DNA from: Naegleria gruberi
Taxonomy: Eukaryota
Strand: one strand, 5' to 3'
NCBI GenBank assembly: GCA_000004985.1
Contig: GG738906.1
Length of the DNA: 64,000 nucleotides
In this document: piece by piece, positions 1 to 64,000 of the stretch
Numbering within the stretch: the stretch's first letter is position 1
Layout: each line of letters opens with the position of its first letter
The notes under the pieces: model-generated
What the model was told of the DNA's origin: nothing
The model's input: the letters and a program-made list of their open reading frames with translations, nothing else
Databases searched by the model: none
Made by a program: the position numbers and the translations under genes

Positions 1-1143
1 AAATACATCGAAAAGACAGCAACCAGAGCAGTTTTTACAACTGGTAAAGGTTCTTCTGCAGTTGGTTTAACTGCATCTGTTAAAAAAGATCCAATTAATG
101 GAGAATGGACTTTGGAAGGAGGTGCTTTAGTGTTGGCAGATGAGGGAGTATGTATGATTGACGAATTTGATAAAATGAACGATCAGGACAGAACTTCTAT
201 ACACGAAGCTATGGAACAACAAAGTATTTCAATTTCAAAAGCTGGTATTGTAACTACTCTTCAAGCAAGATGTGCAGTTATTGCTGCAGCCAATCCAATT
301 AGAGGCAGATATGATCCCTCTAAAACATTCCATCAAAATGTGGAACTTTCAGAACCAATTTTATCACGTTTTGATATTTTATTTATTGTAAGAGATACTG
401 TCGATGAAAAGATAGATGAAAATCTTGCTAAATTTGTTGTAAATAGTCATTTCAATAGTCATCCTAAACAAACCCTGTTACGAAAGGTTCAAGAACAAGA
501 AGCAGCACGTAGAGAGCTATTAGAAGAAAAGAATGAAGCAACAGAAGAAGATTTTCTTTTCAATAAGGAAGGAATACCACAGGATATGTTTAAAAAATAT
601 TTAATGATGGCCAAGAGAATAAGACCGAACCTATCTGGTATAAACAAGGAAAGATTGACCAAATTTTATTCTGAACTGAGAAAACACTCTGAGGAAGGTA
701 GTGGTTTAACAATTACAGCAAGACATTTGGAGTCTATTATCAGAATGTCTGAGGCTAGTGCTAAAATGCATCTCAGATCCACCGTTAATGATAGTGACGT
801 GAATACTGCCATCTCTGTAATGCTTGAAAGCTTTATTTCTACACAAAAATACTCTGTAGCTGGTTCTCTTAAGAGAAAGTTCAAAAGATATCTTCAATCC
901 CCAACCGATGATCACCAATTATTACTGCATATTCTCAATGAAATGGTTAAAACAAAAATTTCTTCCATGGCTGATGAAGATGAGGAAGAAGAAGAATTAT
1001 CAATCTCAATTAAGGAATTCAAAAATGAGGTGGCCAAGAATAGAATATTTGACATTTCCACTTTCCTAGACAATGAGGAAGCACTTGCAAAGAAAGGATT
1101 TACAGTATCAGATGGAACAATATTTTGGAAACCCCAACAATAA
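1..1143 (+). CDS. MCM2: MCM2 DNA replication licensing factor, C-terminal part (5' end lies outside the window)
   Basis: Frame 1 is open from position 1. The translation KYIEKTATRAVFTTGKGSSAVGLTA...IDEFDKMNDQDRTSIHEAMEQQSISISKAGIVTTLQARCAVIAAANP...ILSRFDILFIVRDTVDEK matches the MCM2 AAA+ core almost residue for residue. Stop at 1141-1143. Confidence 0.9.
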   Translation, partial: KYIEKTATRAVFTTGKGSSAVGLTASVKKDPINGEWTLEGGALVLADEGVCMIDEFDKMNDQDRTSIHEAMEQQSISISKAGIVTTLQARCAVIAAANPIRGRYDPSKTFHQNVELSEPILSRFDILFIVRDTVDEKIDENLAKFVVNSHFNSHPKQTLLRKVQEQEAARRELLEEKNEATEEDFLFNKEGIPQDMFKKYLMMAKRIRPNLSGINKERLTKFYSELRKHSEEGSGLTITARHLESIIRMSEASAKMHLRSTVNDSDVNTAISVMLESFISTQKYSVAGSLKRKFKRYLQSPTDDHQLLLHILNEMVKTKISSMADEDEEEEELSISIKEFKNEVAKNRIFDISTFLDNEEALAKKGFTVSDGTIFWKPQQ

Positions 1144-1252
1144 ACTTCAAACTTTTACATTTATTAATCATGGGACATTAAGATATTTAAAATAATAACC
1201 CGCCACCCGCTGTGTTGCAACAGAGTAATTACCGTTAAAAAAAACAGACAAC

Positions 1253-3288
1253 ATGATTTCGGAAAGGGATGTTCGTGCTAAGGATCAACAAGAAAAAGGG
1301 AAAATGATGGTTTCTTTCCGAGAGGATAAGAATATCATGCATTCACCTCCAACAAGCTTAAATAATGAGAGTACAATTATCACTCCCCCTCAAAAATCCT
1401 CCAATCAATTAAATCAATTACCACCCACATCACCTTCAAGAAAGAATCATTTGAACATTAGTACCAGTATTAATAATTCATCACCATCACCCTCAAATGC
1501 ATCTCAACAATTCTTGGTCATTCAACAACAACAAAAATTGAAGGAAAAGGATTTAAGCTTGAAAACTAACTCACCTCTTCTTGGAAGTAGTATTATTACA
1601 TTTGACGAATTGATGGAATTTATAAAGAAGATTGTTGCTTTGAGTGACACAATCAAGGAAACAAAATTAAAAAAGAATGGATCTATCATTCATGTTAGAC
1701 TTTTAAATATTGAGGTAAGATTTATAATTGAACTTTTTTTACATTTTTGCATATTAAGGATGAAATAATTCACTGGGGAAAGGAACTTATTAAACAATCC
1801 AATGACAAACAAATAGGGAAGGCTCTTCAATTACTGTATCAACACCTGACAAAGGTTTTCTCTTTGCTATCAAAAATTCAAAGATGTAAATGGTTCATTG
1901 ATATGAGATTTTCGAAAAAAGCTAAAAAATTAACCGAAGAATTGGACAATGTTACAACCATACTTGGTGTTAGTATAACCTATTTCAAAGCTCAATCAGC
2001 TTATTCAAATGTGCATAAATTAGGAATTGTGTCTGGATATCCAGATATAGATATTTTCGATATGGATGACAAGAACAATTTAGCATTAGCAGCTGATAGA
2101 TTTTATATTGGTCATGGTGTAACTCAGAATTTTGAAATGGCTTTTAGATTATATCTTCATGCGGCACGTTTGGGAGAAGCTCGATCCCAATATGTGGTGG
2201 GAACAATGCTAATTGAAGGGGTTGGTGTTGAAAAAGATACAAGACAAGGTGTAAAATGGACTCTAAAATCAGCAGCCCAAGATTATCCAGATTCTCTAAA
2301 TCAAATGGGTATCTTTTATGAAAAAGGGTTTGTGGTGGAGGAGAATCCAACTTTTGCTGCAAAATTCTATCTAAGAGCTACACATATGGCACACTTGGAT
2401 GGAATGACAAATTATGCATCACTGCTCCTCCATGGAAATGGGGTTGAAAAGAATGAACAAAAGGCTGCTTGGTTATTGAGAAAAGCTTGTGAAAGAAATT
2501 ATGCCAAAGCACAAAATGAACTAGGTGTCATGTTTTACAAAGGATTAGGTATTGAAGAAAACCCAGATAAGGCAGTTGAACTGTTTACATTAAGTGCAGA
2601 CAGAGGTAATGTCTATGCTTTAAATAATCTTGGAATTGCCTACGAAGAAGGAAAGGGAGTAGTTAGAGATTATGCTAAGGCCACTCTTTGCTATGAAAAG
2701 TCCTCGAAACTGGGAAACATAAATGCACTTAACAATCTGGGATACATCAAGCTGCTTCAAAAGCAATATGACGAAGCATTAGAGCTTCTCCATCAAGCTG
2801 CTGATAGAGGAAGCATTGATGCCATGTACAATATTGGAAATGTATACAGGATAGGACTAGGTGTAAATGCAGAACCAAGCCTATCCTTAAAGTTTTTATA
2901 TCGAGCAGCCAACTTGGGCCACCATAAAGCTCAGAAACTTGTGGGTGATATTTTGTATTCTGGTGTTGGAGAAGCAATACCTTCCAATAGAAAAGAAGCT
3001 GCCTCGTTTTACTACAAAGCTGCTCTCAATGGAGATGCAGATGCATGCAACAATTTGGGAATAATGTATGAGGATGGAAGTAGTGGCGTTGAAAAGGATG
3101 AAGAAAAGGCAGTTCTATGGTTCAGAAAAGCATCTAATCTTGGTTCAGATAATGGAATGTTCAACTTGGCAGCCATTTATGAAAGAAGAAACAAGAAGGA
3201 AGAAGCAACAACACTACTCAGAAAAGCAAGCATGTTAGGAAACATTAAGGCTAGAGAAAGGGTTGGACCAGTCGCAGAAATAATTTAA
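1253..3288 (+). CDS. Sel1-repeat (TPR-like) protein with an S/N-rich N-terminus; join(1253..1714,1759..3288)
   Basis: Two ORF-track ORFs in different frames are joined by a 44-nt GTAAGA..AG intron (1715-1758), phase 0. Exon 2 holds about 10 tandem Sel1 repeats (motifs of the form A..W..KAA.QG.A.AQ..LG..Y..G.GV). Confidence 0.75.
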
Positions 3289-3338
3289 AAAGTGAAACTT
3301 TACAATGTACTCTTTAATGGATAATCATAATTTAAAAA

Positions 3339-4854
3339 ATGGAGAAAAGTGGGTGTTGTTGTGAAGGCACACTTTGCAAGAGAGGAAAAATAAAAAAATC
3401 GAATGATATTAGGTTGGATTACCTGAATGTGGATCCACAAATTCCGATACCACATTTTAAATTCTGGCCAGGAAATAATCCAATAGGATGCAACGGAAGA
3501 ATTGTTAATGGAAAAGATCAACTGAATTACGCAATTTCTTGGCTCTTGATATTAATTCCTTCTATTGGTTTTTTTTCGTTTGTGTACGTTTTTAATATTT
3601 TGAAAAACATATATGTAATGATTTCCGAATAACAAATTATCTAGTTGTGTGGATTATTTTAGATTTATTAGTATTTTCGCAGGAATACCAATTACATTGA
3701 TAGGATTAATTCTCTTTTTATTAATTGTTTTTTATTTGTATAAAGTTGGAACCATTGATCCAGGTTATTTACCTAAATCAAGCCAAGTTTATCAAGAAAA
3801 ATTCAAACACGATAGAAAACTATTGAGAAAATTAAGAAGAAAGGAGGGAGCTGTCATGTCATCTATAGAAGAATCGACTCTTCACTCTACGGAAGGTGAT
3901 GAAGATGATGGCACTGAAAAAGATGGTCTGAGTGATGAGGAAATGAGTGATGAGGACCCACTTGGAGGAAATAAGGAGGAACACTCTAGTGTTCCAGAAT
4001 TTAAAATAATTACTTTTAATGGTTGTCAAATCAAGCTGAAATATTGCAAAACTTGTAAAATATTTAGATTGCCAAGAGCTAGTCATTGCAGAAGATGCAA
4101 TAGTTGTGGTAAGTAATAGAAAAATGGATAATTAGACAAAAATAGTTTCTAGATTTGATCATCACTGCCCTTGGACTGGAACTTGTATTGGAGAACGAAA
4201 TTACAAATACTTTTACGGATTTTTATTCTTTTTGACAAGTGGAATAGTATATGCAGGAGTAGCTAGTTTAATTGAAATTATTTTATTTGTCTTCTTCGCA
4301 ACTCGAGAGAGTTCTAATTTGGAATATAGTAATGAAACAGTCCAAAAGGCAGTCTTACTTTGCCTCATGTCTTCCCCAGTTTCGTAAGTTGAGAGTCAAA
4401 GATAACATAATTCTAATATTTTAGATTTTTGATTGTTGTTTTTGCTGCCATAATGAGTCTATCTGTTGGTTCATTAGGTTGTTTTCATACCTATCTATCA
4501 TTCACAAACCAGACAACATACGAAAATGTAAGTTTATTCATTTCCATTCTAATTTGCAAATTCAAAAAGATCAATAGAGTTTACAACAAGACAGGAAATC
4601 CATTCAGCAAAGGCTTGCTTTCAAACCTAAAAGAAACTCTCTTTTATAAAGTACCTTTTAGTCAAGTGGCTCTAAATAAGAAGTACTCTATTGCTCAAAT
4701 TGATGCCATGCAACCTAATGAGTTAGTTGGAGAACCTAGTCATTCAGTACTCGAGCTTCAAATGGAAGCCGAAACAAGCCATGAAATAATCTCATCAGAG
4801 AATACTTCACTTGAATCCTCTTATCCTTACTACTCTCGGCAAGAAGTGGTATAA
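3339..4854 (+). CDS. DHHC-type protein S-acyltransferase; join(3339..3583,3645..4108,4146..4383,4425..4527,4570..4854)
   Basis: The zinc-finger motif [47 protein letters not shown] is restored only after removing a 37-nt GTAAGT intron. Introns 3 and 4 also begin with GTAAGT; the first exon's donor is GTACGT. The TTYE motif and the NPFSKG..N C-terminal motif are present. The fifth exon boundary is ambiguous because the 42-nt candidate intron is in frame. Confidence 0.75.
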
Positions 4855-4870
4855 TTATTTGAAATAAATT

Positions 4871-5812
4871 TTATATTGTCTTAATGCTATTGTAATGTTC
4901 ACCCAAGGCATAATATCTCTTGTGATAGGATACAAAAAGGATGGAGCTGCTTGGGTGAGGTGTCATTGAATTGTCTCCCATAAGTACAATTCCACTATCT
5001 TGCACAATTTTTAAAATGAATTGTTTACCACACAAGTCAAGAAAAGCTTGAATTTCCACTTGTCCTCCCCATTCACTACTAGATTCTACAATGTTCGCAT
5101 ATTCATCCATAGTTTCACAAACATCCATAACAAATGGAAAATATTCATCAGATTTTCTCCTCAATTGGTTAGCAATCAAACTTCTCAAATGAAGATATGT
5201 AAAAAGTCCATTAGAAGTGGTTAAACTTTTTAGCTCTCTCTTATTTTTTTCAGATAGCTCACTATTAGCTCTTTCCAATAATTGTTTGGTGAATGAATTA
5301 TTCAAATTGGTATTTAATTGATCAGCAAGAGATCTATATAAACAATGACCGTCGGAATCAATTTCAAAAATACTTTGATTTGGTTCCAAATATTGTTTGA
5401 TTCTTTCAATCTCAACATCTCTCTGTGTTACACCTCCACTATCCATAAATTCTTGATGTGCCTGTTGTCTGGCATCTGTTTGTTTTTGTACTTTTTTTTG
5501 TTTTTTTTTAGCATTTTTCAACTTTCGTTGTTCTGCCTTCTTCTTTTCCTCCCCGTCTTTGGATATTGTTTGTTTAGGTGTTGATTCTTTTTCATCCTCT
5601 TCATCATCAACAGTGGAAGACATTTTAGCTTCCCATAGTTCTGTCTCATGACGTTGTTCCACTTCCTTCAACTTTTCCTTCCACTTGTTTTCAAACTTTT
5701 TCTTTGTTGCAGCACCAGAGTTGGCAATTTTTTCAAACTCTTTAGCTTTTTCTTCTGCCAGATTTTGCAATTCCTGTTCATGGAGTGCTTCAAGTTCTTT
5801 AACTGACGACAT
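4871..5812 (-). CDS. OTU-domain deubiquitinase (OTUD6B-like: N-terminal coiled coil plus OTU domain)
   Basis: The Cys box IDSDGHCLYRSLADQL and a C-terminal His box (HYNS) are present, with a K/E-rich coiled-coil N-terminus. The ATG sits in an A-run. Confidence 0.8.
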   Translation of the reverse strand: MSSVKELEALHEQELQNLAEEKAKEFEKIANSGAATKKKFENKWKEKLKEVEQRHETELWEAKMSSTVDDEEDEKESTPKQTISKDGEEKKKAEQRKLKNAKKKQKKVQKQTDARQQAHQEFMDSGGVTQRDVEIERIKQYLEPNQSIFEIDSDGHCLYRSLADQLNTNLNNSFTKQLLERANSELSEKNKRELKSLTTSNGLFTYLHLRSLIANQLRRKSDEYFPFVMDVCETMDEYANIVESSSEWGGQVEIQAFLDLCGKQFILKIVQDSGIVLMGDNSMTPHPSSSILFVSYHKRYYALGEHYNSIKTI

Positions 5813-5921
5813 TTTTTTTGTATTTAAATGTAAAAAAACTAATTAAACAGACTATTCCGAAAAGTATTTTTAATTATTTATAATTAAAATTTTTATTATT
5901 AATAACCAAGTTAATTTCTTC

Positions 5922-6621
5922 TTATTGATTTAAAAAGTATGTATAATCTAATTCGAGAGTCTTTTTTGTTATTGCGAAAAAACCAACACTCAATTGTCCT
6001 CTGTGATGGGTTGCATGATTAAAAACATGAAACAGAGAATCGGAGAGATATTGTTCCATCAACTCATTAGTCGTAGAAAAATAGTGTATTTTCATTGATT
6101 CGAATACTTTTGGTTCATAATTAGTCAATATTGATTCAACAAATTCTTTCCACCTCTCACATTGCTTTAATAATAATTGACAAACCACTTCAGTATCTTC
6201 CACAACACTTGTCCACTCATTAGCTTGATCGTTACCCCAAAATTTGTGTAATTCATCTCTAGTAAATTTGAGTGTGTAATTTTGAGTTGAAATTTCTATC
6301 ATTGGATCCTCATTGGGTTGTTGTTCTGGTGATGAAGATGGTGTATATTTTAAACCAGAAACAACTCTATCAAACCATAACAGTTCCGCTAACAAGCAAT
6401 GAGTTAACACTGAATGCACATTTTTAAAGAAAAGTCCTTGAATTGGTTGTTTCCACAAATTAGTATCATTCTTTTCGTTTCGGATTTCATTTACAACACG
6501 TTGATAGGCCCACTCATGATATCTAAAAATTGTAATACAATTTAATAAACACTCCTTTATTTTTAGTATTACAATTTATTCCTTACCTAACAAAAGAATT
6601 GAGTTGTCTTGATAGACTCAT
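5922..6621 (-). CDS. DinB/YfiT-like (DinB_2 family) metal-dependent protein; join(6621..6587,6522..5922)
   Basis: The motif FHVFNHATHHRGQ is the His-triad signature of the bacterial DinB/YfiT family. A short first exon (MSLSRQLNSFVR) is joined by a 64-nt GTAAGG..TAG intron to ...YHEWAYQRVVNEIRNEK. Confidence 0.65.
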
Positions 6622-6826
6622 TTTTATTTTATTTATATTATTTTTTTATTCTAAAATACATACCAGTATACCGTGCATGTGGCGTTGTAATTTTATTAAT
6701 ATTTATTTTACAAGTTTTTAACAATCTTACTACAGTAAAAGGTTCTGGCATGCCATTGTTTCACCAATTTCACTTTTTTTGGCGTATAAAAACAATCTAA
6801 TAATAGCATTTTCCAACAAGAAAAAA

Positions 6827-8410
6827 ATGCCTTCTTCATCAACAGAAGGAAAGGACAGAAAAAAGAAAGACTCGTCCTCTTCAAAAAAGAAGGAATCAAA
6901 AGACAAATCAGAATCTAAAAAATCATCTTCCTCAAGTAAAACTAAAAGCACACCAAATACTACAACAACGTCAAAGGATAATGATGACGATTTTGAAGAA
7001 AAACAATTCGTCTTGAGAGTTCCCGAAGACATCGCAGAAAAAATCCGGGAACGTATTCGTAAAGAAAGTAAATCATCATCAGAGAAAGCTCAACGAGTAG
7101 GATTGGATATGAGCATCAAATTTGGTGACGATGTGGATGTTTTACAATTCCTGCAAGCAGCTAGATTGACAGAAGAAGATGTTAAAGTTAACACTGCAAG
7201 AAAAGAAGACCTAGCTAATGGGTACCTAAGTGATATCGAGTATGGTATTGATAAGAATAGAAGAGGAAGGTTTCAATTTGGTGACAAAATTCTTCCTTGT
7301 GTACTAGTAGATATGCCAACACATGTAGAGGCATATAAATCTATTGATTGCCAAACATATTACAAATGTGGAGATGTCAGCCAAATGATCCTTGTACAAA
7401 AACCATCTGATTTGGAAGCTGATATTCAAAAGTCAAGAGTTAAAAGAAACAAATGTTATCAAAAGAATTCGAATAACAAAACCCACCATCATCATCATCA
7501 TGATTCGAAAAAGAGAAAAACTAAGGACTTGTTAACAAGCTACCTCTTTGAAGATGGTCTTACTTCTCCGATGGAAAGAGTTTTAAGACATTGGAATTCT
7601 CAAAAATTGGAAATTACTAGAAAAGACATTAAAAAACTCAAGGAAAAATATATTCAAATGTTGGAAGAAGAGGATCCAACAAAAGTAAAGATTGAGTTTG
7701 TAGAATATGCTTCAGAGCAAGAGAGATTAGCAGCTTTGCACGAGGAAATGAGTAGCTCATCTTCATCTGATTCGAGTGAATCAGACGAAGACTCTGATGA
7801 TTCTGACAACCTTTTTGATGAATTGAGTGCTAACAGAAAAGATGTAGATAGTGTAAATGGTGACAATGGTACCAACAATCTAGGATCTTCAACACCACTC
7901 AGTCAAGGAAGCTCTAATCCACTAGGCTTTACACCATTCTCGAACACTCCAAACATTCCTAAACATAACCCTACATATATGAGTGAAGATAACATGTCTG
8001 ATGGAGGAGAATCTCAAATTTCTACAATGAGCAAACAGTCTTTGAAACAAAATCCAACACCAAGCCAAATTTCTGATCAGGAAATGAAAGATGAAGACTC
8101 AAGTTCAGAAGATGAATCAGATGACAATGATATGTTTGATGAGGTATCAGCAGCTCCCCAACCATCAGTAGATGTTCGCACAACTCCTCAATATCAAGAA
8201 TTAATTATGAAAAAAGAGTCCTGTGAAAGAATTATTTTTGAAAACGAGTCAAAAATCAAACTGGTGCAAACCAATATAGGAAAAGCTAAAAATGATATTC
8301 AAAAACAAAGAGCTAATGCTGCTATTGCTAGTCTTGGAGATATAGTACAAGATCACAAACAAAAACTTCAAGACATCATTAATGAAATGGATCAATTACT
8401 TCGAAGATAA
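6827..8410 (+). CDS. TAF7: TFIID subunit TAF7 (TAFII55)
   Basis: QFVLRVPEDIAEKIRERI...ILPCVLVDMPTHVEAYKSIDCQTYYKCGDVSQMILV matches the TAF7 N-terminal domain; there is a C-terminal coiled coil. The real ATG is at 6827 (aaaaaaATG); the ORF track starts upstream at a TTG. Confidence 0.8.
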   Translation: MPSSSTEGKDRKKKDSSSSKKKESKDKSESKKSSSSSKTKSTPNTTTTSKDNDDDFEEKQFVLRVPEDIAEKIRERIRKESKSSSEKAQRVGLDMSIKFGDDVDVLQFLQAARLTEEDVKVNTARKEDLANGYLSDIEYGIDKNRRGRFQFGDKILPCVLVDMPTHVEAYKSIDCQTYYKCGDVSQMILVQKPSDLEADIQKSRVKRNKCYQKNSNNKTHHHHHHDSKKRKTKDLLTSYLFEDGLTSPMERVLRHWNSQKLEITRKDIKKLKEKYIQMLEEEDPTKVKIEFVEYASEQERLAALHEEMSSSSSSDSSESDEDSDDSDNLFDELSANRKDVDSVNGDNGTNNLGSSTPLSQGSSNPLGFTPFSNTPNIPKHNPTYMSEDNMSDGGESQISTMSKQSLKQNPTPSQISDQEMKDEDSSSEDESDDNDMFDEVSAAPQPSVDVRTTPQYQELIMKKESCERIIFENESKIKLVQTNIGKAKNDIQKQRANAAIASLGDIVQDHKQKLQDIINEMDQLLRR

Positions 8411-8454
8411 AGTATTTAATTTTTTAATATTTTTGCGCAAAATCATTAAAAAAA

Positions 8455-10416
8455 ATGAAGAAACTCGCAAAAAGTGTACTGCTCCAATCTAAGGTTCTTC
8501 GTCATCAATATAACAAAGGACCAAAATTATGTGGCATTAGTAGTTTAAATAATTTTAAAACTTTTAGTTCAAACTCAGGAGTATTTAACAAAGAGAATGA
8601 TATTATTGAAAGTGATGAAATGGATGAGGATTTAAAACTTTCCCTCTTTGGTGATTCTAGAGGTTCTGATGAATCTAGTTCGAGGTCAAACTATGTTTCC
8701 AGATTGGGCAATGATACTAATGGTGTTTCCTATACAACATATCTTGAAAAAGACAAACACTTCCGAAGACTCACTGAAGAAGAAGTTTCAACTTTAAAAC
8801 AAAAATACAGTGATGTAATGAACCCTCCAACAATAATAACACAATATCCATTCGATTTGAAAACAACACAATCAACCAACTCTACTAAACCACTCGTTTC
8901 ACCTATTAACCATCACGAGTATTTTGCTGTTCTTGATAAAATCAATGCTAGAGTTCTTCAAAGAGGTACCACTGTCACTAAAGTTGGTGTAGCTGTGAGT
9001 GGAGGAGGTGATTCTATGGGTACTGCTATTCTTGTTAAAAAGTGGGCAGACTATTTGAAACAAAAAAAAGGTATCGATATGGAAGTGGTTGCTTTGATTG
9101 TTGACCATCAAATCAGAGAAGAATCAGAACATGAAATGTTATATGTTCATGAAGTGTTAACAAAAACAGTAGGGTACAAAAACGTATTTTGCTTCCAATG
9201 CTTATGGCCAGATAACCAAAAAAAACAACAAAGAATTGCTAGATTGAAGAGACAATTAATTATGTCAAGTGAATGTGTTTCTCAAAAAATTGATCTTCTC
9301 ATTTCAGGTCACCACAAACAAGACAATATCGAAACCATGATTCATAGAGTTGCCTTTTCGAGTGGAATTAATGGCCTTAATGGTATACCTTTGATTTACT
9401 CATATTGTGTAGCAGATGCCACAATAATGCTTGCAAGACCTGGCTTGGTATTTGATTGTAATGAACTTAAAGCAGTTTGTACTCAATACAATATCAAATG
9501 GGTTGAAGATCCAAAAAATAGTGATGAAAGAGAATTCAGATCAATTATTAGATCTAGGTTGGGACTTTTATATCAGTCTGGAGTATCACCTAGTAATTTT
9601 TATAATTTCTTATTGACATTGGGTGCCATTCGTCACATTATGCTTCGTGAATCACTTAACTTTTATAATAGGTATGTGAGGTTTGATGATGAATTGGGTT
9701 TTGCTGGAATTTATTTCTACAGTCTTGAAAAGACTGCCGAGTTTGTTGCTTCAAATGCTCTCAATTCATTAATACAATACGTTACAAATAGAGAATTTCC
9801 AGTAACATTGGGTTCTATTAAGAATGTTGTCAGATATTTACCATCAACGAAACGTTCTCTTGGTGGTTGCTTATTGGTTCCTGATAAGAAGGTTCTCTAT
9901 GTTATTCGTGATACTGGTCCTCTCAGAAGAAAAAAGAATCACACAACCATTAGATTCACTGATAAGGGCATTGTGTGGGATAATAGATTTTTCATTCAAA
10001 TTTTCCAATATAACAAAATGAATATTCCAGAGGAAAATATAACTTATTCAAAAAAGCTTAGCTTGGAAAAACAACCAGAGTATGATAATATTTTAATTCC
10101 AAATTATGATGGAAAGGTTGACACAGATCCAAATGGTATTTACAAAATTAGACCATTTACTGAAACTGACCATAAATACTTTGGTGAACATTATCCACTC
10201 ATGATGAAAGCTGCAAAGCAGTACCCTAATTATTTAACGAGAAGCTTCCCTGTTATTGAGGATAGTAAAGGTACTCTTGGTATTCCTTTCCTTGGTTGGA
10301 AGAGATGCGTCAACATTTTCTGGTACATTAAATTCCTTCCATCTCGTCAAAAGTTTGTGCCAGGTGAAGCTGACAGTTTGTACGATTTTGTTAAACTCTT
10401 TTCAAAGAATAAATAG
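8455..10416 (+). CDS. tRNA(Ile)-lysidine synthetase (TilS)-like PP-loop ATPase with an N-terminal organellar-type presequence
   Basis: PP-loop VAVSGGGDSMGTAIL plus the TilS signature LISGHHKQDNIETMIHR. The first ~45 aa (MKKLAKSVLLQSKVLRHQYNKGPKLCGISSLNNFKTFSS) are basic/hydroxylated and lack acidic residues. Confidence 0.7.
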   Translation: MKKLAKSVLLQSKVLRHQYNKGPKLCGISSLNNFKTFSSNSGVFNKENDIIESDEMDEDLKLSLFGDSRGSDESSSRSNYVSRLGNDTNGVSYTTYLEKDKHFRRLTEEEVSTLKQKYSDVMNPPTIITQYPFDLKTTQSTNSTKPLVSPINHHEYFAVLDKINARVLQRGTTVTKVGVAVSGGGDSMGTAILVKKWADYLKQKKGIDMEVVALIVDHQIREESEHEMLYVHEVLTKTVGYKNVFCFQCLWPDNQKKQQRIARLKRQLIMSSECVSQKIDLLISGHHKQDNIETMIHRVAFSSGINGLNGIPLIYSYCVADATIMLARPGLVFDCNELKAVCTQYNIKWVEDPKNSDEREFRSIIRSRLGLLYQSGVSPSNFYNFLLTLGAIRHIMLRESLNFYNRYVRFDDELGFAGIYFYSLEKTAEFVASNALNSLIQYVTNREFPVTLGSIKNVVRYLPSTKRSLGGCLLVPDKKVLYVIRDTGPLRRKKNHTTIRFTDKGIVWDNRFFIQIFQYNKMNIPEENITYSKKLSLEKQPEYDNILIPNYDGKVDTDPNGIYKIRPFTETDHKYFGEHYPLMMKAAKQYPNYLTRSFPVIEDSKGTLGIPFLGWKRCVNIFWYIKFLPSRQKFVPGEADSLYDFVKLFSKNK

Positions 10417-10596
10417 GTTTATTAGTGGTTTTTTAGTTGAATCAAAAATTCAATTCTGTTACTTTACAAAATCTGTTACAATTGTAAACTCGGTTGGCTT
10501 GATTGAGATTACTGAAAAGCCTTTTCAATTGATTAGTTTTGAAATTGAAGCGTTTCTGTTTGGGTATGATACAGTAAAATGACATGAGAACTTTGT

Positions 10597-21446: not shown

Positions 21447-22997
21447 ATGAAAAGAACAATACTCTTTGCATTGGTGTTATGTATGATTCTTTGTATGTAC
21501 ACTGTTTCAGCAAACAATGCCGATGAATCAAAAGTTCCACCAGTAACAACACCTCCTCAAGAAGGTTTGGTTTCAACTACTCCTCCTACTCATCACGATG
21601 AAGAAAATGATGGGGAAACAACAACCATCACAGCATCTGTAACAGTCAAGGAGGAAGACAGTAATCAATCATCAAATGCTTCAACTTCCGCATCAAATAT
21701 TTCATCCCCTCAAAATAGTTCCTCTTCCCAAAAACAAGTTACTACTGGTAAACCAAAAAACAAGTCCAAGAGAACAATTCAAATAACTATTCCAAAAGAT
21801 TATGAAAAGTATCAACTTAAACCACGTGTCATTGGCGAAGATCAAAAGATTAGATTTTACAATGCACAAAATACTACATTTTATCAAAGAAAGTTGAAGA
21901 ATCCAATTCTTAAATTATGGATTTTGATTGTTGGTAGAAAGATGAAGAACAACTTGCCATACTTTACATACTCTGCAAGACGTTTCTTTGAAACTGCTTG
22001 GAGAAGAAATATTCAAGTGGAATTGATGGAAATTCAAAAGTTTGATTTACTCGTTTCACATGATGGTTCTAATTCTCTCATTTATGATGGTGAAGTTGTA
22101 CCAAGAGATGAATTCCCAGATGTTGTTTTACCTAGATTGGGTGCACAGTACGTTTTTTAATTATTTATTTAAATAACCTTGTTCAATAGTATTGATTATT
22201 GGGGATTGGCAGTAGTTAGACAATTTGAAAAGATGGATGTTTTGGTTCTTAATGGATTTGATTCCCTTGAAATGACTCGTGATAAGCTTCAAACATTACA
22301 GCAATTGGCTAAAGATCAAATTCCAATTCCAAAAACAATGATTGCTCGTTTCCCATTAGAAACCTCAATTATTTCACGTCATTTTACATATCCAATCATT
22401 TTAAAGAAATCTTCTGGTTCTCAAGGAAAAGGTGTAATGCTTATCGAAAGTGAAAACCAAATTAAGGGATTGGATGATATGTTGGATGTTTCCAAATCAA
22501 TGATCATTCAAGAGTTTATTCAAGCAAGCAAAGGAAGAGATATTCGTGTAATTGTTGTTGGTGGTAAGGCCATTGGTGCCATGATGAGAGTCGCTAAATC
22601 AGGATTTAAATCTAATTTCCATCAAGGTGGTTGGGTTAAACCAGTCAAACTTTCTAGTTCTTTGGAATGGTTGGCTATCACTGCTGCTCAAAGTGTTGAC
22701 TTGGACTTTGCTGGTGTTGATATTTTAATTGATAAGGATACTTACAAGATTTGTGAAATTAACTCTTCACCAGGTTTTGAAGGATTTGAGTTAGCAACCG
22801 GTCTCAATGTTCCTGAGCAATTTTTGAATTTTGTGGAATTAAGAACAAGTATTTGGAGAAAAATGGATAAGAAAAAGAAGAAGGGAAAGAATCCACCTGT
22901 AAGAATTCCAGTTGAAGCTGAACATGTTGTTGCCTCAAAGCCAACCAGCGATTCTCCAAAACACATTCAAGTTGGTTTGACAGGAAATCAACTTTAA
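21447..22997 (+). CDS. RimK-type ATP-grasp ligase with an N-terminal signal peptide and a Ser/Thr/Pro-rich stalk; join(21447..22147,22190..22997)
   Basis: Signal/anchor MKRTILFALVLCMILCMYTVSA followed by a mucin-like S/T/P region. RimK N-domain ...ILKLWILIVGRK...DGSNSLIYDGE and the ATP-grasp core YPIILKKSSGSQGKGVMLIE...ICEINSSPGFEGFELATG. A 42-nt GTACGT..ATAG intron (phase 2) joins the two ORF-track ORFs. Confidence 0.7.
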
Positions 22998-23025
22998 TAT
23001 TAAAATATAATTTATCAGATATTCT

Positions 23026-24694
23026 TTATTCTTTGGATAAAACCTGTTCCAATTGTTTTAGAATAGCAGCAATATCGTGCTTTTTTGAAATTTCTTTTGG
23101 TTTTTCTTTCTTGTGGGCAGATCTTTTTTCAACCTTTATCCTGTCCATATTACTCAAATAAACATCATAGAGAAAATCAAAATCCTTAACTGGTTTCATA
23201 CTGGAGAGAATTGTTTTTTGTTGTCTAATCTTTTTTCTTGTAATATATCCTCTGAATACTCGTTGAATCTCAGTTGCCTTATGATGTAGTTCATTAAGCT
23301 TGTTATGAATTTCTAAGTTTCCTTCCGTCAATTCAATCACTCTTTCTGTTGTTGGGGAAGTTTTTTTATAGGCACGTCTAAACGAATTGGATGATCCTGG
23401 ATTCGAGGATGGAGGAGGAACTGTTGGGAGAGATTTTGAAGTAGGTGGAATGTTACTATTATTTACATTTCTCTGAAAAGTTGCAGAACTTGACTGAGGT
23501 TTTCTATTTCTAGTATCGTTTAATTCTCCAGAAGCCCTCATTTCTTGGGCAGTTTTAAACTTTCGTATTGTACTGTCAGATGGAGTGGTTTTTTGTTTTT
23601 GCTTTACGTCTGGAGAAGAAAATGATTTGTTCATCCAATTCTTTGTCCTCACTTTTTCTAAAGAATCTTTAAACCGTTTGGTTGTGGGGTGATCTGCTCC
23701 AAGAGTTTCTAAGGAAAGACTGAATCCTTTTGAGTAATAATCCATTGCTGCAAGAGTTTGACTCAAATGTTCATATTCTACAGCAACATTATAAAAAGCA
23801 ACAGTTAAAGTTTCATTACAGGTTGCAATATTATTCTTAATATGATTTAGTTTTTTGTAAATTTCTAATTGTCGCAAAGCTTCCGTTCCATGCTCCAGAG
23901 CTTCTTCATGCCTTCCCATTTGAGATAAGACAGCACAAAAATTCAACTCCAAACTTGCATTAAAGTGCTTCTCATGTTTTTGAGCTTCTTGAAGAGATTC
24001 AAGTGACGATTCCAAATCACCACATCTGTAAAGGTTGGATTAAATGAATTTTCAATACTTACTCTTTGTAATAAACTGAACAGTTATTAAGTGTAGAAAC
24101 GAGTAACTTAACTCGCTTCTCATCTTCATCGTGGAAAACAATGCCTCCATATAAGTCTATTATGTTTTTAGCTTTTTGAAGGCAATTTTTGCATGATTGT
24201 TTGTTTTTTTGTTTAGTTAGAAGATCCATAGCCACTACGTTGCATTTAACGATGAATTTTTCGGTTGTTTTCCTTAATTTTTCAAGCTCATCCTCATTAG
24301 GGATACTCTTCATAGCAACATGAAGGTATTCTTCTAAAAATTGTAAACTCTTATTCATATTTCCTTTTTGTTTTTCCTTCTCATAGAGATCCAAAAGCAT
24401 GGAAAGGTCTTTTTTTCTTTGTTTGAACTGATCGCTTAATTTTGAGGATGAAGAATTTCTTGTTATTGGTTGGTTTTCCGTCGGTTGATATGAATCTTGA
24501 TTTATTCTTCCCTCCCTCAATATGTTATTTTGTTTATAATTTTCTTCAACTGTAGTCGTTATCGGATGATAGCCACAGTTTCCTAGGGTTTCTGACATTC
24601 TCGTATTAAATAATTGATGTTCCTCATTTATTGTATTTTGTTGGGTTATTCCAATGGGCGGGCAATAGAGAGAAGATGATCTCGAGTCCATCAT
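23026..24694 (-). CDS. TPR-repeat protein with an IQ calmodulin-binding motif; join(24694..24063,24025..23026)
   Basis: TPR-like helices (ALEHGTEALRQLEIYKKLNH...AAMDYYSKGFSLSLETLGADHPTT) and an IQ motif IQRVFRGYITRKKIRQQK. A 37-nt GTAAGT..ACAG intron (phase 2) joins the two ORF-track ORFs. Confidence 0.6.
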
Positions 24695-24727
24695 TAATTT
24701 TGTCGTTGAGGTGTTTTAATTTTTTAT

Positions 24728-24950
24728 GTCTATTCCCGCTCATTTTTGTTGACGCTTGTTTTGACGATTTTATAGTCATGAATGACGCCTTTGTTTATGC
24801 TTGTTAAGGTGTCATTGGGACGGTGTTGTGGACGTCAAAATGACGTTTTTTTTCGTCATTTTGACGGTGTCAATTTGGGAGTCATTAAGACGTCACAAAA
24901 AGCGTCCTCAATGACGTCTCAAAGTGTGTCTCCAATGACGTTACAGAATG
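24728..24950. promoter_or_regulatory. Dense cluster (about 12 copies) of CRE-like TGACG / GACGTCA half-sites immediately upstream of the TPR-IQ gene
   Basis: Direct reading: tgacgctt, ttgacga, atgacgc, ggacgtcaaaatgacg, cgtcattttgacgg, agacgtcac, atgacgtctc, atgacgtt. The block starts with the 12-mer CCCGCTCATTTT, which recurs in inverted orientation at 26690-26701. Confidence 0.4.
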
Positions 24951-25836
24951 ATCATTAATTTTTGATAAATTGAAATTTTATTGAACTATTCATAATTCTT
25001 ACAAGTCGAAAATCTTTCATCTTGAACCATTTCACATTGAGTGAAACCCAATGCTTTCACACTGTGTGAATTAGCATTGTAAAAGATTTCACACCAAAGA
25101 TGACAAGGAAATTGACAAGAGTTTCTTATAAAAATATGAAATAAAAATTTGAAATTGATGTAAACGAATAGAAATGATATATTATATTATATAATTGATA
25201 ACTGATACGACTTACTAGTATGTTGAGGTATTTTTTTTGAAAAATATTTTAAACTGGTTGCAAAAATAGAAAGTGTTTATTTTAGAGATGAAGCCAAATA
25301 TGGAAAGACATTTAATATAATGTAAAGGCCATTTTGTGAATTGGTTTGAAGTGAAAAGAGCCATGCTGGCATATTGCTGGTATGAAATCTTGTTTGATCG
25401 TGTCTTTGAATCTCAATTTGTGAATAATCTGGAGAAAATGAATTGACTTGATAAATTTTTAGCTGTTTCTGTAATAATGGAAGATCTTCTAATTGAAATG
25501 AATCCATTAACTTGTCAATTATTCTCACATATTGAATAATGTGTTGAACTATTTCTTGAATTTCACAATAGCTGGGAATTTCCTGAAATAATTCGAGATA
25601 ATAACGACAGAATGTGATCTTCAATGGATTTCAGGGGATTGATATTCTTTGCAATGGATTTTGGGTGCTTGTGAAAAAAGGATGAAATCAAATTCTTTCC
25701 AACGTCGGTCATCAATTAAATTGAGAAATTTCACCAAAATACCTTCATAATTGTAATACATGTTACCATATGAACAGATAGGATTGAATGGTTGCAATAG
25801 AATTGGAGAAACACTATCCATTCCGAGTGGTAGTTC

Positions 25837-26103
25837 TTGAACTTTACTGTTGGTGCTTACGAATCTGGCTTAATTTTGAATATGAATCCATGGATGCATT
25901 TGCTCGTCTTTGGTGGTTGTATGATTGGAAGAAACATGATCACTAGATCTCTCGATGTGAATACTGATAGTGAATTGAAGCATACCATGTTGACTGCCTT
26001 CAACGGAATTGTTGGTTTGTCACTCTGTTATGTTGGTTTAATGTATAGACCAGAAATTGGTATCTTTGGTGCCTTGTCCTATGTTGCCATCAATGCTGAA
26101 TAA
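25837..26103 (+). CDS. Small multi-pass membrane protein ORF, weakly TMEM14-like (Gly-zipper helices); possibly incomplete
   Basis: FTVGAYESGLIL...LVFGGCMIGRNMITRSLDV...FNGIVGLSLCYVGLMYRPEIGIFGALSYVAINAE. Glycine-rich TM helices resemble the TMEM14 family. No upstream ATG exon was found. Confidence 0.25.
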   Translation: MNFTVGAYESGLILNMNPWMHLLVFGGCMIGRNMITRSLDVNTDSELKHTMLTAFNGIVGLSLCYVGLMYRPEIGIFGALSYVAINAE

Positions 26104-26629
26104 GACAAGTTCCTTTCTATTGTCTTTGTCAAGCTTGGCTCCATTGGTTCCCCAGCCACAATGACTAGAACTGTGCAAGCTGCTGAAGCTATTGCTCTCT
26201 ATGGTTTGTTGTTGTTCCAATTCTGATGTATTACCATATCTTCTGATAGCTTAGGTTCATTCATAGTCTTGTTGAAAAGGTAACCAGTACCACTACCGTA
26301 AATGGTATTATTCAATTCCTCTAGACATTGTCAAAATGCTCATTGGTAAAGTGACTAAAAAACAGTGCTTGGAATCCTGTATGAGAACTGTAGAAAGTTC
26401 TTTGAAGCAGGGGATAAAGAAAGTGTTTGGAAGGCAGTTGATGAAGATGTTAAGCTTTATTTTTTTAGTAAAAATTTTCAAAAATATTCACAAGTCTGAA
26501 ATACGTCACCTCCTCCTTCACTGATTTTCATCATCAAAACAACACAAAACAAACAACAACAAATAAACAACACATTACAACATCAAGTAGAACACAACAG
26601 AATATCGATAATTAACTTTGGAGTAACTT

Positions 26630-26705
26630 TATGTAAAAACGTCAGTGATGACGTCAAAAAAAGCGTCAATCCACCATCAGGAATGACGAAATAAAATGAG
26701 CGGGT
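26630..26705. promoter_or_regulatory. Second CRE-like TGACGTCA cluster, inverted relative to the 24.8-kb cluster, ~300 bp upstream of the adaptor-like gene
   Basis: aaaaacgtcagtgaTGACGTCAaaaaaagcgtcaatcc...gaatgacgaaataaaatgagcggg. Contains one perfect palindromic CRE (TGACGTCA). Confidence 0.4.
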
Positions 26706-27002
26706 TCTTTGGAGGCAAAAAAAACACTTCCTCAATTGGAACTAGAGACTGTCACAACAAACTCCAGGTCTGCTCTCCAAAGTTTAAAAAATGTTTTGAA
26801 ATATGTAAACGATAATTGTAATATTATTATGATTTCTTTGAAATAATTGACAAAAAGCACCCCATCAATCAAACATTTTAAAAATTTTGAAATAATTTTA
26901 TTAAATATTTTAAAAAAAAATAAGAGGGAACCGCTTTTGCAACAATCACCCAGGAGTTGCCACATTTTTTGATTTGACCAAATTTTTATTATAGTTATCG
27001 TC

Positions 27003-29707
27003 ATGGGTGTATTGTGTCTTTTTGTTCAAGAACAAAGAGAACCTAAATTAAATCTCTTCCTTCATTCGTAAGTTTGTGATCATAGTATTTTAATGACACA
27101 AAAAGTCATCACGAAATTTCCCAAAACCAAGCTATAACAATATCAGATCATTTCGCAAAACTTATCTCTACTAATACATCAGCCAGAGGTGAAGTGTTTA
27201 TTGCTAAAAAATTCAGAGCTGTTTTTATTCTATTGAATGAAGTTTATGTAGTGACTGTTTGTCATAAATCCGACTATCCATATGATGCACTCAGATGTGC
27301 AAACAATGCCAAGTTATTAATGTTTGAGGCTTGTAAAGGAGTGGAAGTGACTGTCATTAATTTGTATAAAAAGTTTGGACAAATAATGTTAGCCCTTGAG
27401 GAATTAATCAATGAAACAAATACATTTAAACCACCATCAACAAGTTTGGAGATGGTTGGAAAATCAAAATTAGGAGAAGCACATCATGTCTCTGCTCAGT
27501 ACAACGGAACTTCACATATTCAAACTAGTAAGACTCTCAATTCTGGTTCTTCTTTTATAGGTTCTCAAGATACACCAAAAAAAGCAAGAAGAGGCACCAT
27601 TAAACAAATGGAAAAGCTTATATCATATACTGCTGATGAAATGTGGAAGGAAAAGCAAAAGCAAATGGAATCACATCAAAAGAGATTCCAAATTTTAGAT
27701 AAATTCCAAGCACCAATTAGTAATGAACAAATTGAAGACAAGACAGTGACAGTGACAGATGATATGCTTCCAGATCCTACTGACATTATCAATTTTCAAT
27801 TTGGTTTTGATTTTACTGCACCAGATGAAGAAGATGCTCTTCCAAGTTTCAACCACAAAAGAGCCAAGTCAACCAACATTTCTACAGGATCTGAGAGTAA
27901 TGGTATTTCAAGTTTTAGAAAACGACAAATGGAACACATTGCTCTTGGACAACAAATGTTTCCTCTTAGTGAAGAGGAATGGCACTCCCTTAAAGTACCA
28001 TCTCTTCCTGAAAATTTAAAACCTGTATTTATTCCTCCACCAACAACCAATCTTCCTCCTCTTCCACAATCATTCGTTACTTTACAACCTCAAAAATTAC
28101 CACCAAAGGTTGGTACTGCATTTGATCGTGGTGATAGCAAACTTATCAGCTTTGAGCCTTTTGATTTACATGGAAGTACTACAAGTAGCAAAATGGAAGG
28201 TGAGGACACTGAAGTCGACATGTCGGATGAAGATTACACTTTCAGATCAGACAAACAAGACAAATTAAGTGACTCCATCTATGACTATAATCCACCAAAA
28301 GTTTCCACACAAAATTCTTTATCAAATATTCTTTTACCAACAAATTTACCTCCTCTACCTTCTACTTTGATAACCAACCAAGGAAGTGTGGCAAATAACA
28401 CTGGCAATACCACATCAACAAACTTTTTGGATGCTTTCCTCGGACCAACCGATCCAATTCCAACAAAAACTCAAAACTCATTATTGTTGGTTGACAGTTT
28501 AATGACCCCATCATTGGATCTAAATTCAACCCTTGTTCAACCTTCCGTCATATCAGGTGCTAATCTTGGTAATAACAATTTTATCCCACCAATACCTACA
28601 ACAATCACTACTAACACCACACCAAATGGTAAAAATGTTAGTAGTAATGAAAATATTCCTACTGTTCCACCATTGAATACTACTATCAAACCAGTTTCCA
28701 CAAATATTACAACTCCTAAAATTACTCCAAATGAGCCTACCAATTTCCTCACAGAAATTCAAAACAAGCAACTCAATCCAATTGCTCAAAATTCTCCATC
28801 CACCCCAATGTTTGATCCTAATGAACTCAAGAAATCCATAGAACAATCTCAACAAAAGAGAGCAGCTGTATTGCCATTCAAAGTACTTGTCACAGAAACT
28901 GTTGTCAAGAACATGTCAGGTCTCACTGAGGAGGAGTACAACTTTATGGGTCAAATTGAACTAATTCTATTCAATCATGAAAGTTATCGTTCTTCGGATT
29001 CGTACAAGTTTATTCTGTCTCTTATTAATGATCAATTTAACAATTCAGAAAACTTTACCAAAATTGCTAAAATTGTTTGTAATCCAAAAATTGCTAATGA
29101 ATTGAGCAATAGTGGTGATGTAACAAGTCATGCTTTTGAATGTAATGTAACTGGTCAAGAAATTAACCCAAAGTCTCAAAATGCAGTCATTCTCAAATAC
29201 AAACTAAAGGAGCATTTGAATCTAGTTCCATTCAAATTAAGGCCTCTCTACTTTATGGCAACCAAGGATGGACAAACAATGCTAAATATTTCAATCGATT
29301 ATATTGTAAATCCTGCTACCCCCCTGGACAAGCTCTCTTTCCTTATTCGCATTTGTACATCAAGTGAACAAATTACGCTAAAATCTCAATCTAAACCTGA
29401 AGGTCGTTGGAATGCTACTAGACAAGAACTATTAGTGAATGTGGATCAACCAGGACCAAAAGGAAGTGTTATTGCTAAATTTTTACTCAATCGTGAAGTG
29501 AAAGATATTGCTGAACTGCAAACAGAATTCTTATGTAAATTTAATGCAAAAGGTCTCCTTGCTGGATTTACTGTGGAAGGAGGTGAGAGCAAGAGAAGTG
29601 CCCACAATCAAGTATTTTTGGGTGGTTGTGAATATTCAATCACCACACCATCTTGGAGGTATAAACTTACCTCGGAGAACTTGAACCCACAATTTGCCAA
29701 CAAGTAA
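27003..29707 (+). CDS. Adaptor-like protein with a C-terminal mu-homology-like domain and a possible N-terminal longin-like fold (stonin / TSET-TCUP / muniscin-like); join(27003..27067,27106..29707)
   Basis: The C-terminal ~280 aa (VPFKLRPLYF...PSWRYKL) resemble mu-homology domains. The N-terminus (VFIAKKFRAVFILLNEVYVVTVCHKSD...) is longin-like. A ~450-aa S/T/N/P-rich linker lies between them. The proposed first exon (MGVLCLFVQEQREPKLNLFLHS) with a 38-nt GTAAGT..AAAAG intron is tentative. Confidence 0.45.
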
Positions 29708-29780
29708 ATTCCTTGTTCAATATTTAACTTTGCTTTTATTTTTTTTCAACGAGAGGAATTATTGAGCTACCAAAATAAAC

Positions 29781-30599
29781 TTATTTACTCCAACTAAAGT
29801 ATTGAACCTCTTCAAAGGGATCTTGGGTTGTTAAGGTATCATCAAAAACTCCAGGAAGAGTCAAATTCCAAGCGTGTAACATCATCCTATGAACACCTTC
29901 TTCTCCATCTCTTCCCAATAGACTATAGGTAGCATCACCAAGTATTGGAAATCCTAGCAACTGGGTATGTAGTCTGAGTTGATGCCTCCTTCCTGTTTTT
30001 GGTCTTAGTAAAACTTTTGTAACTGGTATTGTATCATTATCTTTATGGTAAAACCCTCTGCATAAAACAGATCCAAATGTTAGACTTTCCCTACTCTTTT
30101 TCGCCTCTTGAATTTCTTCCTCAGTATTTAATTCAGATAGTAATGTCTTTTCCCTTCCAAGATAAAAATTCCTCATTCTAAATTTTCTTTCATCTGATGG
30201 ATCTTCCCCAATGAATGTCAAAATTTCAAAATCATTAATTAATACATGTCCTCTCAAAACAGCAAGATATTGTTTTTGAGCTGTTCTCTGTTGAAAAGGG
30301 TAGGTAATCTTGGCACAACTCTCTCTTGTAAATGCCAAACATAATATTCCAGAAGTGGCGTAATCAAGTTGGTGACAAAATTTTAATTTTCTTCTTGATG
30401 GGGTGTGCCCGGGTTTATGTTGAATTTCTTCTAGTGGATTTTCCATTTCCGGATAGTAGTTATTAATTAATTTTTCCACAGTTAATTCATAATCTCCATC
30501 GATATGTAAATCGTTTGGTTTATCAATAACAAGTACATCTCTACTTTTAAAAATAATTGGAATGTTTGGCAGGGACTGGTTCATAAATGAAGTCATCAT
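29781..30599 (-). CDS. RluA-family pseudouridine synthase (RPUSD-like)
   Basis: Catalytic motif HQLDYATSGILCLAFTRE (HRLD..TSG) plus conserved downstream blocks (YLAVLRGHV, GRRHQLRLH). Confidence 0.8.
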   Translation of the reverse strand: MMTSFMNQSLPNIPIIFKSRDVLVIDKPNDLHIDGDYELTVEKLINNYYPEMENPLEEIQHKPGHTPSRRKLKFCHQLDYATSGILCLAFTRESCAKITYPFQQRTAQKQYLAVLRGHVLINDFEILTFIGEDPSDERKFRMRNFYLGREKTLLSELNTEEEIQEAKKSRESLTFGSVLCRGFYHKDNDTIPVTKVLLRPKTGRRHQLRLHTQLLGFPILGDATYSLLGRDGEEGVHRMMLHAWNLTLPGVFDDTLTTQDPFEEVQYFSWSK

Positions 30600-30685
30600 T
30601 TTTTTGAGTTTAAAAATCAGTTGGCTGCTGTTTGGAAAATGTGGAATTTATCTTAGAGATTTAACATCTCATTAATTTTATTTAA

Positions 30686-33600
30686 CTAGTTGAGGAATGA
30701 CAAAAGACTGGCACCAATAGTTTCATTTTTAAGGAATGGTGATTGATTACTTTGCATGTTAGGCGTACTGGCAGAATTTCTTTGGGTGGTTGGTTTGAGG
30801 AGAGAAGAGAAATTATTTGGGGAAAAGTGATTATTGTTTGTAGTGACTGTGAGTATTTTCTGGGCTGTATGAGGCGGTAACACAGGATAAAAAGTCATGA
30901 ATTCTGAACATTTACAATCACAACCAGCAGGACAAGTAGAATGATTTTGGAACCAATTTTGCAAGTGCTCCACATGCCCACCATGGTTACAGTTAGGGCA
31001 ATACGAAACAACACCTCTTACTGGAGACCTACAGAGGGAACAATGAATATACTTCTTTGGTAACTGTTGTTGATGTTGTTGCAAAGATAAATTTCGTCTA
31101 TACTGCTCGTTAAGTATTGGAACACTTTCAATATCTATTGAGCATTCAGAAGTTCCGTTCATAAATCTTTGAGTTGTTTGAGTCGAGACATTATACTTCA
31201 TTATTTCACATCTTTGAAGATGTAAACCCCAACTTTGAAGTAGTTTTGCATAGCATTGTCTTACATGAGACATAATAGGTCTCATTTCCTTTTCGATTAG
31301 ATCGCAACTCTCATATACTTCTAGTTTTCTATTCAAAGAGACATCTTGATTAATTGGAATAAATTCGTGTGGTTTGTGTTTTGGATTAAATTCCAGTGCT
31401 AGGTCATCACTCTCTGTATTTCGTAAATTGAAATTAGAAATCTCCAATGAAATATCCTTCAATGCTTGTTGTAACACACAAGATATTACTGCACAGGTTT
31501 GAATATCGTGTTTGCTCAGAAAATGTGTTAATATTTTCTTGACAAATCTTCTTCCCAATGCATGGTGAGTCCACACTGGTGATGGCTTGGCCACATTGTT
31601 CTTTGTTTCATAATAGAGGCGTGGTTCAATTATCTGAGAAAGTATAACCCACATTTTGGAGAGATCTTTTCTTCCCTCCATCAGACAGATTTTAGAATTT
31701 TCCCTACAAACCTCCACAGCATTAATTCCTACAACCCTGTATTGTTGTGCAAGGGAATACGAAACAGGTAATAAGTACTTGCTATCATAGATGTGTATTC
31801 TTGGGTCAGTTCTTGTATCATTGAATGAAATAAAACGTTGCTTTTGTTCGTTGGCAATATAGTGTTGGTCTTCTCCATGCTCGTAAATTTCACCAATATA
31901 ACCGTTATGATTTCCATAATATTGATTAACATCTTCTCCATACTCATCTTCATATTCTGAATAGTATGTATCATCCTCTGAAGACTCATCATGATATTCA
32001 TTATAAACAGATGAAAAGTAGTTATTATCTTGCTCCTTATTTGATAACTCATCAATTTCTTTCATATTATTTGGTGTCAATTCATCAGTAATGTCAGTAA
32101 CATATTGTTTTGAGCTAGTATCGAGAGAATTTGTTTGAGTCTCAGCAGACATGTTAGAACTAACTTTAGAAGCTTCTTTCTTTTCCTTTTTCTGCTTCTT
32201 TTTTCTCTTGTCATTGTGATCTTCATTAAAATCTTTGTTTCTATTTCGTATAGTCATTTCAAATGGTGTCTTTAAATCGTTGACCATATCAACATAGTAC
32301 CTATATCCAAAATCAGAGTCATTCTTTTTCTTTTCACTTTTTTGTTTTGATTCTATTGACTCTTTAGGCTTTTTCATTGATCGTAAGCTAAATGAGTTGA
32401 AATAAATTAAATCTCCAGAAGGAGAGAATCTTGCACCACTGATTGGATGAGCAATAAAAGATCCTTCGTCAACAGTTGTTTTTTTTAACACTTGAGCAAC
32501 ATTGTCATTGACTGAATCAACATTATTTTTTGTATCCTGAGATTGAGGCTGGTCTTCAACCGTATTGCTGGAAGACATTGTAGCTAAATTTATACTACTT
32601 AAAACCTTTGGCATTCCAACGCTTGTTGGAGAGTTAAAAGTACTGGATTGACCTCCGATTATTGCAACACCATCTTGTTCGTTTTCCTTCCTTTCACGCC
32701 ATCTTGTTTTACCAAGAATAGAAATGATAGCTCTCAAACAGCTCAACATGCAATTTCTGTGTTTGAGTACATCTTCATGAGCTGCAGATGTGAGGGCTTG
32801 TTTGATAATTTTTAAATCATTCACTGATATGAATGATCTCGACTGAATAAATTCAAATGATGGAGGAGCACCAACTGGATATAATTTTGGGAAAGTAATC
32901 TTCAATTTGAGCTCATTAATAGTTGGAGGAGTATTTGGAACTGAGACAGATTTGATGATAAGTATTATATTCAATATACAAGATCTTGCCTGTTCACGCT
33001 TATCTATTTTTTCAATATTGAGTTTTAACTCGCATTCATTATTTTCTGGTTTTTCAGTTGCTCCAGTCTTAACTCGTGTACAAAACTTTAGATTATTAAG
33101 TATGGATTCTAATTTTTCAACCTCGCTATCAAAGGACAAGCTGACTACTGGACTTCCCATTCCACCATTATTAGAACTAGGTTGATCACCAAGACCTGCA
33201 AATAATGCAGATGGATCTGTCTCAAAAATATGATCCGGAATGCTAGTAATACTCCATTCATTTCCTAATAAATGATTACTCATCATTCCTATTGGAGATC
33301 TTGATAGTAAAAATCCCTTATCCAAGCTACCAGAAAGATTTTCCTTACTATTTGAAGGAGATGTCATCATCTCTGTTGATTTTAAATCATCTATTAATTG
33401 AGGAGAGAAGTTCCAAAATCTTATACTCATATCTTTGGACCAGGTTAGAAGTTGATTTCCTATATTATCTGTTACCCTAAAATCAAGACACCTAATTTCG
33501 TCGGTATGCCCTGAAAATAGACTAATATTTTCTATTGGCTCAATGCCTGTGGTTGGATTTGATGGACTTCCCATTGGTCTGTTTGATGCTTTCTGTGAAG

Positions 33601-34799
33601 GATAGTTCAATTTCCAAACTCTTACTTGATGTTCCTTCTTTGATATTGAAACCAAACCCTTTCCAAATGGTGTATATCTAATTTTTGATACTGGGAAAGC
33701 CACTCGTTGTGTCATTATTAATTTTTGTTCGGTATAGTCCCATATCTTTACTAATTTATCCATTGATCCTGCTGTCACAATTTCATGTGCATTTGTTGGA
33801 CTCCAATCCATAGAAGAAATGAGAGGATGGTGAGCAGAAATAAATGTAGTAAACTTGTTGGATGGTGTTGAAGAGGAAGAACAATTTCTAATATCCCAAA
33901 TTCTTAAATCTACATTATGTGCAGAGGCGATTATATTGGAATCTATTGGATTCCAACAAACAATACTTGGAAAATCTGTATAGGAAATAAAACTTGCCAC
34001 TTTACATTGGTTTCTTTCAAATTAAATCATTTGTAAATATGAGATTGGAAAAACTTACGAAGGTAATCTGGTATCCCAAATATTAACGAATCCATCACCA
34101 CTACAAGTTGCAATTTTACTGTTCGTTAAATCATGTGGAGACCAAGAGATTGAATTGATGCTTCTTTGATGAGCTTGGAAAGATCTATCCCTATCCGTAT
34201 CATTGGATGTGAATGATGTTATAGACCCAATAGTTGAAGTATTAGATGATGTACGGCCTCTGACACCAGAACTTCCTCCAGCAATTGATGATATCGAAGA
34301 ATTAGGAATGGTACTAGATGTTACTCCCTTTGATAAATCTAAAATTTGAAGACTATCAGATGTTGTATAGGCCAATATTGGTTTTGCAATGTCATGACTA
34401 AATTGAACACAAGAAACTTCATTCTTTTTACTTTTGTGTAATAAAAGGGATGGTTGGGAGGAGGTTGATGAAATGTTTGTTGCTGAAGAAATGTGTGAAG
34501 AAGTGCTATTTAATGATGATGAAAGAGTTGAAGAGGTATTTGTTGATGAACCTGTAGGTGTGATATTGTTTGGATTTGGCAATCTAAATACTATTAGACC
34601 ATTCCGACTAGAAAATAATTTTTACTAACAATAATAATTGATCAACCTACCTCCCCAATGCCATCAGTTCTCCACTCGTGTCTACAGACAAGTCGTTAAC
34701 ACTTTGTACTTGTCTTAGTGTAAATTTGTTACTTTCCTCATTCCGAATGGAAGAGGTATTTACTCTTTGTTGGTTTGAAGAAAATATTGCTGATAACAT
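30686..34799 (-). CDS. WDR59-like GATOR2 subunit (WD40 propeller, RWD-like domain, C-terminal RING-like zinc finger); join(34799..34651,34607..34059,34013..30686)
   Basis: WD40 blades in exons 2-3. RWD-like block ...ITFPKLYPVGAPPSFEFIQSRSF. C-terminal CSLCRSPVRGVVSYCPNCNHGGHVEHLQNWFQNHSTCPAGCDCKC is typical of WDR59/MIOS/WDR24. Introns are 43 nt (GTAGGT..TAG) and 45 nt (GTAAGT..AAAG). Confidence 0.65.
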
Positions 34800-35071
34800 T
34801 TTAAAGTGATGTTTTGATCAACATTAAATTTTACTGATGTTATTTGGTGGATATTTTTTGTGGTAAGTCCTTGAAAGATACTGCACTATGTGCTTTAAAA
34901 CCACTGAAACATCAATAGTTTTAATAACGTTAATTTTGTACTAATATACTGTCATTTAGGAATGTTATCAAATTCTTAACTACCCGCCAAAAGTTGTAAT
35001 AATAGATCCATCATTCTACAGAAAACAAAGTTGGCGCTCAAAGTAGTGAGAACAACAACTTTATTAAAAAA

Positions 35072-35715
35072 ATGAGCAACAAGGTAATTAAGGTCATTCT
35101 TCTTGGGGATTCTGCAGTTGGAAAATCAAAGTTAGTTGAAAGATTCATGATTGATGGATTTCGAGAGCAACAACAATCTACGTTTGCAGTAAACATCTTC
35201 CCATACAAAGCCAAAATTGATGGTGAAGACTGCGATGTTGAATTCTGGGTAAGTGTTCCGATTTGATCATTTATGATAGAAAATCATTAAAGGATACAGC
35301 TGGTCAGGAGAGGTTTAATAATGTGCATCCATCTTACTATGACAGAGCCCATGCTTGTATTTTCGTTTTTGATGATAGACAAATTACATACAAGAATTTA
35401 GAAAAGTGGTACAACGAATTGCAAACTTATCGAAAGGGTATTCCTTCGATAGTGATCTGTAACAAGATAGATTGTAGGTTTTCTGATTTGAATTAATAAT
35501 GAATAACAACTAATTTTCTTGGAATAGTAAACATGGAGGCAACAAAAACCACTTTCAATTTTGCCTCAAAGAGAGAACTTCCATTATATTATGCCTCTGC
35601 TGCTGATGGAACCAATGTAGTTAAGGCTTTTACAGATGCCCTCAAACTAGCAAAGAAATGTAGAGACAACCCAGAAAAGGAATTTGTGGATGATGTTCTA
35701 GAATTACTAAATTAA
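35072..35715 (+). CDS. RABL2: RABL2 Rab-like GTPase (cilium/IFT-associated); join(35072..35248,35293..35473,35528..35715)
   Basis: IKVILLGDSAVGKSKLVERFMIDGFREQQQSTFAVNIF...DTAGQERF...ICNKID-L-NMEATKTTFNFASKRELPLYYASAADGTNVVKAF is collinear with human RABL2 (VKIICLGDSAVGKSKLMERFLMDGFQPQQLSTYALTLY...NKIDDINVTQKSFNFAKKFSLPLYFVSAADGTNVVKLF). There is no C-terminal prenylation Cys. Introns are 44 and 54 nt. Confidence 0.8.
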
Positions 35716-35794
35716 ATATTTTTACATTTCTGTTCAACATTTTTTAAATATTTTACAACTTTAATAAATTTAGAATAATAGCAATTATTAAAAA

Positions 35795-36175
35795 ATGAGT
35801 TTGTTGACACAAGATTTGAGTAAAAAATCCGTTTTTAATCTGCATAGTTTGAACAAAATTGATGGTCAAATAGGTTATGGAGTAATAGAGTGTACCAGTG
35901 GAATTATTCAACATGTAGGTATTTAAAAGAATAATTAATGATAAATCAAACGATCGGAAAAGAATGAAGGAAAATTTAAAGATCAACCTGAATTATTGGA
36001 ACACGTACATGGCATGTTGCAGGATATTAATGGACTGTTTACTTCATCCTCCAATGATGAATCAATTAAAAAATTAACTGTCCGTATTGAAAATGACTCT
36101 CAAAGTGGAAAAAATTTACTCTACCATATTTCCATATCTAAGAGCAATGTATTTGTTGTTCTAACAACATGCTAA
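35795..36175 (+). CDS. LAMTOR4: Ragulator complex subunit LAMTOR4 (C7orf59-like), missed by the ORF track; join(35795..35914,35963..36175)
   Basis: MSLLTQDLSKKSVFNLHSLNKIDGQIGYGVIECTSGIIQH | NEGKFKDQPELLEHVHGMLQDINGLF...NLLYHISISKSNVFVVLTTC aligns with human LAMTOR4 ([28 protein letters not shown]...LLVTVSGQRVFVV). There is a 48-nt GTAGGT..AAAAG intron. The ATG is in an A-run. Confidence 0.65.
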
Positions 36176-36255
36176 ATTCCTGTAAATAAAATTAAATTAT
36201 AATACATTAAATAATTATTAAATTTAAATTAAAAATTATTAGCAAACAAAAAAAA

Positions 36256-37852
36256 ATGAGACTATCAAAGAAACTTTTGAGCGTAGCAAGAATGCACGCC
36301 CAAGCTACATTACCAATCAACAGATGTTTCAATTCTTCTCGATACTATCAAATTGGTAGGTTTATAAAAAACTAAAAAAGCTAACATTCCGAAAGATATT
36401 GGAAAAGTATCTTCAACTTTCCAAATTCCTTCACTTTCTGCTCTTCAAAGTAAAACATTGGAGGTTGTATCAAAGGATAATAGTAAGGATGTCTTCATTG
36501 AAGCACCAATTTTTTCTGGTAAGACTTTGGCCTATCTTGTTCCAACCTTTGAATTAGTTTCTCAAGCAATCAAATCAGAGAGATGGGCAGAAAGACCAGG
36601 CTTCCGTGCCCTCATTGTTGTTCCAACTCGTGAAGCAGCTATTGCTGTTGGTTTCCAAATTGACAAATATATTTCATCACTCCCTGTTGAAGAACGTCCT
36701 TTGGCTCCTGTAACTAAAGGAAATACAGACACTTACACATTCAAGTCAACAAAGAAGGAAGGACACGAAATTATTGAAGACCACCAAGGATATTCCGCTT
36801 ATGAAAAGTCTATTACTCGTAGAGAAAATGTTTATGGACTTTCATATGCTGTTATTTGCGGAGGAAAGAGTATGGAACAAGAAATTACTATGCTTGATGC
36901 AAGCGAGCCAGAAATTATTGTTGCAACACCAGGCAGACTTTTGGACCACATGAAGAATTCTGATTACTTCCGTAATTGTAAGATTGTTGTTGTTGATGAT
37001 TGTCAACTCTTCAAGGGTGATGTCGAAGGAGTTATGGATAAGGTTTTTGAAAATATTCCACAAACAACCCAAAGAGTTTTTGTTGGAACCGCCGAACCTT
37101 TCAAGAAATATTTGAGAAATAGTGATAATGTAGAACTCATCTCATCTACTGAATCAGTTTCAAAGAGTGACGTTAAACAATCAATCATCAAGACACAAAA
37201 TACTGCTGAATCTTTGAAAGTTTTACACCAAATTTTGTCTCAAAACAAGCACAAGAAGGTTGCTGTTTTTGGTGAAAACTCTCAAATTATTCACACACAT
37301 TACTTGATGGCTGAAAATGGAATCTTTTCTCTCCTAATTGCTAGTAAGATTGCTCCTTCCAGATCATTGACAAGTTTTAGTAATTTTAATCAACAACAAA
37401 ATGGTATTGCATTCTGTTCAAATATTGCCTGCCAAATGACTCCTGATGTGGATTTGGTCATTCATTTAGGAGCTCCAGAAACTCAAGAAAAGTACGAAAG
37501 TAGACTTTCTCGAACCTATTCTAAGAATCAATCTCAATCTATTGTCTTGGCCTCCCAAATTCCAGACTTTTTGAGCAATGTACAAATTGTTCAAACACCA
37601 TCTGCATCTTCTGATTTTATTGCTAAACAACTCAGAGTTCCTTCAATCCAAAAAGTTAACGGTGAGAATTTGTTGATCTCTTTAATTTTGAGAAGACAAA
37701 CTACTACACCAGAAGAAAAGAAACAAGCTGTAGAGCAAGCTATTAAGGATTTGAAAGATTTTGGTTTTGTGGAATTACCTAAATTGCCAAAACAACAAGC
37801 TATCAAACTTGGTTTTGAAAAAGAATTGCTTGACGCAGGATTGCTGGAATAA
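36256..37852 (+). CDS. DEAD-box-like helicase paralog with degenerate catalytic motifs and an N-terminal mitochondrial-type presequence; join(36256..36355,36396..37852)
   Basis: Exon 1 (MRLSKKLLSVARMHAQATLPINRCFNSSRYYQIG) is joined through a 40-nt GTAGGT intron with a CTAAC branch site. Motif I is APIFSGKT (AxTGSGKT is expected). PTREAA and TPGRLLDHM are retained. Motif II is VVDDCQ instead of DEAD. Motif VI is SRLSRTYSKNQ instead of HRIGRTGR. Confidence 0.65.
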
Positions 37853-38056
37853 ATGACCATTTATTTTTTCTGCACACCTCCATTGTTGTGTCTAACCAAG
37901 TATTTGAATAATTTGATTTTTTCTGAATAATTAAGGCAGTTTATATTAAAAAAGGAATGTTAAAATATAATGTTACAACTGTTTTTATTAAAATAATTTA
38001 GATGATACCTTTGTACTTCATGTCAGATCCCTTAATATGATCAACCAACCATTGCC

Positions 38057-38274
38057 TTATGAATTGCTTTCAGCATCACCAACTGAGGTCAAACCTAAAG
38101 CATCTTTAACGAATTTGTCGTGAATTTCCATGTGAGCAGCTGATTCAGACCATGCTTTGCGAACAAATCTTCTTCAGTCTTGAAGTGCATAACAACATAG
38201 TCCAACAAGTGGTACACACAAGTTCTGTTGGCATCCAAAGCATTGATCAATTCAAAGAGCTTCTCAATGAAGTT
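38057..38274 (-). pseudogene. Hemerythrin-like (HHE cation-binding) domain remnant with an internal -1 frame disruption and no start codon
   Basis: Minus strand: ...KLFELINALDANRTCVYHLLDYVVMHFKTEEDLFAKH then a frame slip to WSESAAHMEIHDKFVKDALGL. This is the hemerythrin H..E...H / HF.tEE / H...H..FV pattern. The N- and C-terminal thirds of the domain are absent. It directly abuts the stop of the Zn2Cys6 gene. Confidence 0.4.
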
Positions 38275-38281
38275 TCATGAA

Positions 38282-40129
38282 CTAGAGTTTATTGTTTTGT
38301 CTTGAGAATGTATCTCTAATATCAAGCTCTAGCATTAAATTTGAAAATGAGGGTAATACAAGATCGTTTGATTGGGGTTCACTAATTTTTTGTTCGCTTC
38401 GTAAATAGTTTCCTGCACTGGATACACTTGAGATTTGAGAATTAAAACTAGATCCAATAGAATCTGAAATGGATGATGTATTAGAAATTGGTGTTGCACC
38501 GAAAGAGGAGACACTCGATTGAGAACCAATTGAAGCCAAAGATATTTTCAAAAGAGATGATGGTGAACTGTTGGAGGATACTGATGAAACTACACTACTT
38601 GGGGTAGCCGAACTGAGAGTATTATTCATTTGTCTAACCTTATCAATTTTCTTTGGTCTACCTCTCTTCTTTTCTGGAAGGTCAACACATTTCTTTCCCA
38701 ATCTTACACATCTCAAACAGGGCCTTTCCTTAGAGCATCTCTTGTGAACTCTTCTACATTCAGAGCATGATCTTTTCCCTTCACTAGTTGAGGGTTGATC
38801 ATAATCATCACCAGCTTCTTTTGAACTTGAAGGATAATAGTTAAAGTCCATGGTTTCAGCACTCTCATCCTTTTCAACCATTCCACTTTGGGAATCAAGT
38901 GCCATCTTTAACTTTGATGCACTTATTTCAGGAGCATTGGGTTTTGCAAATATTTCTGTATTCTTAATTGTAGATGGAAGTGGCTTAAAAGATTTATCCT
39001 CTAAACTCTTTTCGTCTAATCTCATTCTTTGGAAGGTGGTTGAAAACGATGGTTGGTGAGGAGACTCGAATTCTTCTGTTGACAGAGGAGTTAGTGGGGA
39101 AATTGTGTCCTGAGAACTATTTTCCCTGCAAATTGTATAGACTGAGAGCCTGTTTGGCTGATTCAAAGGTGTATTGCTTGGTTGGTTGGTAACATATAGA
39201 GGTTGGTGCAGAGTGGTAACAAACTGCTTATCTTCTTCGACTTTGTAGGAATGAATTTGGTGAGGAGAATTGAGAACGGGTGAGAAGGTTGTTTGTTGAG
39301 TGATTGGTGTTTTAAGAGAAGTAAGAACTGGAACATATTTTACATCTTCTCTTTGGAAGTGGAGAGATCCTCTTGTTTGAGGATGATAGATTGTTCTTGG
39401 ATCATTGGTTGGAATTATTCTATTGTGGTGAACAGGGTGATTGGAAGGTGTATTGGAGTGGACCACCTGTATAGTTTGGGTTGGGACAGAGTGATGAAAA
39501 TGATGAGCCTGAGCTGGCACCTGAGATACAGTAGTGGTTGGTTGCGAGTATGCCACGTGGGTTTGATGAAGTACAGTTGCTCCTTGTGGCAAGTTGGTGT
39601 AATAAGGCTGGTTCTGCTGAAGAGTAACATGTCCGTTTTCCAATGAATAAGCATTACTTGCTGAAGAAACAATGATTGGTTGTGGAGAGACTTGTACTCG
39701 TTGAGGGTGAATAGAATTTTGAGGTGTTGTGGTGCCATTTTCAATGAACCTAGTCGTGCCATTAATGGATGCGCTCAACAAGGATGAATTACTTTGCGTT
39801 CTAGTAGTTGGGTGGGCAATGAGAGATTGGCCACTTTGAATAGGTGTTGCTGAAGAGTAGATAGGAGAGCTAATATTGGATTGACTTTGAGGTTGGATTA
39901 ATTGTTGATGTGTAATTATTTGAGGTTGGTAATGGTGATGTGCAGGAATAACATGAATATTAGTTGGTGTGTGACTGATAACCTGTCCAGAATTTGGTAA
40001 TTGATGAGAAGGAATAATACCTGTTGATGATGATTGTGTTGAATAAACAGTACCCGGTTGTTGAAAACCACTGTTTGATGTTGCCATTCTTGTGTGAGCA
40101 TTTTGAGAATAATAATATTGAGAAGACAT
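38282..40129 (-). CDS. Zn(II)2Cys6 zinc-cluster (GAL4-type) DNA-binding protein with an adjacent AT-hook-like KKRGRPKK
   Basis: CSECRRVHKRCSKERPCLRCVRLGKKC fits Cx2Cx6Cx5Cx2Cx6C. A long Q/S/T/P/H-rich N-terminal region follows a typical activator layout. Confidence 0.7.
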   Translation of the reverse strand: MSSQYYYSQNAHTRMATSNSGFQQPGTVYSTQSSSTGIIPSHQLPNSGQVISHTPTNIHVIPAHHHYQPQIITHQQLIQPQSQSNISSPIYSSATPIQSGQSLIAHPTTRTQSNSSLLSASINGTTRFIENGTTTPQNSIHPQRVQVSPQPIIVSSASNAYSLENGHVTLQQNQPYYTNLPQGATVLHQTHVAYSQPTTTVSQVPAQAHHFHHSVPTQTIQVVHSNTPSNHPVHHNRIIPTNDPRTIYHPQTRGSLHFQREDVKYVPVLTSLKTPITQQTTFSPVLNSPHQIHSYKVEEDKQFVTTLHQPLYVTNQPSNTPLNQPNRLSVYTICRENSSQDTISPLTPLSTEEFESPHQPSFSTTFQRMRLDEKSLEDKSFKPLPSTIKNTEIFAKPNAPEISASKLKMALDSQSGMVEKDESAETMDFNYYPSSSKEAGDDYDQPSTSEGKRSCSECRRVHKRCSKERPCLRCVRLGKKCVDLPEKKRGRPKKIDKVRQMNNTLSSATPSSVVSSVSSNSSPSSLLKISLASIGSQSSVSSFGATPISNTSSISDSIGSSFNSQISSVSSAGNYLRSEQKISEPQSNDLVLPSFSNLMLELDIRDTFSRQNNKL

Positions 40130-40498
40130 TTTTCATCACCAAGTACTTGTGCTCCACAAGATAATGACTGTAAGCGTATTAAGGGTGATTTTTTGAACGA
40201 ACAATGTATTATGAGGCAAATACGTTGCGTCTTTTTTTCGCAGAATAAAGTACAGTATTACGCTGTAATAGGTTGTTCTTTTACAGCTCTAACTATTTTT
40301 CTCCCTTTCTCCTTTGAAAATTTTCAACTCCACAACTTTCCATAACCTAAAGCTTATAACATGTTTTAGTGAGGTATCGAGCACACAGTAGTAGGTATCT
40401 TGATCTGTGTCAAAATTTTACAAGCTGTCATAACAGGAAATAGTTATTTGATACAAATTGAAAGAGAATGATAATGGAATTTTAAAATTTTAAAAAAA

Positions 40499-42505
40499 AT
40501 GCAAAAATCTGTTGGTGTAGGAAGAAAAGTGTTGGTAACTTCCGGTTTAACAAGACTACTCCAACAACCAAAACATGCCAACTATTCAACCAATAGCAAA
40601 AGTTGTAATAGTAGATGGTTTGATCCTAAAGACTCACAACATATAACAACCCCGGTTGCTCTTTATAACACTCTCTCCAAGAGTAAAGTATCATTAAAAA
40701 TTGCTAAGCGATTATCGGATGTGCCAGTTATAAATTGGTATTCTTGTGGACCAACAGTTTATGATGATACACATTTGGGTCATGCTCGTAATTATGTTTG
40801 TCTTGACATTATTTATAGAATTTTAGCCCATTATTTTAACTATCCTGTATTACATGTTATGGGAATTACAGATGTTGATGATAAAATACTTAAAAGAGCA
40901 GCTGAGCTTGGAAAACAACCTTCGGAAATTTCTCGTAAATATGAATTTGATTTTATTGAGGATATGAAAAAATTGAATGTAATTCAACCTTATGTGTACA
41001 CAAGAGTAACAGAACACATTGAAGAAATTAAACAGTTTGTTGAAGAAATGGAAAAAAATGGTTTTACCTATACTACTGCAAATGGTGGTGTTTATTTCGA
41101 TTCTAAGAAGTTTGAACAAAATGATCATTACTATGGAAAACTTTCTCCAAATAATGCACAAGAATCAATTCAACAGGAACACATTGAACATAGGGAGGAG
41201 AAAAAGGATCCTAGAGATTTTGCACTTTGGAAATTCACATCTAGGGATTATTTGGGTTGGGAAAGCAAATGGGGATATGGTAGACCAGGATGGCATATTG
41301 AGTGTAGTGCCATGATTGACCATATTTTTAATAATAAGAGTGGTGCTGCAACTATTGATATTCACTCTGGTGGAATTGATTTGGCTTTTCCACATCATAA
41401 CAATGAAATAGCCCAGAGTGAAGCAAAGAATCATGCTCATTTTTGTTGCAGTAGAGAAACAAATTGGTGTAATTATTTTATTCATGTTGGACACTTACAC
41501 ATTAAGGGACTCAAAATGTCAAAATCTTTAAAAAATTTTATTACTATTAAGGACTTTTTGAAAAGGTATAGCCCAGACCAATTTAGAATATTCTGTTTGC
41601 TACATCAATATAATCAAACTTTGGATTATAATGAAGATGCCATTGGAGAAGCAATTAAGGTTGAAAAGAGAATACTTGATTTTTTACATAATGTTTCATT
41701 TTATAAGCAAGAATGTGAGGAAAGTAATACTATTATAAGAAAATGGAATACCGAGATTATCAATTATATGGAGAAACTAGCTATTTTAAAGCAAGAAATA
41801 CACAATGCTATTTGTGATGATTTTAATACTCCTACAATAATGTCAAAAATATGTGAAATAATTAACATTACTAATGCCCTTTTTTTCACAAATAACAATA
41901 TTCAAAAAGATTTCAAAGCTGCTGAACTTCTCGAAAACACCTCTTCATACATTATTAATTTATTAAATATGTTGGGATTACAGATATCAACCATCAAAAC
42001 AATCCCTTCTAAAATTGAATCAGAAGAACAGGTGGCTAACCATCCATTCACTTCTAGAATCATTGATACGCTAATGGAGTTTAGAGCTACAATAAGAAAA
42101 GAGGCTCTGCTCTCAGATCCAAAACAGACAAAAATCTTACAACTCATTGACGATTTGAGGGATCACAAGTTGAGAGAATTGGGTATAAGGATAGACGACA
42201 GAAGTGGAGAGAAAAGTGTTTGGAGGTTTGATGTCAGTAATCAAGATATTGGCTCAAATGTTGCCGACCATCACACCCTCAAATTAGCTCAGAGACAACA
42301 AGAGGTTGAACTAAAACTCTCCATTTCAGTTTCTGACTATTTCAAGAAAATACCCCAACACAAAGACAAGCATTATTCTCAATATGACCAAAACGGTATT
42401 CCCACACATGATGCTGAAGGACAACCACTCTCCAAGTCTGCTCTCAAAAAGTTACATAAGGAAGTAGAAAAACATGCAGAATTTTTAGCCAAACACAAAA
42501 ATTAA
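40499..42505 (+). CDS. Cysteinyl-tRNA synthetase (class I) with an N-terminal extension that may be a targeting peptide
   Basis: HIGH motif (DTHLGHARNYV), KMSKS motif (KMSKSLKNF) and the CysRS zinc-site context (WYSCGPTVYD...WHIEC). Confidence 0.9.
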   Translation: MQKSVGVGRKVLVTSGLTRLLQQPKHANYSTNSKSCNSRWFDPKDSQHITTPVALYNTLSKSKVSLKIAKRLSDVPVINWYSCGPTVYDDTHLGHARNYVCLDIIYRILAHYFNYPVLHVMGITDVDDKILKRAAELGKQPSEISRKYEFDFIEDMKKLNVIQPYVYTRVTEHIEEIKQFVEEMEKNGFTYTTANGGVYFDSKKFEQNDHYYGKLSPNNAQESIQQEHIEHREEKKDPRDFALWKFTSRDYLGWESKWGYGRPGWHIECSAMIDHIFNNKSGAATIDIHSGGIDLAFPHHNNEIAQSEAKNHAHFCCSRETNWCNYFIHVGHLHIKGLKMSKSLKNFITIKDFLKRYSPDQFRIFCLLHQYNQTLDYNEDAIGEAIKVEKRILDFLHNVSFYKQECEESNTIIRKWNTEIINYMEKLAILKQEIHNAICDDFNTPTIMSKICEIINITNALFFTNNNIQKDFKAAELLENTSSYIINLLNMLGLQISTIKTIPSKIESEEQVANHPFTSRIIDTLMEFRATIRKEALLSDPKQTKILQLIDDLRDHKLRELGIRIDDRSGEKSVWRFDVSNQDIGSNVADHHTLKLAQRQQEVELKLSISVSDYFKKIPQHKDKHYSQYDQNGIPTHDAEGQPLSKSALKKLHKEVEKHAEFLAKHKN

Positions 42506-44903
42506 TCTCTTTCTGTAATGCCATTCCTAATAAATTTGCTAACAACGGCAGCAGAAGGATTGAAATTTTCCTGGTCTTGTTTCATATTTACAAGTAAATC
42601 ACGAAGCTTTGAGGTAACACTCTTTTGCTCAAGCAATTTTTCCAAATCTTGTTCTAGTTTGATATTGGTTCGTTTAAGCTTGTCGTTTTCTTTTTTAAAA
42701 TGTTTCAAGTCCTTTTCAATAACTTTGAATTCCTTTCTCATCAACTCTACTTCTCTGTCTTTGTCTTCAAGAGAAGTGACGAGATAGTTGTATGGTTTTG
42801 ATGAGGTTTCAAATTGTTTTTTCATTTTGTTCAATCTTTCAGTGAGCATTGAAATAGTTGATTGGTCTTTCTTCTCTTTCTCTCTTTTTTCTGTTAATTG
42901 TTTCTCCAAGTCAGAAACTTTTCTGGCCAGGTAAAGACTGTACTTTACTCTTCTTCCCATATTTGTTGGTACTAGCGCAGTTAACTCACTAAGTATTCTT
43001 TCATGACCATCTTTTTCTTGATAATCTGGAGAGTATGTTTCAATAACTTTGTCCAAATCTCTTTCAAGGTCTCTGTATTGGTTCAATTCCTTAGTTACAG
43101 CACTGAGAGTTGTTTCCAGCTCTGTTATTTTTTTTCCAGTTGAATTCTGCAAAGAATAATATTCTGTTTTGAGAACATCTAATTTTTTCTTCATAATCTC
43201 ACTTTCAATCTTTGATTGCTTCAGATTTTCTGCATGTTCCATAAGAGACACTTGCAATCTTTCATTATCAAAAATTTTAAGGTTTGCTTGTGTCCTAATC
43301 TCACTGATTTGCTTTTCCAGGGTACTTTGGAGGGTTCTAAACTCCATCATAACATTAGTATTAGTTTCCTTTAGGTCTTCCACTTGTCTCTTTAACTTTT
43401 CTACTTGAGCTTCGGCCCCATCTTTTGATTCTTTTAACATTCTATTCTCTCTTTCATAATTTTCTTGTGAGTTTTGCTTGATAATATCCAAATCTTTTTG
43501 AGTTTTTTCCTTTAGCTTTTGAATTTCTTCTTGAAGACTTCTTTCATATTCAGTTTTAGACTCCTCTCTTGTTGATAATAGTTTATCATAAAGTGTCTTT
43601 TTTTCTTTTCTCATTTCTTTCAACTTATTTTCTAATCTCAAAATGTCATCCTCATTCTTACTCGATTTGTTTGAGTTATTTTCAATTTCTTTTGTTAGAT
43701 ACATTTTATCATTCTTAAGTAGTTCAACTTGTTGTTTAAGGTTTGTAAGCTCCAAATTAAGTGTTTCTTTTTCCTCTCTTGCAATATCAAGGGATCTCTT
43801 TACCAATTCTAATTCTGATTGACATTTTCTGGCTTCTTCTTCATAGTTTGAGGCTTTTAGCTTTACTGCATCAAACATTTCACTTTTGGTTTTAATTTCT
43901 TCCACCATTACAGTTTTTCCATTTAGTTCATCCAATAACTTTTGGCATTTTGTTTCAAGCATATCTATTTGAATCAAATAATCTCTTTTCATATCGTCAT
44001 TCAATCTTTTTTGGTGATCAGAATCTCGCACGATTTTCTCGTACTTTTCATTAATTAATCTAAGATTATCATGAAGTATCTCATTCTCTTCTTGATATTT
44101 CGAAATACTTTCTCTTGTTTCTCTCCTGACTTGATCTATAATCTTTGTATTTGCATCTGTAACCTCATTACTTTTTTGATTTAACAAAACCTGATATTGA
44201 TTTTGGAGTTGAACAAGTTTTTTTTCATTTCTACAAGGGTTATTAATCAAAGTTGTTCTGCTACTTACTGTTCGAGTTGAGTTTTAAATTTGAGAATTTC
44301 CATTTCTAAAAAATGTTTTTCGTTTTCCTTCTCCTGCTCTAATTGGGCTAATTGCATTTGAGCTTCTCTCCTTATTCTCTCACATTCTAATTTTTTCTTT
44401 TGTAATTCTAATTTAAGAGATGACACATTGGATTGAACCTCTCTTGTGTGGTAAGAGTTGATGGATGTGATATCAGTACTAATTGATATTTCCTCTTCTG
44501 ATAAAAGAGGTGATGACAATAAACTAGTATCTACAGTTTTCGCTCTCTTTTTCTTTGGACTTGGTGTTGAAAGTAAATTTGATGAAATTGGACTACTAAT
44601 TGTTGAAATTTCACTCGCTAGTTTATCTAATTCATCATCATCAAAACAAGTATTAAGGTTTGCTTTTTTCATCATTTTTCCTAAAAGTCTCTTCCCTTGA
44701 TCTTTGGGAGAGGAAGTACTATCCGAAGAACATCCGGTAATTGGTGATGAAAAATAAGAAGGGACATTAAAGTAATTTGTATCGGTTTTTGAATAGTTAT
44801 TCTTGATTGGGGTCCGAAGAATATCTTCTCCAAACAACCCACCTTCAAATTCTGACATTTTTTTTTGTTTGCAAAAAGTACAAAATTTGGCGGGAGAATA
44901 CAT
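42502..44903 (-). CDS. Long coiled-coil protein (~790 aa), unassigned; join(44903..44269,44230..42502). The A-run start ATG is probably at 44858.
   Basis: A 38-nt GTAAGT..TGTAG intron (phase 2) joins ORFs 44265-44903 and 42502-44250. Heptad-rich throughout. Its stop overlaps the CysRS stop by 4 nt on the opposite strand. Confidence 0.55.
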
Positions 44904-44912
44904 AGTTGAGTT

Positions 44913-46805
44913 TTATTTGGTATTTAAACTTAACCATACAACTTTGCCTGAATTGGTACCAATAGCAAGATAACCAGTTGATTCCTTTGGCTGTGTTGGA
45001 TCTTTTAGATCTGGACAATAAGATATACAGGTAGCATAGTCATTCGAAAGGGTGGTCAAGGTACTTCTTGGTAACAAGTTTGGAGTGGTAACAACCTGTA
45101 TTTCACCATTCGTCTTACCATAAAATATATATGATCCATCATGGCTGAAACAAATGCATGTTAAATCTGGAATATCTTTGGAGTGTTGTTTCGAAAACTG
45201 AACTACTCCAGCATTTGGTTTTTTTCCACATGTAATTATTTGAATGGAATTACCACATCTAAGAACTAGCTCTGTCTTCTTGTCAGGATTAATGTGCAGT
45301 TCTGGAATTTCATTTCCTTGACAAATGTTTGAGTCATACTTCACCACTGTATTTGGTAGAACCTCCCCTTTGGCATTAATATCAACCCTATAAATGCACC
45401 CATTTCTTGCAAGAGCATACTTAAGATTAAGATCACCCTCAGAACAATCTAGTAATCTAATGATTGGACTATCTCCAAGTTTAATCAAAGAAGTGAATTC
45501 GTGTTCGTACTTCATATATGCCAATCTACCATCAAATGTTCCAACAAGAGGCTTGCTTGTATCTTTTTCTACTAAAATTGATGTCATGTTAACATCAACC
45601 ATTTGTGCATCCCATAAAAAGTACTTGTCTGTTTCCAATTTAAATAATAAAAATTTGTCATCCTTCACTGCTTCCATAAACACTGTATTGACACCAAATG
45701 TGTAGGCTGGAAGTAAATCATTCTTGGTTTGTAAAAAGTTAGCATATTTTGCATCCAGTAGATAATTTGGAACATCCTGTAATTTTTCATTTGCTGTCTT
45801 GAAGGTCTTTGCAGACAAGTTATTTCCTTGCTTTGATAAGAACATTAACCTAGAATTTGATTTTGGTGGTTTTTGAGGAGGTGCATAAATAATAGTATGC
45901 ACAGGTGCTTTGAACACCTCAGCAGTATCCAAAATGGAGATAGAGTATTTGTGCTTTTGTTGATTTAAGGAAGGAGTTGACGGTTCTGGAATATTAGCAA
46001 CAATATTTCCTGGATTTTCGGTGGCATATTCATAATAAGATCTCTTCTTTTTAGTAGAAGATCTATCAGTACGAGAATAGTCACTCCAAATACTGGAAGG
46101 TTGATTGTCAACTACCATTTGATATGTATTGCCTGTTTGTGTGAAAGAGGGAGGCTCTGCGTTGAATACATTACTCATATTTAAGATTAATGAAGTAGGA
46201 TCTAGTTTCTCATATTTTGTTGGAATGTCTTGGTTTTCTGCTCCGTAATGATCTTCAATATTTTCCAAATCTTTTGTGACAACCTCTGCACATTTACTGA
46301 TTACCATTTCTCTTGAGATCACATTCGAAAGTTTTTCGAATTTTAACAAATCTCCATACTTGAGTTTAGCTTCCTGATCATAAAGACCCATATTTTCCAT
46401 GTCAGTAATCAACTTCATAGCTCTGGCAGTCTCTCCTTTTAACATTAAACACGGAAAGTATGCATAGAGAATTCTACGCATAACAGTGTTAAATTCAGCA
46501 TCTCGTATAAATTTTTTGCATTGGTTAAGGTAATTAATAGCCTTTTCAAAATCACCACCTTGGATAAATCGGATCAATCTTCTCTTATTGAACAAGTTTA
46601 ACGCTACTTCCAGACTAACTGAATTATTATTTTCAATGGTTAAAACAACATACCTTTCAATTACGTTATGAAAGCCTCTTTCGTGGAGATAGTGGAACAT
46701 GAATGTGTCTATTTGATCGATAACTTCAGGGTTCGGATTTTGCACCAATCTCTTTCTGATGTCTTCTCTTATCAGCCTGCGTGATGGACGATTGTCTGTG
46801 CTCAT
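44913..46805 (-). CDS. LisH/CTLH-domain protein with a C-terminal beta-propeller (WD40-like); WDR26/SMU1-type architecture
   Basis: LisH-like IDTFMFHYLHERGFHNVIERY, CTLH-like NKRRLIRFIQGGDFEKAINYL, and C-terminal repeated beta-strand blades. Confidence 0.5.
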   Translation of the reverse strand: MSTDNRPSRRLIREDIRKRLVQNPNPEVIDQIDTFMFHYLHERGFHNVIERYVVLTIENNNSVSLEVALNLFNKRRLIRFIQGGDFEKAINYLNQCKKFIRDAEFNTVMRRILYAYFPCLMLKGETARAMKLITDMENMGLYDQEAKLKYGDLLKFEKLSNVISREMVISKCAEVVTKDLENIEDHYGAENQDIPTKYEKLDPTSLILNMSNVFNAEPPSFTQTGNTYQMVVDNQPSSIWSDYSRTDRSSTKKKRSYYEYATENPGNIVANIPEPSTPSLNQQKHKYSISILDTAEVFKAPVHTIIYAPPQKPPKSNSRLMFLSKQGNNLSAKTFKTANEKLQDVPNYLLDAKYANFLQTKNDLLPAYTFGVNTVFMEAVKDDKFLLFKLETDKYFLWDAQMVDVNMTSILVEKDTSKPLVGTFDGRLAYMKYEHEFTSLIKLGDSPIIRLLDCSEGDLNLKYALARNGCIYRVDINAKGEVLPNTVVKYDSNICQGNEIPELHINPDKKTELVLRCGNSIQIITCGKKPNAGVVQFSKQHSKDIPDLTCICFSHDGSYIFYGKTNGEIQVVTTPNLLPRSTLTTLSNDYATCISYCPDLKDPTQPKESTGYLAIGTNSGKVVWLSLNTK

Positions 46806-46921
46806 TTTTTTTGTTTTTAATTTTTAAATTATTTTTGAAAATTTATTTTATTTTAAAACGAACAAATAAATTTGTGAATCAAAAGAGTTTGTTTATTCAA
46901 CAAATATGATGTCAGAAAAGA

Positions 46922-48162
46922 CTAAAAATCAAGGGAGGACTTAAAACTCTTGGAAAGTGACTGTACGTGTTCCTTGAAAATCTTTACACTGTCACTAAAC
47001 TTATTCTTGTCATTATTTGAGAGAAGATCATGTAAACGTGCTCCATGAGTATCTGGATAGAAATTATAGTGTTGATGCTTGATAGGAACACAAATATTAC
47101 CTGTATCTGGGTGAACACAAAAAGGACTTTTTAACAAGTGATTAAAACCCTTTGATACGTTAACATCCAAACGAGGGTAAACAAATGAATAAACTATTTC
47201 CCATAAAAAGTGTTTGTTTTTCTTGTCACGTAATAACTTGTCTCTGATTTGAGAATAAATATCAGTACCACTCTTTCCAGATTCTAGTATTTCTTGTATC
47301 ATTGTCTTTACCTCGCTGATATATATGAGATTCAATAAATAAGGTATTGATTGTTGCATGATCAATTCATCGTCAAAAATTCCCATATCATTAATAAATA
47401 TCTCAATGAAATATTTTTCACAGGTGGTGAAAACAATAGAATCAATATCAAAGGAAGGATGAGCATTTCCAGTTAGATTGACTCTTCTTGATTGTTTTTC
47501 TCCTGCGATAGAGCTACTTTGATAAATGTGTATAAACCTAGAAATTGAAGATCTGCCTTCGTTATTCATTTTCTTAAGAAGTTCATCACTTGCCCAACAG
47601 TGAATACCTCTTCTACCACTGTAAACCCAAATCAAATGTTTAGTACCAAATACATCAACTAGCAAATGATCCAAAATTTCCATAGCACAATTCATCAATC
47701 TCCAACATTGTTTACAATACTTTCCTCCTGTGCAACCACAAAATCTAACGTCATCATAGTCGGAAATATCAATATCAATACAATATTCTTTTTCTACAGG
47801 TATCAAAACAGTTTGGTTTTGGTTTTTTTTGGCTACTGGCAGATTGTAGACAGGACCAATGTCCAGCTTTACAGGTACATTAGAATACTTTGTAACCTGC
47901 TCTTTTAAATCGGTGGCATTCTTTATGCTTTTATATCTTGAAAATATGGTATCCATTTGATTGGTTTTGGGATTCACAACTTTAAACGAGTAGGACATTT
48001 CTCTGTTCACTATTTGATTACCATCCGGATGGAGCCATTGTACAAGCAAATCAAAAGGAAAGTGTTTCTCTGTTTGGTCAATATTTAAATATTGTTGATA
48101 AATTAATTTCATCAAAACCTACCATAATACTGTTTGAGTTGATCGTTGGTAACTGAAGCCAT
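46922..48162 (-). CDS. PRI1: DNA primase small (catalytic) subunit PRI1; join(48162..48123,48069..46922)
   Basis: True exon 1 MASVTNDQLKQYY(G) plus a 53-nt GTAGGT..AAACAG intron gives ...QLKQYYEKHFPFDLLVQWLHP...NREMSYSF, matching the PRIM1 N-terminus (ELLKLYYRRLFPY..YRWL...HREFSF). The catalytic region is DIDISDYDDVRFCGCTG...IWVYSGRRGIHCW. The ORF-track N-terminus (MMKLIYQQ) is an intron read-through. Confidence 0.85.
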
Positions 48163-48557
48163 TTTTTTTTTAATTTTTTAAATGTGATAAAGTTGGCGGG
48201 TGATGACTGGCGGGAGATGAAAGAATGATTTATTAAAGATTTTTAATGTACAACAAATTAGCTTCCGGCAATCTATGTATTGAACTAGAGCCTTGATCAC
48301 TTGCTGGGTGTGATGAACATTTCCATCTTACTCTTATATTGTATTTTATTAATGATTACTTCATTAACTGTACTCTAATATTTTCTATATTTTTAAATAT
48401 TATACTTGTAAAACATGTTAAAGTGTACAATCAACCTTCTTTAATTATTTAACCAAATAATATCTATGCATTCTAAAATTTACTTCTAATAATATTTCCT
48501 TGAATTATAAAAACAAGATTGACAATAATAAAATATTAAAACGTTTATTAATTAAAA

Positions 48558-50081
48558 ATGCAACAAACACAAAACGCTCCAGAGGAAGGCGACAATTCGG
48601 AAGGTAGAACAATGACTGCCGACGAAAAGAAAAAACAAAGAGAAGCTAAAAAGATGGAAAAGAAACAAGCAAAGGAACAAAAAGGTGGATTGTCTAAAGA
48701 GGAAAGAAAGAAATTGTTTGAAACAAACGAAAATAATAAGAGACAAGAACGATTAAAAGCCAAAGAAGAAGCAGAAAATATCACCACTCCGACAATGCCA
48801 TCAAATGTTACGAATAATAGTACCAACCCAACAACAAGTCAACAAACAAACGCTTCCGATCAAAGGTTGAGAGAAGAAAACGAGAGATTAAAGAAGGAAT
48901 TGTTACAAAGAGACAAACTTTATCTAGATTTGAAGAAGAAATATCAGGAAAATAGAATTTCTTCTCACTTGCCAGAATATCAACCTCCAAAACAAACAGA
49001 AATCAACACTGGAAAACTTCATCCTCAAGTGATTCAACTCGGAATTCAATATGCAAGTGGTCAAATTACTGGATGCAATGCTAGAACTCTTGCTATGTTC
49101 ACTGTTTTGAAACAGCTTGTTAATGATACTGAAATTCCTGAAGATAAGCAATTCAGTAGATGTTTGGATCCGCTTGTTTCTTCTGTAATTGACCACTTAA
49201 AACAATGTAGACCAATGAGCGTGGGAATGAAAAATGCTTTGAGAAGATTTAAATATTGTTTGCATCAAATTGACAAGGAATCTTACATTCGTACACATCA
49301 ACAGAGAAAAGAAGCTCTTTCAGAATATGTTGATAGATATATTGAAGAACGTATTTCAGTTCCTGAAAAAGAAATTGTTAAGAAAGGAGTTAATGGTATT
49401 AAGGATGGTGATACAATTTTAACATATGCACTAAGTGAGGTTTTAGAAAAAATGATTATAGAGGCTGCTCAAAGCAAGAAAATATCTGTAATTGTTGTTG
49501 ATAGCAGACCAAAGAATGAAGGTAAAGAGCTCGTAAAACGTTTGACAAGAGCTGGTGTGAAATGTTCGATTGTTCTCGTTAATGCTGTTACATATGTCAT
49601 GAAGGATGTTTCAAAGGTGTTCTTGGGTGCAAATTCAATTTTGTCCAATGGTAATGTTTATTCACGTGTAGGTACAGCTGTTGTTGCCATGACTGCAAAG
49701 GCTTTTAATATTCCAGTGGTTGTTTGTTGTGAGACATACAAATTTAGTGCTCATTCTCAATTGGATTCCATTACAACTAACGAGTTGGGAGATCCATATG
49801 ATTTAGTAGATTTAAGTACAACACCTCAAAGACACCACACTGTTAATTATTTGTCTAGTAATGAAATTGGACAATTGGAGGTTGAAGGAGTAACCAAGTT
49901 TGATGACAAGGAAACAGTGTATAACATGGAAAATTTTGAATCTATTCCTAACCTTCATATCGTAAATTTAACTTATGACCTTACTCCTTGTCATTATGTA
50001 GATATGGTTTTGTGTGAATTTGGTGCTATTCCACCAACATCTGTTTCAGTCATTTTGAGAGAGTACGTCGATTATCAATAA
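48558..50081 (+). CDS. eIF2B delta-like subunit (eIF2B alpha/beta/delta family with a K/E-rich N-terminal extension)
   Basis: KLHPQVIQLGIQYASGQITGCNARTLAMF and the C-terminal GANSILSNGNVYSRVGTAVVAMTAKAFNIPVVVCCETYKF match the eIF2B regulatory-subunit fold. Confidence 0.7.
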   Translation: MQQTQNAPEEGDNSEGRTMTADEKKKQREAKKMEKKQAKEQKGGLSKEERKKLFETNENNKRQERLKAKEEAENITTPTMPSNVTNNSTNPTTSQQTNASDQRLREENERLKKELLQRDKLYLDLKKKYQENRISSHLPEYQPPKQTEINTGKLHPQVIQLGIQYASGQITGCNARTLAMFTVLKQLVNDTEIPEDKQFSRCLDPLVSSVIDHLKQCRPMSVGMKNALRRFKYCLHQIDKESYIRTHQQRKEALSEYVDRYIEERISVPEKEIVKKGVNGIKDGDTILTYALSEVLEKMIIEAAQSKKISVIVVDSRPKNEGKELVKRLTRAGVKCSIVLVNAVTYVMKDVSKVFLGANSILSNGNVYSRVGTAVVAMTAKAFNIPVVVCCETYKFSAHSQLDSITTNELGDPYDLVDLSTTPQRHHTVNYLSSNEIGQLEVEGVTKFDDKETVYNMENFESIPNLHIVNLTYDLTPCHYVDMVLCEFGAIPPTSVSVILREYVDYQ

Positions 50082-50115
50082 ATTATTATTATTTTTATAA
50101 AATTCTCATTCTAGA

Positions 50116-51216
50116 TTATATTACTTTCTTGTTTGGTGGTACCATTCTGGAATTAACCAAACCTTTGAGAACGAAAATCCTTTTCACCCACCAACCCAAA
50201 TACCAAATTAGAGGCAAAAAGGCCACATATTGAATCCAAGCAAACTTTGCTTTTTCAAACCATTCCACCTCATACAAATAGCTCTGAATTGGAATTTTAA
50301 TATTAATATTAATTTCCAAAGAATCTGTCGAAGTGTCTGGTCCTTTCTTGCAAAACGATGATTCTTGAGAAAATACTCCAGCAACTTATCAACTTAATGA
50401 ATTGACTAGTTTCCAAAAACTTACTGTCTCTGTCATGTAATGTTTGAATAAAATTTGAAATAGATAATTCATCCATAGAATTAATTTGAGAAAAGTCAAT
50501 AATAGGATCAGCATATGTTAAAACTTGATCAGTTCCATGAAAAGCATAATTTTGTCTCAATTTTAATGCTCCATTGATGAGTATTTGAGAACATCTTGTT
50601 GTGTCTGTCTTGATATGAGCTAGACCGGTGACATTTAAATTTTTGTATCTCTTTTGGGATTGTATTTCCAAAGAAAAAGAGAACTTACAGCCAGAAGTAT
50701 TCCAAATTCCATCAAAATGTCAATACTAGAAAAAGAGTCAGAAGACAACCTAGGTATTTGAAATTGGTATTGAAAAGTTTCTACATCGTCTGGATAATAA
50801 TCTCCATATCTTATGTGTAATTTAGTAAGATCCACTAAACGATCCGCCAAACTAATGTGAGTTGAAGTAAATACAGGAAATACGAAATTATTGTTAGGTA
50901 TTAATGAATTAGCATTTTTGTTGCTAGTCCATAACTTGTAACCTGAGTTAAAACTTGATGGTGAAAGGAAGGTAATCACTCTCTGCGTAAAGGTGACTCT
51001 AGGTCTTTCAACAATATTGGAGTAATCAATCCACAATTCTGCACAAACTTATTCTGAAATCTGTTCCGAAATAAGTTACTTACTGTTTGTCAATAACGGA
51101 ACAACATAGGGCATCACTAAAACAAAAATTGCATACAATATTATTAAAATAATAGAACCCTTCGATCCATAACTAGAGAACTTGGTTGTCACATACTCTT
51201 CGTGAATTACTGGCAT
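50116..51216 (-). CDS. Predicted membrane protein of unknown function, about four exons; join(51216..51084,51038..50689,50608..50425,50384..50116)
   Basis: An N-terminal TM helix (SIILIILYAIFVLVMPYVVPLL) and a C-terminal TM helix (WIQYVAFLPLIWYLGWWV). Three ORF-track fragments in different frames are linked by short introns: GTAAGT of 45 nt and GTAAGT of 40 nt, both phase 1. The middle exon boundary is uncertain. Confidence 0.4.
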
Positions 51217-51267
51217 TTTTTTGTATGTTGTTTGAGCGGGAAAGTCTAAAAATATTCATCGAAAAGA

Positions 51268-54200
51268 ATGCCATTATCAAATAAGCGGGGATCAGGCACC
51301 CTTGATTACTATGTTTCGATGGCCACAAAAGGAGGAGAGGATGCAAAGCTTGAAAGTAGTAAAATTTTTCTTGAACTTTCGGAGGAGAGTAAGTATGAAA
51401 TTAACATTTACTAATTTAAAATAGAGAAATTTGCACTTGTTGTTGATGCAGTAGATGCCCTCTTTCATCTAATTGAAACAAGTGAAAATGTGGAAATTAT
51501 TAAAAATTCGTTGATGACAATGGTAAATCTTTGCAAAGAAAAGGCTCAGGTTGATTACTTGATTGCTGAAAAAAATTGTTTCAGACGTCTGGCATCTGCA
51601 GTATCTTTCCATAATGTTCCTTGTCAAATTCTTGCAACAAGATGCATTGGATTATTAGCAAAATATCCTACAAGTGGAATCAGATTTGTAAGTGATGGAG
51701 GGTTGTTACCTATATTATGTTCCCTTAAACCAGACCAAAATACGGAAATGTTAATAGAAATTTGTAAAACTCTAGCTACATGTAATATAAGAGGTGAGTT
51801 TTAAACAATTTAAAGGTTTTTAACAATATGTAGGAGAATGTGCAACAAGAATTGTGGAAGTTTGGGGATTGGAGTCTCTGGGAGAGCTAATTTCAAAATT
51901 TATCAGAGGAAAGGATTCAAAATCAGTAAAGATACTAACCCACCTTTCGTTGGTATTGTCTAACCTATCTCGTTTTAAAAGTATTGGGGCGAACATGTTT
52001 AAAAATGAAAAACTTCAATTAATTAATATTCTAACAAATATTTTGAGTGCATCTCATGTCACTATGGAAGCTAAGAGGGCCGCAGCAAAAACTTGCTACA
52101 ATCTTGTAAATAATCAATATATTAATGACAGTATTGTTGTAGATGAAGTACTGATATCACTATTAATGAGAAAGCATTTTGAAACGGATTATCTGTTCAA
52201 ACATACTGTTGTAAAGACTCTCGATTGTGCTGTGAAGGAATGTATTGAATTGAAGAAGGAGGAATTAATGATTAGGATTATAAAAAAGTATCAAAGTTTG
52301 AGCTTTACAGAATGGATAATCAACTCTATTGGATGTGATAACGTTCAAATTATAGTACTAAAAGTTTTTATTGCAAGTAAGTGGGCAGTACATGATAATG
52401 AAAATATGTTCAGTAATACCTTTCTCCACTCTCTATTAGTTTGTATGCGAGAAACTATTAGTACAACAGTAAGGAGGGTTTGTGATGAAGTTCTCTATCA
52501 GTTTTGCAATATGGAAAGGTTTAAAAAAGAGATTATTGAATATAGAGGTGTAGATATTCTAATTCCCCAATTGACCTTTAAGGAAATCAAATCAAAGCTT
52601 TGGGGAGTTAAGGCATTAGCTAGGATAATGACAAATAGAGATTATGCTTTGAGTTTCGTAAAAAATTATGGTATTGTTAAACCAGCTGTAAAATGTTTCA
52701 TGATAACTCCAGCAAAATCACTAGAATATCAAGATATTTTTATGAGTACCCTACTAATAATATCTGCTATTTCTGAAACAACAGAATTTAGAGAACATTT
52801 TCTTCAATCTGGTGCTATCAACAAACTACTGGATATATTGGAAAGAGCCGATCGATCTGAGCATAGGACATTAATCTATTGCCTTAATATTATTATTGCG
52901 TATGTAAATAGTGGTAAGTTATTATTGGAAAATCATTAAAAATTTAACTTGAATGATAGCAAACTACGAAAGCTCTGGTAATGCAAACTTGAAAATTGTA
53001 AGTGAGAAGAGATTATGTAGGGTTATTGAAAATGTTACCTCAAACGATTTTTCATTATCTGGACGAGTGGTCTTGTTAATTCAAGCCTACTCACAGCATT
53101 GTATGTTTTGATTTTGATTTTTTGAATTAATTATTTAATTAGCCAATTCTCCAATATTCGATTTTTGGAATATACTCTACAACAAAGCTCTTGAGGTAAT
53201 TAGATGCAATGAAGATTACAACAGCTATTTATATCAGAGAATAACTTGTTTTCAAATGCTTACATCTATTCTTTGTAAACCATATATTTTTTCAAATTTA
53301 AACCCAGAAATAATCATTAATCATTATCTCAATATTTTTTCAAAGAGTAATCCTTTGAGTTATTTGAAAGAAACATCAGCTAAAGGACTTCTCTACTTTT
53401 GTAAGCAAACACCGTCAGTATTTAGATCTATTCTTTTGGAATATGAGGAAGATTTAGTAGCTAGTCATAAGGAATTTTCATTTGGAAACAATACTTGTTT
53501 CTCCAATGTTGGGTCATTCAGAGAATTTTTAACTAGATATCTTATCTTTTTTAAAAAGGAAAAGGCAAAGAAAATAAGACGATATTTAATTTTGACTAGA
53601 ATTCAGAGATTTCTATTGTTTCTTCTAGCATTTGTTAGAAGTAAGAATGAAAATGCACAATTTGTGGACACGCTAATTAGTCAAGCTAGTTCAAAATATT
53701 TGAAGATGGAAGGGGAAAAGAGAACTATAAATCCTTTGATGTATATACCTCTTGCCCACAAGCATCACTATGATATTGACACAGCTTTGATTGGACAAAC
53801 CATACCATTCCAACCATCCAGCAATGATACACAAAAACGATTGAAAGAATTGGTTCTCCAAAAGTACTCTAATACTACCCCTTCAAATAGTCCCCTTAAT
53901 AGAAGAAGATCAAATTCAGGATTCAGTTTTGGAACAAGAAGTTCTTCGATGTGCTCGACCCATAGTCCAGTTATTCTCATGGGTGACAAGTTTAGCTCAA
54001 ATAATTGTATTACGGATGAATCAATATTCTCACTAGGCAGTACTGGAGAGTTTGGCTTAACGGTCCAAAGTAATATCAAAAAAACTCAAAAGAAAGATTC
54101 AAGTCATTCCCCTACACCTACTGTATCGCTATTAGAAATGTGGCAAGATGAATACGGAACTAAAGAGATTCTTCGGGAAACAAACTTTAAGAGTTTTAGA

Positions 54201-54473
54201 ACTGGTTCAAGCTCTTCAACATTGCCACATATAAACTCGATGAGTACATCGACAACACCAATCCCTCACCAAACCAACAACAACAGATCACATGCTCAAC
54301 GGCCAGCATCTGCTCTCTCATACAGCAAGCCAAGGAAAGAAGTGACCGATTTGAATCCAGAATTGGAACGAAGATATCTGAACAAGAGCAAAGAAATGGG
54401 AATCATTAAGCAGGGTACTACTTTCCCTTTCGAAAATCTTCTTTCTTCCAAATACAAGCAGATATTAAAATAG
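51268..54473 (+). CDS. Armadillo-repeat protein (~1000 aa) with a Ser-rich C-terminal tail; join(51268..51388,51425..51793,51834..52913,52960..53100,53143..53195,53238..54473)
   Basis: Six exons reconstructed from three ORF-track ORFs plus two unlisted small exons. Introns are 36-46 nt (GTAAGT, GTGAGT, GTAAGT, GTATGT, GTAATT); the first has a TACTAAT branch site. ARM-like helical repeats run through exons 2-3. Confidence 0.6.
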
Positions 54474-54527
54474 TTCCTATTAATAAAACTATGTACAAGG
54501 TTTGGCGGGAAATAAAAAAAGAAAAAA

Positions 54528-57500
54528 ATGGACACTATAAAGATTGAGCCAAAGCTCATAGATATCAATTCTGAAACGTATTGGGGTATGATAGATAGGT
54601 TGTATGCTCAATGTGAGAGAGCTATGGTAAGTAAATTACATAATTATAAGATTCCGAATGGTTTTATCATTACAGGATAACGGTTATATTGAAGAAAACA
54701 AAGCTGGTAGTTTTGAAGACTTTTTTCCAAAGCTGCTGCAACTCCAAGTTCCTGTTCTTGAGGGAACATCAATTGATGACCTTATAAAATTATTCTACGT
54801 TACACAAATGTCATTGGAGTAGGTATTCAAAAATTATTGAGTGATAATTATGTAAAAGAATTTCGCAGGATAGGGAGAAATCTTCAGAAGGGGAAATAAT
54901 GGAGTTGGAAAAACAAAGTAAGAAAATACAAAAAGAATTGGAAAATGAAGTGAGGAGTCATCAAGATACAAAATCGTTACAGGAACAACAAACAGTTACA
55001 ATTTCTAACATGGAAAGAAGTGTTAGAGAAGCTAATGAAAAAATCAAACGACTACAAAGTGAAGTAAATGAACTCAATGTGCAAAATAAGGATTTGGATT
55101 TGAGACTTAAAACTGACATGGATCAAAATGTAAAAAGTAAAAAGGGAATTGAACGAGCTCAAGAAGAAAGACAAAATTTACTATATGAAATCAAAGCGTT
55201 AGATGAAAAATTAAGAAATGCAACAAAGGTTAACGAGAGAAAAACTAAAGATATGGAAGAAATGACAACAAAAATAACAAAGTAAGTGATTTTAGAAATG
55301 TGAATTGTTCAAACCAATCTAGTTTCGAGAGAGACCTCCAAGAAAGTAAGATTCTCACAAGAGAAATGAGTAGAACAAACAAGAAATTAGAGGAAGAATT
55401 GGACATTTTAAGATCAAACATTGTTGAGCTTGAAAAGGAGAAACAATCCATCACTTCAGCAGTACAGAAAAAAGTTAAAACTTTGGAAGAACACTCTTCA
55501 AATAGTACTAATGAAATCAAAGAGCTTCAGACATATATTTCCCAACTCGAAAGAGATTTGAATATTGAGAAGGAGAAATTTGAAAAAGTTCAACTGCTGT
55601 CATCAGATAATGAATCCAGGATTACAGAACTAGAAGAAAAGATCTATCAAAAGGAAGCAATTATTTACAAGTTAGAAAACGAAATTGAGGAGATTCATCA
55701 TCAGCACCAAGTTCAGAGTCAAGGAAAAGTTGATTCGGATGGAAGAAGCGAGGGTGAAAACACCTCTATTAATCAGATCAACACATATCAGGAGCAAATA
55801 CGAAAACTCAATTCACAATTAGAAGCTATCACCTCGACTCTGGACGAAACAGTTTCTGAAAGTGCAAGAAAATCTAAAACTGTTGAAGAGTTGACAAAGA
55901 GTGTGTCCGACAGAGAGAATGAGGTGGCCACAATCAAAGCAAAATTACGTGAATATGAAAAAGGTGTTTCAGGTCTAGATCAAGCCTTGAAAGAAATTAG
56001 ATATTTACGAGAGCAAATATCTCTAAGAGATAAGGATATAGAGGAGTATAAAACTAAGCTTAACACTTATATTATGGGAATACAAGAATACGAAGAAGAC
56101 AACAAGTATTTGAGGAACAAGCTGGGAATACCACTGAATGAAAATTTGAAAAAGTATGCTCTTAAAAACTTTGCTGAAATTCAAATACAGACAGATACTA
56201 TACCTCCCGAAATTATTGAAAAAGAGGTTGTGAAAGAAGTTATTAAGGAAGTCCCAGTTGTAAAGTATGTTCAAAAGGATGCTCATAAACCAAAGGCAAT
56301 TGATAAATCGGTACAGGTACAGATAGTACTACACCCAACAACCCCACCACCACCAATACAGAAAGTTGAAACCGTAACCAGCCAAAGAAATGTAGAAACA
56401 AATAATACCGAATCTCAAACTGAAAATAACTATAGAAACTCTCAGACGCAAACATTAATTGTAAATGATACCCAAAATGAAGATCTTATTGCAAATTTGA
56501 GAAGAAAGATTGCCTATCTGGAATCACTATTATCTGCTACTGCTAACACAAGAGAAAATTGTTGCCAGACTATTCAATACGAGGAAGAGCCTCGAATTAA
56601 TCATGAAGCTCTCGAATTGAGGAAAATTATTTTGGAGAGAGAAGAATACTATAAAAATATTATCAAAAAATTGAATGAGGCCATCGAGAAACTTAAATCC
56701 AACAATGAATCCCTCATAGAAGATGCAACAAAAATACAGACATATTATCATGGAGAGCATTCAGTCTTGGAAAGTACAATAGATGTAGTGAAAAGAGAGT
56801 CAGAAAAACGAATGGCGGATATGAATGAGGAAATACAATTCCTCAATAATGAGATTTCAAGGTTGCAATCTGCGCTTAAAAGTGAAATTTTAGAAAAGAG
56901 AAGTTTACAAGATGAGAAAAAACAAACGGATGTTGTAATTTCACAACTTCAATCTTCAAATTCAGACAAGGATTCTCAACTTGGAAAGTTACAACATCGT
57001 TTGGAGAGTTATAGAGTTTCTTGCAAATCAATGGAAAGAAGTTTGGAAGAAAAAATAGACACCATCGAGGAATTAACACTAGCTAAACTCAAACTTGAAA
57101 ATAAGATCAAGAGTTTGGAATCAAAATTAAAAGAAACTGAAGAAAAATTAGAAGCATTTACCGACCATACAAGATTACTTCTAGAAAAGGAAGCTATTAT
57201 AGAGAATTTAATCCTAGATAAGGACCAGATTGTGCATGAACATGAGGTTGACCTTGAATCAATTAACAAGTTCTCTGAAAATATGAAAAAAACAATAGAA
57301 AATTTGAATGAAATGCTTGACCAAAAAGAGACCACCATACGGGAGTATGAGCAGAAAATAAATGAAATAAGAGAAGAACACATGAAAGACAAGTTTGAAT
57401 CACAACAAGAATTGTCTAGACTCCAATCAAGACTTAATAATGACAACAGTGATCTCTTGCAAAACTTGAAGAAGAATATTAAGAAAATAGAAAATCAGGA

Positions 57501-59305
57501 AGAACCTGAAATTCCACCAGAGGCTGGGTAAGTTGTTTGCTTTCTTTTAAATTTCAATTATTAAGAGTTCGTATTGAGGAGGTGGAGGAAATGATTGCAG
57601 CAAAGACAAATGATATTAAAATATTAACAGGAAGAATTTCAAGATTAGAGAATCTACTCAAGGAAAAAGATGTAATGCTACATGAGGCTATGAAGACTGT
57701 AAGTACATAATTACTAATTAAGAACTTAACATTTTCCAGTTTGATGAGATGAAGTCAAGACTAGATCAAGAAATTGAGGAGCACAAACAAGCAGCAAATG
57801 AAATGCATATTCAGCTCATCTCAGAACGAGACGAGTGCCAAAAACTTAAGAGACAACTCTCTGAACATGCAATGAAAAAGCAGCTCACTCTCCAACAAAA
57901 AAAGATGGAAAAACTCAACCAACAAAAGGAAAATCTTGAACAAACTGTTAAAAACATTTCCAACAAGCTAGTCAAGGCAGAAGAAAAAATAATGGCTTTC
58001 GAACTCCACAAAACTAATGTGGATAAATTTGAAATAGAGAGACTCAAAAGAAAAGAGGAAAAACTCCAAGAAAAGCTCCAAGACCAACTCAAAACCAGCA
58101 TCAACCAAAATACGCACTACCAAGTTGTAACCGAGAATCAAAAACTGAAAAGCAAGTTAGAAGAACTTTCAAAGAAAGAAGAAATTTTAAACAAAGATAG
58201 GCAGGAATGGACCAAAAAGTTAGAGGAAATAGGAAAGGAACTTGATGAAACAAAAAAGGGTAGACAAGAAAAAGCAAACAAGATCATTGACCTTCAAAAA
58301 GAAATACAGGTCCATATCAAAGCAAAAAAAGCCCTAAAAATTGAACTTGAAAAACTACAAAAGGAGAATGAAGAGCTCTCAAAAACAAAAGTTGGATTCC
58401 ACGAAGAAAAGAAATTGCATAGCCAACAAGTATCTAAATTAATGAAAAAGTATAGTGAACTTCAAGAGGAAAAAAACAGAATATCTGATGAACTAGGAAA
58501 TGTAAAGAAAGAACTTTCAGAGCTTTCAAGTGATAAAGAAATAGAGAAGAGACATGCAATTGAAAAGGTGAGAGTTGAATATCAGAAAATGTTGAATAAT
58601 GCCAATTCTGAAATTGATAGATTGAGAAAAGAAAAAGAAGTAGTTGAATTGGATAATAATGAAAACAAAGAGTTCCTCGAGAAGAAACAACAAGAAATGT
58701 ATGGAAACATCTCCAAAGCACTCAAGGAGAAAGATGACGCTCTTAAAGAAAAAAACAAGCTTGTAGGTGAAACAAAGGAGCTTCGAAAAGAAAATGAGGA
58801 GCTAAAGAATGCTCTCACTACACTGCAGCAAGAAATATCTGAAATAAGTAAGGAGAAAGATTTAGAAAGAAAAAGAGCAGTAGAAAAAGTTAAACAAGAA
58901 TACCAAAAACAATTACTTCAAACTAATTCAGAAATTGATAAGATGAAAAAAGAAAAAGAAGTAAGTGAACAAGAGGAACAAAAATCATCTGCCAAACTGA
59001 AAAGTCAACAATATTTTGAAAGAAAACAACAGGAAATGTCTTTAAATTTATCCAAAGCTCTTAGAGAAAAGGAGGAAGCTATCAAGGAGAGAAACAAGCT
59101 TCTCAATGAAGCTAAGGAGTTGAGAACCGAAAATGAAGAATTGAAAAACGAGTTGAATGCATTTGATCCAGAATTTTTCGAAGACATTGAAGATCTAAAA
59201 TATAATTATGTTCAAGCATTAGAAGAGAACAAATTGTTCAGGAAGAAACTCCAAGAATTAAATGTTTCAATAGAGGAGGATATTCCCAAAAGAAGAGGAA
59301 GATAA
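54528..59305 (+). CDS. CEP290: CEP290 homolog (ciliary transition-zone coiled-coil protein, ~1517 aa); join(54528..54626,54676..54818,54874..55281,55323..57527,57566..57698,57740..59305)
   Basis: The C-terminus LNAFDPEFFEDIEDLKYNYVQALEENKLFRKKLQEL matches the human CEP290 C-terminal motif LENFDPSFFEEIEDLKYNYKEEVKKNILLEEKVKKLSEQL. The N-terminus IKLFYVTQMSLE matches IHLFRITQSLMKMK. KGVSGLDQALKEIRYLREQISLRDKDIE matches SGVYGLEDAVVEIKNCKNQIKIRDREIE. Five introns of 38-55 nt. Confidence 0.75.
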
Positions 59306-59320
59306 TCATTACCAATTAAA

Positions 59321-60403
59321 TTACTTTCTTTCTATCTCTATTTTAATATCCCAAAATGCCTTAATAAGTGAATCAAGAGCTTTCTTTTCTCTATCGTTCA
59401 ATCTATCGATAAGAGGTTTGAATTTTTCTGGATGTTTCTTATAGACTTTAAAGTGTGTCAAAATTTCTTTAAATACATGGGCAACGAGATCATCATCAAA
59501 AACCTGCATTTCCTTCTCTTTTTCCTTTTTGTGGTCCTCTCTTTCTCTGTCTTTGAGTCTTTTAGTCATTTTGTCTGGGGTGTAATCTCTAAATAAAATA
59601 TCAAGAAATAGAGATTGGTCCGATTCTGATAACTTTTCACATAATTGCAGTAATTGTTGAGGATTTTGGGTGTAGTGAATTAAATTACCCTCAAAAATTT
59701 GCAGAGCCTCTTTCACAGAATCTGAAGCATTTTCTAATAACTTTTTTGTTACACTCTCATCACCAATATTATCCAAATCATCTTCCAGATCATCTTCAGT
59801 CAAGTTTTTCCATATTTTAGAATTAATATCACTCCCAATCATGGCTGTATTTTTTACAGCTTCTATAACTTGAGGATCATTGTTAAAATATTTAATTGCA
59901 TCATCAGGTTCTTTTTGTAATAAATCCATCAATGAAGACAACTCGTTTGGAAGTAATTTTGATATGAAATGGTCGGCTGCGTTCTTGTCTGTAATCATGG
60001 ATTGTCCTGATTTTAATAATTCAATATAAATTTGTTTCAGTTTAGATTTGGTCACATTTTGTTTGTCTTGTGTGAGAGTATTTAAATTTTTGAATTCTTG
60101 AAGTAATTGTTGTTTAAATTCTTCATCATCTGATAAATCATCAAATACATCATCCGAGTCATCGGAATCATTTAAAAATCCTTTTGAAGAAAGATCCTTA
60201 GCAAGTTTTTGTGTAAGTAAATCAACAGTTTTAGTGTCAATTTCGGAAATTTCTTCATCATCAAATTTTAGAGTGCTACTTGTTGATTTTGATCCTAAAG
60301 ATTTTTTTTCTGCGTTTGAATCTCTATTCTTCTCCTTGTTGAGTGATTCCATCAGATTTTGCATAAAAGAATCCGAAGGATTGTTGTTCAACCTTTTGCT
60401 CAT
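59321..60403 (-). CDS. Acidic hypothetical protein (360 aa), function unassigned
   Basis: Single ORF with an A-run ATG. D/E/S-rich N-terminal half and a K/E-rich C-terminal tail. No motif I can name. Confidence 0.45.
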   Translation of the reverse strand: MSKRLNNNPSDSFMQNLMESLNKEKNRDSNAEKKSLGSKSTSSTLKFDDEEISEIDTKTVDLLTQKLAKDLSSKGFLNDSDDSDDVFDDLSDDEEFKQQLLQEFKNLNTLTQDKQNVTKSKLKQIYIELLKSGQSMITDKNAADHFISKLLPNELSSLMDLLQKEPDDAIKYFNNDPQVIEAVKNTAMIGSDINSKIWKNLTEDDLEDDLDNIGDESVTKKLLENASDSVKEALQIFEGNLIHYTQNPQQLLQLCEKLSESDQSLFLDILFRDYTPDKMTKRLKDREREDHKKEKEKEMQVFDDDLVAHVFKEILTHFKVYKKHPEKFKPLIDRLNDREKKALDSLIKAFWDIKIEIERK

Positions 60404-60502
60404 TTTTTTGGTTCGTTTTCCCGCCTTGTTTTTTCGTTTTCATTTTTTGATTCTTTTGCAGCAGTTACCTGAAAACTACAGCAAAAATCCAGATTAAAAA
60501 AA

Positions 60503-63500
60503 ATGAGCTTAGAAGCCTCCCTACTCTCTAAGAAGATTACTCTTTCTCCGAGAGTAAATTCTGATGAGAAGGATTTCTTTTCGGAAGATTATGGAGAGGA
60601 ATTCGAAAAGCCAATTATTATGCAAGAGGAGATATTATTGGATGGGAATAATAGTAATTTTTTTGATTTTAAACCAAATCAAGAAGAGGATCAAGTTCTA
60701 ATTCCAAAATATAAAAAAAACAGAAATGCAATACCAGGCAAATCAATTGAGTTACAAGGAGTAGATAATAGTAAACTAGTCAGGGGTAAGGATACCATTG
60801 AAAAAATTAAACGAAAGCACAATATTGCAAAAAATACTTCTCCCCTTAGGCCTAGAGTCACTTCTCAAACACCTGATCCTATTCCCCAACAAAATTCAAT
60901 TGTACATGTCCCATTGAGTGAATTTTCAGCAACACGGTTAGAAGTTCATTTGCCACAGTCACTAAATCAAAAAACTAAACCTGTCAAACATCTTATAAAT
61001 AACCAAGAAGAAATGATTAGTATTGAGGTTGTTAAAGATGTTTATGCATCCTATATGAGTGAATCAAATTACGAAAACGATGATGAATATGTTATTAATA
61101 TTACTAAGGACGATAGTTCCACAGTTTCAAGTGGTAGTGAAGTTGGAGGTGACAACTTTGAAATAATCAAAAGCAAAGTGTCAATCCAACCAGATTATTC
61201 GACTGTAAAAATGGAAACAAAACAGATTATGGAGGAGGAAATTAAAACTATGAAAAATATGAAAAAAAAGGTACCCTCAATTGCAACTCAACAATTGGAT
61301 TTTTTTAAACGAAAGAGCAGAGATCTTTTTACAGACAACTTTAAAGACTCATCATTCAAGAAAAAGAATTATTCCCAGGTAAAGAGCAAGGTAAATTCAA
61401 TGTTATATACTTCTGACGAGGAAAACGAGGATATAGATATAGAAAGAAGAGATGACTCCCAACTTTCAATTAAACTGCCTTTTCTTGACAAGAAGAAAAA
61501 GAAGAGAAAGACAAAGACAGATTTGACTCCAGAAAAAGTACCAAAACCAGAACTCACAACAACATTCAGTGTTCAATCATTTTCAGAGTTTGAAGAAGTT
61601 GATTTTTTCGATGGAAACGAGGATATGGGAATTGTTGACGATGTCATTAAAGCAGCAAGTGCTCGAGGGTGTTCCAATCTCCCAAAAACAAAAATCCCAA
61701 AAAAATATCACATCATTGAAACAACCCCAATAGCTACAAGAGATGAATTAGACAAGAATTCACAATATAATATCGAGAAAAAACTATGGGAAACAACTTT
61801 ATTTCCCTCCAACAAACCAACATCTAGAATTGAGGTTGTTCAACTGGCTAGAACTTTTGAACAGATGCTTTCTGAATTGAAAGAAAAGAAGAAGGATGAG
61901 GCATCAGAAGTTAACGAGGAAATAACGATATTGGATGTGATAGCATCAGAAATATCAAGACAAATAAGTGGACAATGTGCTGAAAGAGGTATTCTTCTGG
62001 ATAAACTCGTTTCGAGATTCAAAAGATTAACTTCAAAATCAACAAAGATAAGCAAAGAAGCTGCTAGTAAACTAGAAGATATACAAGCTAGAGAAAAGCA
62101 AGTTAATTCTATGGTTGATTTTTATACAGATTTGGCTAAATCGAAAGAAGACCAATTAGCAAAGAAGGAAGAAGAAATAATAGAACTATTGGATCAAATT
62201 GAGCGCCTTAAATCACAACTAAGACAAACAAAAAAGGGAATACATGCAATGACAAGTGAATATTTTCAAGAAAGAATTCGACAAGAAATGGTATCCAAAA
62301 GTTTGCAGGTAACTCCAAGAGAAAACCCTAACTATATCATGGAACCAATTAAGATACCAACACCAAGAATAATAGAAGAAGAACTGAAAGAAAGTCTTTC
62401 TCATTCAAATATTGAAAAGAAAAAAATTCAAACTGAAGAAAGATCTGTAAATACCCCAACAATTGAGGGAATCAGTTTGGATAGCATTAAGGAGATTGAG
62501 AGATTTAATTCTCTATTTGTTAAAACCCAAGTTGAAGAGGATGAAGTAGATATTTTCCAAAGGCACAAACCTAAACCAAAACCAGAACCAAAACCACCTC
62601 AAGAAGTACTCAAAGCAAAAACAAAAGAAAAGGAAACTCAAACAGCCCCCGTTATCATGAAAAAACCAGAAGCTGAAAAACCCGTTCATTCACCTCGTAC
62701 TGTTTATGAAACAAAGTACAAACAAGGATCCATTAGAGACAAAGCAGTGCAGGTAATAACAGCAATTAAACCACCTACACCTCCACCTCCACCTGTAGTT
62801 GTTGTTCAACCAAAACCTGTTCAAATACTCCCTCCTCAACCTCCACCTGTTGTTGTTGCAAGTGTATCAACCCAAACATTCCTTGCAGGAGAGGTAATTA
62901 AACCCTCTACAGAACGTCAGAAATCTGAATCTGAAAGAAATCCATCTCCAACAACTATCAGATCTGTTTCACCTGTTATCTCCCAAATGAGGTCAAGTTT
63001 GGACAAAAATGAGGTTATCAAGAAGAGAATAGATAGTAACGTAAATTCGCAACCAGAATCAAGAAATAGTAAGAGAGATAGCATCGACTTTTTAAAGTAC
63101 AAGATGAAACTTGTAAAGCCAGAAGATATCTATAGTCTTTTCAAGGAAATCTTAAGCTCTGATAAGAGTGTGAGAAAACAAACATTGAGATGGATGAACA
63201 AGATGATTTTGGATATTTTTTTGGAATTATCAGCTAGTGATTTTTTATTCCATAATAATGAGCTAGTTCTGATTAGAAAATTTGTTTATGATTTCTTCCT
63301 TCTAAAATTTGGTTTACCCACAATTGCTTTAAATGTAAGTTAAATATTTTAGTCACATTCACAAAGGATTAATTAGCATTTGGCAGAGTTTTTGATTAAT
63401 ATTAAAAGCAAATTTAGGGAGAGTATTAGAGTTCAAATGTTTACGCAGTATTGTGTATTATCTGAATGGATTGGTAAAAATATTTCACCAGAATATACAA

Positions 63501-64000
63501 TTCCTACTCTCCAATTTTACTTGTAAGTATACATGATGCTTTCTACAAACTAACTTGCAAACAGAAAGGTATTAAATTTTACCAGAGGTGTTCTCAACAA
63601 GAGAGCTTTACACGAGTTAGAAGATGGTTCGCTTTTTGTTTCACTTTCTTTTGTACATAATTTAATGGAACGAATGCAACTACCTCTTCAAATGGACGAA
63701 TTGCAAGAATTTATTATCCAAATCAAGGAACAATCTGAAGATAATTTGTAAGTTTTATGAATAGTTTTATTGATTATTATATATAGCGTGTATTTTGATT
63801 ATTTGCTTAAATTATTGATTGAGTTATATCACAATAAGGTGATTATTAAAAAACGAAAATTGGCACCAGCAGCACATGACTCTATTGGAAACAAACAGGC
63901 TGCAAAACCACAAAACCAACAAATATCGATAACAATTTCTTCCTTTAAGAAAATGCTTAAAACTTATTTCAAAAAACTCTACATAGTACGAGATAGAATT
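60503..64000 (+). CDS. Large hypothetical protein with a proline-rich segment (PPTPPPPPVVVVQPKPVQILPPQPPP); 3' end runs off the window; join(60503..63334,63389..63522,63565..63747,63787..>64000)
   Basis: A main 946-codon exon, then at least three further short exons joined by 54-, 42- and 39-nt introns. The second intron has a CTAAC branch motif 11 nt before the AG. The frame is open to the window edge. Confidence 0.5.

Follow-up and report, generated by a model that had tools for sequence, protein, structure and literature searches.

A nuclear gene of Naegleria gruberi that very probably encodes a mitochondrial tRNA(Ile)-lysidine synthetase

An uninterrupted open reading frame (ORF) in the genome of Naegleria gruberi is, very probably, the nuclear gene for a mitochondrial tRNA(Ile)-lysidine synthetase (TilS) that is imported and acts as set out under the proposed mechanism below. 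As a biological entity, the mitochondrial TilS of N. gruberi is essentially known already: UniRef labels the protein as a TilS, a published proteome (PMC8134430) places it in the organelle, and genes of this kind have been described from other lineages. In the literature searched, no discussion of the N. gruberi TilS protein itself was found. The new contributions are minor: the start codon is corrected, the trnI(CAU) gene is identified and a degenerate copy of that tRNA gene is recognised.

Gene structure and genomic context

The window refers to the whole stretch of DNA analysed, 64,000 nucleotides from contig GG738906.1 of the N. gruberi assembly GCA_000004985.1. Within it, the TilS gene is a single unbroken ORF of 653 codons plus stop, encoding 653 amino acids, that runs from an ATG at 8455 to a stop codon at 10414-10416. 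Its features are as follows.

8455..10416, + strand: intronless, complete TilS gene of Naegleria gruberi (ORF; 100% identity to XP_002671324.1 over residues 56-653)
8455..8619, + strand: 55 N-terminal codons missing from the public gene model (frame open to ATG 8455; Met56 at window position 8620)
8455..8565, + strand: predicted mitochondrial presequence, residues 1-37 (acid-free and basic; putative cleavage after F37)
8731..8910, + strand: heterolobosean-specific conserved module, residues 93-152 (onset of conservation in alignment A1; pLDDT ~97)
8983..9555, + strand: PP-loop ATP-pyrophosphatase (TilS N-terminal) domain, residues 177-367 (PF01171, 5e-29; TIGR02432, 106 bits)
8998..9015, + strand: PP-loop motif SGGGDS, residues 182-187 (near-invariant columns in a 120-sequence TilS alignment)
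9556..10413, + strand: C-terminal tRNA-binding region, residues 368-653 (TilS central domain and enlarged C-terminal domain)

Since an in-frame stop codon at 8425-8427 lies 5' of ATG 8455, position 8455 is the earliest possible start. From residue 56 onward the product is identical to the public N. gruberi model XP_002671324.1, a protein of 598 aa encoded on a 286-kb scaffold, which NCBI labels 'predicted protein [Naegleria gruberi]' and UniRef labels a tRNA(Ile)-lysidine synthetase. The gene is nuclear. This had been proposed for positions 8455-10416 by an initial annotation made from the sequence, and it is upheld by the N. gruberi scaffold, a G+C content of ~33% across the whole window, TilS gene included, and eukaryotic genes on both flanks, namely an upstream TAFII55/TAF7-like gene and, downstream on the opposite strand, a gene for a 1219-aa SMC protein. 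Orthologues of 710, 703 and 632 aa were identified by a protein search in N. fowleri, N. lovaniensis and Willaertia magna, respectively, and Acrasis kona also has a tilS. Gene order around the TilS gene was compared with that in N. fowleri, and no synteny was found.

The bacterial character of the enzyme raises the question of a bacterial contaminant, or of a gene acquired recently by horizontal transfer that plays no part in an organelle. In favor of either, the closest named relative outside the eukaryotes is the TilS of the alphaproteobacterium Kiloniella, and identity to bacterial-type TilS is only ~25%. Nevertheless, this explanation has next to no chance of being right, the smallest of any considered here, given the TAF7-like and SMC neighbours, the 286-kb scaffold and the host base composition, the orthologues in the two other Naegleria species, W. 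magna and A. kona, the presence of the gene in independent Naegleria assemblies, the eukaryote-type N-terminal extensions, and a protein that is expressed and found in mitochondria (PMC8134430). Genomic context, expression and the presence of orthologues across five heterolobosean genomes exclude both contamination and a functionless transfer.

Family assignment and predicted structure

Against TIGR02432, the TilS equivalog-domain model, the ORF protein scores 106 bits where the curated cut-off is 93.6. The full-length E. coli-type TilS model NF007942 reaches only 34.6 bits against a cut-off of 606. Among Pfam families, the PP-loop family PF01171 alone matches (residues 177-367, 5e-29), and no match comes from the Pfam and TIGRFAM models of the substrate-binding and C-terminal domains of TilS (TilS, TilS_C and TIGR02433). 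All significant PDB sequence matches are TilS enzymes (3a2k, 1ni5 and 1wy5). Identity to bacterial-type TilS amounts to ~25% for the nearest sequences and 15-19% for the solved structures.

A profile built from four heterolobosean sequences retrieved 13,627 relatives from 1.8 billion representative proteins. The closest of these are metagenomic eukaryote-like proteins and the Acrasis kona tilS, while bacterial-length TilS proteins (420-450 aa) aligned over profile positions 192-533, a stretch that spans the PP-loop and central domains. In a 120-sequence alignment (A2), the ORF protein keeps the consensus residue at 25/25 invariant or near-invariant columns, and its conserved TilS motifs comprise SGGxDS, DH..R, HH..D..ET (H..D..ET), RP.L, D..N (DxSN) and R...R. 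The motifs TLxGC, WDxRF and TLPV of its C-terminal region recur in the closest bacterial-type TilS sequences.

An AlphaFold2 model of residues 95-653, computed from the 120-sequence alignment, has a pLDDT of 92.5 and a pTM of 0.90, with the module at residues 93-152 modelled at a pLDDT of ~97. When the model was compared with the PDB by Foldseek, six TilS chains came out on top (E 8e-16 to 2e-12, alignments up to 524 columns) and the TtuA and NcsA thiolases ranked below all TilS structures (~1e-8). TilS structures head the results of both fold searches, with an alignment that spans the TilS-specific central domain. For E. coli TilS, 364 of 433 residues are structurally alignable to the model, and the TilS_C HMMs find no match at E<=1. 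The model shows a TilS fold that includes the TilS-specific central, or substrate-binding, domain.

Because the PP-loop domain is common to several tRNA-modifying enzymes, a cytosolic PP-loop thiolase of the CTU1/NCS6/TtcA/TtuA type could in principle be mistaken for TilS. This is hardly credible for the present protein, which passes the TIGR02432 cut-off with its 106 bits but scores 22.7 bits with the TtcA model against a cut-off of 272, has TilS at the top of both fold searches with the central domain aligned and the TilS motifs kept, and was found in a mitochondrial fraction (PMC8134430). A CTU1, NCS6, TtcA or TtuA identity is excluded by the HMM and fold scores. The TIGR02432 score, the precedence of TilS among PDB and fold matches and the retained motifs argue together that the protein, as judged from its sequence and predicted structure, is a genuine TilS rather than a CTU1/NCS6/TtcA-type thiolase, in agreement with the TilS-like lysidine synthetase that had been read from the DNA.

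Two traits separate the Naegleria protein from bacterial TilS: the module at residues 93-152 and the long C-terminal region. Bacterial TilS matches begin to align only at profile position ~190, past the heterolobosean module.

N-terminal extension and start codon

The protein begins with a stretch of 46 acid-free residues with a net charge of +8, the first Asp/Glu being residue 47. Residues 1-40 contain 8 Lys/Arg and 0 acidic residues, and residues 2-14 are helical in a four-sequence structure model (pLDDT 41). Of the 29 window ORFs of at least 200 aa, only 2, TilS and CysRS, reach a net charge of at least +7 and also have their first acidic residue past position 40. The CysRS with the other acid-free basic N-terminus in the window carries an N-terminal extension. 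Basic, Ser/Leu-rich extensions also begin the orthologue models from N. fowleri, N. lovaniensis, Willaertia, Acrasis and metagenomes. The basic, acid-free N-terminal extension of the initial annotation holds good. By composition and by comparison, then, the N-terminus resembles a mitochondrial presequence. Near residue 37, an (R/K)-x-F-S-S motif is present in three Naegleria sequences, with K-T-F↓S-S as the N. gruberi version, and other mitochondrial proteins of N. gruberi also show R-x-F↓S sites. From these motifs we infer that the presequence may be cleaved after F37.

The public model XP_002671324.1 leaves this extension out. It starts at Met56 with the N-terminus MDEDLK..., and its first 40 residues include 7 Asp/Glu. 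If Met56 were the true start, there would be no presequence, and the protein would either be cytosolic with an unknown role or be imported by way of an internal or non-canonical signal. Besides the public model itself, this arrangement would agree with the TargetP assignment of the Met56 model as 'other' and with the distance of just 44 nt from the stop codon of the upstream gene to ATG 8455, a gap that leaves very little room for a promoter and a 5' UTR. Several observations weigh against it, however. The 55 codons upstream of Met56 are open, for which the chance probability is ~0.013 at the base composition of the window; the upstream stretch is presequence-like, whereas the N-terminus at Met56 is strongly acidic; basic extensions occur in all orthologue models; and the experimental mitochondrial location (PMC8134430) is simply explained by the longer form. 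A start at Met56 coupled with another import signal is the sole live alternative to the reading preferred here, and a decidedly improbable one. Translation therefore appears to begin at the upstream ATG at 8455, and XP_002671324.1 should gain 55 codons at its 5' end.

Mitochondrial location

Experimental evidence on location comes from Horvathova et al. 2021 (PMC8134430), who fractionated N. gruberi and described 946 putative mitochondrial proteins among 4198 detected. Their mitochondrial set (Supplementary Data 2, sheet 1) includes the TilS gene in the form of its 598-aa model, XP_002671324.1, for which 11 unique peptides give a coverage of 24.1%. In order of rising mitochondrial enrichment, the fractions show log2 intensities of 23.3, 23.3 and 25.5 for this protein, so that the peak coincides with the densest fraction. 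For the same entry, the best BLAST match is the alphaproteobacterial TilS of Kiloniella and the TargetP result is 'other' (94) (PMC8134430). The TargetP result arises because the tabulated model begins at Met56; the missing presequence is supplied by the window ORF.

With 11 unique peptides in a published mitochondrial set, the proposal that the enzyme is imported into an organelle now has proteomic backing. As to which organelle, the initial annotation had left a choice between mitochondrion and plastid. The mitochondrion is retained and the plastid is rejected as a target, for Naegleria, to our knowledge, has no plastid.

Probable substrate tRNA and decoding of AUA

Mitochondrial genomes of the Naegleria clade were gathered by three routes. 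A published Naegleria COI primer, applied as a DNA pattern to metagenomes, led to four Naegleria-like mitochondrial contigs. A chimeric query of Atp1 and Rps2 identified an Atp1 cluster that includes N. gruberi NP_066500 and N. fowleri YP_007890021, and the members of this cluster led to L012 (a short N. gruberi contig), L018 (N. fowleri NC_021104 positions 1-16,902) and L021 (49 kb). A second chimeric query, composed of ORF482, Nad9 and Rps2, led to the Naegleria-clade mtDNAs L025 (on a contig of 50,231 nt) and L026. Over atp1, L021 is ~95% identical to N. gruberi mtDNA.

Three tRNA genes with a CAU anticodon are present in each of L021, L025 and L026. The first has A11-U24, is initiator (fMet)-like and sits between trnH and trnF. 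The second combines U3-A70 with a pyrimidine11-purine24 pair and resembles an elongator tRNA-Met. The third has the loop CUCAUAA together with A3-U70 and C4-G69, scores 59 bits with the Rfam tRNA model and belongs to a trnK-CAU-trnR cluster between atp9 and nad9. This Ile-type CAU tRNA, which carries the Ile2 discriminators, is located as follows.

L021, 2041-2112: Ile-type CAU tRNA
L025, 12399-12470: Ile-type CAU tRNA
L026, 12169-12241: Ile-type CAU tRNA

In bacteria and organelles, A3 or U70 separates tRNA-Ile(CAU) from both Met types, and C4-G69 is frequent (Silva et al. 2006, PMC1635315). By these acceptor-stem rules, which derive from bacteria, the third CAU tRNA, read here in close relatives (~95% identity) rather than in the N. 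gruberi reference record, would be trnI(CAU). Among the three 'tRNA-Met' genes that Naegleria mtDNA carries, one is accordingly better read as trnI(CAU). The acceptor stem of the Ile-type tRNA is mismatched at positions 1-2 in some species, and the two Met-type CAU tRNAs are unusual in having G37. In addition, a tRNA-like degenerate relic of trnI(CAU) was seen in the cox1-cox11 spacer.

The contigs that carry the three CAU tRNAs also encode trnI(GAU). A trnI(UAU) is absent among the 21 tRNA genes seen across the contigs, with ~10 kb of the ~50-kb mtDNA outside coverage. The number seen fits the published tRNA gene counts for Naegleria mtDNA, which range from 20 to 22; the literature searched gives these counts alone, with no anticodons. 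In cox1, atp1, nad1 and cox3, there are 13 ATA codons in L021 and 66 in N. fowleri, and in these genes the Naegleria ATA positions align mainly with ATT, ATA or ATC elsewhere and rarely with ATG. On the evidence of this alignment, AUA is an isoleucine codon in Naegleria mitochondria, and its alignment with Ile codons implies that a dedicated AUA decoder is needed. The combination of trnI(CAU) with trnI(GAU), with no trnI(UAU) seen, corresponds to the classical arrangement of bacteria, for which TilS is required. The Ile-type CAU tRNA in three Naegleria-clade mtDNAs therefore lends substance to the earlier suggestion that a mitochondrial tRNA-Ile(CAU) in this organism needs lysidine.

Proposed mechanism and implications

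Cytosolic translation would begin at ATG 8455, and a basic presequence of ~37 residues would direct the protein to the mitochondrial matrix and then be removed. The mature enzyme, composed of the lineage-specific N-terminal module, the PP-loop domain and the TilS C-terminal domains, would bind the mtDNA-encoded CAU tRNA of the trnK-trnI(CAU)-trnR cluster. TilS enzymes use ATP to adenylate C2 of C34, after which lysine is substituted (PMC12069591, PMC4558845). By analogy, we infer that the same reaction may take place in the matrix on the Ile-type CAU tRNA of Naegleria. Lysidine at C34 would change the codon specificity from AUG to AUA and the charging identity from Met to Ile, and mitochondrial AUA could then be read as isoleucine.

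The module and the enlarged C-terminus invite a more speculative suggestion, which is unlikely. They could adapt the heterolobosean TilS to a tRNA that needs prior 5' editing in the mitochondrion, and they could let it discriminate trnI(CAU) from the G37 Met-type CAU tRNAs and from the relic. The product might also be a derivative of lysidine such as ava2C, which has been reported in plant organelles.

If the proposed mechanism is right, the mitochondria of Naegleria have retained the bacterial solution for decoding AUA through a tRNA-Ile(CAU) and an imported TilS, as do those of jakobids, plants, fungi and sponges. An imported TilS is to be expected for a gene-rich, bacteria-like mitochondrial genome. 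There may also be a practical side. We know of no TilS in humans; the N. fowleri orthologue is therefore, in principle, a candidate for a parasite-specific mitochondrial target.

Comparison with known systems

Nuclear genes for mitochondrial TilS homologues are known from fungi, sponges, placozoans and unicellular holozoans (Xavier et al. 2012; Pett & Lavrov 2015, PMC4558845), where a mitochondrial role was inferred from co-occurrence with mitochondrial trnI(CAU) (PMC4558845). Naegleria resembles them in having a nuclear gene of bacterial type, a mitochondrial trnI(CAU), AUA as an isoleucine codon and a probable import of the enzyme. Unlike them, it belongs to another supergroup, as a member of Heterolobosea within Discoba, and its protein has an extra module ahead of the PP-loop and a long C-terminal region. 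In contrast to most of these homologues, the Naegleria TilS also has proteomic support for its mitochondrial location. Nearer to Heterolobosea, the mtDNAs of jakobids encode a tRNA-Ile(CAU) that is presumed to bear lysidine.

Among plastid enzymes, RSY3 of the Arabidopsis chloroplast and the apicoplast TilS of Plasmodium falciparum have been studied experimentally, and the latter has been localised and found to be essential (PMC12069591). Both share with the Naegleria protein a nuclear gene, a bacterial-type enzyme, a long N-terminal targeting extension and an organellar tRNA-Ile(CAU). They differ in their plastid target and in the use of a bipartite or transit peptide in place of a mitochondrial presequence.

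The bacterial TilS proteins of known structure, from Aquifex aeolicus (1wy5/2e21), E. coli (MesJ, 1ni5) and Geobacillus kaustophilus (3a2k), are only 15-19% identical to the Naegleria protein. To the bacterial plan, the latter adds a presequence, a variable linker, a 60-residue module and an enlarged C-terminus, and, unlike bacterial TilS, it is missed by the Pfam TilS and TilS_C models. More distantly, CTU1/NCS6, TtcA and TtuA have the PP-loop ATP-pyrophosphatase fold and action on the anticodon loop in common with TilS, but they carry out sulfur transfer with Fe-S or Zn sites and are without the TilS central domain.

The Mitochondrial CAU tRNAs

Among the mitochondrial CAU tRNAs, only the Ile-type species, the presumed substrate of TilS, carries A37. 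Both the Met-like and the fMet-like tRNAs carry G37, in loops reading UUCAUGC and CUCAUGA; G37 is unusual in tRNAs that read A-starting codons. The coordinates below refer to the N. gruberi-like mtDNA contig L021 and the Naegleria-clade mtDNA L025. Counterparts of the Met-like and fMet-like genes are present in L025, L026, the short N. gruberi contig L012 and the N. fowleri mtDNA (L018).

L021 1511-1584 and 13026-13097, Met-like and fMet-like CAU tRNA genes
L021 2041-2047, acceptor, Ile-type CAU tRNA
L025 12399-12405, acceptor, Ile-type CAU tRNA

Acceptor positions 1 and 2 of the Ile-type tRNA are paired in the Naegleria-clade mtDNA L026 and mismatched in some species, as with A1.C72 and G2.U71 in L021. 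These mismatches are consistent with a proposal that Naegleria edits the 5' ends of its mitochondrial tRNAs (PMC4202320), and lysidinylation may therefore come after, or depend on, repair of the acceptor. Use of the lysidine-dependent ATA codon shifts strongly between congeners: over the same four genes (cox1, atp1, nad1 and cox3), ATA accounts for 66/161 isoleucine codons in N. fowleri and 13/152 in L021.

Relic and Duplicated tRNA Genes

Inside the cox1-cox11 spacer of Naegleria mtDNAs lies a homologue of trnI(CAU) reduced to a tRNA-like relic, and two remoter relatives, L007 and L010, have an intact Ile-type CAU tRNA at its position.

L018 11516-11580, relic, N. fowleri NC_021104
L003 6297-6370, - strand, relic
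L002 12234-12306, - strand, relic
L007 15597-15671, intact tRNA
L010 18278-18349, intact tRNA

The relic retains the acceptor, D and T arms, with the anticodon arm either lost or swapped for an AT hairpin, and it may persist as an RNA-processing signal. Elsewhere, a weak tRNA directly upstream of trnK looks like a degenerate trnK duplicate:

L021 1890-1959, weak tRNA (37.8 bits with Rfam; called 'Asn att' by ARAGORN)

Since L026 in turn holds two intact copies of trnK and two of trnI(GAU), tRNA genes in these Naegleria-clade mtDNAs seem often to undergo duplication and decay.

Nuclear Genes for TilS and a Probably Mitochondrial or Dual-Targeted CysRS

The public TilS model (XP_002671324.1) begins at Met56 (window 8620) and thus lacks 55 codons (window 8455-8619). 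In the published mitochondrial proteome (PMC8134430), this Met56-start model was scored 'other' by TargetP, yet the protein was detected in mitochondria. The window also encodes a class-I cysteinyl-tRNA synthetase:

40499-42505, + strand, CysRS, 668 aa (PF01406)

Its presequence-like N-terminal extension of about 77 residues has a net charge of +7 over the first 40 residues and its first acidic residue at position 42; the enzyme is probably mitochondrial or dual-targeted. Because no trnC was seen among 21 mitochondrial tRNA genes of the Naegleria-clade mtDNA contigs, a mitochondrial tRNA for this enzyme would need to be imported.

TilS is a single intronless ORF in N. gruberi and N. fowleri alike. 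No synteny was found between window 6779-14256 and the N. fowleri locus (VFQX01000016.1); the neighbors are TAF7-like and SMC genes in N. gruberi, and inositol phosphatase and PI-PLC genes in N. fowleri. Ahead of the PP-loop domain, heterolobosean TilS carries a conserved module:

8731-8910, TilS residues 93-152

In the structural model, the module reaches a pLDDT of about 97, a very high confidence, and, while present in heterolobosean TilS proteins, is absent from their bacterial counterparts.

What the first reader, a model, noticed from the sequence alone, without database searches (positions are those of the whole stretch)
21447..22997. RimK-type ATP-grasp ligase predicted to enter the secretory pathway
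RimK, RIMKLA and RIMKLB enzymes are cytosolic ATP-dependent ligases. Here the ATP-grasp core follows a cleavable-looking signal peptide and an ~80-aa Ser/Thr/Pro mucin-like stalk. That places an ATP-dependent peptide ligase in the lumen or outside the cell. It may be a new topology or function for this family, for example modification of extracellular or cell-wall peptides. The gene carries a 42-nt spliceosomal intron, so it is a resident eukaryotic gene and not contamination.
Basis: partly seen in the sequence, partly recalled or inferred. Interest (0 to 1): 0.6.

Follow-up and report, generated by a model that had tools for sequence, protein, structure and literature searches.

The report
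Signal-peptide-bearing RimK-type glutamate ligase, Naegleria
This amoeba gene encodes an apparently active RimK-type ATP-dependent amino-acid ligase, an enzyme type otherwise known only inside the cytoplasm, that starts with a conserved export signal, so it probably works inside the secretory pathway or outside the cell.

Summary
Window 21447-22997 (+) is a two-exon gene with a 42-nt GT..AG intron. It encodes a 502-aa protein with these parts:
- a textbook signal sequence (MKRT / ILFALVLCMILCM / YTVSA|NN);
- low-complexity Ser/Thr/Pro/Asn segments carrying five N-glycosylation sequons;
- a complete RimK ATP-grasp core, scoring 205 bits against rimK_fam (cut-off 143), with every ATP, Mg and acyl-phosphate residue conserved.

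The closest relatives are from Heterolobosea (Naegleria lovaniensis 72%, Willaertia, Acrasis, Percolomonas). Thirteen non-redundant homologues share the hydrophobic N-terminus. In all 14 proteins the flanking charges predict N-terminus in the cytosol and C-terminus out. None of about 370 other RimK-family proteins examined has such a segment, including 120 animal RIMKLA/B entries.

The signal-bearing copies have few cysteines (1.6 against 4.3) and clade-specific sequons, as expected for lumenal exposure. Naegleria also keeps signal-less paralogues.

The "stalk" is interrupted by a conserved beta-strand that belongs to a protist-specific N-terminal extension. The gene is not an orthologue of RIMKLA/B; it is 26-27% identical to them, against 45-50% to short prokaryotic RimKs.

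Localisation, activity and substrate remain predictions. I found no literature on this. I rate it a new variant of a known kind.

The parts
21447..22147 (+). Exon 1 (codons 1-233 plus 2 nt of codon 234)
   Evidence: ORF from the ATG at 21447, with an in-frame TAG 78 nt upstream.
22148..22189 (+). 42-nt spliceosomal intron, phase 2, GTACGT...AATAG, inside the His234 codon
   Evidence: Removing it restores the frame and gives LPRLGAHIDYWG. The N. lovaniensis orthologue has an intron at the same codon and phase. The alignment to E. coli RimK crosses the junction without a gap.
22190..22997 (+). Exon 2 (rest of codon 234 to codon 502, plus the TAA stop)
21447..21512 (+). Predicted signal sequence, aa 1-22: n-region MKRT, h-region ILFALVLCMILCM, c-region YTVSA, putative cleavage VSA|NN
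   Evidence: 15-residue Kyte-Doolittle maximum of 2.65. N-flank charge +3, C-flank charge -1, and a -3/-1 site at 22/23. Homologous segments occur in 13 non-redundant relatives.
21513..21611 (+). Ser/Thr/Pro-rich linker 1, aa 23-55
   Evidence: Composition. The equivalent region of the orthologue model has pLDDT below 50, i.e. disordered.
21612..21650 (+). Conserved beta-strand GETTTITASVTVK, aa 56-68; first element of the protist-type N-terminal extension
   Evidence: Confident strand in the orthologue model, residues 60-68, block pLDDT 91. An x-V-x-V-x-A-x-Y/W motif aligns in signal-bearing and signal-less relatives.
21651..21767 (+). Ser/Asn/Thr-rich insertion, aa 69-107, with sequons NQS, NAS, NIS, NSS and NKS
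   Evidence: Present only in the Naegleria/Willaertia subclade. Sequon count.
21768..21914 (+). Protist-type pre-core extension, aa 108-156 (KRTIQITIPKDYEKYQLKPRVIG..IRFYNAQNTTFYQRKLKNP); includes sequon N142-T-T
   Evidence: Conserved in all 59 sequences that carry the extension and absent from the 62 sequences (mostly ~300-aa prokaryotic-type RimKs) that lack it. The N142 sequon occurs in 8/14 signal-bearing against 1/42 signal-less members.
21915..22853 (+). RimK core (pre-ATP-grasp plus ATP-grasp), aa 157-455; interrupted by the intron at 22148-22189
   Evidence: PF18030 and PF08443; TIGR00768 at 205 bits. PDB RimK hits at E 2e-43.
22719..22763 (+). Mg2+/catalytic motif D411...E423-I-N425 (AGVDIL...CEINSSPG)
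   Evidence: Equivalent to E. coli D248, E260 and N262. Conserved in 14/14 signal-bearing members.
22863..22928 (+). Conserved C-terminal tail, aa 459-480: basic patch KKKKKGK followed by IPVEAEHV
   Evidence: Conserved in signal-bearing and signal-less protist-type members and absent from prokaryotic RimK. Function unknown.
22929..22994 (+). C-terminal end, aa 481-502, with the motif IQVGLTGNQL shared by the main signal-bearing clade; no KDEL/HDEL
   Evidence: Alignment.

Best explanation
This is a resident Naegleria gene for a catalytically competent RimK-family ATP-grasp ligase. An N-terminal ER signal inserts it co-translationally into the secretory pathway, so the whole catalytic domain faces the lumen or the extracellular side.

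The signal is either cleaved after Ala22, which I favour for this protein, or kept as a type II membrane anchor. The second case would give the tail-TM-stalk-catalytic domain layout typical of Golgi enzymes. The Ser/Thr/Pro/Asn-rich segments would then be glycosylated spacers.

The chemistry is inferred from the family. ATP phosphorylates a substrate carboxylate to an acyl-phosphate, using K266, K306, E342, N376 and Mg2+ held by D411, E423 and N425. The alpha-amino group of an incoming amino acid, most likely L-glutamate, then attacks it, possibly repeatedly. The product would be an alpha-linked Glu tail on a lumenal or secreted protein or small molecule, or free poly-alpha-glutamate.

Shown here: the gene model, family membership, intact active site, conserved signal-like N-terminus, orientation-determining charges, and the coexistence of signal-less paralogues. 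Inferred: translocation, cleavage, glycosylation, activity, amino-acid specificity and acceptor.
For: Gene model and intron.

Family and fold. AlphaFold model of orthologue P0001 with pLDDT 83.8. Foldseek top hits are RimK 5zk6, 7qys and 5zct with target TM 0.9.

Active site: the equivalents of R64, K100, K141, E178, R189, N213, D248, E260 and N262 are all conserved in the window protein and in 14/14 signal-bearing members (residue roles from PMC10092738).

Signal: the hydrophobic N-terminus occurs in 14 non-redundant proteins. The labelled ones are all Heterolobosea: N. lovaniensis, Willaertia magna, Acrasis kona, and a complete transcript from Percolomonas cosmopolitus. In 14/14 the N-flank charge is +2 to +4 and the C-flank charge is 0 to -5, which predicts N-in/C-out. 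A -3/-1 site is present in 13/14. No such segment occurs in 106 other hits, 138 library representatives or 120 animal RIMKLA/B, apart from 4 weak scores.

No alternative start could give a full-length cytosolic isoform. After M13 and M17 the next Met is M166, inside the core.

Features that fit lumenal exposure: core cysteines average 1.6 against 4.3 (Mann-Whitney p 9e-7; nearest signal-less relatives have 2-4). Clade-specific sequons occur at N142 (8/14 against 1/42) and at position 174 (7/14 against 2/42). Sequon density in the spacers is higher.

Paralogy: N. lovaniensis has one signal-bearing copy (P0001) and two signal-less copies (P0042, P0054).

The loop equivalent to the poly-Glu-binding S7/R8 loop of RimK is lengthened and basic (IVGRKMKNN; VGGRGKR in other signal-bearing members). 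This fits an acidic acceptor.
Against: - There is no experimental localisation and no dedicated predictor; SignalP, DeepTMHMM and TargetP were not available.
- Every characterised RimK-family enzyme is cytosolic and needs millimolar ATP and free glutamate. Their supply in a Naegleria ER/Golgi lumen is unknown, and extracellular ATP is scarce.
- The catalytic Asn425 lies in an N-S-S sequon in all members, and glycosylation there would inactivate the enzyme. The Pro at +3 (N-S-S-P) is known to disfavour glycosylation, which mitigates this.
- There is no ER-retention motif and no disulfide-forming cysteine pair.
- The core, the N-extension and the C-tail are shared with cytosolic paralogues at 50-60% identity. 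There is therefore no obvious re-tooling of the active site.
- The cysteine and sequon statistics are not corrected for shared ancestry.
- Overall sequon enrichment in the core is weak (p 0.04).
Confidence: 0.65

Rival explanations
1. The hydrophobic N-terminus only tethers the enzyme to an endomembrane. The catalytic domain stays in the cytosol, where ATP and glutamate are plentiful, and modifies substrates at a membrane surface.
For: All known RimK-family enzymes are cytosolic. The catalytic core and tail closely resemble those of signal-less paralogues. The catalytic Asn sits in a sequon. The h-core of 15-23 residues is long enough for a stable TM helix.
Against: An N-out/C-in orientation needs an uncharged or acidic N-flank and a basic C-flank. 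All 14 proteins show the opposite. The spacers are rich in sequons, the core is depleted of cysteine, and clade-specific sequons are present. These features would have no explanation on the cytosolic side.
Confidence: 0.15
2. The segment targets the protein to another organelle, such as the mitochondrial outer or inner membrane or a peroxisome, rather than to the ER.
For: N-terminal targeting signals of several organelles are also N-terminal and carry basic residues.
Against: There is no amphipathic Arg/Ser-rich presequence. The uninterrupted hydrophobic core reaches KD 2.65-3.5 and is followed by an acidic flank and a -3/-1 site, which is the ER type. Signal-anchored mitochondrial outer-membrane proteins have basic C-flanks, whereas here the flanks are 0 to -5.
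Confidence: 0.05
3. The protein is secreted but is not a working ligase. It would be a binding protein or pseudo-enzyme that has merely kept the fold.
For: Extracellular ATP is scarce, and no retention signal is present.
Against: All ATP, Mg and acyl-phosphate residues are invariant across three signal-bearing lineages. Core identity of 85% between two Naegleria species indicates strong purifying selection.
Confidence: 0.05
4. The N-terminus is a gene-model artefact, from a wrong start codon or a missed upstream exon.
For: No transcript data are available for this species.
Against: There is an in-frame stop 78 nt upstream and no other start. The orthologue aligns from residue 1 (99% coverage). 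A complete Percolomonas transcript encodes the same architecture. Independent gene calls in four genera and several metagenomes agree.
Confidence: 0.02

Closest known systems
Bacterial RimK (ribosomal protein S6 : L-glutamate ligase; poly-alpha-glutamate synthetase; PDB 4iwx, 5zct, 7qyr)
   Same: Same fold and domain order (TM 0.9). Core identity is 34.5%. All nucleotide, Mg and acyl-phosphate residues are identical. The chemistry is therefore presumably the same.
   Different: RimK is about 300 aa, cytosolic, and acts on S6. The window protein scores below the S6-ligase equivalog cut-off (174 against 331 bits). It has a signal sequence, spacers, a ~100-aa N-terminal extension and a conserved basic/IPVEAEH tail.
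Short (~298 aa) uncharacterised RimK-family ligases of uncultivated Actinomycetota, Nanoarchaeota, Peregrinibacteria and others (P0056, P0064, P0073, P0098, P0100)
   Same: These are the closest non-eukaryotic sequences, at 45-50% core identity. They are the likely source lineage of the protist-type clade.
   Different: They have no N-extension, no tail and no signal.
Signal-less protist-type RimK paralogues (Acrasis P0007 and P0012, Naegleria P0037, P0042 and P0054, plasmodiophorids P0031 and P0036)
   Same: They share the N-terminal extension (strand plus IPKxYxKYxLKPxVIG...FY) and, in most, the C-tail. Core identity is 50-62%.
   Different: They have no hydrophobic N-terminus and an acidic N-terminal region instead. 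They carry more cysteines and lack the N142 and position-174 sequons.
Animal RIMKLA / RIMKLB (N-acetylaspartylglutamate and beta-citrylglutamate synthases)
   Same: They are RimK-family ATP-grasp ligases in eukaryotes. UniRef labels the heterolobosean proteins with this name.
   Different: Core identity is only 26-27%. The motifs differ (CEANANVGF against CEINSSPGF). They did not group with the protist clade in 99 of 100 bootstraps. None of 120 entries has a signal sequence. The database name is therefore not supported by orthology.
Golgi type II enzymes and lumenal ATP-using enzymes (general architecture); poly-gamma-glutamate in cnidarian nematocysts
   Same: A short basic tail, hydrophobic segment, Ser/Thr/Pro stalk and catalytic domain match the classic Golgi-enzyme layout (own knowledge). 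A polyglutamate polymer stored inside a post-Golgi organelle is documented for nematocysts (PMC5566210).
   Different: There is no sequence relationship. Nematocyst polyglutamate is gamma-linked and made by a different enzyme family. Nothing shows that Naegleria makes lumenal polyglutamate.

Membership tests
RimK family alpha-L-glutamate ligases (TIGR00768 / Pfam PF08443 + PF18030) | Score above the curated cut-offs of the family models | tested here: met
   TIGR00768 at 205.2 bits against cut-off 143.4. PF08443 at 159 against 21. PF18030 at 52.7 against 26.4.
RimK family alpha-L-glutamate ligases (TIGR00768 / Pfam PF08443 + PF18030) | ATP-grasp catalytic residues (two phosphate-binding Lys, hinge Glu, Arg, and the Asp/Glu/Asn Mg ligands) | tested here: met
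   K266, K306, E342, R353, N376, D411, E423 and N425 align to E. coli K100, K141, E178, R189, N213, D248, E260 and N262.
RimK family alpha-L-glutamate ligases (TIGR00768 / Pfam PF08443 + PF18030) | Three-domain ATP-grasp fold | tested here: met
pLDDT 83.8; RimK structures superpose at TM 0.9 and rmsd 2.5-2.9.
RimK family alpha-L-glutamate ligases (TIGR00768 / Pfam PF08443 + PF18030) | ATP-dependent ligation of L-glutamate to a carboxylate acceptor | not testable with these tools
   Needs an enzyme assay.
RimK sensu stricto (S6--L-glutamate ligase, NF007764 equivalog) | Score above the equivalog cut-off | tested here: not met
   174 bits against cut-off 331.
MptN / CofF / LysX equivalogs | Score above the equivalog cut-offs | tested here: not met
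   MptN 145 against 350, CofF 117 against 300, LysX 146 against 276.
Animal RIMKLA/RIMKLB (NAAG / beta-citrylglutamate synthases) | Orthology (grouping with the animal clade in a tree) | tested here: not met
   26-27% core identity. The protist+animal split was recovered in 1 of 100 NJ bootstraps; the animal clade had 100% support on its own. NJ only, with no maximum-likelihood model.
Animal RIMKLA/RIMKLB (NAAG / beta-citrylglutamate synthases) | Cytosolic protein without a signal sequence | tested here: not met
   The window protein has a signal-like N-terminus. Of the 120 animal entries, 118 score below 1.8 and two reach only 1.83 and 2.23, below the 2.5 or above seen in the signal-bearing group.
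Secretory-pathway proteins with a cleavable N-terminal signal peptide | Basic n-region, 7-15 residue h-region, and a polar c-region with small residues at -3/-1 | tested here: met
   MKRT / ILFALVLCMILCM / YTVSA|NN. Tested with heuristic rules only.
Secretory-pathway proteins with a cleavable N-terminal signal peptide | Positive call by a trained predictor (SignalP, DeepTMHMM); cleavage and translocation shown experimentally | not testable with these tools
   No such tool or data are available here.
Type II (signal-anchor) Golgi-enzyme architecture | Short cytosolic tail, uncleaved TM of about 16-22 residues, Ser/Thr/Pro stalk, lumenal catalytic domain | tested here: inconclusive
   The uncharged stretch is 19 residues in the window protein and 15-23 in homologues, and a stalk is present. 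A good -3/-1 site also exists, so a cleaved signal cannot be separated from an anchor.

The most novel reading that the evidence does not exclude
Heterolobosean amoebae run an ATP-grasp amino-acid ligase on the extracytosolic side of the membrane. The enzyme would add alpha-linked glutamate tails to secretory cargo, or build poly-alpha-glutamate inside a secretory, vacuolar or cyst-wall compartment. That would be the first lumenal or secreted member of the ATP-grasp peptide-ligase superfamily, and a new compartment for polyglutamylation-type modification.
Probability: 0.35. Interest if true: 0.8.

Novelty: new variant of a known kind. Interest (0 to 1): 0.55.

Why it matters
Non-ribosomal amino-acid ligation by ATP-grasp enzymes (RimK, RIMKLA/B, tubulin ligases, glutathione synthetase) is regarded as a cytosolic activity.

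A conserved, apparently active RimK with an ER signal predicts that glutamylation-type chemistry also occurs in the secretory lumen of one eukaryotic phylum. That would imply a lumenal supply of ATP and glutamate, and a class of substrates that is still unknown.

Signal-bearing and signal-less paralogues coexist in the same genomes, so the family offers a natural experiment in moving an ATP-dependent enzyme to a new compartment.

The result also corrects a misleading database name. The heterolobosean proteins are labelled 'N-acetylaspartylglutamate synthase', which orthology does not support.

The genus includes the pathogen N. fowleri, so a secreted enzyme with no human orthologue could have practical interest. 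Whether N. fowleri has the signal-bearing copy was not established here.

Tried and rejected
The orthologue P0001 was modelled instead.
- Overall N-glycosylation sequon enrichment in the catalytic region is weak: 2.7 against 2.2 per protein, p 0.04, not corrected for phylogeny. One universal 'sequon' is the catalytic N-S-S-P motif. Only the two clade-specific sites and the spacer density are informative.
- Monophyly of the signal-bearing proteins could not be resolved. They fall into three groups: the main clade of 11, Percolomonas plus P0018, and P0019. Backbone bootstraps are 31-61% and the single-clade hypothesis was recovered in 0 of 100 replicates. One gain cannot be told from several.
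- Synteny with N. lovaniensis is absent. Its neighbours are TRAP-beta and a tRNA synthetase, against CCT and a saposin-like gene here. Gene context gives no functional clue.
- The search of the 1.84-billion-protein representative library added no further signal-bearing lineage.
- Literature searches found nothing on a signal-bearing RimK or on any lumenal ATP-grasp ligase. One N. fowleri transcriptome lists a 'probable alpha-L-glutamate ligase' as higher in trophozoites, but the paralogue is not identified.
- The Zhao 2013 RimK paper could not be retrieved. Residue roles were taken from PMC10092738.
- Mitochondrial targeting, a reversed anchor, a pseudo-enzyme and a gene-model artefact were considered and ranked low (see the rival explanations).
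- The minus strand under the gene holds only ORFs of 74 aa or fewer, with no support.
Full report
**1. What is in the sequence**

Window 21447-22997 on the + strand holds two adjacent ORFs, 21447-22160 and 22179-22997. They join into one reading frame when 42 nt are removed (22148-22189, GTACGT...AATAG, 19% GC). The spliced CDS is 1509 nt and encodes 502 aa. If the intron is retained, translation stops after four codons.

Three results support the splice:
- The alignment to E. coli RimK crosses the junction without a gap (window LPRLGAHIDYWGLAVVRQFE against E. coli [20 protein letters not shown]).
- The Naegleria lovaniensis orthologue (P0001) has the identical peptide. Its gene, L001 4001-5725, has an intron in the same codon and phase, plus a second intron further on.
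- A related metagenome ORF (P0002) reads the same peptide with no intron at all.

The ATG at 21447 is preceded by an in-frame TAG 78 nt upstream. After M13 and M17, the next Met is M166, inside the catalytic core. No alternative start could therefore give a full-length enzyme without the hydrophobic N-terminus. The window holds only this one copy, and the opposite strand holds nothing credible.

The window is 33% GC and gene-dense with long ORFs. The best hits are heterolobosean: N. lovaniensis 72% over 99% of the length, Willaertia magna 68%, and several Acrasis kona proteins. Together with the shared intron position, this marks a resident Naegleria-type eukaryotic gene.

**2. Family, fold and active site**

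Pfam finds RimK (PF08443, 1e-46, residues 263-447) and the RimK pre-ATP-grasp domain (PF18030, 5e-14). NCBIfam places the protein in the RimK family, with TIGR00768 at 205 bits against a cut-off of 143. It falls below every characterised equivalog: S6 ligase 174 against 331, LysX 146 against 276, MptN 145 against 350, CofF 117 against 300. RimK crystal structures are the best PDB sequence hits, at E 2e-43.

The model has mean pLDDT 83.8 and pTM 0.78. Its best structural matches are RimK 5zk6, 7qys, 7qyr and 5zct, at target-normalised TM 0.9 and rmsd 2.5-2.9 Å.

Residue roles come from the Pseudomonas RimK structures (PMC10092738). I mapped them through E. coli RimK numbering; residues 12-289 of that sequence come and residues 1-11 from memory. 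The mapping is:

| Window residue | E. coli equivalent |
|---|---|
| R230 | R64 |
| K266 | K100 |
| K306 | K141 |
| E342 | E178 |
| I344 | I180 |
| R353 | R189 |
| F373 | F210 |
| N376 | N213 |
| D411 | D248 |
| E423 | E260 |
| N425 | N262 |

All are conserved, in the window protein and in 14 of 14 signal-bearing relatives. The pseudo-enzyme objection is therefore not met.

**3. The N-terminus**

Residues 1-22 read MKRT / ILFALVLCMILCM / YTVSA, followed by NNADES. This is a basic n-region, a 13-residue h-region, and a c-region with Val at -3 and Ala at -1.

Across the first 120 homologues, the maximal 15-residue Kyte-Doolittle hydropathy in the N-terminal part is sharply bimodal. Fourteen sequences score 2.98 or above; thirteen are non-redundant, since P0039 is a damaged near-duplicate of P0013. 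The window protein scores 2.65. The other 106 all score below 1.8.

None of 138 representatives from the 1.84-billion-protein library reaches 2.5, and none of 120 animal RIMKLA/B entries does either.

In all 14 signal-bearing proteins the N-flank carries +2 to +4 and the 15 residues after the hydrophobic core carry 0 to -5. Under the positive-inside / charge-difference rule this predicts N-terminus in the cytosol and C-terminus translocated. Thirteen of the 14 have a -3/-1 site just after the core. The h-cores are 15-23 residues long. I therefore cannot separate a cleaved signal peptide from an uncleaved type II signal anchor. Both place the catalytic domain on the lumenal or extracellular side.

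All labelled signal-bearing sequences come from Heterolobosea: N. lovaniensis, Willaertia magna, Acrasis kona (P0013, P0022) and Percolomonas cosmopolitus. The last is a complete MMETSP transcript, so the architecture exists in mRNA. N. lovaniensis also has signal-less paralogues (P0042, P0054), as do N. fowleri (P0037) and Acrasis (P0007, P0012).

**4. The 'stalk'**

Residues 23-109 are 43% Ser+Thr+Pro and carry five N-x-S/T sequons. The corresponding parts of the model are disordered. The region is not uniform, however:
- Residues 56-68 (GETTTITASVTVK) form a confidently predicted beta-strand. It aligns with an x-V-x-V-x-A-x-Y/W motif in signal-bearing and signal-less relatives alike.
- Residues 69-105 are a Ser/Asn-rich insertion found only in the Naegleria/Willaertia subclade.
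- Residues 108-156 (IQITIPKDYEKYQLKPRVIG...FYNAQNTTFYQRKLKNP) are a conserved extension. It is present in all 59 sequences that carry the extension and absent from the 62, mostly prokaryotic-type, sequences that lack it.

A conserved C-terminal tail, a basic patch followed by IPVEAEH, is likewise specific to the protist type. Its role is unknown.

**5. Independent signs of lumenal exposure**

In the aligned catalytic region, signal-bearing proteins have far fewer cysteines: mean 1.6, usually only the invariant Cys next to the catalytic Glu. Signal-less relatives have a mean of 4.3 (Mann-Whitney p 9e-7), and the nearest ones have 2-4.

Two sequons are nearly specific to the signal-bearing proteins:
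- N142-T-T: 8/14 against 1/42.
- Position 174: 7/14 against 2/42.

Twelve of the 14 have at least one of these. Sequon density in the N-terminal spacers is 2.7 against 1.6 per 100 aa (p 9e-4).

These statistics are not corrected for shared ancestry, and total sequon enrichment in the core is weak (p 0.04). I treat them as consistent with the prediction, not as proof.

One point counts against it. The catalytic Asn425 lies in N-S-S in every member. The Pro at +3 is known to disfavour glycosylation (own knowledge).

**6. Phylogeny**

In neighbour-joining trees of the 289-column core, the protist-type proteins form a clade apart from a sample of prokaryotic RimKs (100% bootstrap).

The signal-bearing proteins fall into three groups:
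- a main clade of 11 that includes the window protein;
- Percolomonas plus P0018;
- P0019.

The backbone is unresolved, with bootstraps of 31-61%. One gain cannot be told from several.

I retrieved animal RIMKLA/B sequences for this purpose. They are 26-27% identical to the window core, against 34.5% for E. coli RimK and 45-50% for ~298-aa RimKs of uncultivated prokaryotes. They joined the protist clade in only 1 of 100 bootstraps. The UniRef name 'N-acetylaspartylglutamate synthase' on the heterolobosean proteins is therefore not supported by orthology.

**7. Mechanism**

Shown here:
- an intact RimK active site;
- a conserved ER-type signal;
- charges that orient the catalytic domain outward;
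- coexisting cytosolic paralogues.

Inferred from family chemistry: ATP phosphorylates a substrate carboxylate, and the alpha-amino group of L-glutamate attacks the acyl-phosphate, possibly repeatedly.

The loop equivalent to the poly-Glu-contacting S7/R8 loop of RimK is lengthened and basic in the signal-bearing clade (IVGRKMKNN; VGGRGKR). This fits an acidic acceptor.

The acceptor itself is unknown. It could be a protein C-terminus, a small acid, or free Glu giving poly-alpha-Glu. A polyglutamate polymer inside a post-Golgi organelle has a precedent in cnidarian nematocysts (PMC5566210), though with a different linkage and enzyme family. ATP-using enzymes in the ER/Golgi lumen are established (own knowledge). 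Lumenal supply of ATP and glutamate in Naegleria is untested.

**8. Novelty and verdict**

I found no paper describing a signal-bearing RimK or any lumenal ATP-grasp ligase. The homologues sit in databases as hypothetical or misnamed proteins.

This is a new variant of a known enzyme family: a new predicted topology plus lineage-specific extensions. It is not a new kind of system, and it rests entirely on prediction.

- Confidence that the catalytic domain is extracytosolic: about 0.65.
- Confidence that it is an active ligase: about 0.8.
- Interest: 0.55.

Noticed in passing
window 20570-20842 (+): A 90-aa ORF lies 600 nt upstream on the same strand. It starts with its own signal-like hydrophobic segment and matches saposin-B region 1 (PF05184, 25.3 bits against cut-off 25.2). 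It is possibly the first exon of a naegleriapore- or saposin-like secreted protein.
   Followed up: partly
window 23026-24015 (-): A convergent neighbour encodes a TPR-like and IQ-motif protein, with weak Pfam hits below the cut-offs. Its stop codon lies only 28 nt from the ligase stop codon, so the 3' UTRs must overlap or be extremely short.
   Followed up: partly
window 18784-20451 (+): An intron-less 555-aa CCT/TCP-1 chaperonin subunit (PF00118, 6e-149). The N. lovaniensis orthologue of the ligase has different neighbours (TRAP-beta, a class I tRNA synthetase), so local synteny is not conserved.
   Followed up: partly
window 22863-22928 (aa 459-480); homologues: A basic patch followed by the motif IPVEAEH is conserved in nearly all protist-type RimKs, with or without the signal. 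It is absent from prokaryotic RimK. Its function is unknown; it could be a pseudo-substrate, an oligomerisation element or a regulatory element.
   Followed up: no
L001 4001-5725 (N. lovaniensis PYSW02000027.1): The orthologue shares the intron position in the His codon of LGA-H-IDY, but its intron is about 100 nt rather than 42 nt. It has a second intron inside SGS|QGKG that the window gene lacks.
   Followed up: yes
proteins P0001, P0007, P0012, P0013, P0022, P0037, P0042, P0054: UniRef names these heterolobosean proteins 'N-acetylaspartylglutamate synthase', and JGI names relatives 'gamma-F420-2:alpha-L-glutamate ligase'. Neither name is supported: the CofF equivalog score is far below its cut-off, and the proteins are not orthologous to RIMKLA/B.
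   Followed up: yes
proteins P0013 and P0039 (Acrasis kona): These are two near-identical signal-bearing copies. P0039 carries local scrambled stretches and substitutions in conserved motifs, which suggests a pseudogene, a mis-assembled duplicate or a faulty gene model.
   Followed up: no
proteins P0230 and P0243: These are bacterial RimKs fused to an N-terminal ~140-aa domain with a D-T-G-A motif, resembling the retropepsin-like RimB partner described for Pseudomonas RimK. They are unrelated to the window gene.
   Followed up: no

Follow-up and report, generated by a model that had tools for sequence, protein, structure and literature searches.

The 1,970-bp segment at 24735-26704, situated between two divergent genes of Naegleria gruberi NEG-M, is very probably a decayed, non-autonomous DNA transposon of class II, i.e. 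a cut-and-paste element with terminal inverted repeats (TIRs). We base this identification on a transposase remnant in its interior, an independent copy (L008) whose homology ends at the terminus of the element, a target-site duplication (TSD), and multi-copy relatives with CCCGCT termini in Naegleria lovaniensis. The element is an internally deleted derivative of an autonomous element, residing in the promoter region common to the two genes; it is of a commonplace type, and its family is poorly described. All positions refer to the window, by which we mean the whole stretch of 64,000 nucleotides that was analysed.

Organization of the locus

The spacer harboring the element measures 2,308 bp between the start codon of the minus-strand TPR-IQ gene at 24694 and the probable start codon of the adaptor-like gene at 27003; the long ORF of the latter begins at 27194, and its 5' exon-intron structure was read by eye. 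This measurement bears out the 2.3 kb given by an earlier reading made from the nucleotide letters by themselves (the sequence-only reading). The same reading had described the spacers elsewhere in the window as short. A further ORF-poor stretch is seen in the window at 34622-36367 and contains small intron-containing genes, which makes that description a reasonable one. The sequence-only reading had also regarded the two ends of the spacer as imperfect inverted copies; the inverted copies are real, but they do not reach the edges of the spacer, from which they are 40 bp and 298 bp distant. The features of the locus are collected in Table 1.

Table 1. Features of the transposon and its flanks in window coordinates; a slash marks the boundary of the element.
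Feature	Position	Strand	Description
Flanking host gene, TPR-IQ protein 5' ORF	24059-24694	-	ATG 40 bp from left end of element
Left TSD copy, TT	24733-24734		Reads ...TCTATT/CCCGCTC; equals TT at 26705-26706
Left terminal inverted repeat, CCCGCTCATTTT	24735-24746	+	One of two copies in the 64-kb window
Left subterminal repeat region	24747-24945		Ten (A/T)(A/T)TGACG(T/C) motifs, 7/10 on + strand
Transposase remnant, frameshifted and internally deleted	25315-25833	-	tblastn versus XP_002668619
Interior, origin unassigned	25834-26503		Includes + strand ORF 25837-26103
Right subterminal repeat region	26504-26692		Six TGACG, including TGACGTCA palindrome at 26649-26656
Right terminal inverted repeat, + strand reads AAAATGAGCGGG	26693-26704	-	Exact-match search
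Right TSD copy, TT	26705-26706		Reads GAGCGGG/TTCTTTGG
Flanking host gene, adaptor-like	27003-29707	+	Probable ATG 298 bp from right end of element

Terminal and subterminal repeats

The terminal 12-mer CCCGCTCATTTT occurs exactly twice in the window, once at each end of the element and in opposite orientations, with all 12 positions identical. Internal to it, both ends share TTGACGCTTnTTTTGACG (17/18 identical) and TCATnnnTGACG, whose spacing from the terminus differs between the two ends (2 nt versus 23 nt). When the two ends are globally aligned over 90 nt each, the score is 44.5, as against 7.4 +/- 6.3 for 500 shuffles, the highest of which reached 29. In this AT-rich window about 60 exact 12-nt inverted pairs lying within 6 kb of each other are expected by chance, and the significance of the termini therefore rests on the combination of features and on evidence from outside.

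Counted on both strands, the motif TGACG is present 54 times in the whole window compared to 33.8 +/- 5.4 in dinucleotide-preserving shuffles. Within the 1,970 bp of the element it is found 16 times where 1.04 are expected (Poisson P about 3e-14), with ten occurrences in 24750-24940, six in 26504-26688 and, by the same both-strand count, none in the interior; the expectation for either subterminal region is 0.11. The density noted in the sequence-only reading is thus upheld, the figure being 16 in place of about 17. Four of the six right-end motifs are directed inward, an orientation also seen at the left end. The CpG-richest 200-bp windows of the entire 64 kb fall in the left subterminal region. 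The TGACGTCA palindrome that had been placed at 26648-26655 is indeed present, one base further on, and is the single occurrence in the window. A search of the whole window against Rfam gave zero matches.

Could inverted 12-mers and motif clusters have merely coincided in a long AT-rich spacer? The abundance of chance 12-nt inverted pairs speaks for such a coincidence, as does a scan of metagenomes with the end pattern CCCGCTCATTTTN{0,30}TTGACGCTT: all nine hits lay on contigs of 47-60% GC and showed no further similarity, and we rejected them as relatives of the element, since they are chance matches. This explanation is nevertheless refuted by the transposase remnant inside the element and by the L008 copy that ends exactly at the terminus, and likewise by the clustering of the motif (P about 1e-14) and by an end alignment far above the shuffled controls; we regard it as hardly credible.

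Transposase remnant and interior

A tblastn search with the 690-residue N. gruberi protein XP_002668619 (P0122) matches its residues 385-521 to 25833-25460 and residues 629-690 to 25459-25315, while residues 1-384 and 522-628 are absent from the remnant. The best segments are 83-94% identical to P0122, and the frameshifted part corresponding to residues 385-475 is 57% identical. Likewise, in phmmer searches a 115-aa ORF at 25277-25624 on the minus strand matches P0122 (E = 1.6e-25) and P0121. The fragmentary ORFs that the sequence-only reading had observed in the interior are thereby identified as a transposase remnant.

The unassigned part of the interior has no match to P0122, to the second ORF (ORF2) of the N. 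lovaniensis relative described below or to the DNA of that element. Its plus-strand ORF, which runs on past an in-frame TAA to 26226, had earlier been described as a TMEM14-like membrane ORF, and one may ask if the spacer conceals a small host gene, either for a TMEM14/Bax-inhibitor-like protein at 25837-26226 (plus strand) or for a short ORF beginning with the ATG at 26696 within the right terminus, for which the repeats would constitute the promoter. There is a weak match of the ORF to the Pfam Bax1-I model (E = 0.0024), AAAATGAGCGGG read outward gives ATG-AGC-GGG at both ends, and the other ORF-poor stretch of the window does hold small genes with introns. However, the Bax1-I match scores 18.1 bits, far under the Pfam cut-off of 34.1, the reading frame is interrupted by the TAA, and a search of 5.8 billion proteins yielded no homologue of the ORF. 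Moreover, part of the 25837-26226 ORF lies within the mobilised unit common to L008, and the 'MSG' ORF at the left end terminates after 39 codons in a frame different from that of the TPR-IQ gene, whose start it overlaps. A hidden host gene is therefore very unlikely, and the TMEM14-like description is unsupported.

A second copy and related elements

L008, a metagenome contig from the ENA, is 95% identical to 25968-24735 and represents an independent copy, spanning the left end of the element only and not its right end (26704). The outermost 189 bp (24735-24923) are identical in the two copies, and the homology terminates exactly at 24735, i.e. at the CCCGC terminus; the next 128 bp of L008 are 27% identical to the flank in the window, which is the random level. 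Both copies have the same deletion junction in the transposase remnant (LLQKQL/KIYQVNSF). L008 also shares 25834-25968, indicating that this part of the interior belongs to the mobilised unit.

More complete relatives are found in N. lovaniensis, where the protein P0128, 40% identical to P0122, is present in three 5.9-kb copies that are 99.5-99.9% identical to one another and occupy differing gene contexts on three contigs. The termini of this element read CCCGCTACTC...GAGAAGCGGG and are of the CCCGCT type, and its first 300 bp contain 7 TGACG and 8 TAACG, amounting to 15 T(G/A)ACG motifs. It carries ORF2 in divergent transcription; the ORF2 product contains just a short coiled coil, and no resemblance to a known family could be detected in it. 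Neither the DNA of the N. lovaniensis element nor ORF2 shows similarity to the window beyond the termini. The three insertions are flanked by 2-bp duplications of AA, GA and TG, and with the TT of the window the flanking dinucleotides match in 4/4 cases (chance about 0.078^4 = 4e-5, from base composition), each such TSD being weak evidence when taken singly.

Of two further relatives, L007 begins with CCCGCACAGT followed by TAACG repeats, and L018 has three TTGACG and a TTTAGCGGG end about 160 bp past a subfamily-2 transposase fragment. All five related elements begin with CCCGC. In N. gruberi itself, where copies were counted from annotated protein fragments only, further fragments of the P0122 family are P0123, P0125, P0130 and P0131. 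In a synteny comparison, the gene order of the window was not kept at the N. lovaniensis and metagenome loci with the CCT-theta orthologue. Pfam searches with P0128, P0129, both ORF2 proteins and the family consensus returned nothing significant.

The repeats as regulatory sites or as part of the transposon

The subterminal motifs are like CRE/ATF-CREB clusters in their TGACG half-site core and in the presence of one complete TGACGTCA palindrome, and a duplicated bZIP enhancer was one of three explanations that the sequence-only reading had offered without choosing, the others being a decayed TIR transposon or MITE and a transposon-derived regulatory cassette. According to the enhancer proposal, the clusters would be CRE-like sites for Naegleria bZIP factors that drive both flanking genes, whether they had nothing to do with transposition or were recruited after the insertion. 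The TPR-IQ start codon has the beginning of the left cluster 56 bp upstream of it and the element 40 bp upstream, so that transcription of this gene must start in the end of the element or read through it; besides the perfect palindrome, there are several ACGTCA/TGACGT sites. Cases in which transposon ends have taken on promoter function are well known. Against a regulatory origin, a like class of motif forms the subterminal repeats at unrelated loci, namely those of N. lovaniensis, L007 and L018, and is also seen in L008, which occupies another site; hence, the repeats travel with the transposon. Furthermore, most of the sites are half-sites with A/T-rich flanks as opposed to CRE palindromes, and there is no second TGACGTCA in the window. 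The motif enrichment in promoters that was envisaged along with the enhancer is not seen within the window either: its 62 kb outside the element, with about 30 promoters, contain 38 TGACG where about 33 are expected. Unlike CRE/ATF-CREB clusters, the Naegleria sites thus belong to the ends of mobile elements, with the other promoters of the window being unenriched. A host regulatory module is accordingly quite unlikely, and a bZIP enhancer is unnecessary to explain the motifs.

In the En/Spm transposons the subterminal repeats are bound by the element's own protein TNPA. By analogy, we propose with moderate confidence that the TGACG repeats (TTGACG/TTAACG in the relatives) are binding sites for a protein encoded by the element, with the N-terminal zinc-ribbon region of the transposase or the ORF2 product as candidate binders.

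Affinities of the transposase

Residues 218-334 of P0122 can be aligned to positions 30-158 of the Pfam Transposase_21 model (PF02992; tnp2, CACTA) with E = 0.006 and 16.2 bits, below the cut-off of 28.6, and the match is not reproduced by P0128, P0129 or the family consensus. The alignment consists of the blocks GDGVxPF ... ADLPARSEIL ... FCHLC ... DSMHxLYEG, which we take to resemble those of CACTA transposases (D, D, CxxC and MHxE). On this weak alignment, candidate catalytic residues of P0122 are situated within GDGVxPF, ADLPAR and MHxLYEG; the conserved FCHLC (CxxC) comes after ADLPAR, and we could not make out an H(3-4)H motif. An AlphaFold2 model of P0122 from a 5-sequence alignment has a mean pLDDT of 41, with values below 50 in the catalytic region, and the sole outcome of a profile search against PDB sequences was that a CxxC...CxxC zinc ribbon resembles the N-terminus of cellulose synthase. 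The CxxC serves as a criterion for transposases of the CMC superfamily, and TSDs in the CMCT group range from 2 to 5 bp (PMC12730594).

Given these sequence similarities, we would tentatively place the family in the CACTA/Mirage/Chapaev (CMC) group, an assignment that may equally prove right or wrong. Like En/Spm (CACTA) and the wider CMC/CMCT assemblage (EnSpm, Mirage, Chapaev, Transib and Plavaka), the Naegleria elements combine TIRs and cut-and-paste transposition with a short TSD (here 2 bp), and as in En/Spm many short subterminal repeats are present at both ends. The two ORFs of the autonomous N. lovaniensis relative are comparable to TNPD and TNPA of En/Spm, and the window element resembles the dSpm/I elements, which are deletion derivatives that lack autonomy and are moved in trans. 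On the other hand, the Naegleria termini are 5'-CCCGC(T)...GCGGG-3' in contrast to the CACTA or CA..TG that is usual in the CMC group, and the TSD is 2 bp, a length found in some lineages of the superfamily, in contrast to the 3 bp of EnSpm.

Alternatively, the elements could represent a lineage restricted to Heterolobosea and undescribed in the searchable literature, characterized by CCCGCT termini, 2-bp TSDs, two divergent ORFs, a transposase that stays sub-threshold in Pfam and CpG-containing, CRE-like T(G/A)ACG(TCA) subterminal repeats that would both serve the element's own protein and rewire host genes as bZIP/CRE sites. In our literature searches we came upon no account of this transposon family of Naegleria. 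We consider such a lineage unlikely; its transposase may at best be a very distant relative of those of CACTA.

Two other classes were compared and rejected. The Naegleria termini, like those of piggyBac, start with CCC and finish with GGG, but there is no TTAA duplication (TT, AA, GA and TG being found instead) and the transposase lacks a piggyBac-type Pfam match. Miniature inverted-repeat elements (MITEs) are usually under 800 bp and devoid of coding capacity. The window element is similarly non-autonomous, bears TIRs and lies near genes, but its 1,970 bp, in which the coding sequence of a transposase can still be recognised, mark it as a deletion derivative. Hence, of the sequence-only proposal of a decayed TIR transposon or MITE with subterminal repeats, the former stands and the latter does not.

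Proposed history of the insertion

For the transposon favoured here, we propose the following course of events. An autonomous member of the family would encode a transposase of about 690-750 aa, of which XP_002668619 is the N. gruberi example. The derivative would have lost the N-terminal 384 codons of the transposase along with codons 522-628 while retaining both ends, of which the 12-bp CCCGCTCATTTT termini are the putative cleavage and recognition ends. It could then have been mobilised in trans and inserted at a TT dinucleotide in a roughly 338-bp divergent promoter region of the TPR-IQ and adaptor-like genes; the site before insertion would read ...ATGTCTATT/CTTTGGAGG, with one TT and without the element. 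The insertion would have lengthened the promoter region to 2.3 kb, and the copy would later have acquired its frameshifts.

General considerations

The anomalous 2.3-kb gap in a compact genome is accounted for by the insertion of a transposon, with no need for an unusual enhancer. Present annotation calls XP_002668619 of N. gruberi and its fragments, together with C9374_004752 of N. lovaniensis and the copies of it, 'predicted' or 'hypothetical' proteins; their genes can be relabelled as TIR-family transposase genes. By means of the conserved termini and repeats, such elements can be sought in heterolobosean genomes and masked. Among non-pathogenic species, N. lovaniensis is the one most closely related to N. 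fowleri, and the near-identity of its three copies suggests recent, perhaps ongoing, activity of the family. If the elements did belong to a lineage restricted to Heterolobosea, their insertion into promoters would bring in ready-made bZIP/CRE sites.

Identification of a decayed transposon in a divergent promoter region

The 2.3-kb spacer singled out by the sequence-only reading is real, and its overall description was accurate: it spans 2,308 bp between the TPR-IQ start codon (24694, minus strand) and the probable adaptor-like start at 27003. Our explanation is a decayed, non-autonomous DNA transposon belonging to a Naegleria family; with the element and one TT copy subtracted, about 338 bp are left, which is typical for the N. 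gruberi genome. Eukaryotic proteins including CCT-theta, SMC, TAF7 and cysteinyl-tRNA synthetase are encoded in the window, and two window proteins exactly match N. gruberi NEG-M XP_002671326 and XP_002671378, which belong to a 286-kb scaffold. The largest other ORF-poor stretch (34622-36367) is not intergenic, containing instead small intron-containing genes (see table), and is not comparable with this spacer. The two ORFs at 21447-22997 are probably one gene with a short intron between them; RimK-like ligases are mostly bacterial.

Coordinates of the features discussed (window positions unless a contig is named)
Feature	Coordinates	Remarks
Terminal inverted repeat, CCCGCTCATTTT	24735-24746 and 26693-26704	inverted; only 2 copies in window
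Secreted-looking N-terminal ORF	21447-22160	directly upstream of RimK-type ORF
RimK-type ATP-grasp ORF	22179-22997	Pfam E = 2e-47
Rab-like small GTPase gene	~35073-35716	at least 2 introns; inside ORF-poor 34622-36367
Small gene, ~100 aa	starts 35797	inside ORF-poor 34622-36367
N. lovaniensis 5.9-kb two-ORF element copies	L004:2498-8363, L005:2498-8389, L006:2497-8389	GCA_003324165.2
Mirror-image copies of two genes beside the element	L005:8410-11156 and L005:12033-14256	nSTAND/ATPase gene (525 aa) and short-chain dehydrogenase (327 aa)
Second ORF of relatives (ORF2)	L005:4423-5829 (-), L007:1881-3218 (-)	

Termini and subterminal repeats

Taken by itself, the terminal repeat is no proof of anything, since about 60 exact 12-nt inverted pairs within 6 kb are expected in the window by chance. 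Both termini are followed by TTGACGCTTnTTTTGACG (17/18 identical) and TCATnnnTGACG, shifted in the right arm by an extra 21 nt relative to the left. Globally aligned, the two 90-nt ends reach a score of 44.5, whereas shuffles give 7.4 +/- 6.3 (maximum 29), bearing out their earlier description as inverted copies. Another inverted repeat of exactly matching 12-mers, GCTCATTTTTTT (60398-60409 and 60497-60508), arises because two divergent genes each begin AAAAAAATGAGC; in N. gruberi, start-codon contexts can thus give rise to spurious inverted repeats. Read outward, the termini themselves (24741-24746, minus; 26696-26704, plus) give AAAATGAGCGGG, an A-rich start context with ATG-AGC-GGG (Met-Ser-Gly), and the right one opens a 39-codon ORF (MSGFFGGKK...CFEICKR) extending into the flank. 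This is probably a coincidence; element-host fusion transcripts could result.

Dinucleotide-preserving shuffles of the window give 33.8 +/- 5.4 TGACG; the actual count is 54. The element (1,970 bp between the 12-mers) holds 16, where 1.04 are expected (P ~3e-14): 10 in 24750-24940 and 6 in 26504-26688, leaving the interior without any. The rest of the window has 38 against ~33 expected, and the whole excess is therefore the element's. The TGACG-dense ends had been correctly noted; the single TGACGTCA of the window lies at 26649-26656, one base off the position given by the sequence-only reading. Given the likeness of these motifs to CRE half-sites, and with only 40 bp between the insertion and the TPR-IQ start codon, the element could plausibly affect TPR-IQ transcription to some degree; however, the motifs came in with the transposon, and the promoter enrichment that the sequence-only reading proposed to look for is absent from the window's other promoters. 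We regard a co-opted CRE-like enhancer as unlikely.

Interior of the element

The minus-strand ORF 25277-25624 matches P0122, a 690-aa N. gruberi protein (XP_002668619, annotated 'predicted protein', on a 13-kb scaffold), with E = 1.6e-25 in a search of 1.84 billion representative proteins; the same search recovered P0121 (106 aa, 96% identical). By tblastn, P0122 residues 385-521 map to 25833-25460 and residues 629-690 to 25459-25315, with frameshifts, while nothing aligns to residues 1-384 and 522-628. This identifies the previously reported fragmentary ORFs as one copy of the P0122 gene, broken and with internal deletions. The element's size and this coding remnant exclude the suggested MITE identity. 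The supposed TMEM14-like ORF (25837-26103, plus strand) did not hold up, having a Bax1-I match below the Pfam threshold, an in-frame stop and no homologues among 5.8 billion proteins.

Evidence for mobility

P0128, a relative 40% identical to P0122, is encoded at three sites on three N. lovaniensis contigs with unrelated gene neighbourhoods. The loci have in common a 5.9-kb block (99.5-99.9% identity) that starts with CCCGCTACTC, ends with GAGAAGCGGG and carries 7 TGACG and 8 TAACG in its first 300 bp. A second ORF of the block (411-468 aa) runs divergently; both ORFs are annotated as hypothetical proteins only. What sets the L004 copy apart is mainly a 26-bp indel close to its right end, and such near-identity points to transposition that is very recent or still going on. 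In L005, the block is adjoined by two genes in inverted duplication (8410-14256).

Two-bp direct repeats (AA, GA and TG) surround the N. lovaniensis blocks, and the window element shows the same arrangement (TT/CCCGC...GCGGG/TT). Such a match in 4/4 insertions has a chance probability near 4e-5. P0121 is encoded on L008, a 1,380-bp ENA metagenome contig that is 95% identical to the window between 25968 and 24735, so that the similarity ends precisely at the outermost base of the terminal repeat. L008 has the same deletion junction, and beyond the alignment it continues for 128 bp that bear no relation to the window flank (35/128 identical); it follows that the deletion derivative was mobilised into two sites or more. 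The P0122 remnant, the target-site duplications and this further copy uphold one of the three earlier readings, that of a decayed terminal-inverted-repeat transposon. Over its outermost 189 bp the left end does not differ between the window and L008, against 15 differences and 24 gap columns in the adjacent non-coding 369 bp, which is suggestive but not significant. Two more relatives have the same end design: contig L007 starts with CCCGCACAGT followed by TAACG repeats, and L018, which is from the same ENA sample and carries a subfamily-2 fragment, has three TTGACG at its end and then TTTAGCGGG. N. gruberi itself has several more annotated fragments of the P0122 family.

Affinities and proposed mechanism

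The sole database lead for P0122 is a weak match of residues 218-334 to Pfam Transposase_21 (tnp2; E = 0.006, 16.2 bits, cut-off 28.6), not reproduced in Pfam searches with P0128, P0129 (another family member) or the family consensus. Transposase_21 is the CACTA/En-Spm transposase. The alignment contains GDGVxPF, ADLPARSEIL, FCHLC and DSMHxLYEG, which resemble the D, D, CxxC and MHxE blocks of CACTA transposases, and a conserved CxxC...CxxC region lies N-terminal to the core. The CMCT group is characterised by a C(2)C motif, an H(3-4)H motif, duplications of 2-5 bp and termini that are mostly CA..TG (PMC12730594). The Naegleria family resembles CMCT/En-Spm in duplication length, subterminal repeats and, tentatively, the CxxC motif, but its termini are CCC...GGG rather than CA..TG, and no H(3-4)H motif is evident in the alignment. 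These sequence features leave CMC membership tentative and evenly balanced. CCC...GGG termini are also found in piggyBac, which is excluded because the TTAA duplication is absent.

Most likely, an autonomous element underwent two internal deletions, a functional transposase moved the derivative in trans into a TT of the divergent promoter region, and the inserted copy then decayed. The element would work like an En/Spm-type element; its 12-bp termini are the cleavage and recognition ends. The (A/T)(A/T)TGACG(T/C) repeats face mostly inward at both ends and their motif class is conserved across elements without otherwise alignable DNA, for which reasons they are best read as predicted binding sites of an element-encoded protein, either the transposase or the ORF2 product. 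The analogy is with En/Spm, whose subterminal repeats are bound by TNPA. ORF2 has no family match; it contains a short heptad/leucine-zipper-like coiled coil with weak DivIC/TSC22/CCDC85 matches at aa 318-348, preceded in L007 by a lysine-rich stretch. Its product may be a dimeric accessory protein that binds DNA at the TGACG/TAACG repeats.

No description of this family was found in the searchable literature. The element is of an ordinary kind, and its value for annotation and transposon taxonomy is modest. The window (GC ~33%) is strongly CpG-depleted throughout (observed/expected 0.415; GpC 0.84), and nowhere in the 64 kb is CpG denser than at the element's left end (within 24601-25000), because every TGACG repeat contains one CpG. 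N. gruberi is known for a Tet-like enzyme, and this CpG-rich end may matter for methylation-dependent control.

Follow-up and report, generated by a model that had tools for sequence, protein, structure and literature searches.

The window analysed here, a 64,000-nucleotide stretch of contig GG738906.1 of Naegleria gruberi (GCA_000004985.1), carries two cilium-related genes on its plus strand: a RABL2 gene at positions 35072-35715 and, about 19 kb beyond it, a gene for a compact CEP290 ortholog at 54528-59305. A preliminary description of this DNA had joined the two in a single span, 35072-59305. The two genes do lie at the ends of this span, but it is not one feature, as the ~19 kb between them is taken up by some ten housekeeping genes, unrelated to either and lying on both strands (among them those for a DEAD-box helicase, a Zn2Cys6 protein, Cys-tRNA synthetase, the DNA primase small subunit and an eIF2B subunit). 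A third cilium-related candidate in the same window is an ORF with an Ax_dynein_light domain. Pfam and PDB sequence searches with the large ORFs at 14424-16856, 27194-29707 and 44913-46805 gave no convincing ciliary match.

Three of the proteins that the window encodes match proteins of N. gruberi NEG-M at every residue, the latter all from one 286,411-nt scaffold: RABL2 (XP_002671329.1 / D2VX90), the Zn2Cys6 protein (XP_002671380.1) and CCT-theta (XP_002671326.1). These exact identities, together with a GC content of 33% and introns of 38-55 nt across the RABL2 and CEP290 models, identify the window as a piece of the N. gruberi NEG-M nuclear genome. N. gruberi belongs to the Heterolobosea and is the classic textbook amoeboflagellate. 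It assembles its basal bodies and two flagella de novo, many basal-body genes are conserved in it (PMC4819266), and the other transition-zone genes AHI1 and Tectonic1 have been reported from it. The preliminary description had reasoned from RABL2 and CEP290 that the organism builds cilia, and had named an amoeboflagellate first among the candidates; this was correct, but for N. gruberi it is textbook knowledge and nothing new, and the two cilium genes are real but expected, since the window comes from an amoeba that grows flagella.

The RABL2 gene has three exons (35072-35248, 35293-35473 and 35528-35715), with its ATG at 35072 and its stop codon ending at 35715; the two introns between them, both GT..AG, measure 44 and 54 nt, and the product has 181 aa. 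Pfam gives its Ras domain 124.8 bits, and motifs G1-G5 are intact: G1 is GDSAVGKS (aa 12), G3 WDTAGQE (aa 59), G4 NKID (aa 116) and G5 SAAD (aa 143), while G2 is T37-F38-A39. The last of these is the TFA signature of RABL2, in which G2 reads T(Y/F)A where other small GTPases have TIG (PMC4736243). The protein also has no C-terminal prenylation Cys (its last Cys is residue 164 of 181 and its end reads ...VLELLN), and absence of prenylation is a RABL2 trait (PMC4736243). The named matches listed for it are all RABL2 or Rab-like protein 2, at 226-380 bits, and its identity to homologs is 92% for N. lovaniensis, 67% for Acrasis, 63% for Andalucia RABL2 and 57-60% for animal RABL2A/B. Sequence search of the PDB yielded generic Rabs only and no RABL2 structure; the best conventional Rabs there (Rab11/Rab1) score ~95-99 bits against the RABL2 query. 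The predicted product of 35072-35715 is a RABL2 ortholog, as the preliminary description had proposed, and it is the very protein already included in the published RABL2 survey of Elias et al. 2016 (PMC4736243). The accompanying claim that RABL2 is essentially restricted to cilium builders agrees with that survey, in which no well-established cilium-lacking species retains RABL2.

The CEP290 gene is built of six exons (54528-54626, 54676-54818, 54874-55281, 55323-57527, 57566-57698 and 57740-59305), with its ATG at 54528 and its stop codon ending at 59305, and it encodes 1517 aa (~178 kDa). Its five introns are all GT..AG and 38-55 nt long. This splice model rests on the DNA sequence and on alignment to orthologs only, and at the junction of exons 2 and 3 it comes out 5 aa short of the orthologs. 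Alternatives that restore the five residues need introns of 17-23 nt or non-canonical sites, and the canonical 55-nt intron was kept. The N-terminal region (aa 51-500, positions 54727-56172), which is recognized by hhalign, BLASTP and profile search, contains an LIKLFYVTQ block and, within the first ~500 aa, the block YE.GV.GL..A..EIK...RD; the strongest block, YEKGVSGLDQALKEIRYLREQISLRDKDIEEYK...NKLGIP, lies at aa 428-487 (55954-56133). A divergent central part (56200-57527) starts as a linker that is rich in Pro, Thr and Gln and not coiled (aa 510-597, 56200-56463) and continues as coiled coil; at this region canonical CEP290 carries ~900 extra residues and CEP209_CC5. The C-terminal region recognized by BLASTP (aa 1444-1503, 59081-59260) holds the motif FDPEFFEDIEDLKYNY, exactly as it had been quoted in the preliminary description, at aa 1471-1486 (59162-59209), 31 residues before the C-terminus. 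Just upstream of this motif there is an internal duplication of ~107 aa that is specific to N. gruberi; a DNA-level tandem repeat beneath it was looked for and not found.

Is so divergent a protein a CEP290? Pfam is blank on this point: PF16574 (CEP209_CC5) has no match even at E<=10 in the 1517-aa protein or in its central 400 aa, and no Pfam CEP290 domain stands above noise in the N. lovaniensis or Willaertia ortholog. Word-indexed searches likewise returned little, the whole-protein search giving two heterolobosean proteins only among the 8000 most word-sharing candidates, and the C-terminal alignment search a single 70-aa fragment among 259 candidates. Membership in the family was shown instead by profile methods. 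An hhalign comparison with eight CEP290s (amphioxus, chytrid, choanoflagellate and protists) aligns aa 51-500 onto 13-485 with 99.9% probability and E=1.5e-37, and an end-to-end Viterbi hhalign is collinear, placing N. gruberi residues 33-1503 on residues 5-2454 of amphioxus CEP290, with weak central blocks of 7-22% identity and large template insertions. BLASTP gives two collinear anchors, each of which joins one terminus of the protein to the corresponding terminus of CEP290: the N-terminal region matches seven CEP290s (Spizellomyces, Salpingoeca, Andalucia, Rhodelphis, Mastigella, Mesostigma and Branchiostoma) at E=1e-8 to 1e-12, and the C-terminal region is 38-56% identical to the extreme C-termini of CEP290s.

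An exhaustive HMMER profile search of 1.84 billion proteins also recovers CEP290s. Outside the Heterolobosea its matches are long proteins that either bear the name CEP290 or have a Pfam CEP209_CC5 domain, and many matches fall on the N-terminal block, at residues ~300-520 of proteins of 1900-2800 aa. The C-terminal motif, which the retrieved CEP290s all share, was detected in 59 of 151 proteins examined, and wherever a long, named CEP290 carries it, the distance to the end is 22-45 aa; as FDP.FFEEIEDLKYNY it occupies the same position in Branchiostoma, Spizellomyces, Salpingoeca, Mesostigma, N. lovaniensis and Willaertia. CEP209_CC5 is detected in the amphioxus, chytrid and choanoflagellate CEP290s and goes undetected in the Andalucia ortholog as well, so its absence here fits divergence within Discoba better than exclusion of the N. 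gruberi protein from the family.

The gene is complete, yet its product has about 60% of the canonical length. CEP290 orthologs retrieved outside the Heterolobosea are 2170-2842 aa long, and the N. gruberi protein falls well short of the ~2200-2800 aa of a '290 kDa' protein. What had been described as a near full-length CEP290 at 54528-59305 is thus correct as to family and as to completeness of the gene, but not as to length, and CC5 is undetectable in it. Its relatives are of similar size: Naegleria lovaniensis C9374_009529 (P0121; 1527 aa, 55-57% identity) and Willaertia magna ABK040_007811 (P0122; 1489 aa, 42-44% identity) are full-length orthologs that share its start and C-terminal motif and are equally compact, and Percolomonas cosmopolitus A0A7S1KTX2 (1383 aa) is a partial match reached through the cluster representative P0133. 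All three are recorded as 'hypothetical proteins' and none is annotated as CEP290. The genes that flank CEP290 in N. lovaniensis are not syntenic with those in N. gruberi.

No N. gruberi protein record for the CEP290 locus was found by word-indexed search of a collection of 15 billion proteins, and exact look-ups of the 1517-aa model and of the 518-aa terminal ORF gave no match. Exact look-ups of the neighbouring ORFs gave one match only, to a 3.6-kb ENA metagenome contig and not to the NCBI scaffold. A 2012 survey had scored N. gruberi as having AHI1 and lacking CEP290 (PMC3454386). From the missing record and this survey, the gene looks unannotated and overlooked, and it fills the gap reported there; the result is an annotation gap, not new biology. 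On balance, and with some reserve, we favour the view that the Heterolobosea (Naegleria, Willaertia and Percolomonas) use a CEP290 of ~1400-1530 aa, in which only the N-terminal ~500 and the C-terminal ~60 aa are recognizable and which is without CC5 and ~900 central residues, and that the N. gruberi copy is apparently absent from the predicted proteome, which would explain the survey's score. Absences reported in this way need not mean true loss: the gene may have been left out of the predicted proteome, or a coiled-coil protein may have diverged, and such false absences bear on phylogenetic profiling of transition-zone modules.

Searches for CEP290 are plagued by coiled-coil false positives (PMC4092220), and the 1517-aa protein might be a generic coiled coil that shares the short C-terminal motif through convergence or domain sharing, as could be argued from the lack of any Pfam CEP290 domain and from the 7-22% identity at which the central 900 residues align. 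We regard this as most improbable. There are two independent anchors, N- and C-terminal, in the correct order, and the N-terminal region alone reaches the hhalign E-value given above. The blocks YE.GV.GL..A..EI...RD..IE and FDP.FFEEIEDLKYNY are unlike low complexity of the heptad type, and the best non-heterolobosean matches are CEP290s. Moreover, the CEP290 profile has zero matches at E<=1e-3 in the PDB, though the PDB is rich in coiled coils, myosins among them, so the result does not stem from coiled-coil noise. The predicted product of 54528-59305 is, by these comparisons, a true member of the CEP290 family.

Could a true CEP290 and a true RABL2 nevertheless be relic genes of a lineage that has stopped building cilia, the scenario that the preliminary description had raised against itself? 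It does not apply here, and we put its chance at practically nil: N. gruberi forms flagella, neither ORF is disrupted and each is conserved with N. lovaniensis, N. fowleri and Willaertia, the literature records AHI1, Tectonic1 and numerous basal-body genes from the same genome, and the window has its third cilium-related candidate. It is also very unlikely that RABL2, CEP290 and the Ax_dynein_light-domain ORF, which lie within ~28 kb, form a co-regulated ciliary neighbourhood and do not adjoin by chance. These three genes do fall at 35-63 kb of the window, and Naegleria flagellar genes are induced synchronously in differentiation (PMC4819266), but the intervening housekeeping genes are unrelated and on both strands, the RABL2 and CEP290 orthologs of N. 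lovaniensis are on contigs of unequal length (716 kb vs 836 kb), and with hundreds of ciliary genes in a genome some will be adjacent by chance. None of the N. gruberi neighbours, RABL2 and a 946-aa ORF included, is within 10 kb of N. lovaniensis CEP290, and the idea of a ciliary gene cluster was rejected because the two loci have no neighbour in common. What the window very probably holds is two independent ciliary genes of N. gruberi, RABL2 and a compact CEP290, with presumed roles as in the known families.

In animals and Chlamydomonas, CEP19 recruits the GTP-bound form of RABL2, a Rab-like GTPase that lacks prenylation, to the basal body, and this form binds IFT-B through IFT74/IFT81, which licenses the entry of intraflagellar-transport trains into the cilium. 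CEP290 belongs to the ciliary transition zone and is a long coiled-coil protein, and the middle part of the human protein holds a microtubule-binding region. In Chlamydomonas it is needed for the Y-links, which connect the membrane with the doublet microtubules and gate the protein content of the flagellum. A passage in PMC4092220, citing Craige 2010, implicates Cep290 in Y-link formation and localizes it between doublets and membrane, and Y-link-like fibres are seen in electron micrographs of Naegleria transition zones (PMC4819266). By analogy, RABL2 at the N. gruberi basal body would start intraflagellar transport and the compact CEP290 would build these Y-link-like fibres, both proteins being used only when the centriole-less amoeba turns into a biflagellate swimmer. 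What matters in CEP290 would then be its N-terminal ~500 and C-terminal ~60 aa, held apart by a coiled-coil spacer of reduced length, and RABL2 and CEP290 would be unlinked, single-copy ciliary genes amid housekeeping genes. These proposed roles derive from established knowledge of the families, whereas organism, gene models and family membership derive from the sequence. If the compact protein does act at Y-links, this natural 'mini-CEP290' would show which parts of a ciliopathy protein are indispensable; the heterolobosean forms amount to a natural deletion series for this major human ciliopathy protein, and Naegleria, which assembles its flagella synchronously and de novo, would be a convenient system for testing them.

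In comparison with known systems, N. gruberi RABL2 has in common with human RABL2A/B and Chlamydomonas RABL2 the G1-G5 motifs, the G2 'TFA' and the missing prenylation motif; it differs in being without the hypervariable C-terminal extension, and its gene is without the last ancestral intron, two losses that had been remarked before for N. gruberi (PMC4736243); two short introns are left. The CEP290 comparison shows greater differences: against the 2170-2842 aa of CEP290 (NPHP6) elsewhere, the N. gruberi protein has 1517, with CC5 undetectable and ~900 central residues missing, and it has a very divergent centre, a Pro/Thr/Gln-rich linker and a ~107-aa duplication of its own. It nonetheless shares the N-terminal ~500 aa, including the YE.GV.GL block, with Branchiostoma XP_066265930.1 and Spizellomyces XP_016605467.1, and, as in animal, chytrid, choanoflagellate and green-algal CEP290s, FDP.FFEEIEDLKYNY stands ~30 residues from its end. 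Like CEP290 (NPHP6) it is collinear throughout, almost entirely coiled coil, and encoded by an organism that builds cilia.

The 64-kb window has a GC content of 31-39% and is gene-dense; the GT..AG introns that interrupt its genes are only 38-55 nt long. Three of the proteins it encodes, RABL2 (a GTPase of 181 aa; XP_002671329.1 / D2VX90), a 615-aa Zn2Cys6 protein (XP_002671380.1) and CCT-theta (XP_002671326.1), match Naegleria gruberi NEG-M proteins at every residue, and all three belong to a single scaffold of 286,411 nt, the one carrying NAEGRDRAFT_60926. The preliminary description had argued from the presence of RABL2 and CEP290 that the DNA comes from a flagellated organism such as an amoeboflagellate, and these identities support it: N. 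gruberi is a heterolobosean and the classic amoeboflagellate, in which amoebae without centrioles form a pair of basal bodies and a pair of flagella de novo (PMC4819266). The inference is nevertheless an ordinary one, because both the ciliary nature of N. gruberi and its RABL2 had been described before.

The RABL2 gene consists of exons 35072-35248, 35293-35473 and 35528-35715 on the plus strand (introns of 44 and 54 nt). Among 5.8 billion protein clusters its product is most similar to proteins of N. lovaniensis (92% identity) and Acrasis (67%) and to a protein named "RABL2" in Andalucia (63%), below which come numerous animal proteins named "rab-like protein 2A/2B" (57-60%), with match scores of 226-380 bits; conventional Rabs in the PDB reach at best ~95-99 bits. 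Pfam finds a Ras-type G domain, the diagnostic G2 motif T(Y/F)A is present as T37-F38-A39, and the 181-aa sequence has no prenylation cysteine at its C-terminus, this motif and the absence of prenylation being the features by which Elias et al. (2016, PMC4736243) recognize RABL2. [quoted passage not shown] This part of the preliminary description is right, and it had been published earlier. A small two-exon gene directly downstream (35795-36175, plus strand, intron 35915-35962) encodes a 110-aa protein that belongs to no Pfam family.

The CEP290 candidate has six exons on the plus strand (54528-54626, 54676-54818, 54874-55281, 55323-57527, 57566-57698 and 57740-59305) separated by five canonical introns, and joining them gives an uninterrupted 1517-aa protein. 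The motif FDPEFFEDIEDLKYNY occupies residues 1471-1486 (59162-59209), 31 residues before the C-terminus. A word-indexed homolog search found full-length relatives in N. lovaniensis (1527 aa, 55% identity) and Willaertia magna (1489 aa), both annotated "hypothetical protein"; in an alignment of the three the starts and ends coincide and several non-heptad blocks are strongly conserved. Canonical splice sites allow a single solution at intron 2 (54819-54873), and it leaves the protein 5 aa short of the orthologs at this point (SLE-----EKSS versus SLEIMMDKEKS); the final 6 nt of the intron as modelled would, if translated, read DR, where the orthologs have DK or DR; judging from this sequence, the gap may reflect an acceptor shift or an unusual splice. 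Directly before the C-terminal motif, aa 1256-1362 and 1363-1474 (58517-59173, plus strand) form an internal tandem duplication of ~107 aa (BLOSUM62 local score 296 between copies), whose first copy lacks a counterpart in N. lovaniensis and Willaertia, the sequence there being different; no DNA-level tandem repeat was detected under it, so the copies have diverged.

Does this protein belong to the CEP290 family? A Pfam scan of its 1517 aa found no CEP290 domain. A profile was built from the three heterolobosean proteins (residues 330-1517) and searched exhaustively against 1.84 billion representative proteins. It returned 447 proteins at E<=1e-3, and outside Heterolobosea most matches cluster in two regions: profile positions ~45-175 (the YEKGVSGLD...NKLGIP block) match residues ~300-520 of 1900-2800-aa proteins, and positions ~1129-1190, which hold the C-terminal motif, match extreme C-termini. 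The long matches include a Branchiostoma protein named "centrosomal protein of 290 kDa / CEP290", a Spizellomyces [quoted passage not shown], and, in flagellated protists and algae (Salpingoeca, Andalucia, Rhodelphis, Mastigella and Mesostigma), proteins without a name that are 2170-2842 aa long. Pfam CEP209_CC5 is found in the amphioxus, chytrid and choanoflagellate proteins, which are therefore bona fide CEP290s. BLASTP of the window protein against the long CEP290s gives two collinear anchors, one joining the N-terminal ~500 aa of each and the other the last ~60 aa of each (38-56% identity). When the heterolobosean alignment was compared, profile against profile, with one of eight CEP290s, residues 51-500 matched with 99.9% probability (E=1.5e-37); without re-alignment, a single collinear alignment paired residues 33-1503 with 5-2454 of amphioxus CEP290. 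The C-terminal motif is present in 59 of the 151 proteins examined, and all the long, named CEP290s among them that possess it have it 22-45 residues before the C-terminus. Generic coiled-coil similarity is not the source of these results, since the profile had zero PDB matches at E<=1e-3. By these comparisons the 1517-aa protein is a member of the CEP290 family and, on present evidence, the Naegleria ortholog; the homolog and C-terminal motif originally described at 54528-59305 are thus borne out.

A 2012 survey of predicted proteomes reported in N. gruberi "only a predicted AHI1 orthologue", i.e. no CEP290 (PMC3454386), and a 2014 transition-zone survey considered that further CEP290 homologues probably exist, coiled coils confounding searches (PMC4092220). 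The protein collection that we searched does contain N. gruberi proteins, yet the word-indexed search found none there matching the full-length CEP290 query, and exact look-ups of the 1517-aa model and of its last-exon ORF were both negative. It is probable, rather than proven, that the N. gruberi gene catalogue lacks this gene and that it has been scored as absent.

RABL2 and CEP290 are separated by 19 kb containing unrelated genes on both strands: a DEAD-box helicase, the Zn2Cys6 protein, Cys-tRNA synthetase, the DNA primase small subunit, an eIF2B-family subunit, a large WD40/coiled-coil gene, the 110-aa protein and two ORFs without family assignment. The remaining window genes are likewise housekeeping (MCM, SMC, CCT-theta, TAF7 and others). 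In N. lovaniensis the neighbours of the CEP290 ortholog are entirely different and RABL2 is on another contig; we therefore regard the proximity as coincidental and reject a ciliary gene cluster. The Zn2Cys6 gene (38282-40129, minus strand) gives this heterolobosean a protein with a "fungal" Zn(2)-Cys(6) binuclear cluster domain; N. lovaniensis has a similar gene close to its CEP290, and the 3.6-kb ENA metagenome contig ERZ929261 encodes the exact 615-aa protein, a sequence identity which suggests that N. gruberi DNA was present in that sample. Adjacent ORFs of 630, 212 and 582 aa at 42502-46805 (minus strand), a WD40 propeller followed by a coiled coil, are probably one large gene; they gave no convincing Pfam or PDB family, and support for a ciliary WD/coiled-coil protein of CFAP type was sought and not found. 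A large WD40 protein at 30686-34582 (minus strand) with a C-terminal RING / zinc_ribbon_16 domain has the architecture typical of the GATOR2 components WDR24, WDR59 and MIOS. Bacterial-type domains (DinB family, PhzF-like, and RimK-type ATP-grasp with an N-terminal pre-ATP-grasp domain) occur in ORFs at 5922-6458 (minus), 17528-18208 (minus) and 21447-22997 (plus), which were possibly acquired horizontally.

Directly downstream of CEP290, a 946-aa ORF (60503-63343, plus strand) resembles the axonemal inner-arm dynein light chain p28/DNALI1 family at residues ~430-600. Pfam Ax_dynein_light scores 22.2 bits, below its cutoff of 26.4, PDB matches are 9y6s_6n (E=5e-6) and Chlamydomonas p28 (7ju4_v, E=3e-3), and the non-coiled hallmark RQI..QCAERGILL (core CAERG(L/I)LL) is kept. 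The ORF is reminiscent of the sperm-tail gene AXDND1 and may encode a protein of that type, in which case it would be the third cilium-related gene of the window.

In animals and Chlamydomonas, GTP-bound RABL2 is brought to the basal body and, by binding IFT-B via IFT74/81, triggers entry of IFT trains. One report ties RABL2 to intraflagellar transport in sperm tails (PMC3464206). CEP290, as summarized in the 2014 survey, lies in the transition zone between doublets and membrane and is implicated in Y-link formation (PMC4092220, citing Craige 2010), and Y-link-like fibres have been seen in Naegleria transition zones (PMC4819266). Organism identity, gene structures and family membership are demonstrated here; the two genes would be expected to act during amoeba-to-flagellate differentiation.

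What is new is confined to the CEP290 ortholog, compact and apparently unannotated, which adds a member to a known family and corrects a reported absence. It had been called near full-length, which holds for the gene, which is complete, but not for a canonical 290-kDa architecture: its 1517 aa are ~60% of the usual CEP290 length, and CEP209_CC5, the central coiled-coil domain of canonical CEP290, was undetectable even when the central 400 aa were scanned alone at E<=10 (the segment aligned to it has 6 identities in 52 aligned positions). Its centre has a Pro/Thr/Gln-rich, non-coiled linker (aa 510-597). The CEP290 of the jakobid Andalucia is full-length (2313 aa), yet likewise has no detectable CC5. 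The compact form is common to N. lovaniensis, Willaertia and, judging from a partial match of similar size, Percolomonas (1383 aa), and is therefore a heterolobosean trait rather than the product of a truncated gene model.

Follow-up and report, generated by a model that had tools for sequence, protein, structure and literature searches.

A probable sixth, non-functional hemerythrin copy behind a Zn2Cys6 transcription-factor gene in Naegleria gruberi

Introduction

Between two convergent genes of Naegleria gruberi lie the remains of a hemerythrin gene, which we read, with a probability of about 0.9, as a non-functional, 5′-truncated and frameshifted pseudogene, and hence as a sixth, unannotated myohemerythrin-type (Nfa1-like) copy in this genome. 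Naegleria hemerythrin is abundant, and iron starvation lowers its level strongly, with regulation reported at the mRNA level too (PMC7326272), and Nfa1 of N. fowleri is a 13.1-kDa myohemerythrin-like antigen (PMC11614482). Published surveys count five hemerythrins in N. gruberi (PMC2556348, PMC4919030), in agreement with the five intact genes on record here (P0001, P0145 at three loci, and P0146), and the word "pseudogene" appears in neither survey. A preliminary description of the locus had offered three readings of the fragment: a decaying pseudogene, the relic of a former fusion of a transcription factor to a hemerythrin domain, or a mis-assembled but real 3′ exon. The first is the one that the evidence below bears out; the second finds no support and the third is rejected.

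Identity and extent of the hemerythrin relic

The relic lies in the 429 bp that separate the Zn2Cys6 gene from the DEAD-box gene (Table 1) in the window, the whole 64-kb stretch of DNA that was analysed (G+C 33%). On the minus strand, positions 37998..38264 carry the 3′ part of a myohemerythrin-type gene, 93 codons and the stop, frame-disrupted and unannotated. Homology covers codons 27-119 and the stop codon TAA (38000..37998), followed by ~24 nt of 3′ flank to 37974; in blastn, positions 424-731 of the intact paralogue DNA (L002) align to window positions 38264-37974. The frame-corrected 93-aa translation matches the paralogue P0001 at 87% amino acid identity (E 7.7e-45), and as a conceptual protein it scores 27.4 bits against Pfam PF01814, for which the cut-off is 25.3. 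Searching the window with P0001 in the reverse direction (tblastn) returns three collinear pieces, each in a frame of its own (E 6.9e-34), with no further match. Taken together, these E values and the Pfam score place the hemerythrin match far beyond chance. From ~38270 to 37990 the pieces read, in three minus-strand frames, up to EKLFELINALDANRTCVYHLLDYVVMHFKTEEDLFAKH in the first, then WSESAAHMEIHDKFVKDALGLTSVGDAE, then KQFIRQWLVDHIKGSDMKYKGII and a stop. The C-terminus, WLVDHIKGSDMKYKGII followed by its stop, is present in the third frame.

Table 1. Features of the locus in window coordinates; ligand residues follow the numbering of P0001.
Feature	Position	Strand	Basis
DEAD-box RNA helicase, main exon, convergent downstream neighbour	36458..37852	+	Pfam DEAD, Helicase_C; 100% identical to N. 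gruberi P0024
3′ flank homologous to the intact paralogue's 3′ flank, with AATAAA at 37989..37984	37974..37997	-	blastn, alignment, hexamer scan
Relic segment C, codons 97-119 and TAA, third frame	37998..38067	-	L002 alignments; tblastn aa 98-117, 95% identity
Segment C ligand codons	His107 38039..38037; Asp112 38024..38022	-	alignment to L002
Relic segment B, codons 69-97, second frame	38068..38152	-	L002 alignments; tblastn piece aa 64-96
Segment B ligand codons	His75 38134..38132; His79 38122..38120	-	alignment to L002
Relic segment A, codons 27-67, first frame	38153..38264	-	L002 alignments; tblastn piece aa 27-71
Segment A ligand codons	His56 38187..38185; Glu60 38175..38173	-	alignment to L002
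Spacer, 17 nt, 5′-truncation junction	38265..38281	-	pairwise alignment starts at 38264
Zn2Cys6 (Zn_clus) transcription-factor ORF, 615 aa, TAG 38284..38282	38282..40129	-	ORF list; Pfam PF00172 29.3 bits

The preliminary description was therefore right that a frame-disrupted hemerythrin-like fragment exists here and that it follows the Zn2Cys6 stop closely on the same strand. Its limits of 38290..38057 give way to those above, and of the start and the domain termini that it had reported as missing, the start is indeed gone together with the N-terminal codons, while the C-terminus is not. The intact paralogue that it had proposed to look for is also found in the genome. This is P0001, or NAEGRDRAFT_36233 (EFC46050 / XP_002678794), an intact stand-alone N. 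gruberi hemerythrin of 119 aa on a different scaffold, whose gene has no intron and whose ORF is contiguous in L002. At the DNA level the relic differs from it by 18 point changes and a few indels; relic and paralogue share a perfect match of 47 nt, and the relic is 93% identical to the hemerythrin mRNA. An unusual His67 codon is common to both. Identity to the P0145/P0146 group is lower, at ~76%, and all three of these proteins are encoded intact in the same genome. The nearest relatives of the relic are stand-alone proteins of 118-121 aa, and its other strong matches are single-domain hemerythrins of 118-142 aa, those with a named source all being from Naegleria or Willaertia. The relic is shown to derive from a gene for a stand-alone hemerythrin of 119 aa, to which NAEGRDRAFT_36233 is the most similar.

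Lesions and their confirmation in an independent assembly

The lesions were read from the alignment of the relic to L002. While the P0001 gene is intact, the relic is without codons 1-26, and hence without a start codon and the first iron-ligand residue, His26. An N-terminal hemerythrin part was not found elsewhere in the 64-kb window (tblastn with P0001), and 5′ of 38264 neither local nor junction-anchored alignment scores any better than shuffled sequences. A resemblance seen by eye between hemerythrin codons 15-24 and the last Zn2Cys6 codons was rejected, as it too scores no better than shuffles. Downstream of the truncation, the insertion of one T at 38216 and the deletion of 10 nt between 38209 and 38208 jointly restore the frame, replacing GTTLKT by VYH, so that the loop following helix A is shorter by a net three codons; the 10-nt deletion is located at an ACTTTG direct repeat. 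Two further deletions break the frame, one of 4 nt between 38153 and 38152 and one of 1 nt between 38068 and 38067, so that the single slip of the preliminary description becomes two breaks plus a compensated pair. An uninterrupted ORF of ~119 codons with a start codon is thus absent.

Critical to a hemerythrin are the seven di-iron ligands, H26, H56, E60, H75, H79, H107 and D112 in the numbering of P0001, and this set is incomplete in the relic. Six ligand codons remain (H56, E60, H75, H79, H107 and D112), spread over three frames, and in segment B Lys76 is replaced by Met. Because the remaining ligand codons stand in three frames, a hemerythrin protein or domain cannot be made, whether on its own or as an addition to the Zn2Cys6 protein. 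Two ways around the frame shifts were considered and ruled out. Tiny introns are not their source, since it is by deletions that the relic departs from the intact gene and there is nothing to splice out. Programmed frameshifting or stop readthrough would have to work with no start codon and with two shifts, and meets a second stop five codons past the Zn2Cys6 TAG. Judged by the alignment, the relic is a pseudogene of the hemerythrin family and not a functional member of it. It shares with Nfa1 and with the Naegleria and Willaertia myohemerythrins (PF01814) the family and the length class, with six of seven ligand codons still recognisable, but differs from all of them in that it cannot encode a protein, the first ligand histidine being gone and the rest lying in three frames.

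The lesions can be compared with a second assembly, a contig of ENA ERZ929261 (project PRJEB11402; here L001), which is a short-read assembly from different reads. L001 is 99.84% identical to window positions 37099-40745 over 3.6 kb and carries every lesion of the relic, which shows that these are not assembly errors, and it differs elsewhere, which shows it to be independent of the present assembly. The disabling lesions are thus real in two independent assemblies. In addition, L001 has a further A after 38010, which is another frameshift, and GTC in place of ATC at codon 118 (38006). The two assemblies differ at five places, three of them within 31 bp at the 3′ end of the relic and one, which is synonymous, in the 1848-bp Zn2Cys6 ORF. 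The intact paralogue is also present in the sample from which L001 derives. A search of the literature on project PRJEB11402 gave no result.

Gene order around the locus

The gene order that N. gruberi shares with other Naegleria stops at the 3′ end of the DEAD-box gene. Four relatives have the small upstream gene and the DEAD-box gene. What comes next is a large WD40/EML gene in N. lovaniensis, in N. fowleri and on a metagenomic Naegleria-like contig, and an unrelated gene in Willaertia magna. None of the four has a hemerythrin gene or relic within 8 kb of its DEAD-box orthologue, and the absence of hemerythrin at the matching locus in all four argues that the copy is specific to the N. gruberi lineage. 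At the hemerythrin locus of N. lovaniensis, the hemerythrin itself is the sole feature in common with the window. A metagenome scan with P0001 for an intact copy beside a Zn2Cys6 or DEAD-box gene returned unrelated loci only, at 32-41% identity.

Substitution history and origin of the relic

The changes along the relic lineage were counted with P0144 and P0002 as outgroups, P0144 being by flank homology the P0001 orthologue of a related Naegleria and P0002 taking the place of P0145, whose DNA is not on record. The relic branch carries 10-12 changes of its own, of which 7-8 are synonymous (third-position) and 3-4 are non-synonymous (K76M, Q84K, V118I and perhaps M109K), with two changes on the P0001 branch and four on that of P0144. 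Under neutrality a non-synonymous share of 73-81% is expected, and the deficit in the relic has a binomial P of 0.0007-0.013 across mutation models that differ in their transition and GC-to-AT biases. Such a deficit argues that the copy was under purifying selection for much of its separate history, and suggests, from ~11 substitutions, a once-working duplicate that died recently. The derived His67 codon is found in both the relic and P0001; four sites support the grouping of the relic with P0001 and three that of P0001 with P0144, so the position of the relic in the tree is near a trichotomy. Set against ~11 relic-specific substitutions are four indels in the coding part and one in the 3′ flank, an indel share that is unusually high for slow neutral decay.

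From these observations a history in four steps can be proposed. A duplicate would have arisen in the N. gruberi lineage and stood as a functional copy downstream of the Zn2Cys6 gene. It would then have been held for a time by purifying selection, as the mostly synonymous changes and the frame-restoring +1/-10 pair in a loop suggest. A deletion reaching from just past the Zn2Cys6 stop into hemerythrin codon 27 may next have taken the promoter and the 5′ end. The -4 and -1 frameshifts would have come after this, with a further frameshift now segregating in another isolate.

The main alternative to this once-functional history is that the copy was dead on arrival. Here, a piece of a hemerythrin gene would have been copied or captured behind the Zn2Cys6 gene, for instance during double-strand-break repair, and would never have functioned at this site. 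In favour of this, the homology begins abruptly at codon 27 and breaks off ~24 nt beyond the stop, the relic stands just where gene order ceases to be conserved behind the DEAD-box gene, and a single error-prone event could account for the many indels. However, a deficit of non-synonymous changes is not expected of a copy that evolved neutrally from the start, unless its donor was a functional paralogue closer to it than those known, and a closer donor is not on record among the five N. gruberi copies, where P0001 at 87% stands nearest and P0145/P0146 at ~76% follow. That the +1/-10 pair brings the frame back likewise agrees with selection having still acted then. The apparent "once functional" pattern would be expected just as well if the relic were a recent, fragmentary copy of a functional paralogue now lost or absent from the assembly. 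We regard this origin as possible but doubtful, and prefer that of a duplicate that once worked.

The loss of a 5′ end with retention of the 3′ end, the 3′ flank and the AATAAA is also the typical shape of a processed pseudogene, formed when a 5′-truncated hemerythrin mRNA is reverse-transcribed and inserted, and the hemerythrin transcript and protein are abundant in Naegleria (PMC7326272). What makes a retrocopy improbable is that the end of the homology is not followed by a poly(A) tract and the copy is not flanked by a target-site duplication or direct repeats. Loss of introns cannot serve as a test in this case, as the parent gene has none. The relic is more like the truncated non-processed pseudogenes found in the 3′ region of a neighbouring gene. 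As in those, a partial copy of a family member stands beside an intact paralogue elsewhere, and disabling indels common to isolates are joined by further, polymorphic lesions; the low non-synonymous load relative to the synonymous one and the many indels are somewhat unusual for the class.

Transcription and possible role

The first AATAAA after the Zn2Cys6 stop is the hemerythrin-derived one, 295 nt downstream of it. Only 19% of the large ORFs in the window have an AATAAA within 60 nt downstream, and because the hexamer is not general after these ORFs, its conservation argues only weakly for a shared poly(A) site. By its position, the relic would now probably be transcribed solely within the Zn2Cys6 3′ UTR, and it is most probably without function. 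It could be imagined that the Zn2Cys6 3′ UTR keeps an iron-starvation element of the hemerythrin gene, or that sense or antisense RNA of the relic cross-talks, by way of the convergent DEAD-box transcript, with the 93%-identical hemerythrin mRNA; in either case the capture of a pseudogene would have made a transcription factor part of the iron response. The facts behind such a reading are the 17 nt that separate the relic from the stop, the perfect 47-nt match to the paralogue and the reported control of hemerythrin mRNA by iron (PMC7326272). We consider regulation of this kind very unlikely.

Assembly error and fusion

Nothing beyond the presence of frameshifts suggests an artefact, with an intact hemerythrin gene wrongly sequenced or assembled, and this is close to impossible given the identical lesions in L001, the placement of all the deletions (of 10, 4 and 1 nt) away from homopolymer runs, the intactness of neighbouring ORFs of 464-1104 codons and the complete absence of the 5′ part of the gene. 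The mis-assembled 3′ exon of the preliminary description falls with it, as the relic has lost sequence relative to the intact gene and holds nothing extra to splice out.

The fusion of a Zn2Cys6 transcription factor to a C-terminal O2/iron-sensing hemerythrin domain, whether as a relic or as a present-day protein, has only its position in its favour, the first homologous base of the relic lying 17 nt past the Zn2Cys6 stop on the same strand. Against it, the Zn2Cys6 ORF ends on its own stop, and another follows five codons after the TAG in the same frame. The relic lies in frames other than that of the Zn2Cys6 ORF, and is itself split over three, so no continuous frame joins the two domains. 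The closest relatives of the relic are stand-alone hemerythrins, with which it shares homology through their stop codon and into their 3′ flank. The Zn2Cys6 ORF is 100% identical to an annotated N. gruberi protein, P0023, which is likewise 615 aa long; P0023 and the DEAD-box protein P0024 are annotated on a 286-kb N. gruberi contig. An exhaustive HMMER search with the Zn2Cys6 protein found 249 relatives at E <= 0.001, the query excluded, and these match aa 442-574 only, around the zinc cluster. A Naegleria hemerythrin profile, run with filters off on the best 149 of these 249, detects a hemerythrin domain in none (best E 0.72). A word-indexed search for orthologues of the Zn2Cys6 protein returned the N. 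gruberi protein itself only. Finally, a C-terminal LPSFSxL motif is common to the Zn2Cys6 protein and its best homologue, P0155, which indicates that this C-terminus is native and not a leftover linker. A fusion at this locus is thus barely conceivable. With FBXL5, BRUTUS and the bacterial chemotaxis and regulator fusions the relic shares the general fold family and nothing more, and it differs from them in being of the stand-alone, O2-binding myohemerythrin type with no fusion.

Significance

The importance of the relic lies mainly in annotation, as it appears to be an ordinary pseudogene of a known gene family. It removes a false lead, in that a eukaryotic zinc-cluster/hemerythrin sensor is not to be sought at this locus, and it marks a point at which the N. 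gruberi lineage departs from the conserved gene order. To the five reported N. gruberi hemerythrin genes it would add a sixth, dead copy that had previously gone without annotation. In essence, it would point to the recent birth and death of copies in an abundant, iron-regulated family that is tied, through the Nfa1 antigen, to the biology of the pathogenic N. fowleri.

Gene order and the Zn2Cys6 neighbour

The small gene and the DEAD-box helicase follow an order common to other Naegleria, and the 3′ end of the helicase is the exact limit of this conserved order, as seen when the window is compared with L006, L007, L008 and L011, the corresponding loci of relatives. Beyond this point relatives carry a large WD40/EML gene, in place of which N. 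gruberi has the hemerythrin relic, the Zn2Cys6 transcription-factor ORF and a cysteinyl-tRNA-synthetase-like ORF. Conservation of the Zn2Cys6 protein in any homologue is limited to aa 442-574, which comprise the zinc cluster followed by a basic/Ser-rich stretch. The N-terminal 440 residues are of low complexity, with a high content of Q, S, T, H and P.

Sequence decay of the relic

The relic carries four indels in its coding part and one in its 3′ flank, an unusually high number when set against its ~11 own substitutions. An ACTTTG direct repeat lies at the site of the 10-nt deletion, which suggests slippage. The window differs from L001, an independent N. gruberi-like assembly, at five places, three of which cluster within 31 bp at the relic 3′ end: one substitution and two single-base indels.

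Coordinates of the features discussed
Feature	Location	Basis
Conserved gene order	window 35786-37852	
Zn2Cys6 ORF	window 38282-40129 (-)	
Relic indel sites	window 38208-38216, 38152-38153, 38067-38068, 37990-37991	
Clustered assembly differences	window 37979-38010 = L001 2735-2766	sequence comparison
N. lovaniensis hemerythrin	L003 10001-10360; L004 10001-10360	
Willaertia magna hemerythrins	L005 10001-10357 (+), 19400-19756 (-)	

Probable hemerythrin duplication in relatives

The N. lovaniensis assembly encodes the same hemerythrin protein on two contigs, with F-box/LRR, B-box/SPRY and kinase neighbours alike on both; one contig may be a haplotig of the other, or the region may have undergone segmental duplication. 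Willaertia magna has two hemerythrin genes 9 kb apart and in inverted orientation, a further sign of recurrent duplication in the hemerythrin family.
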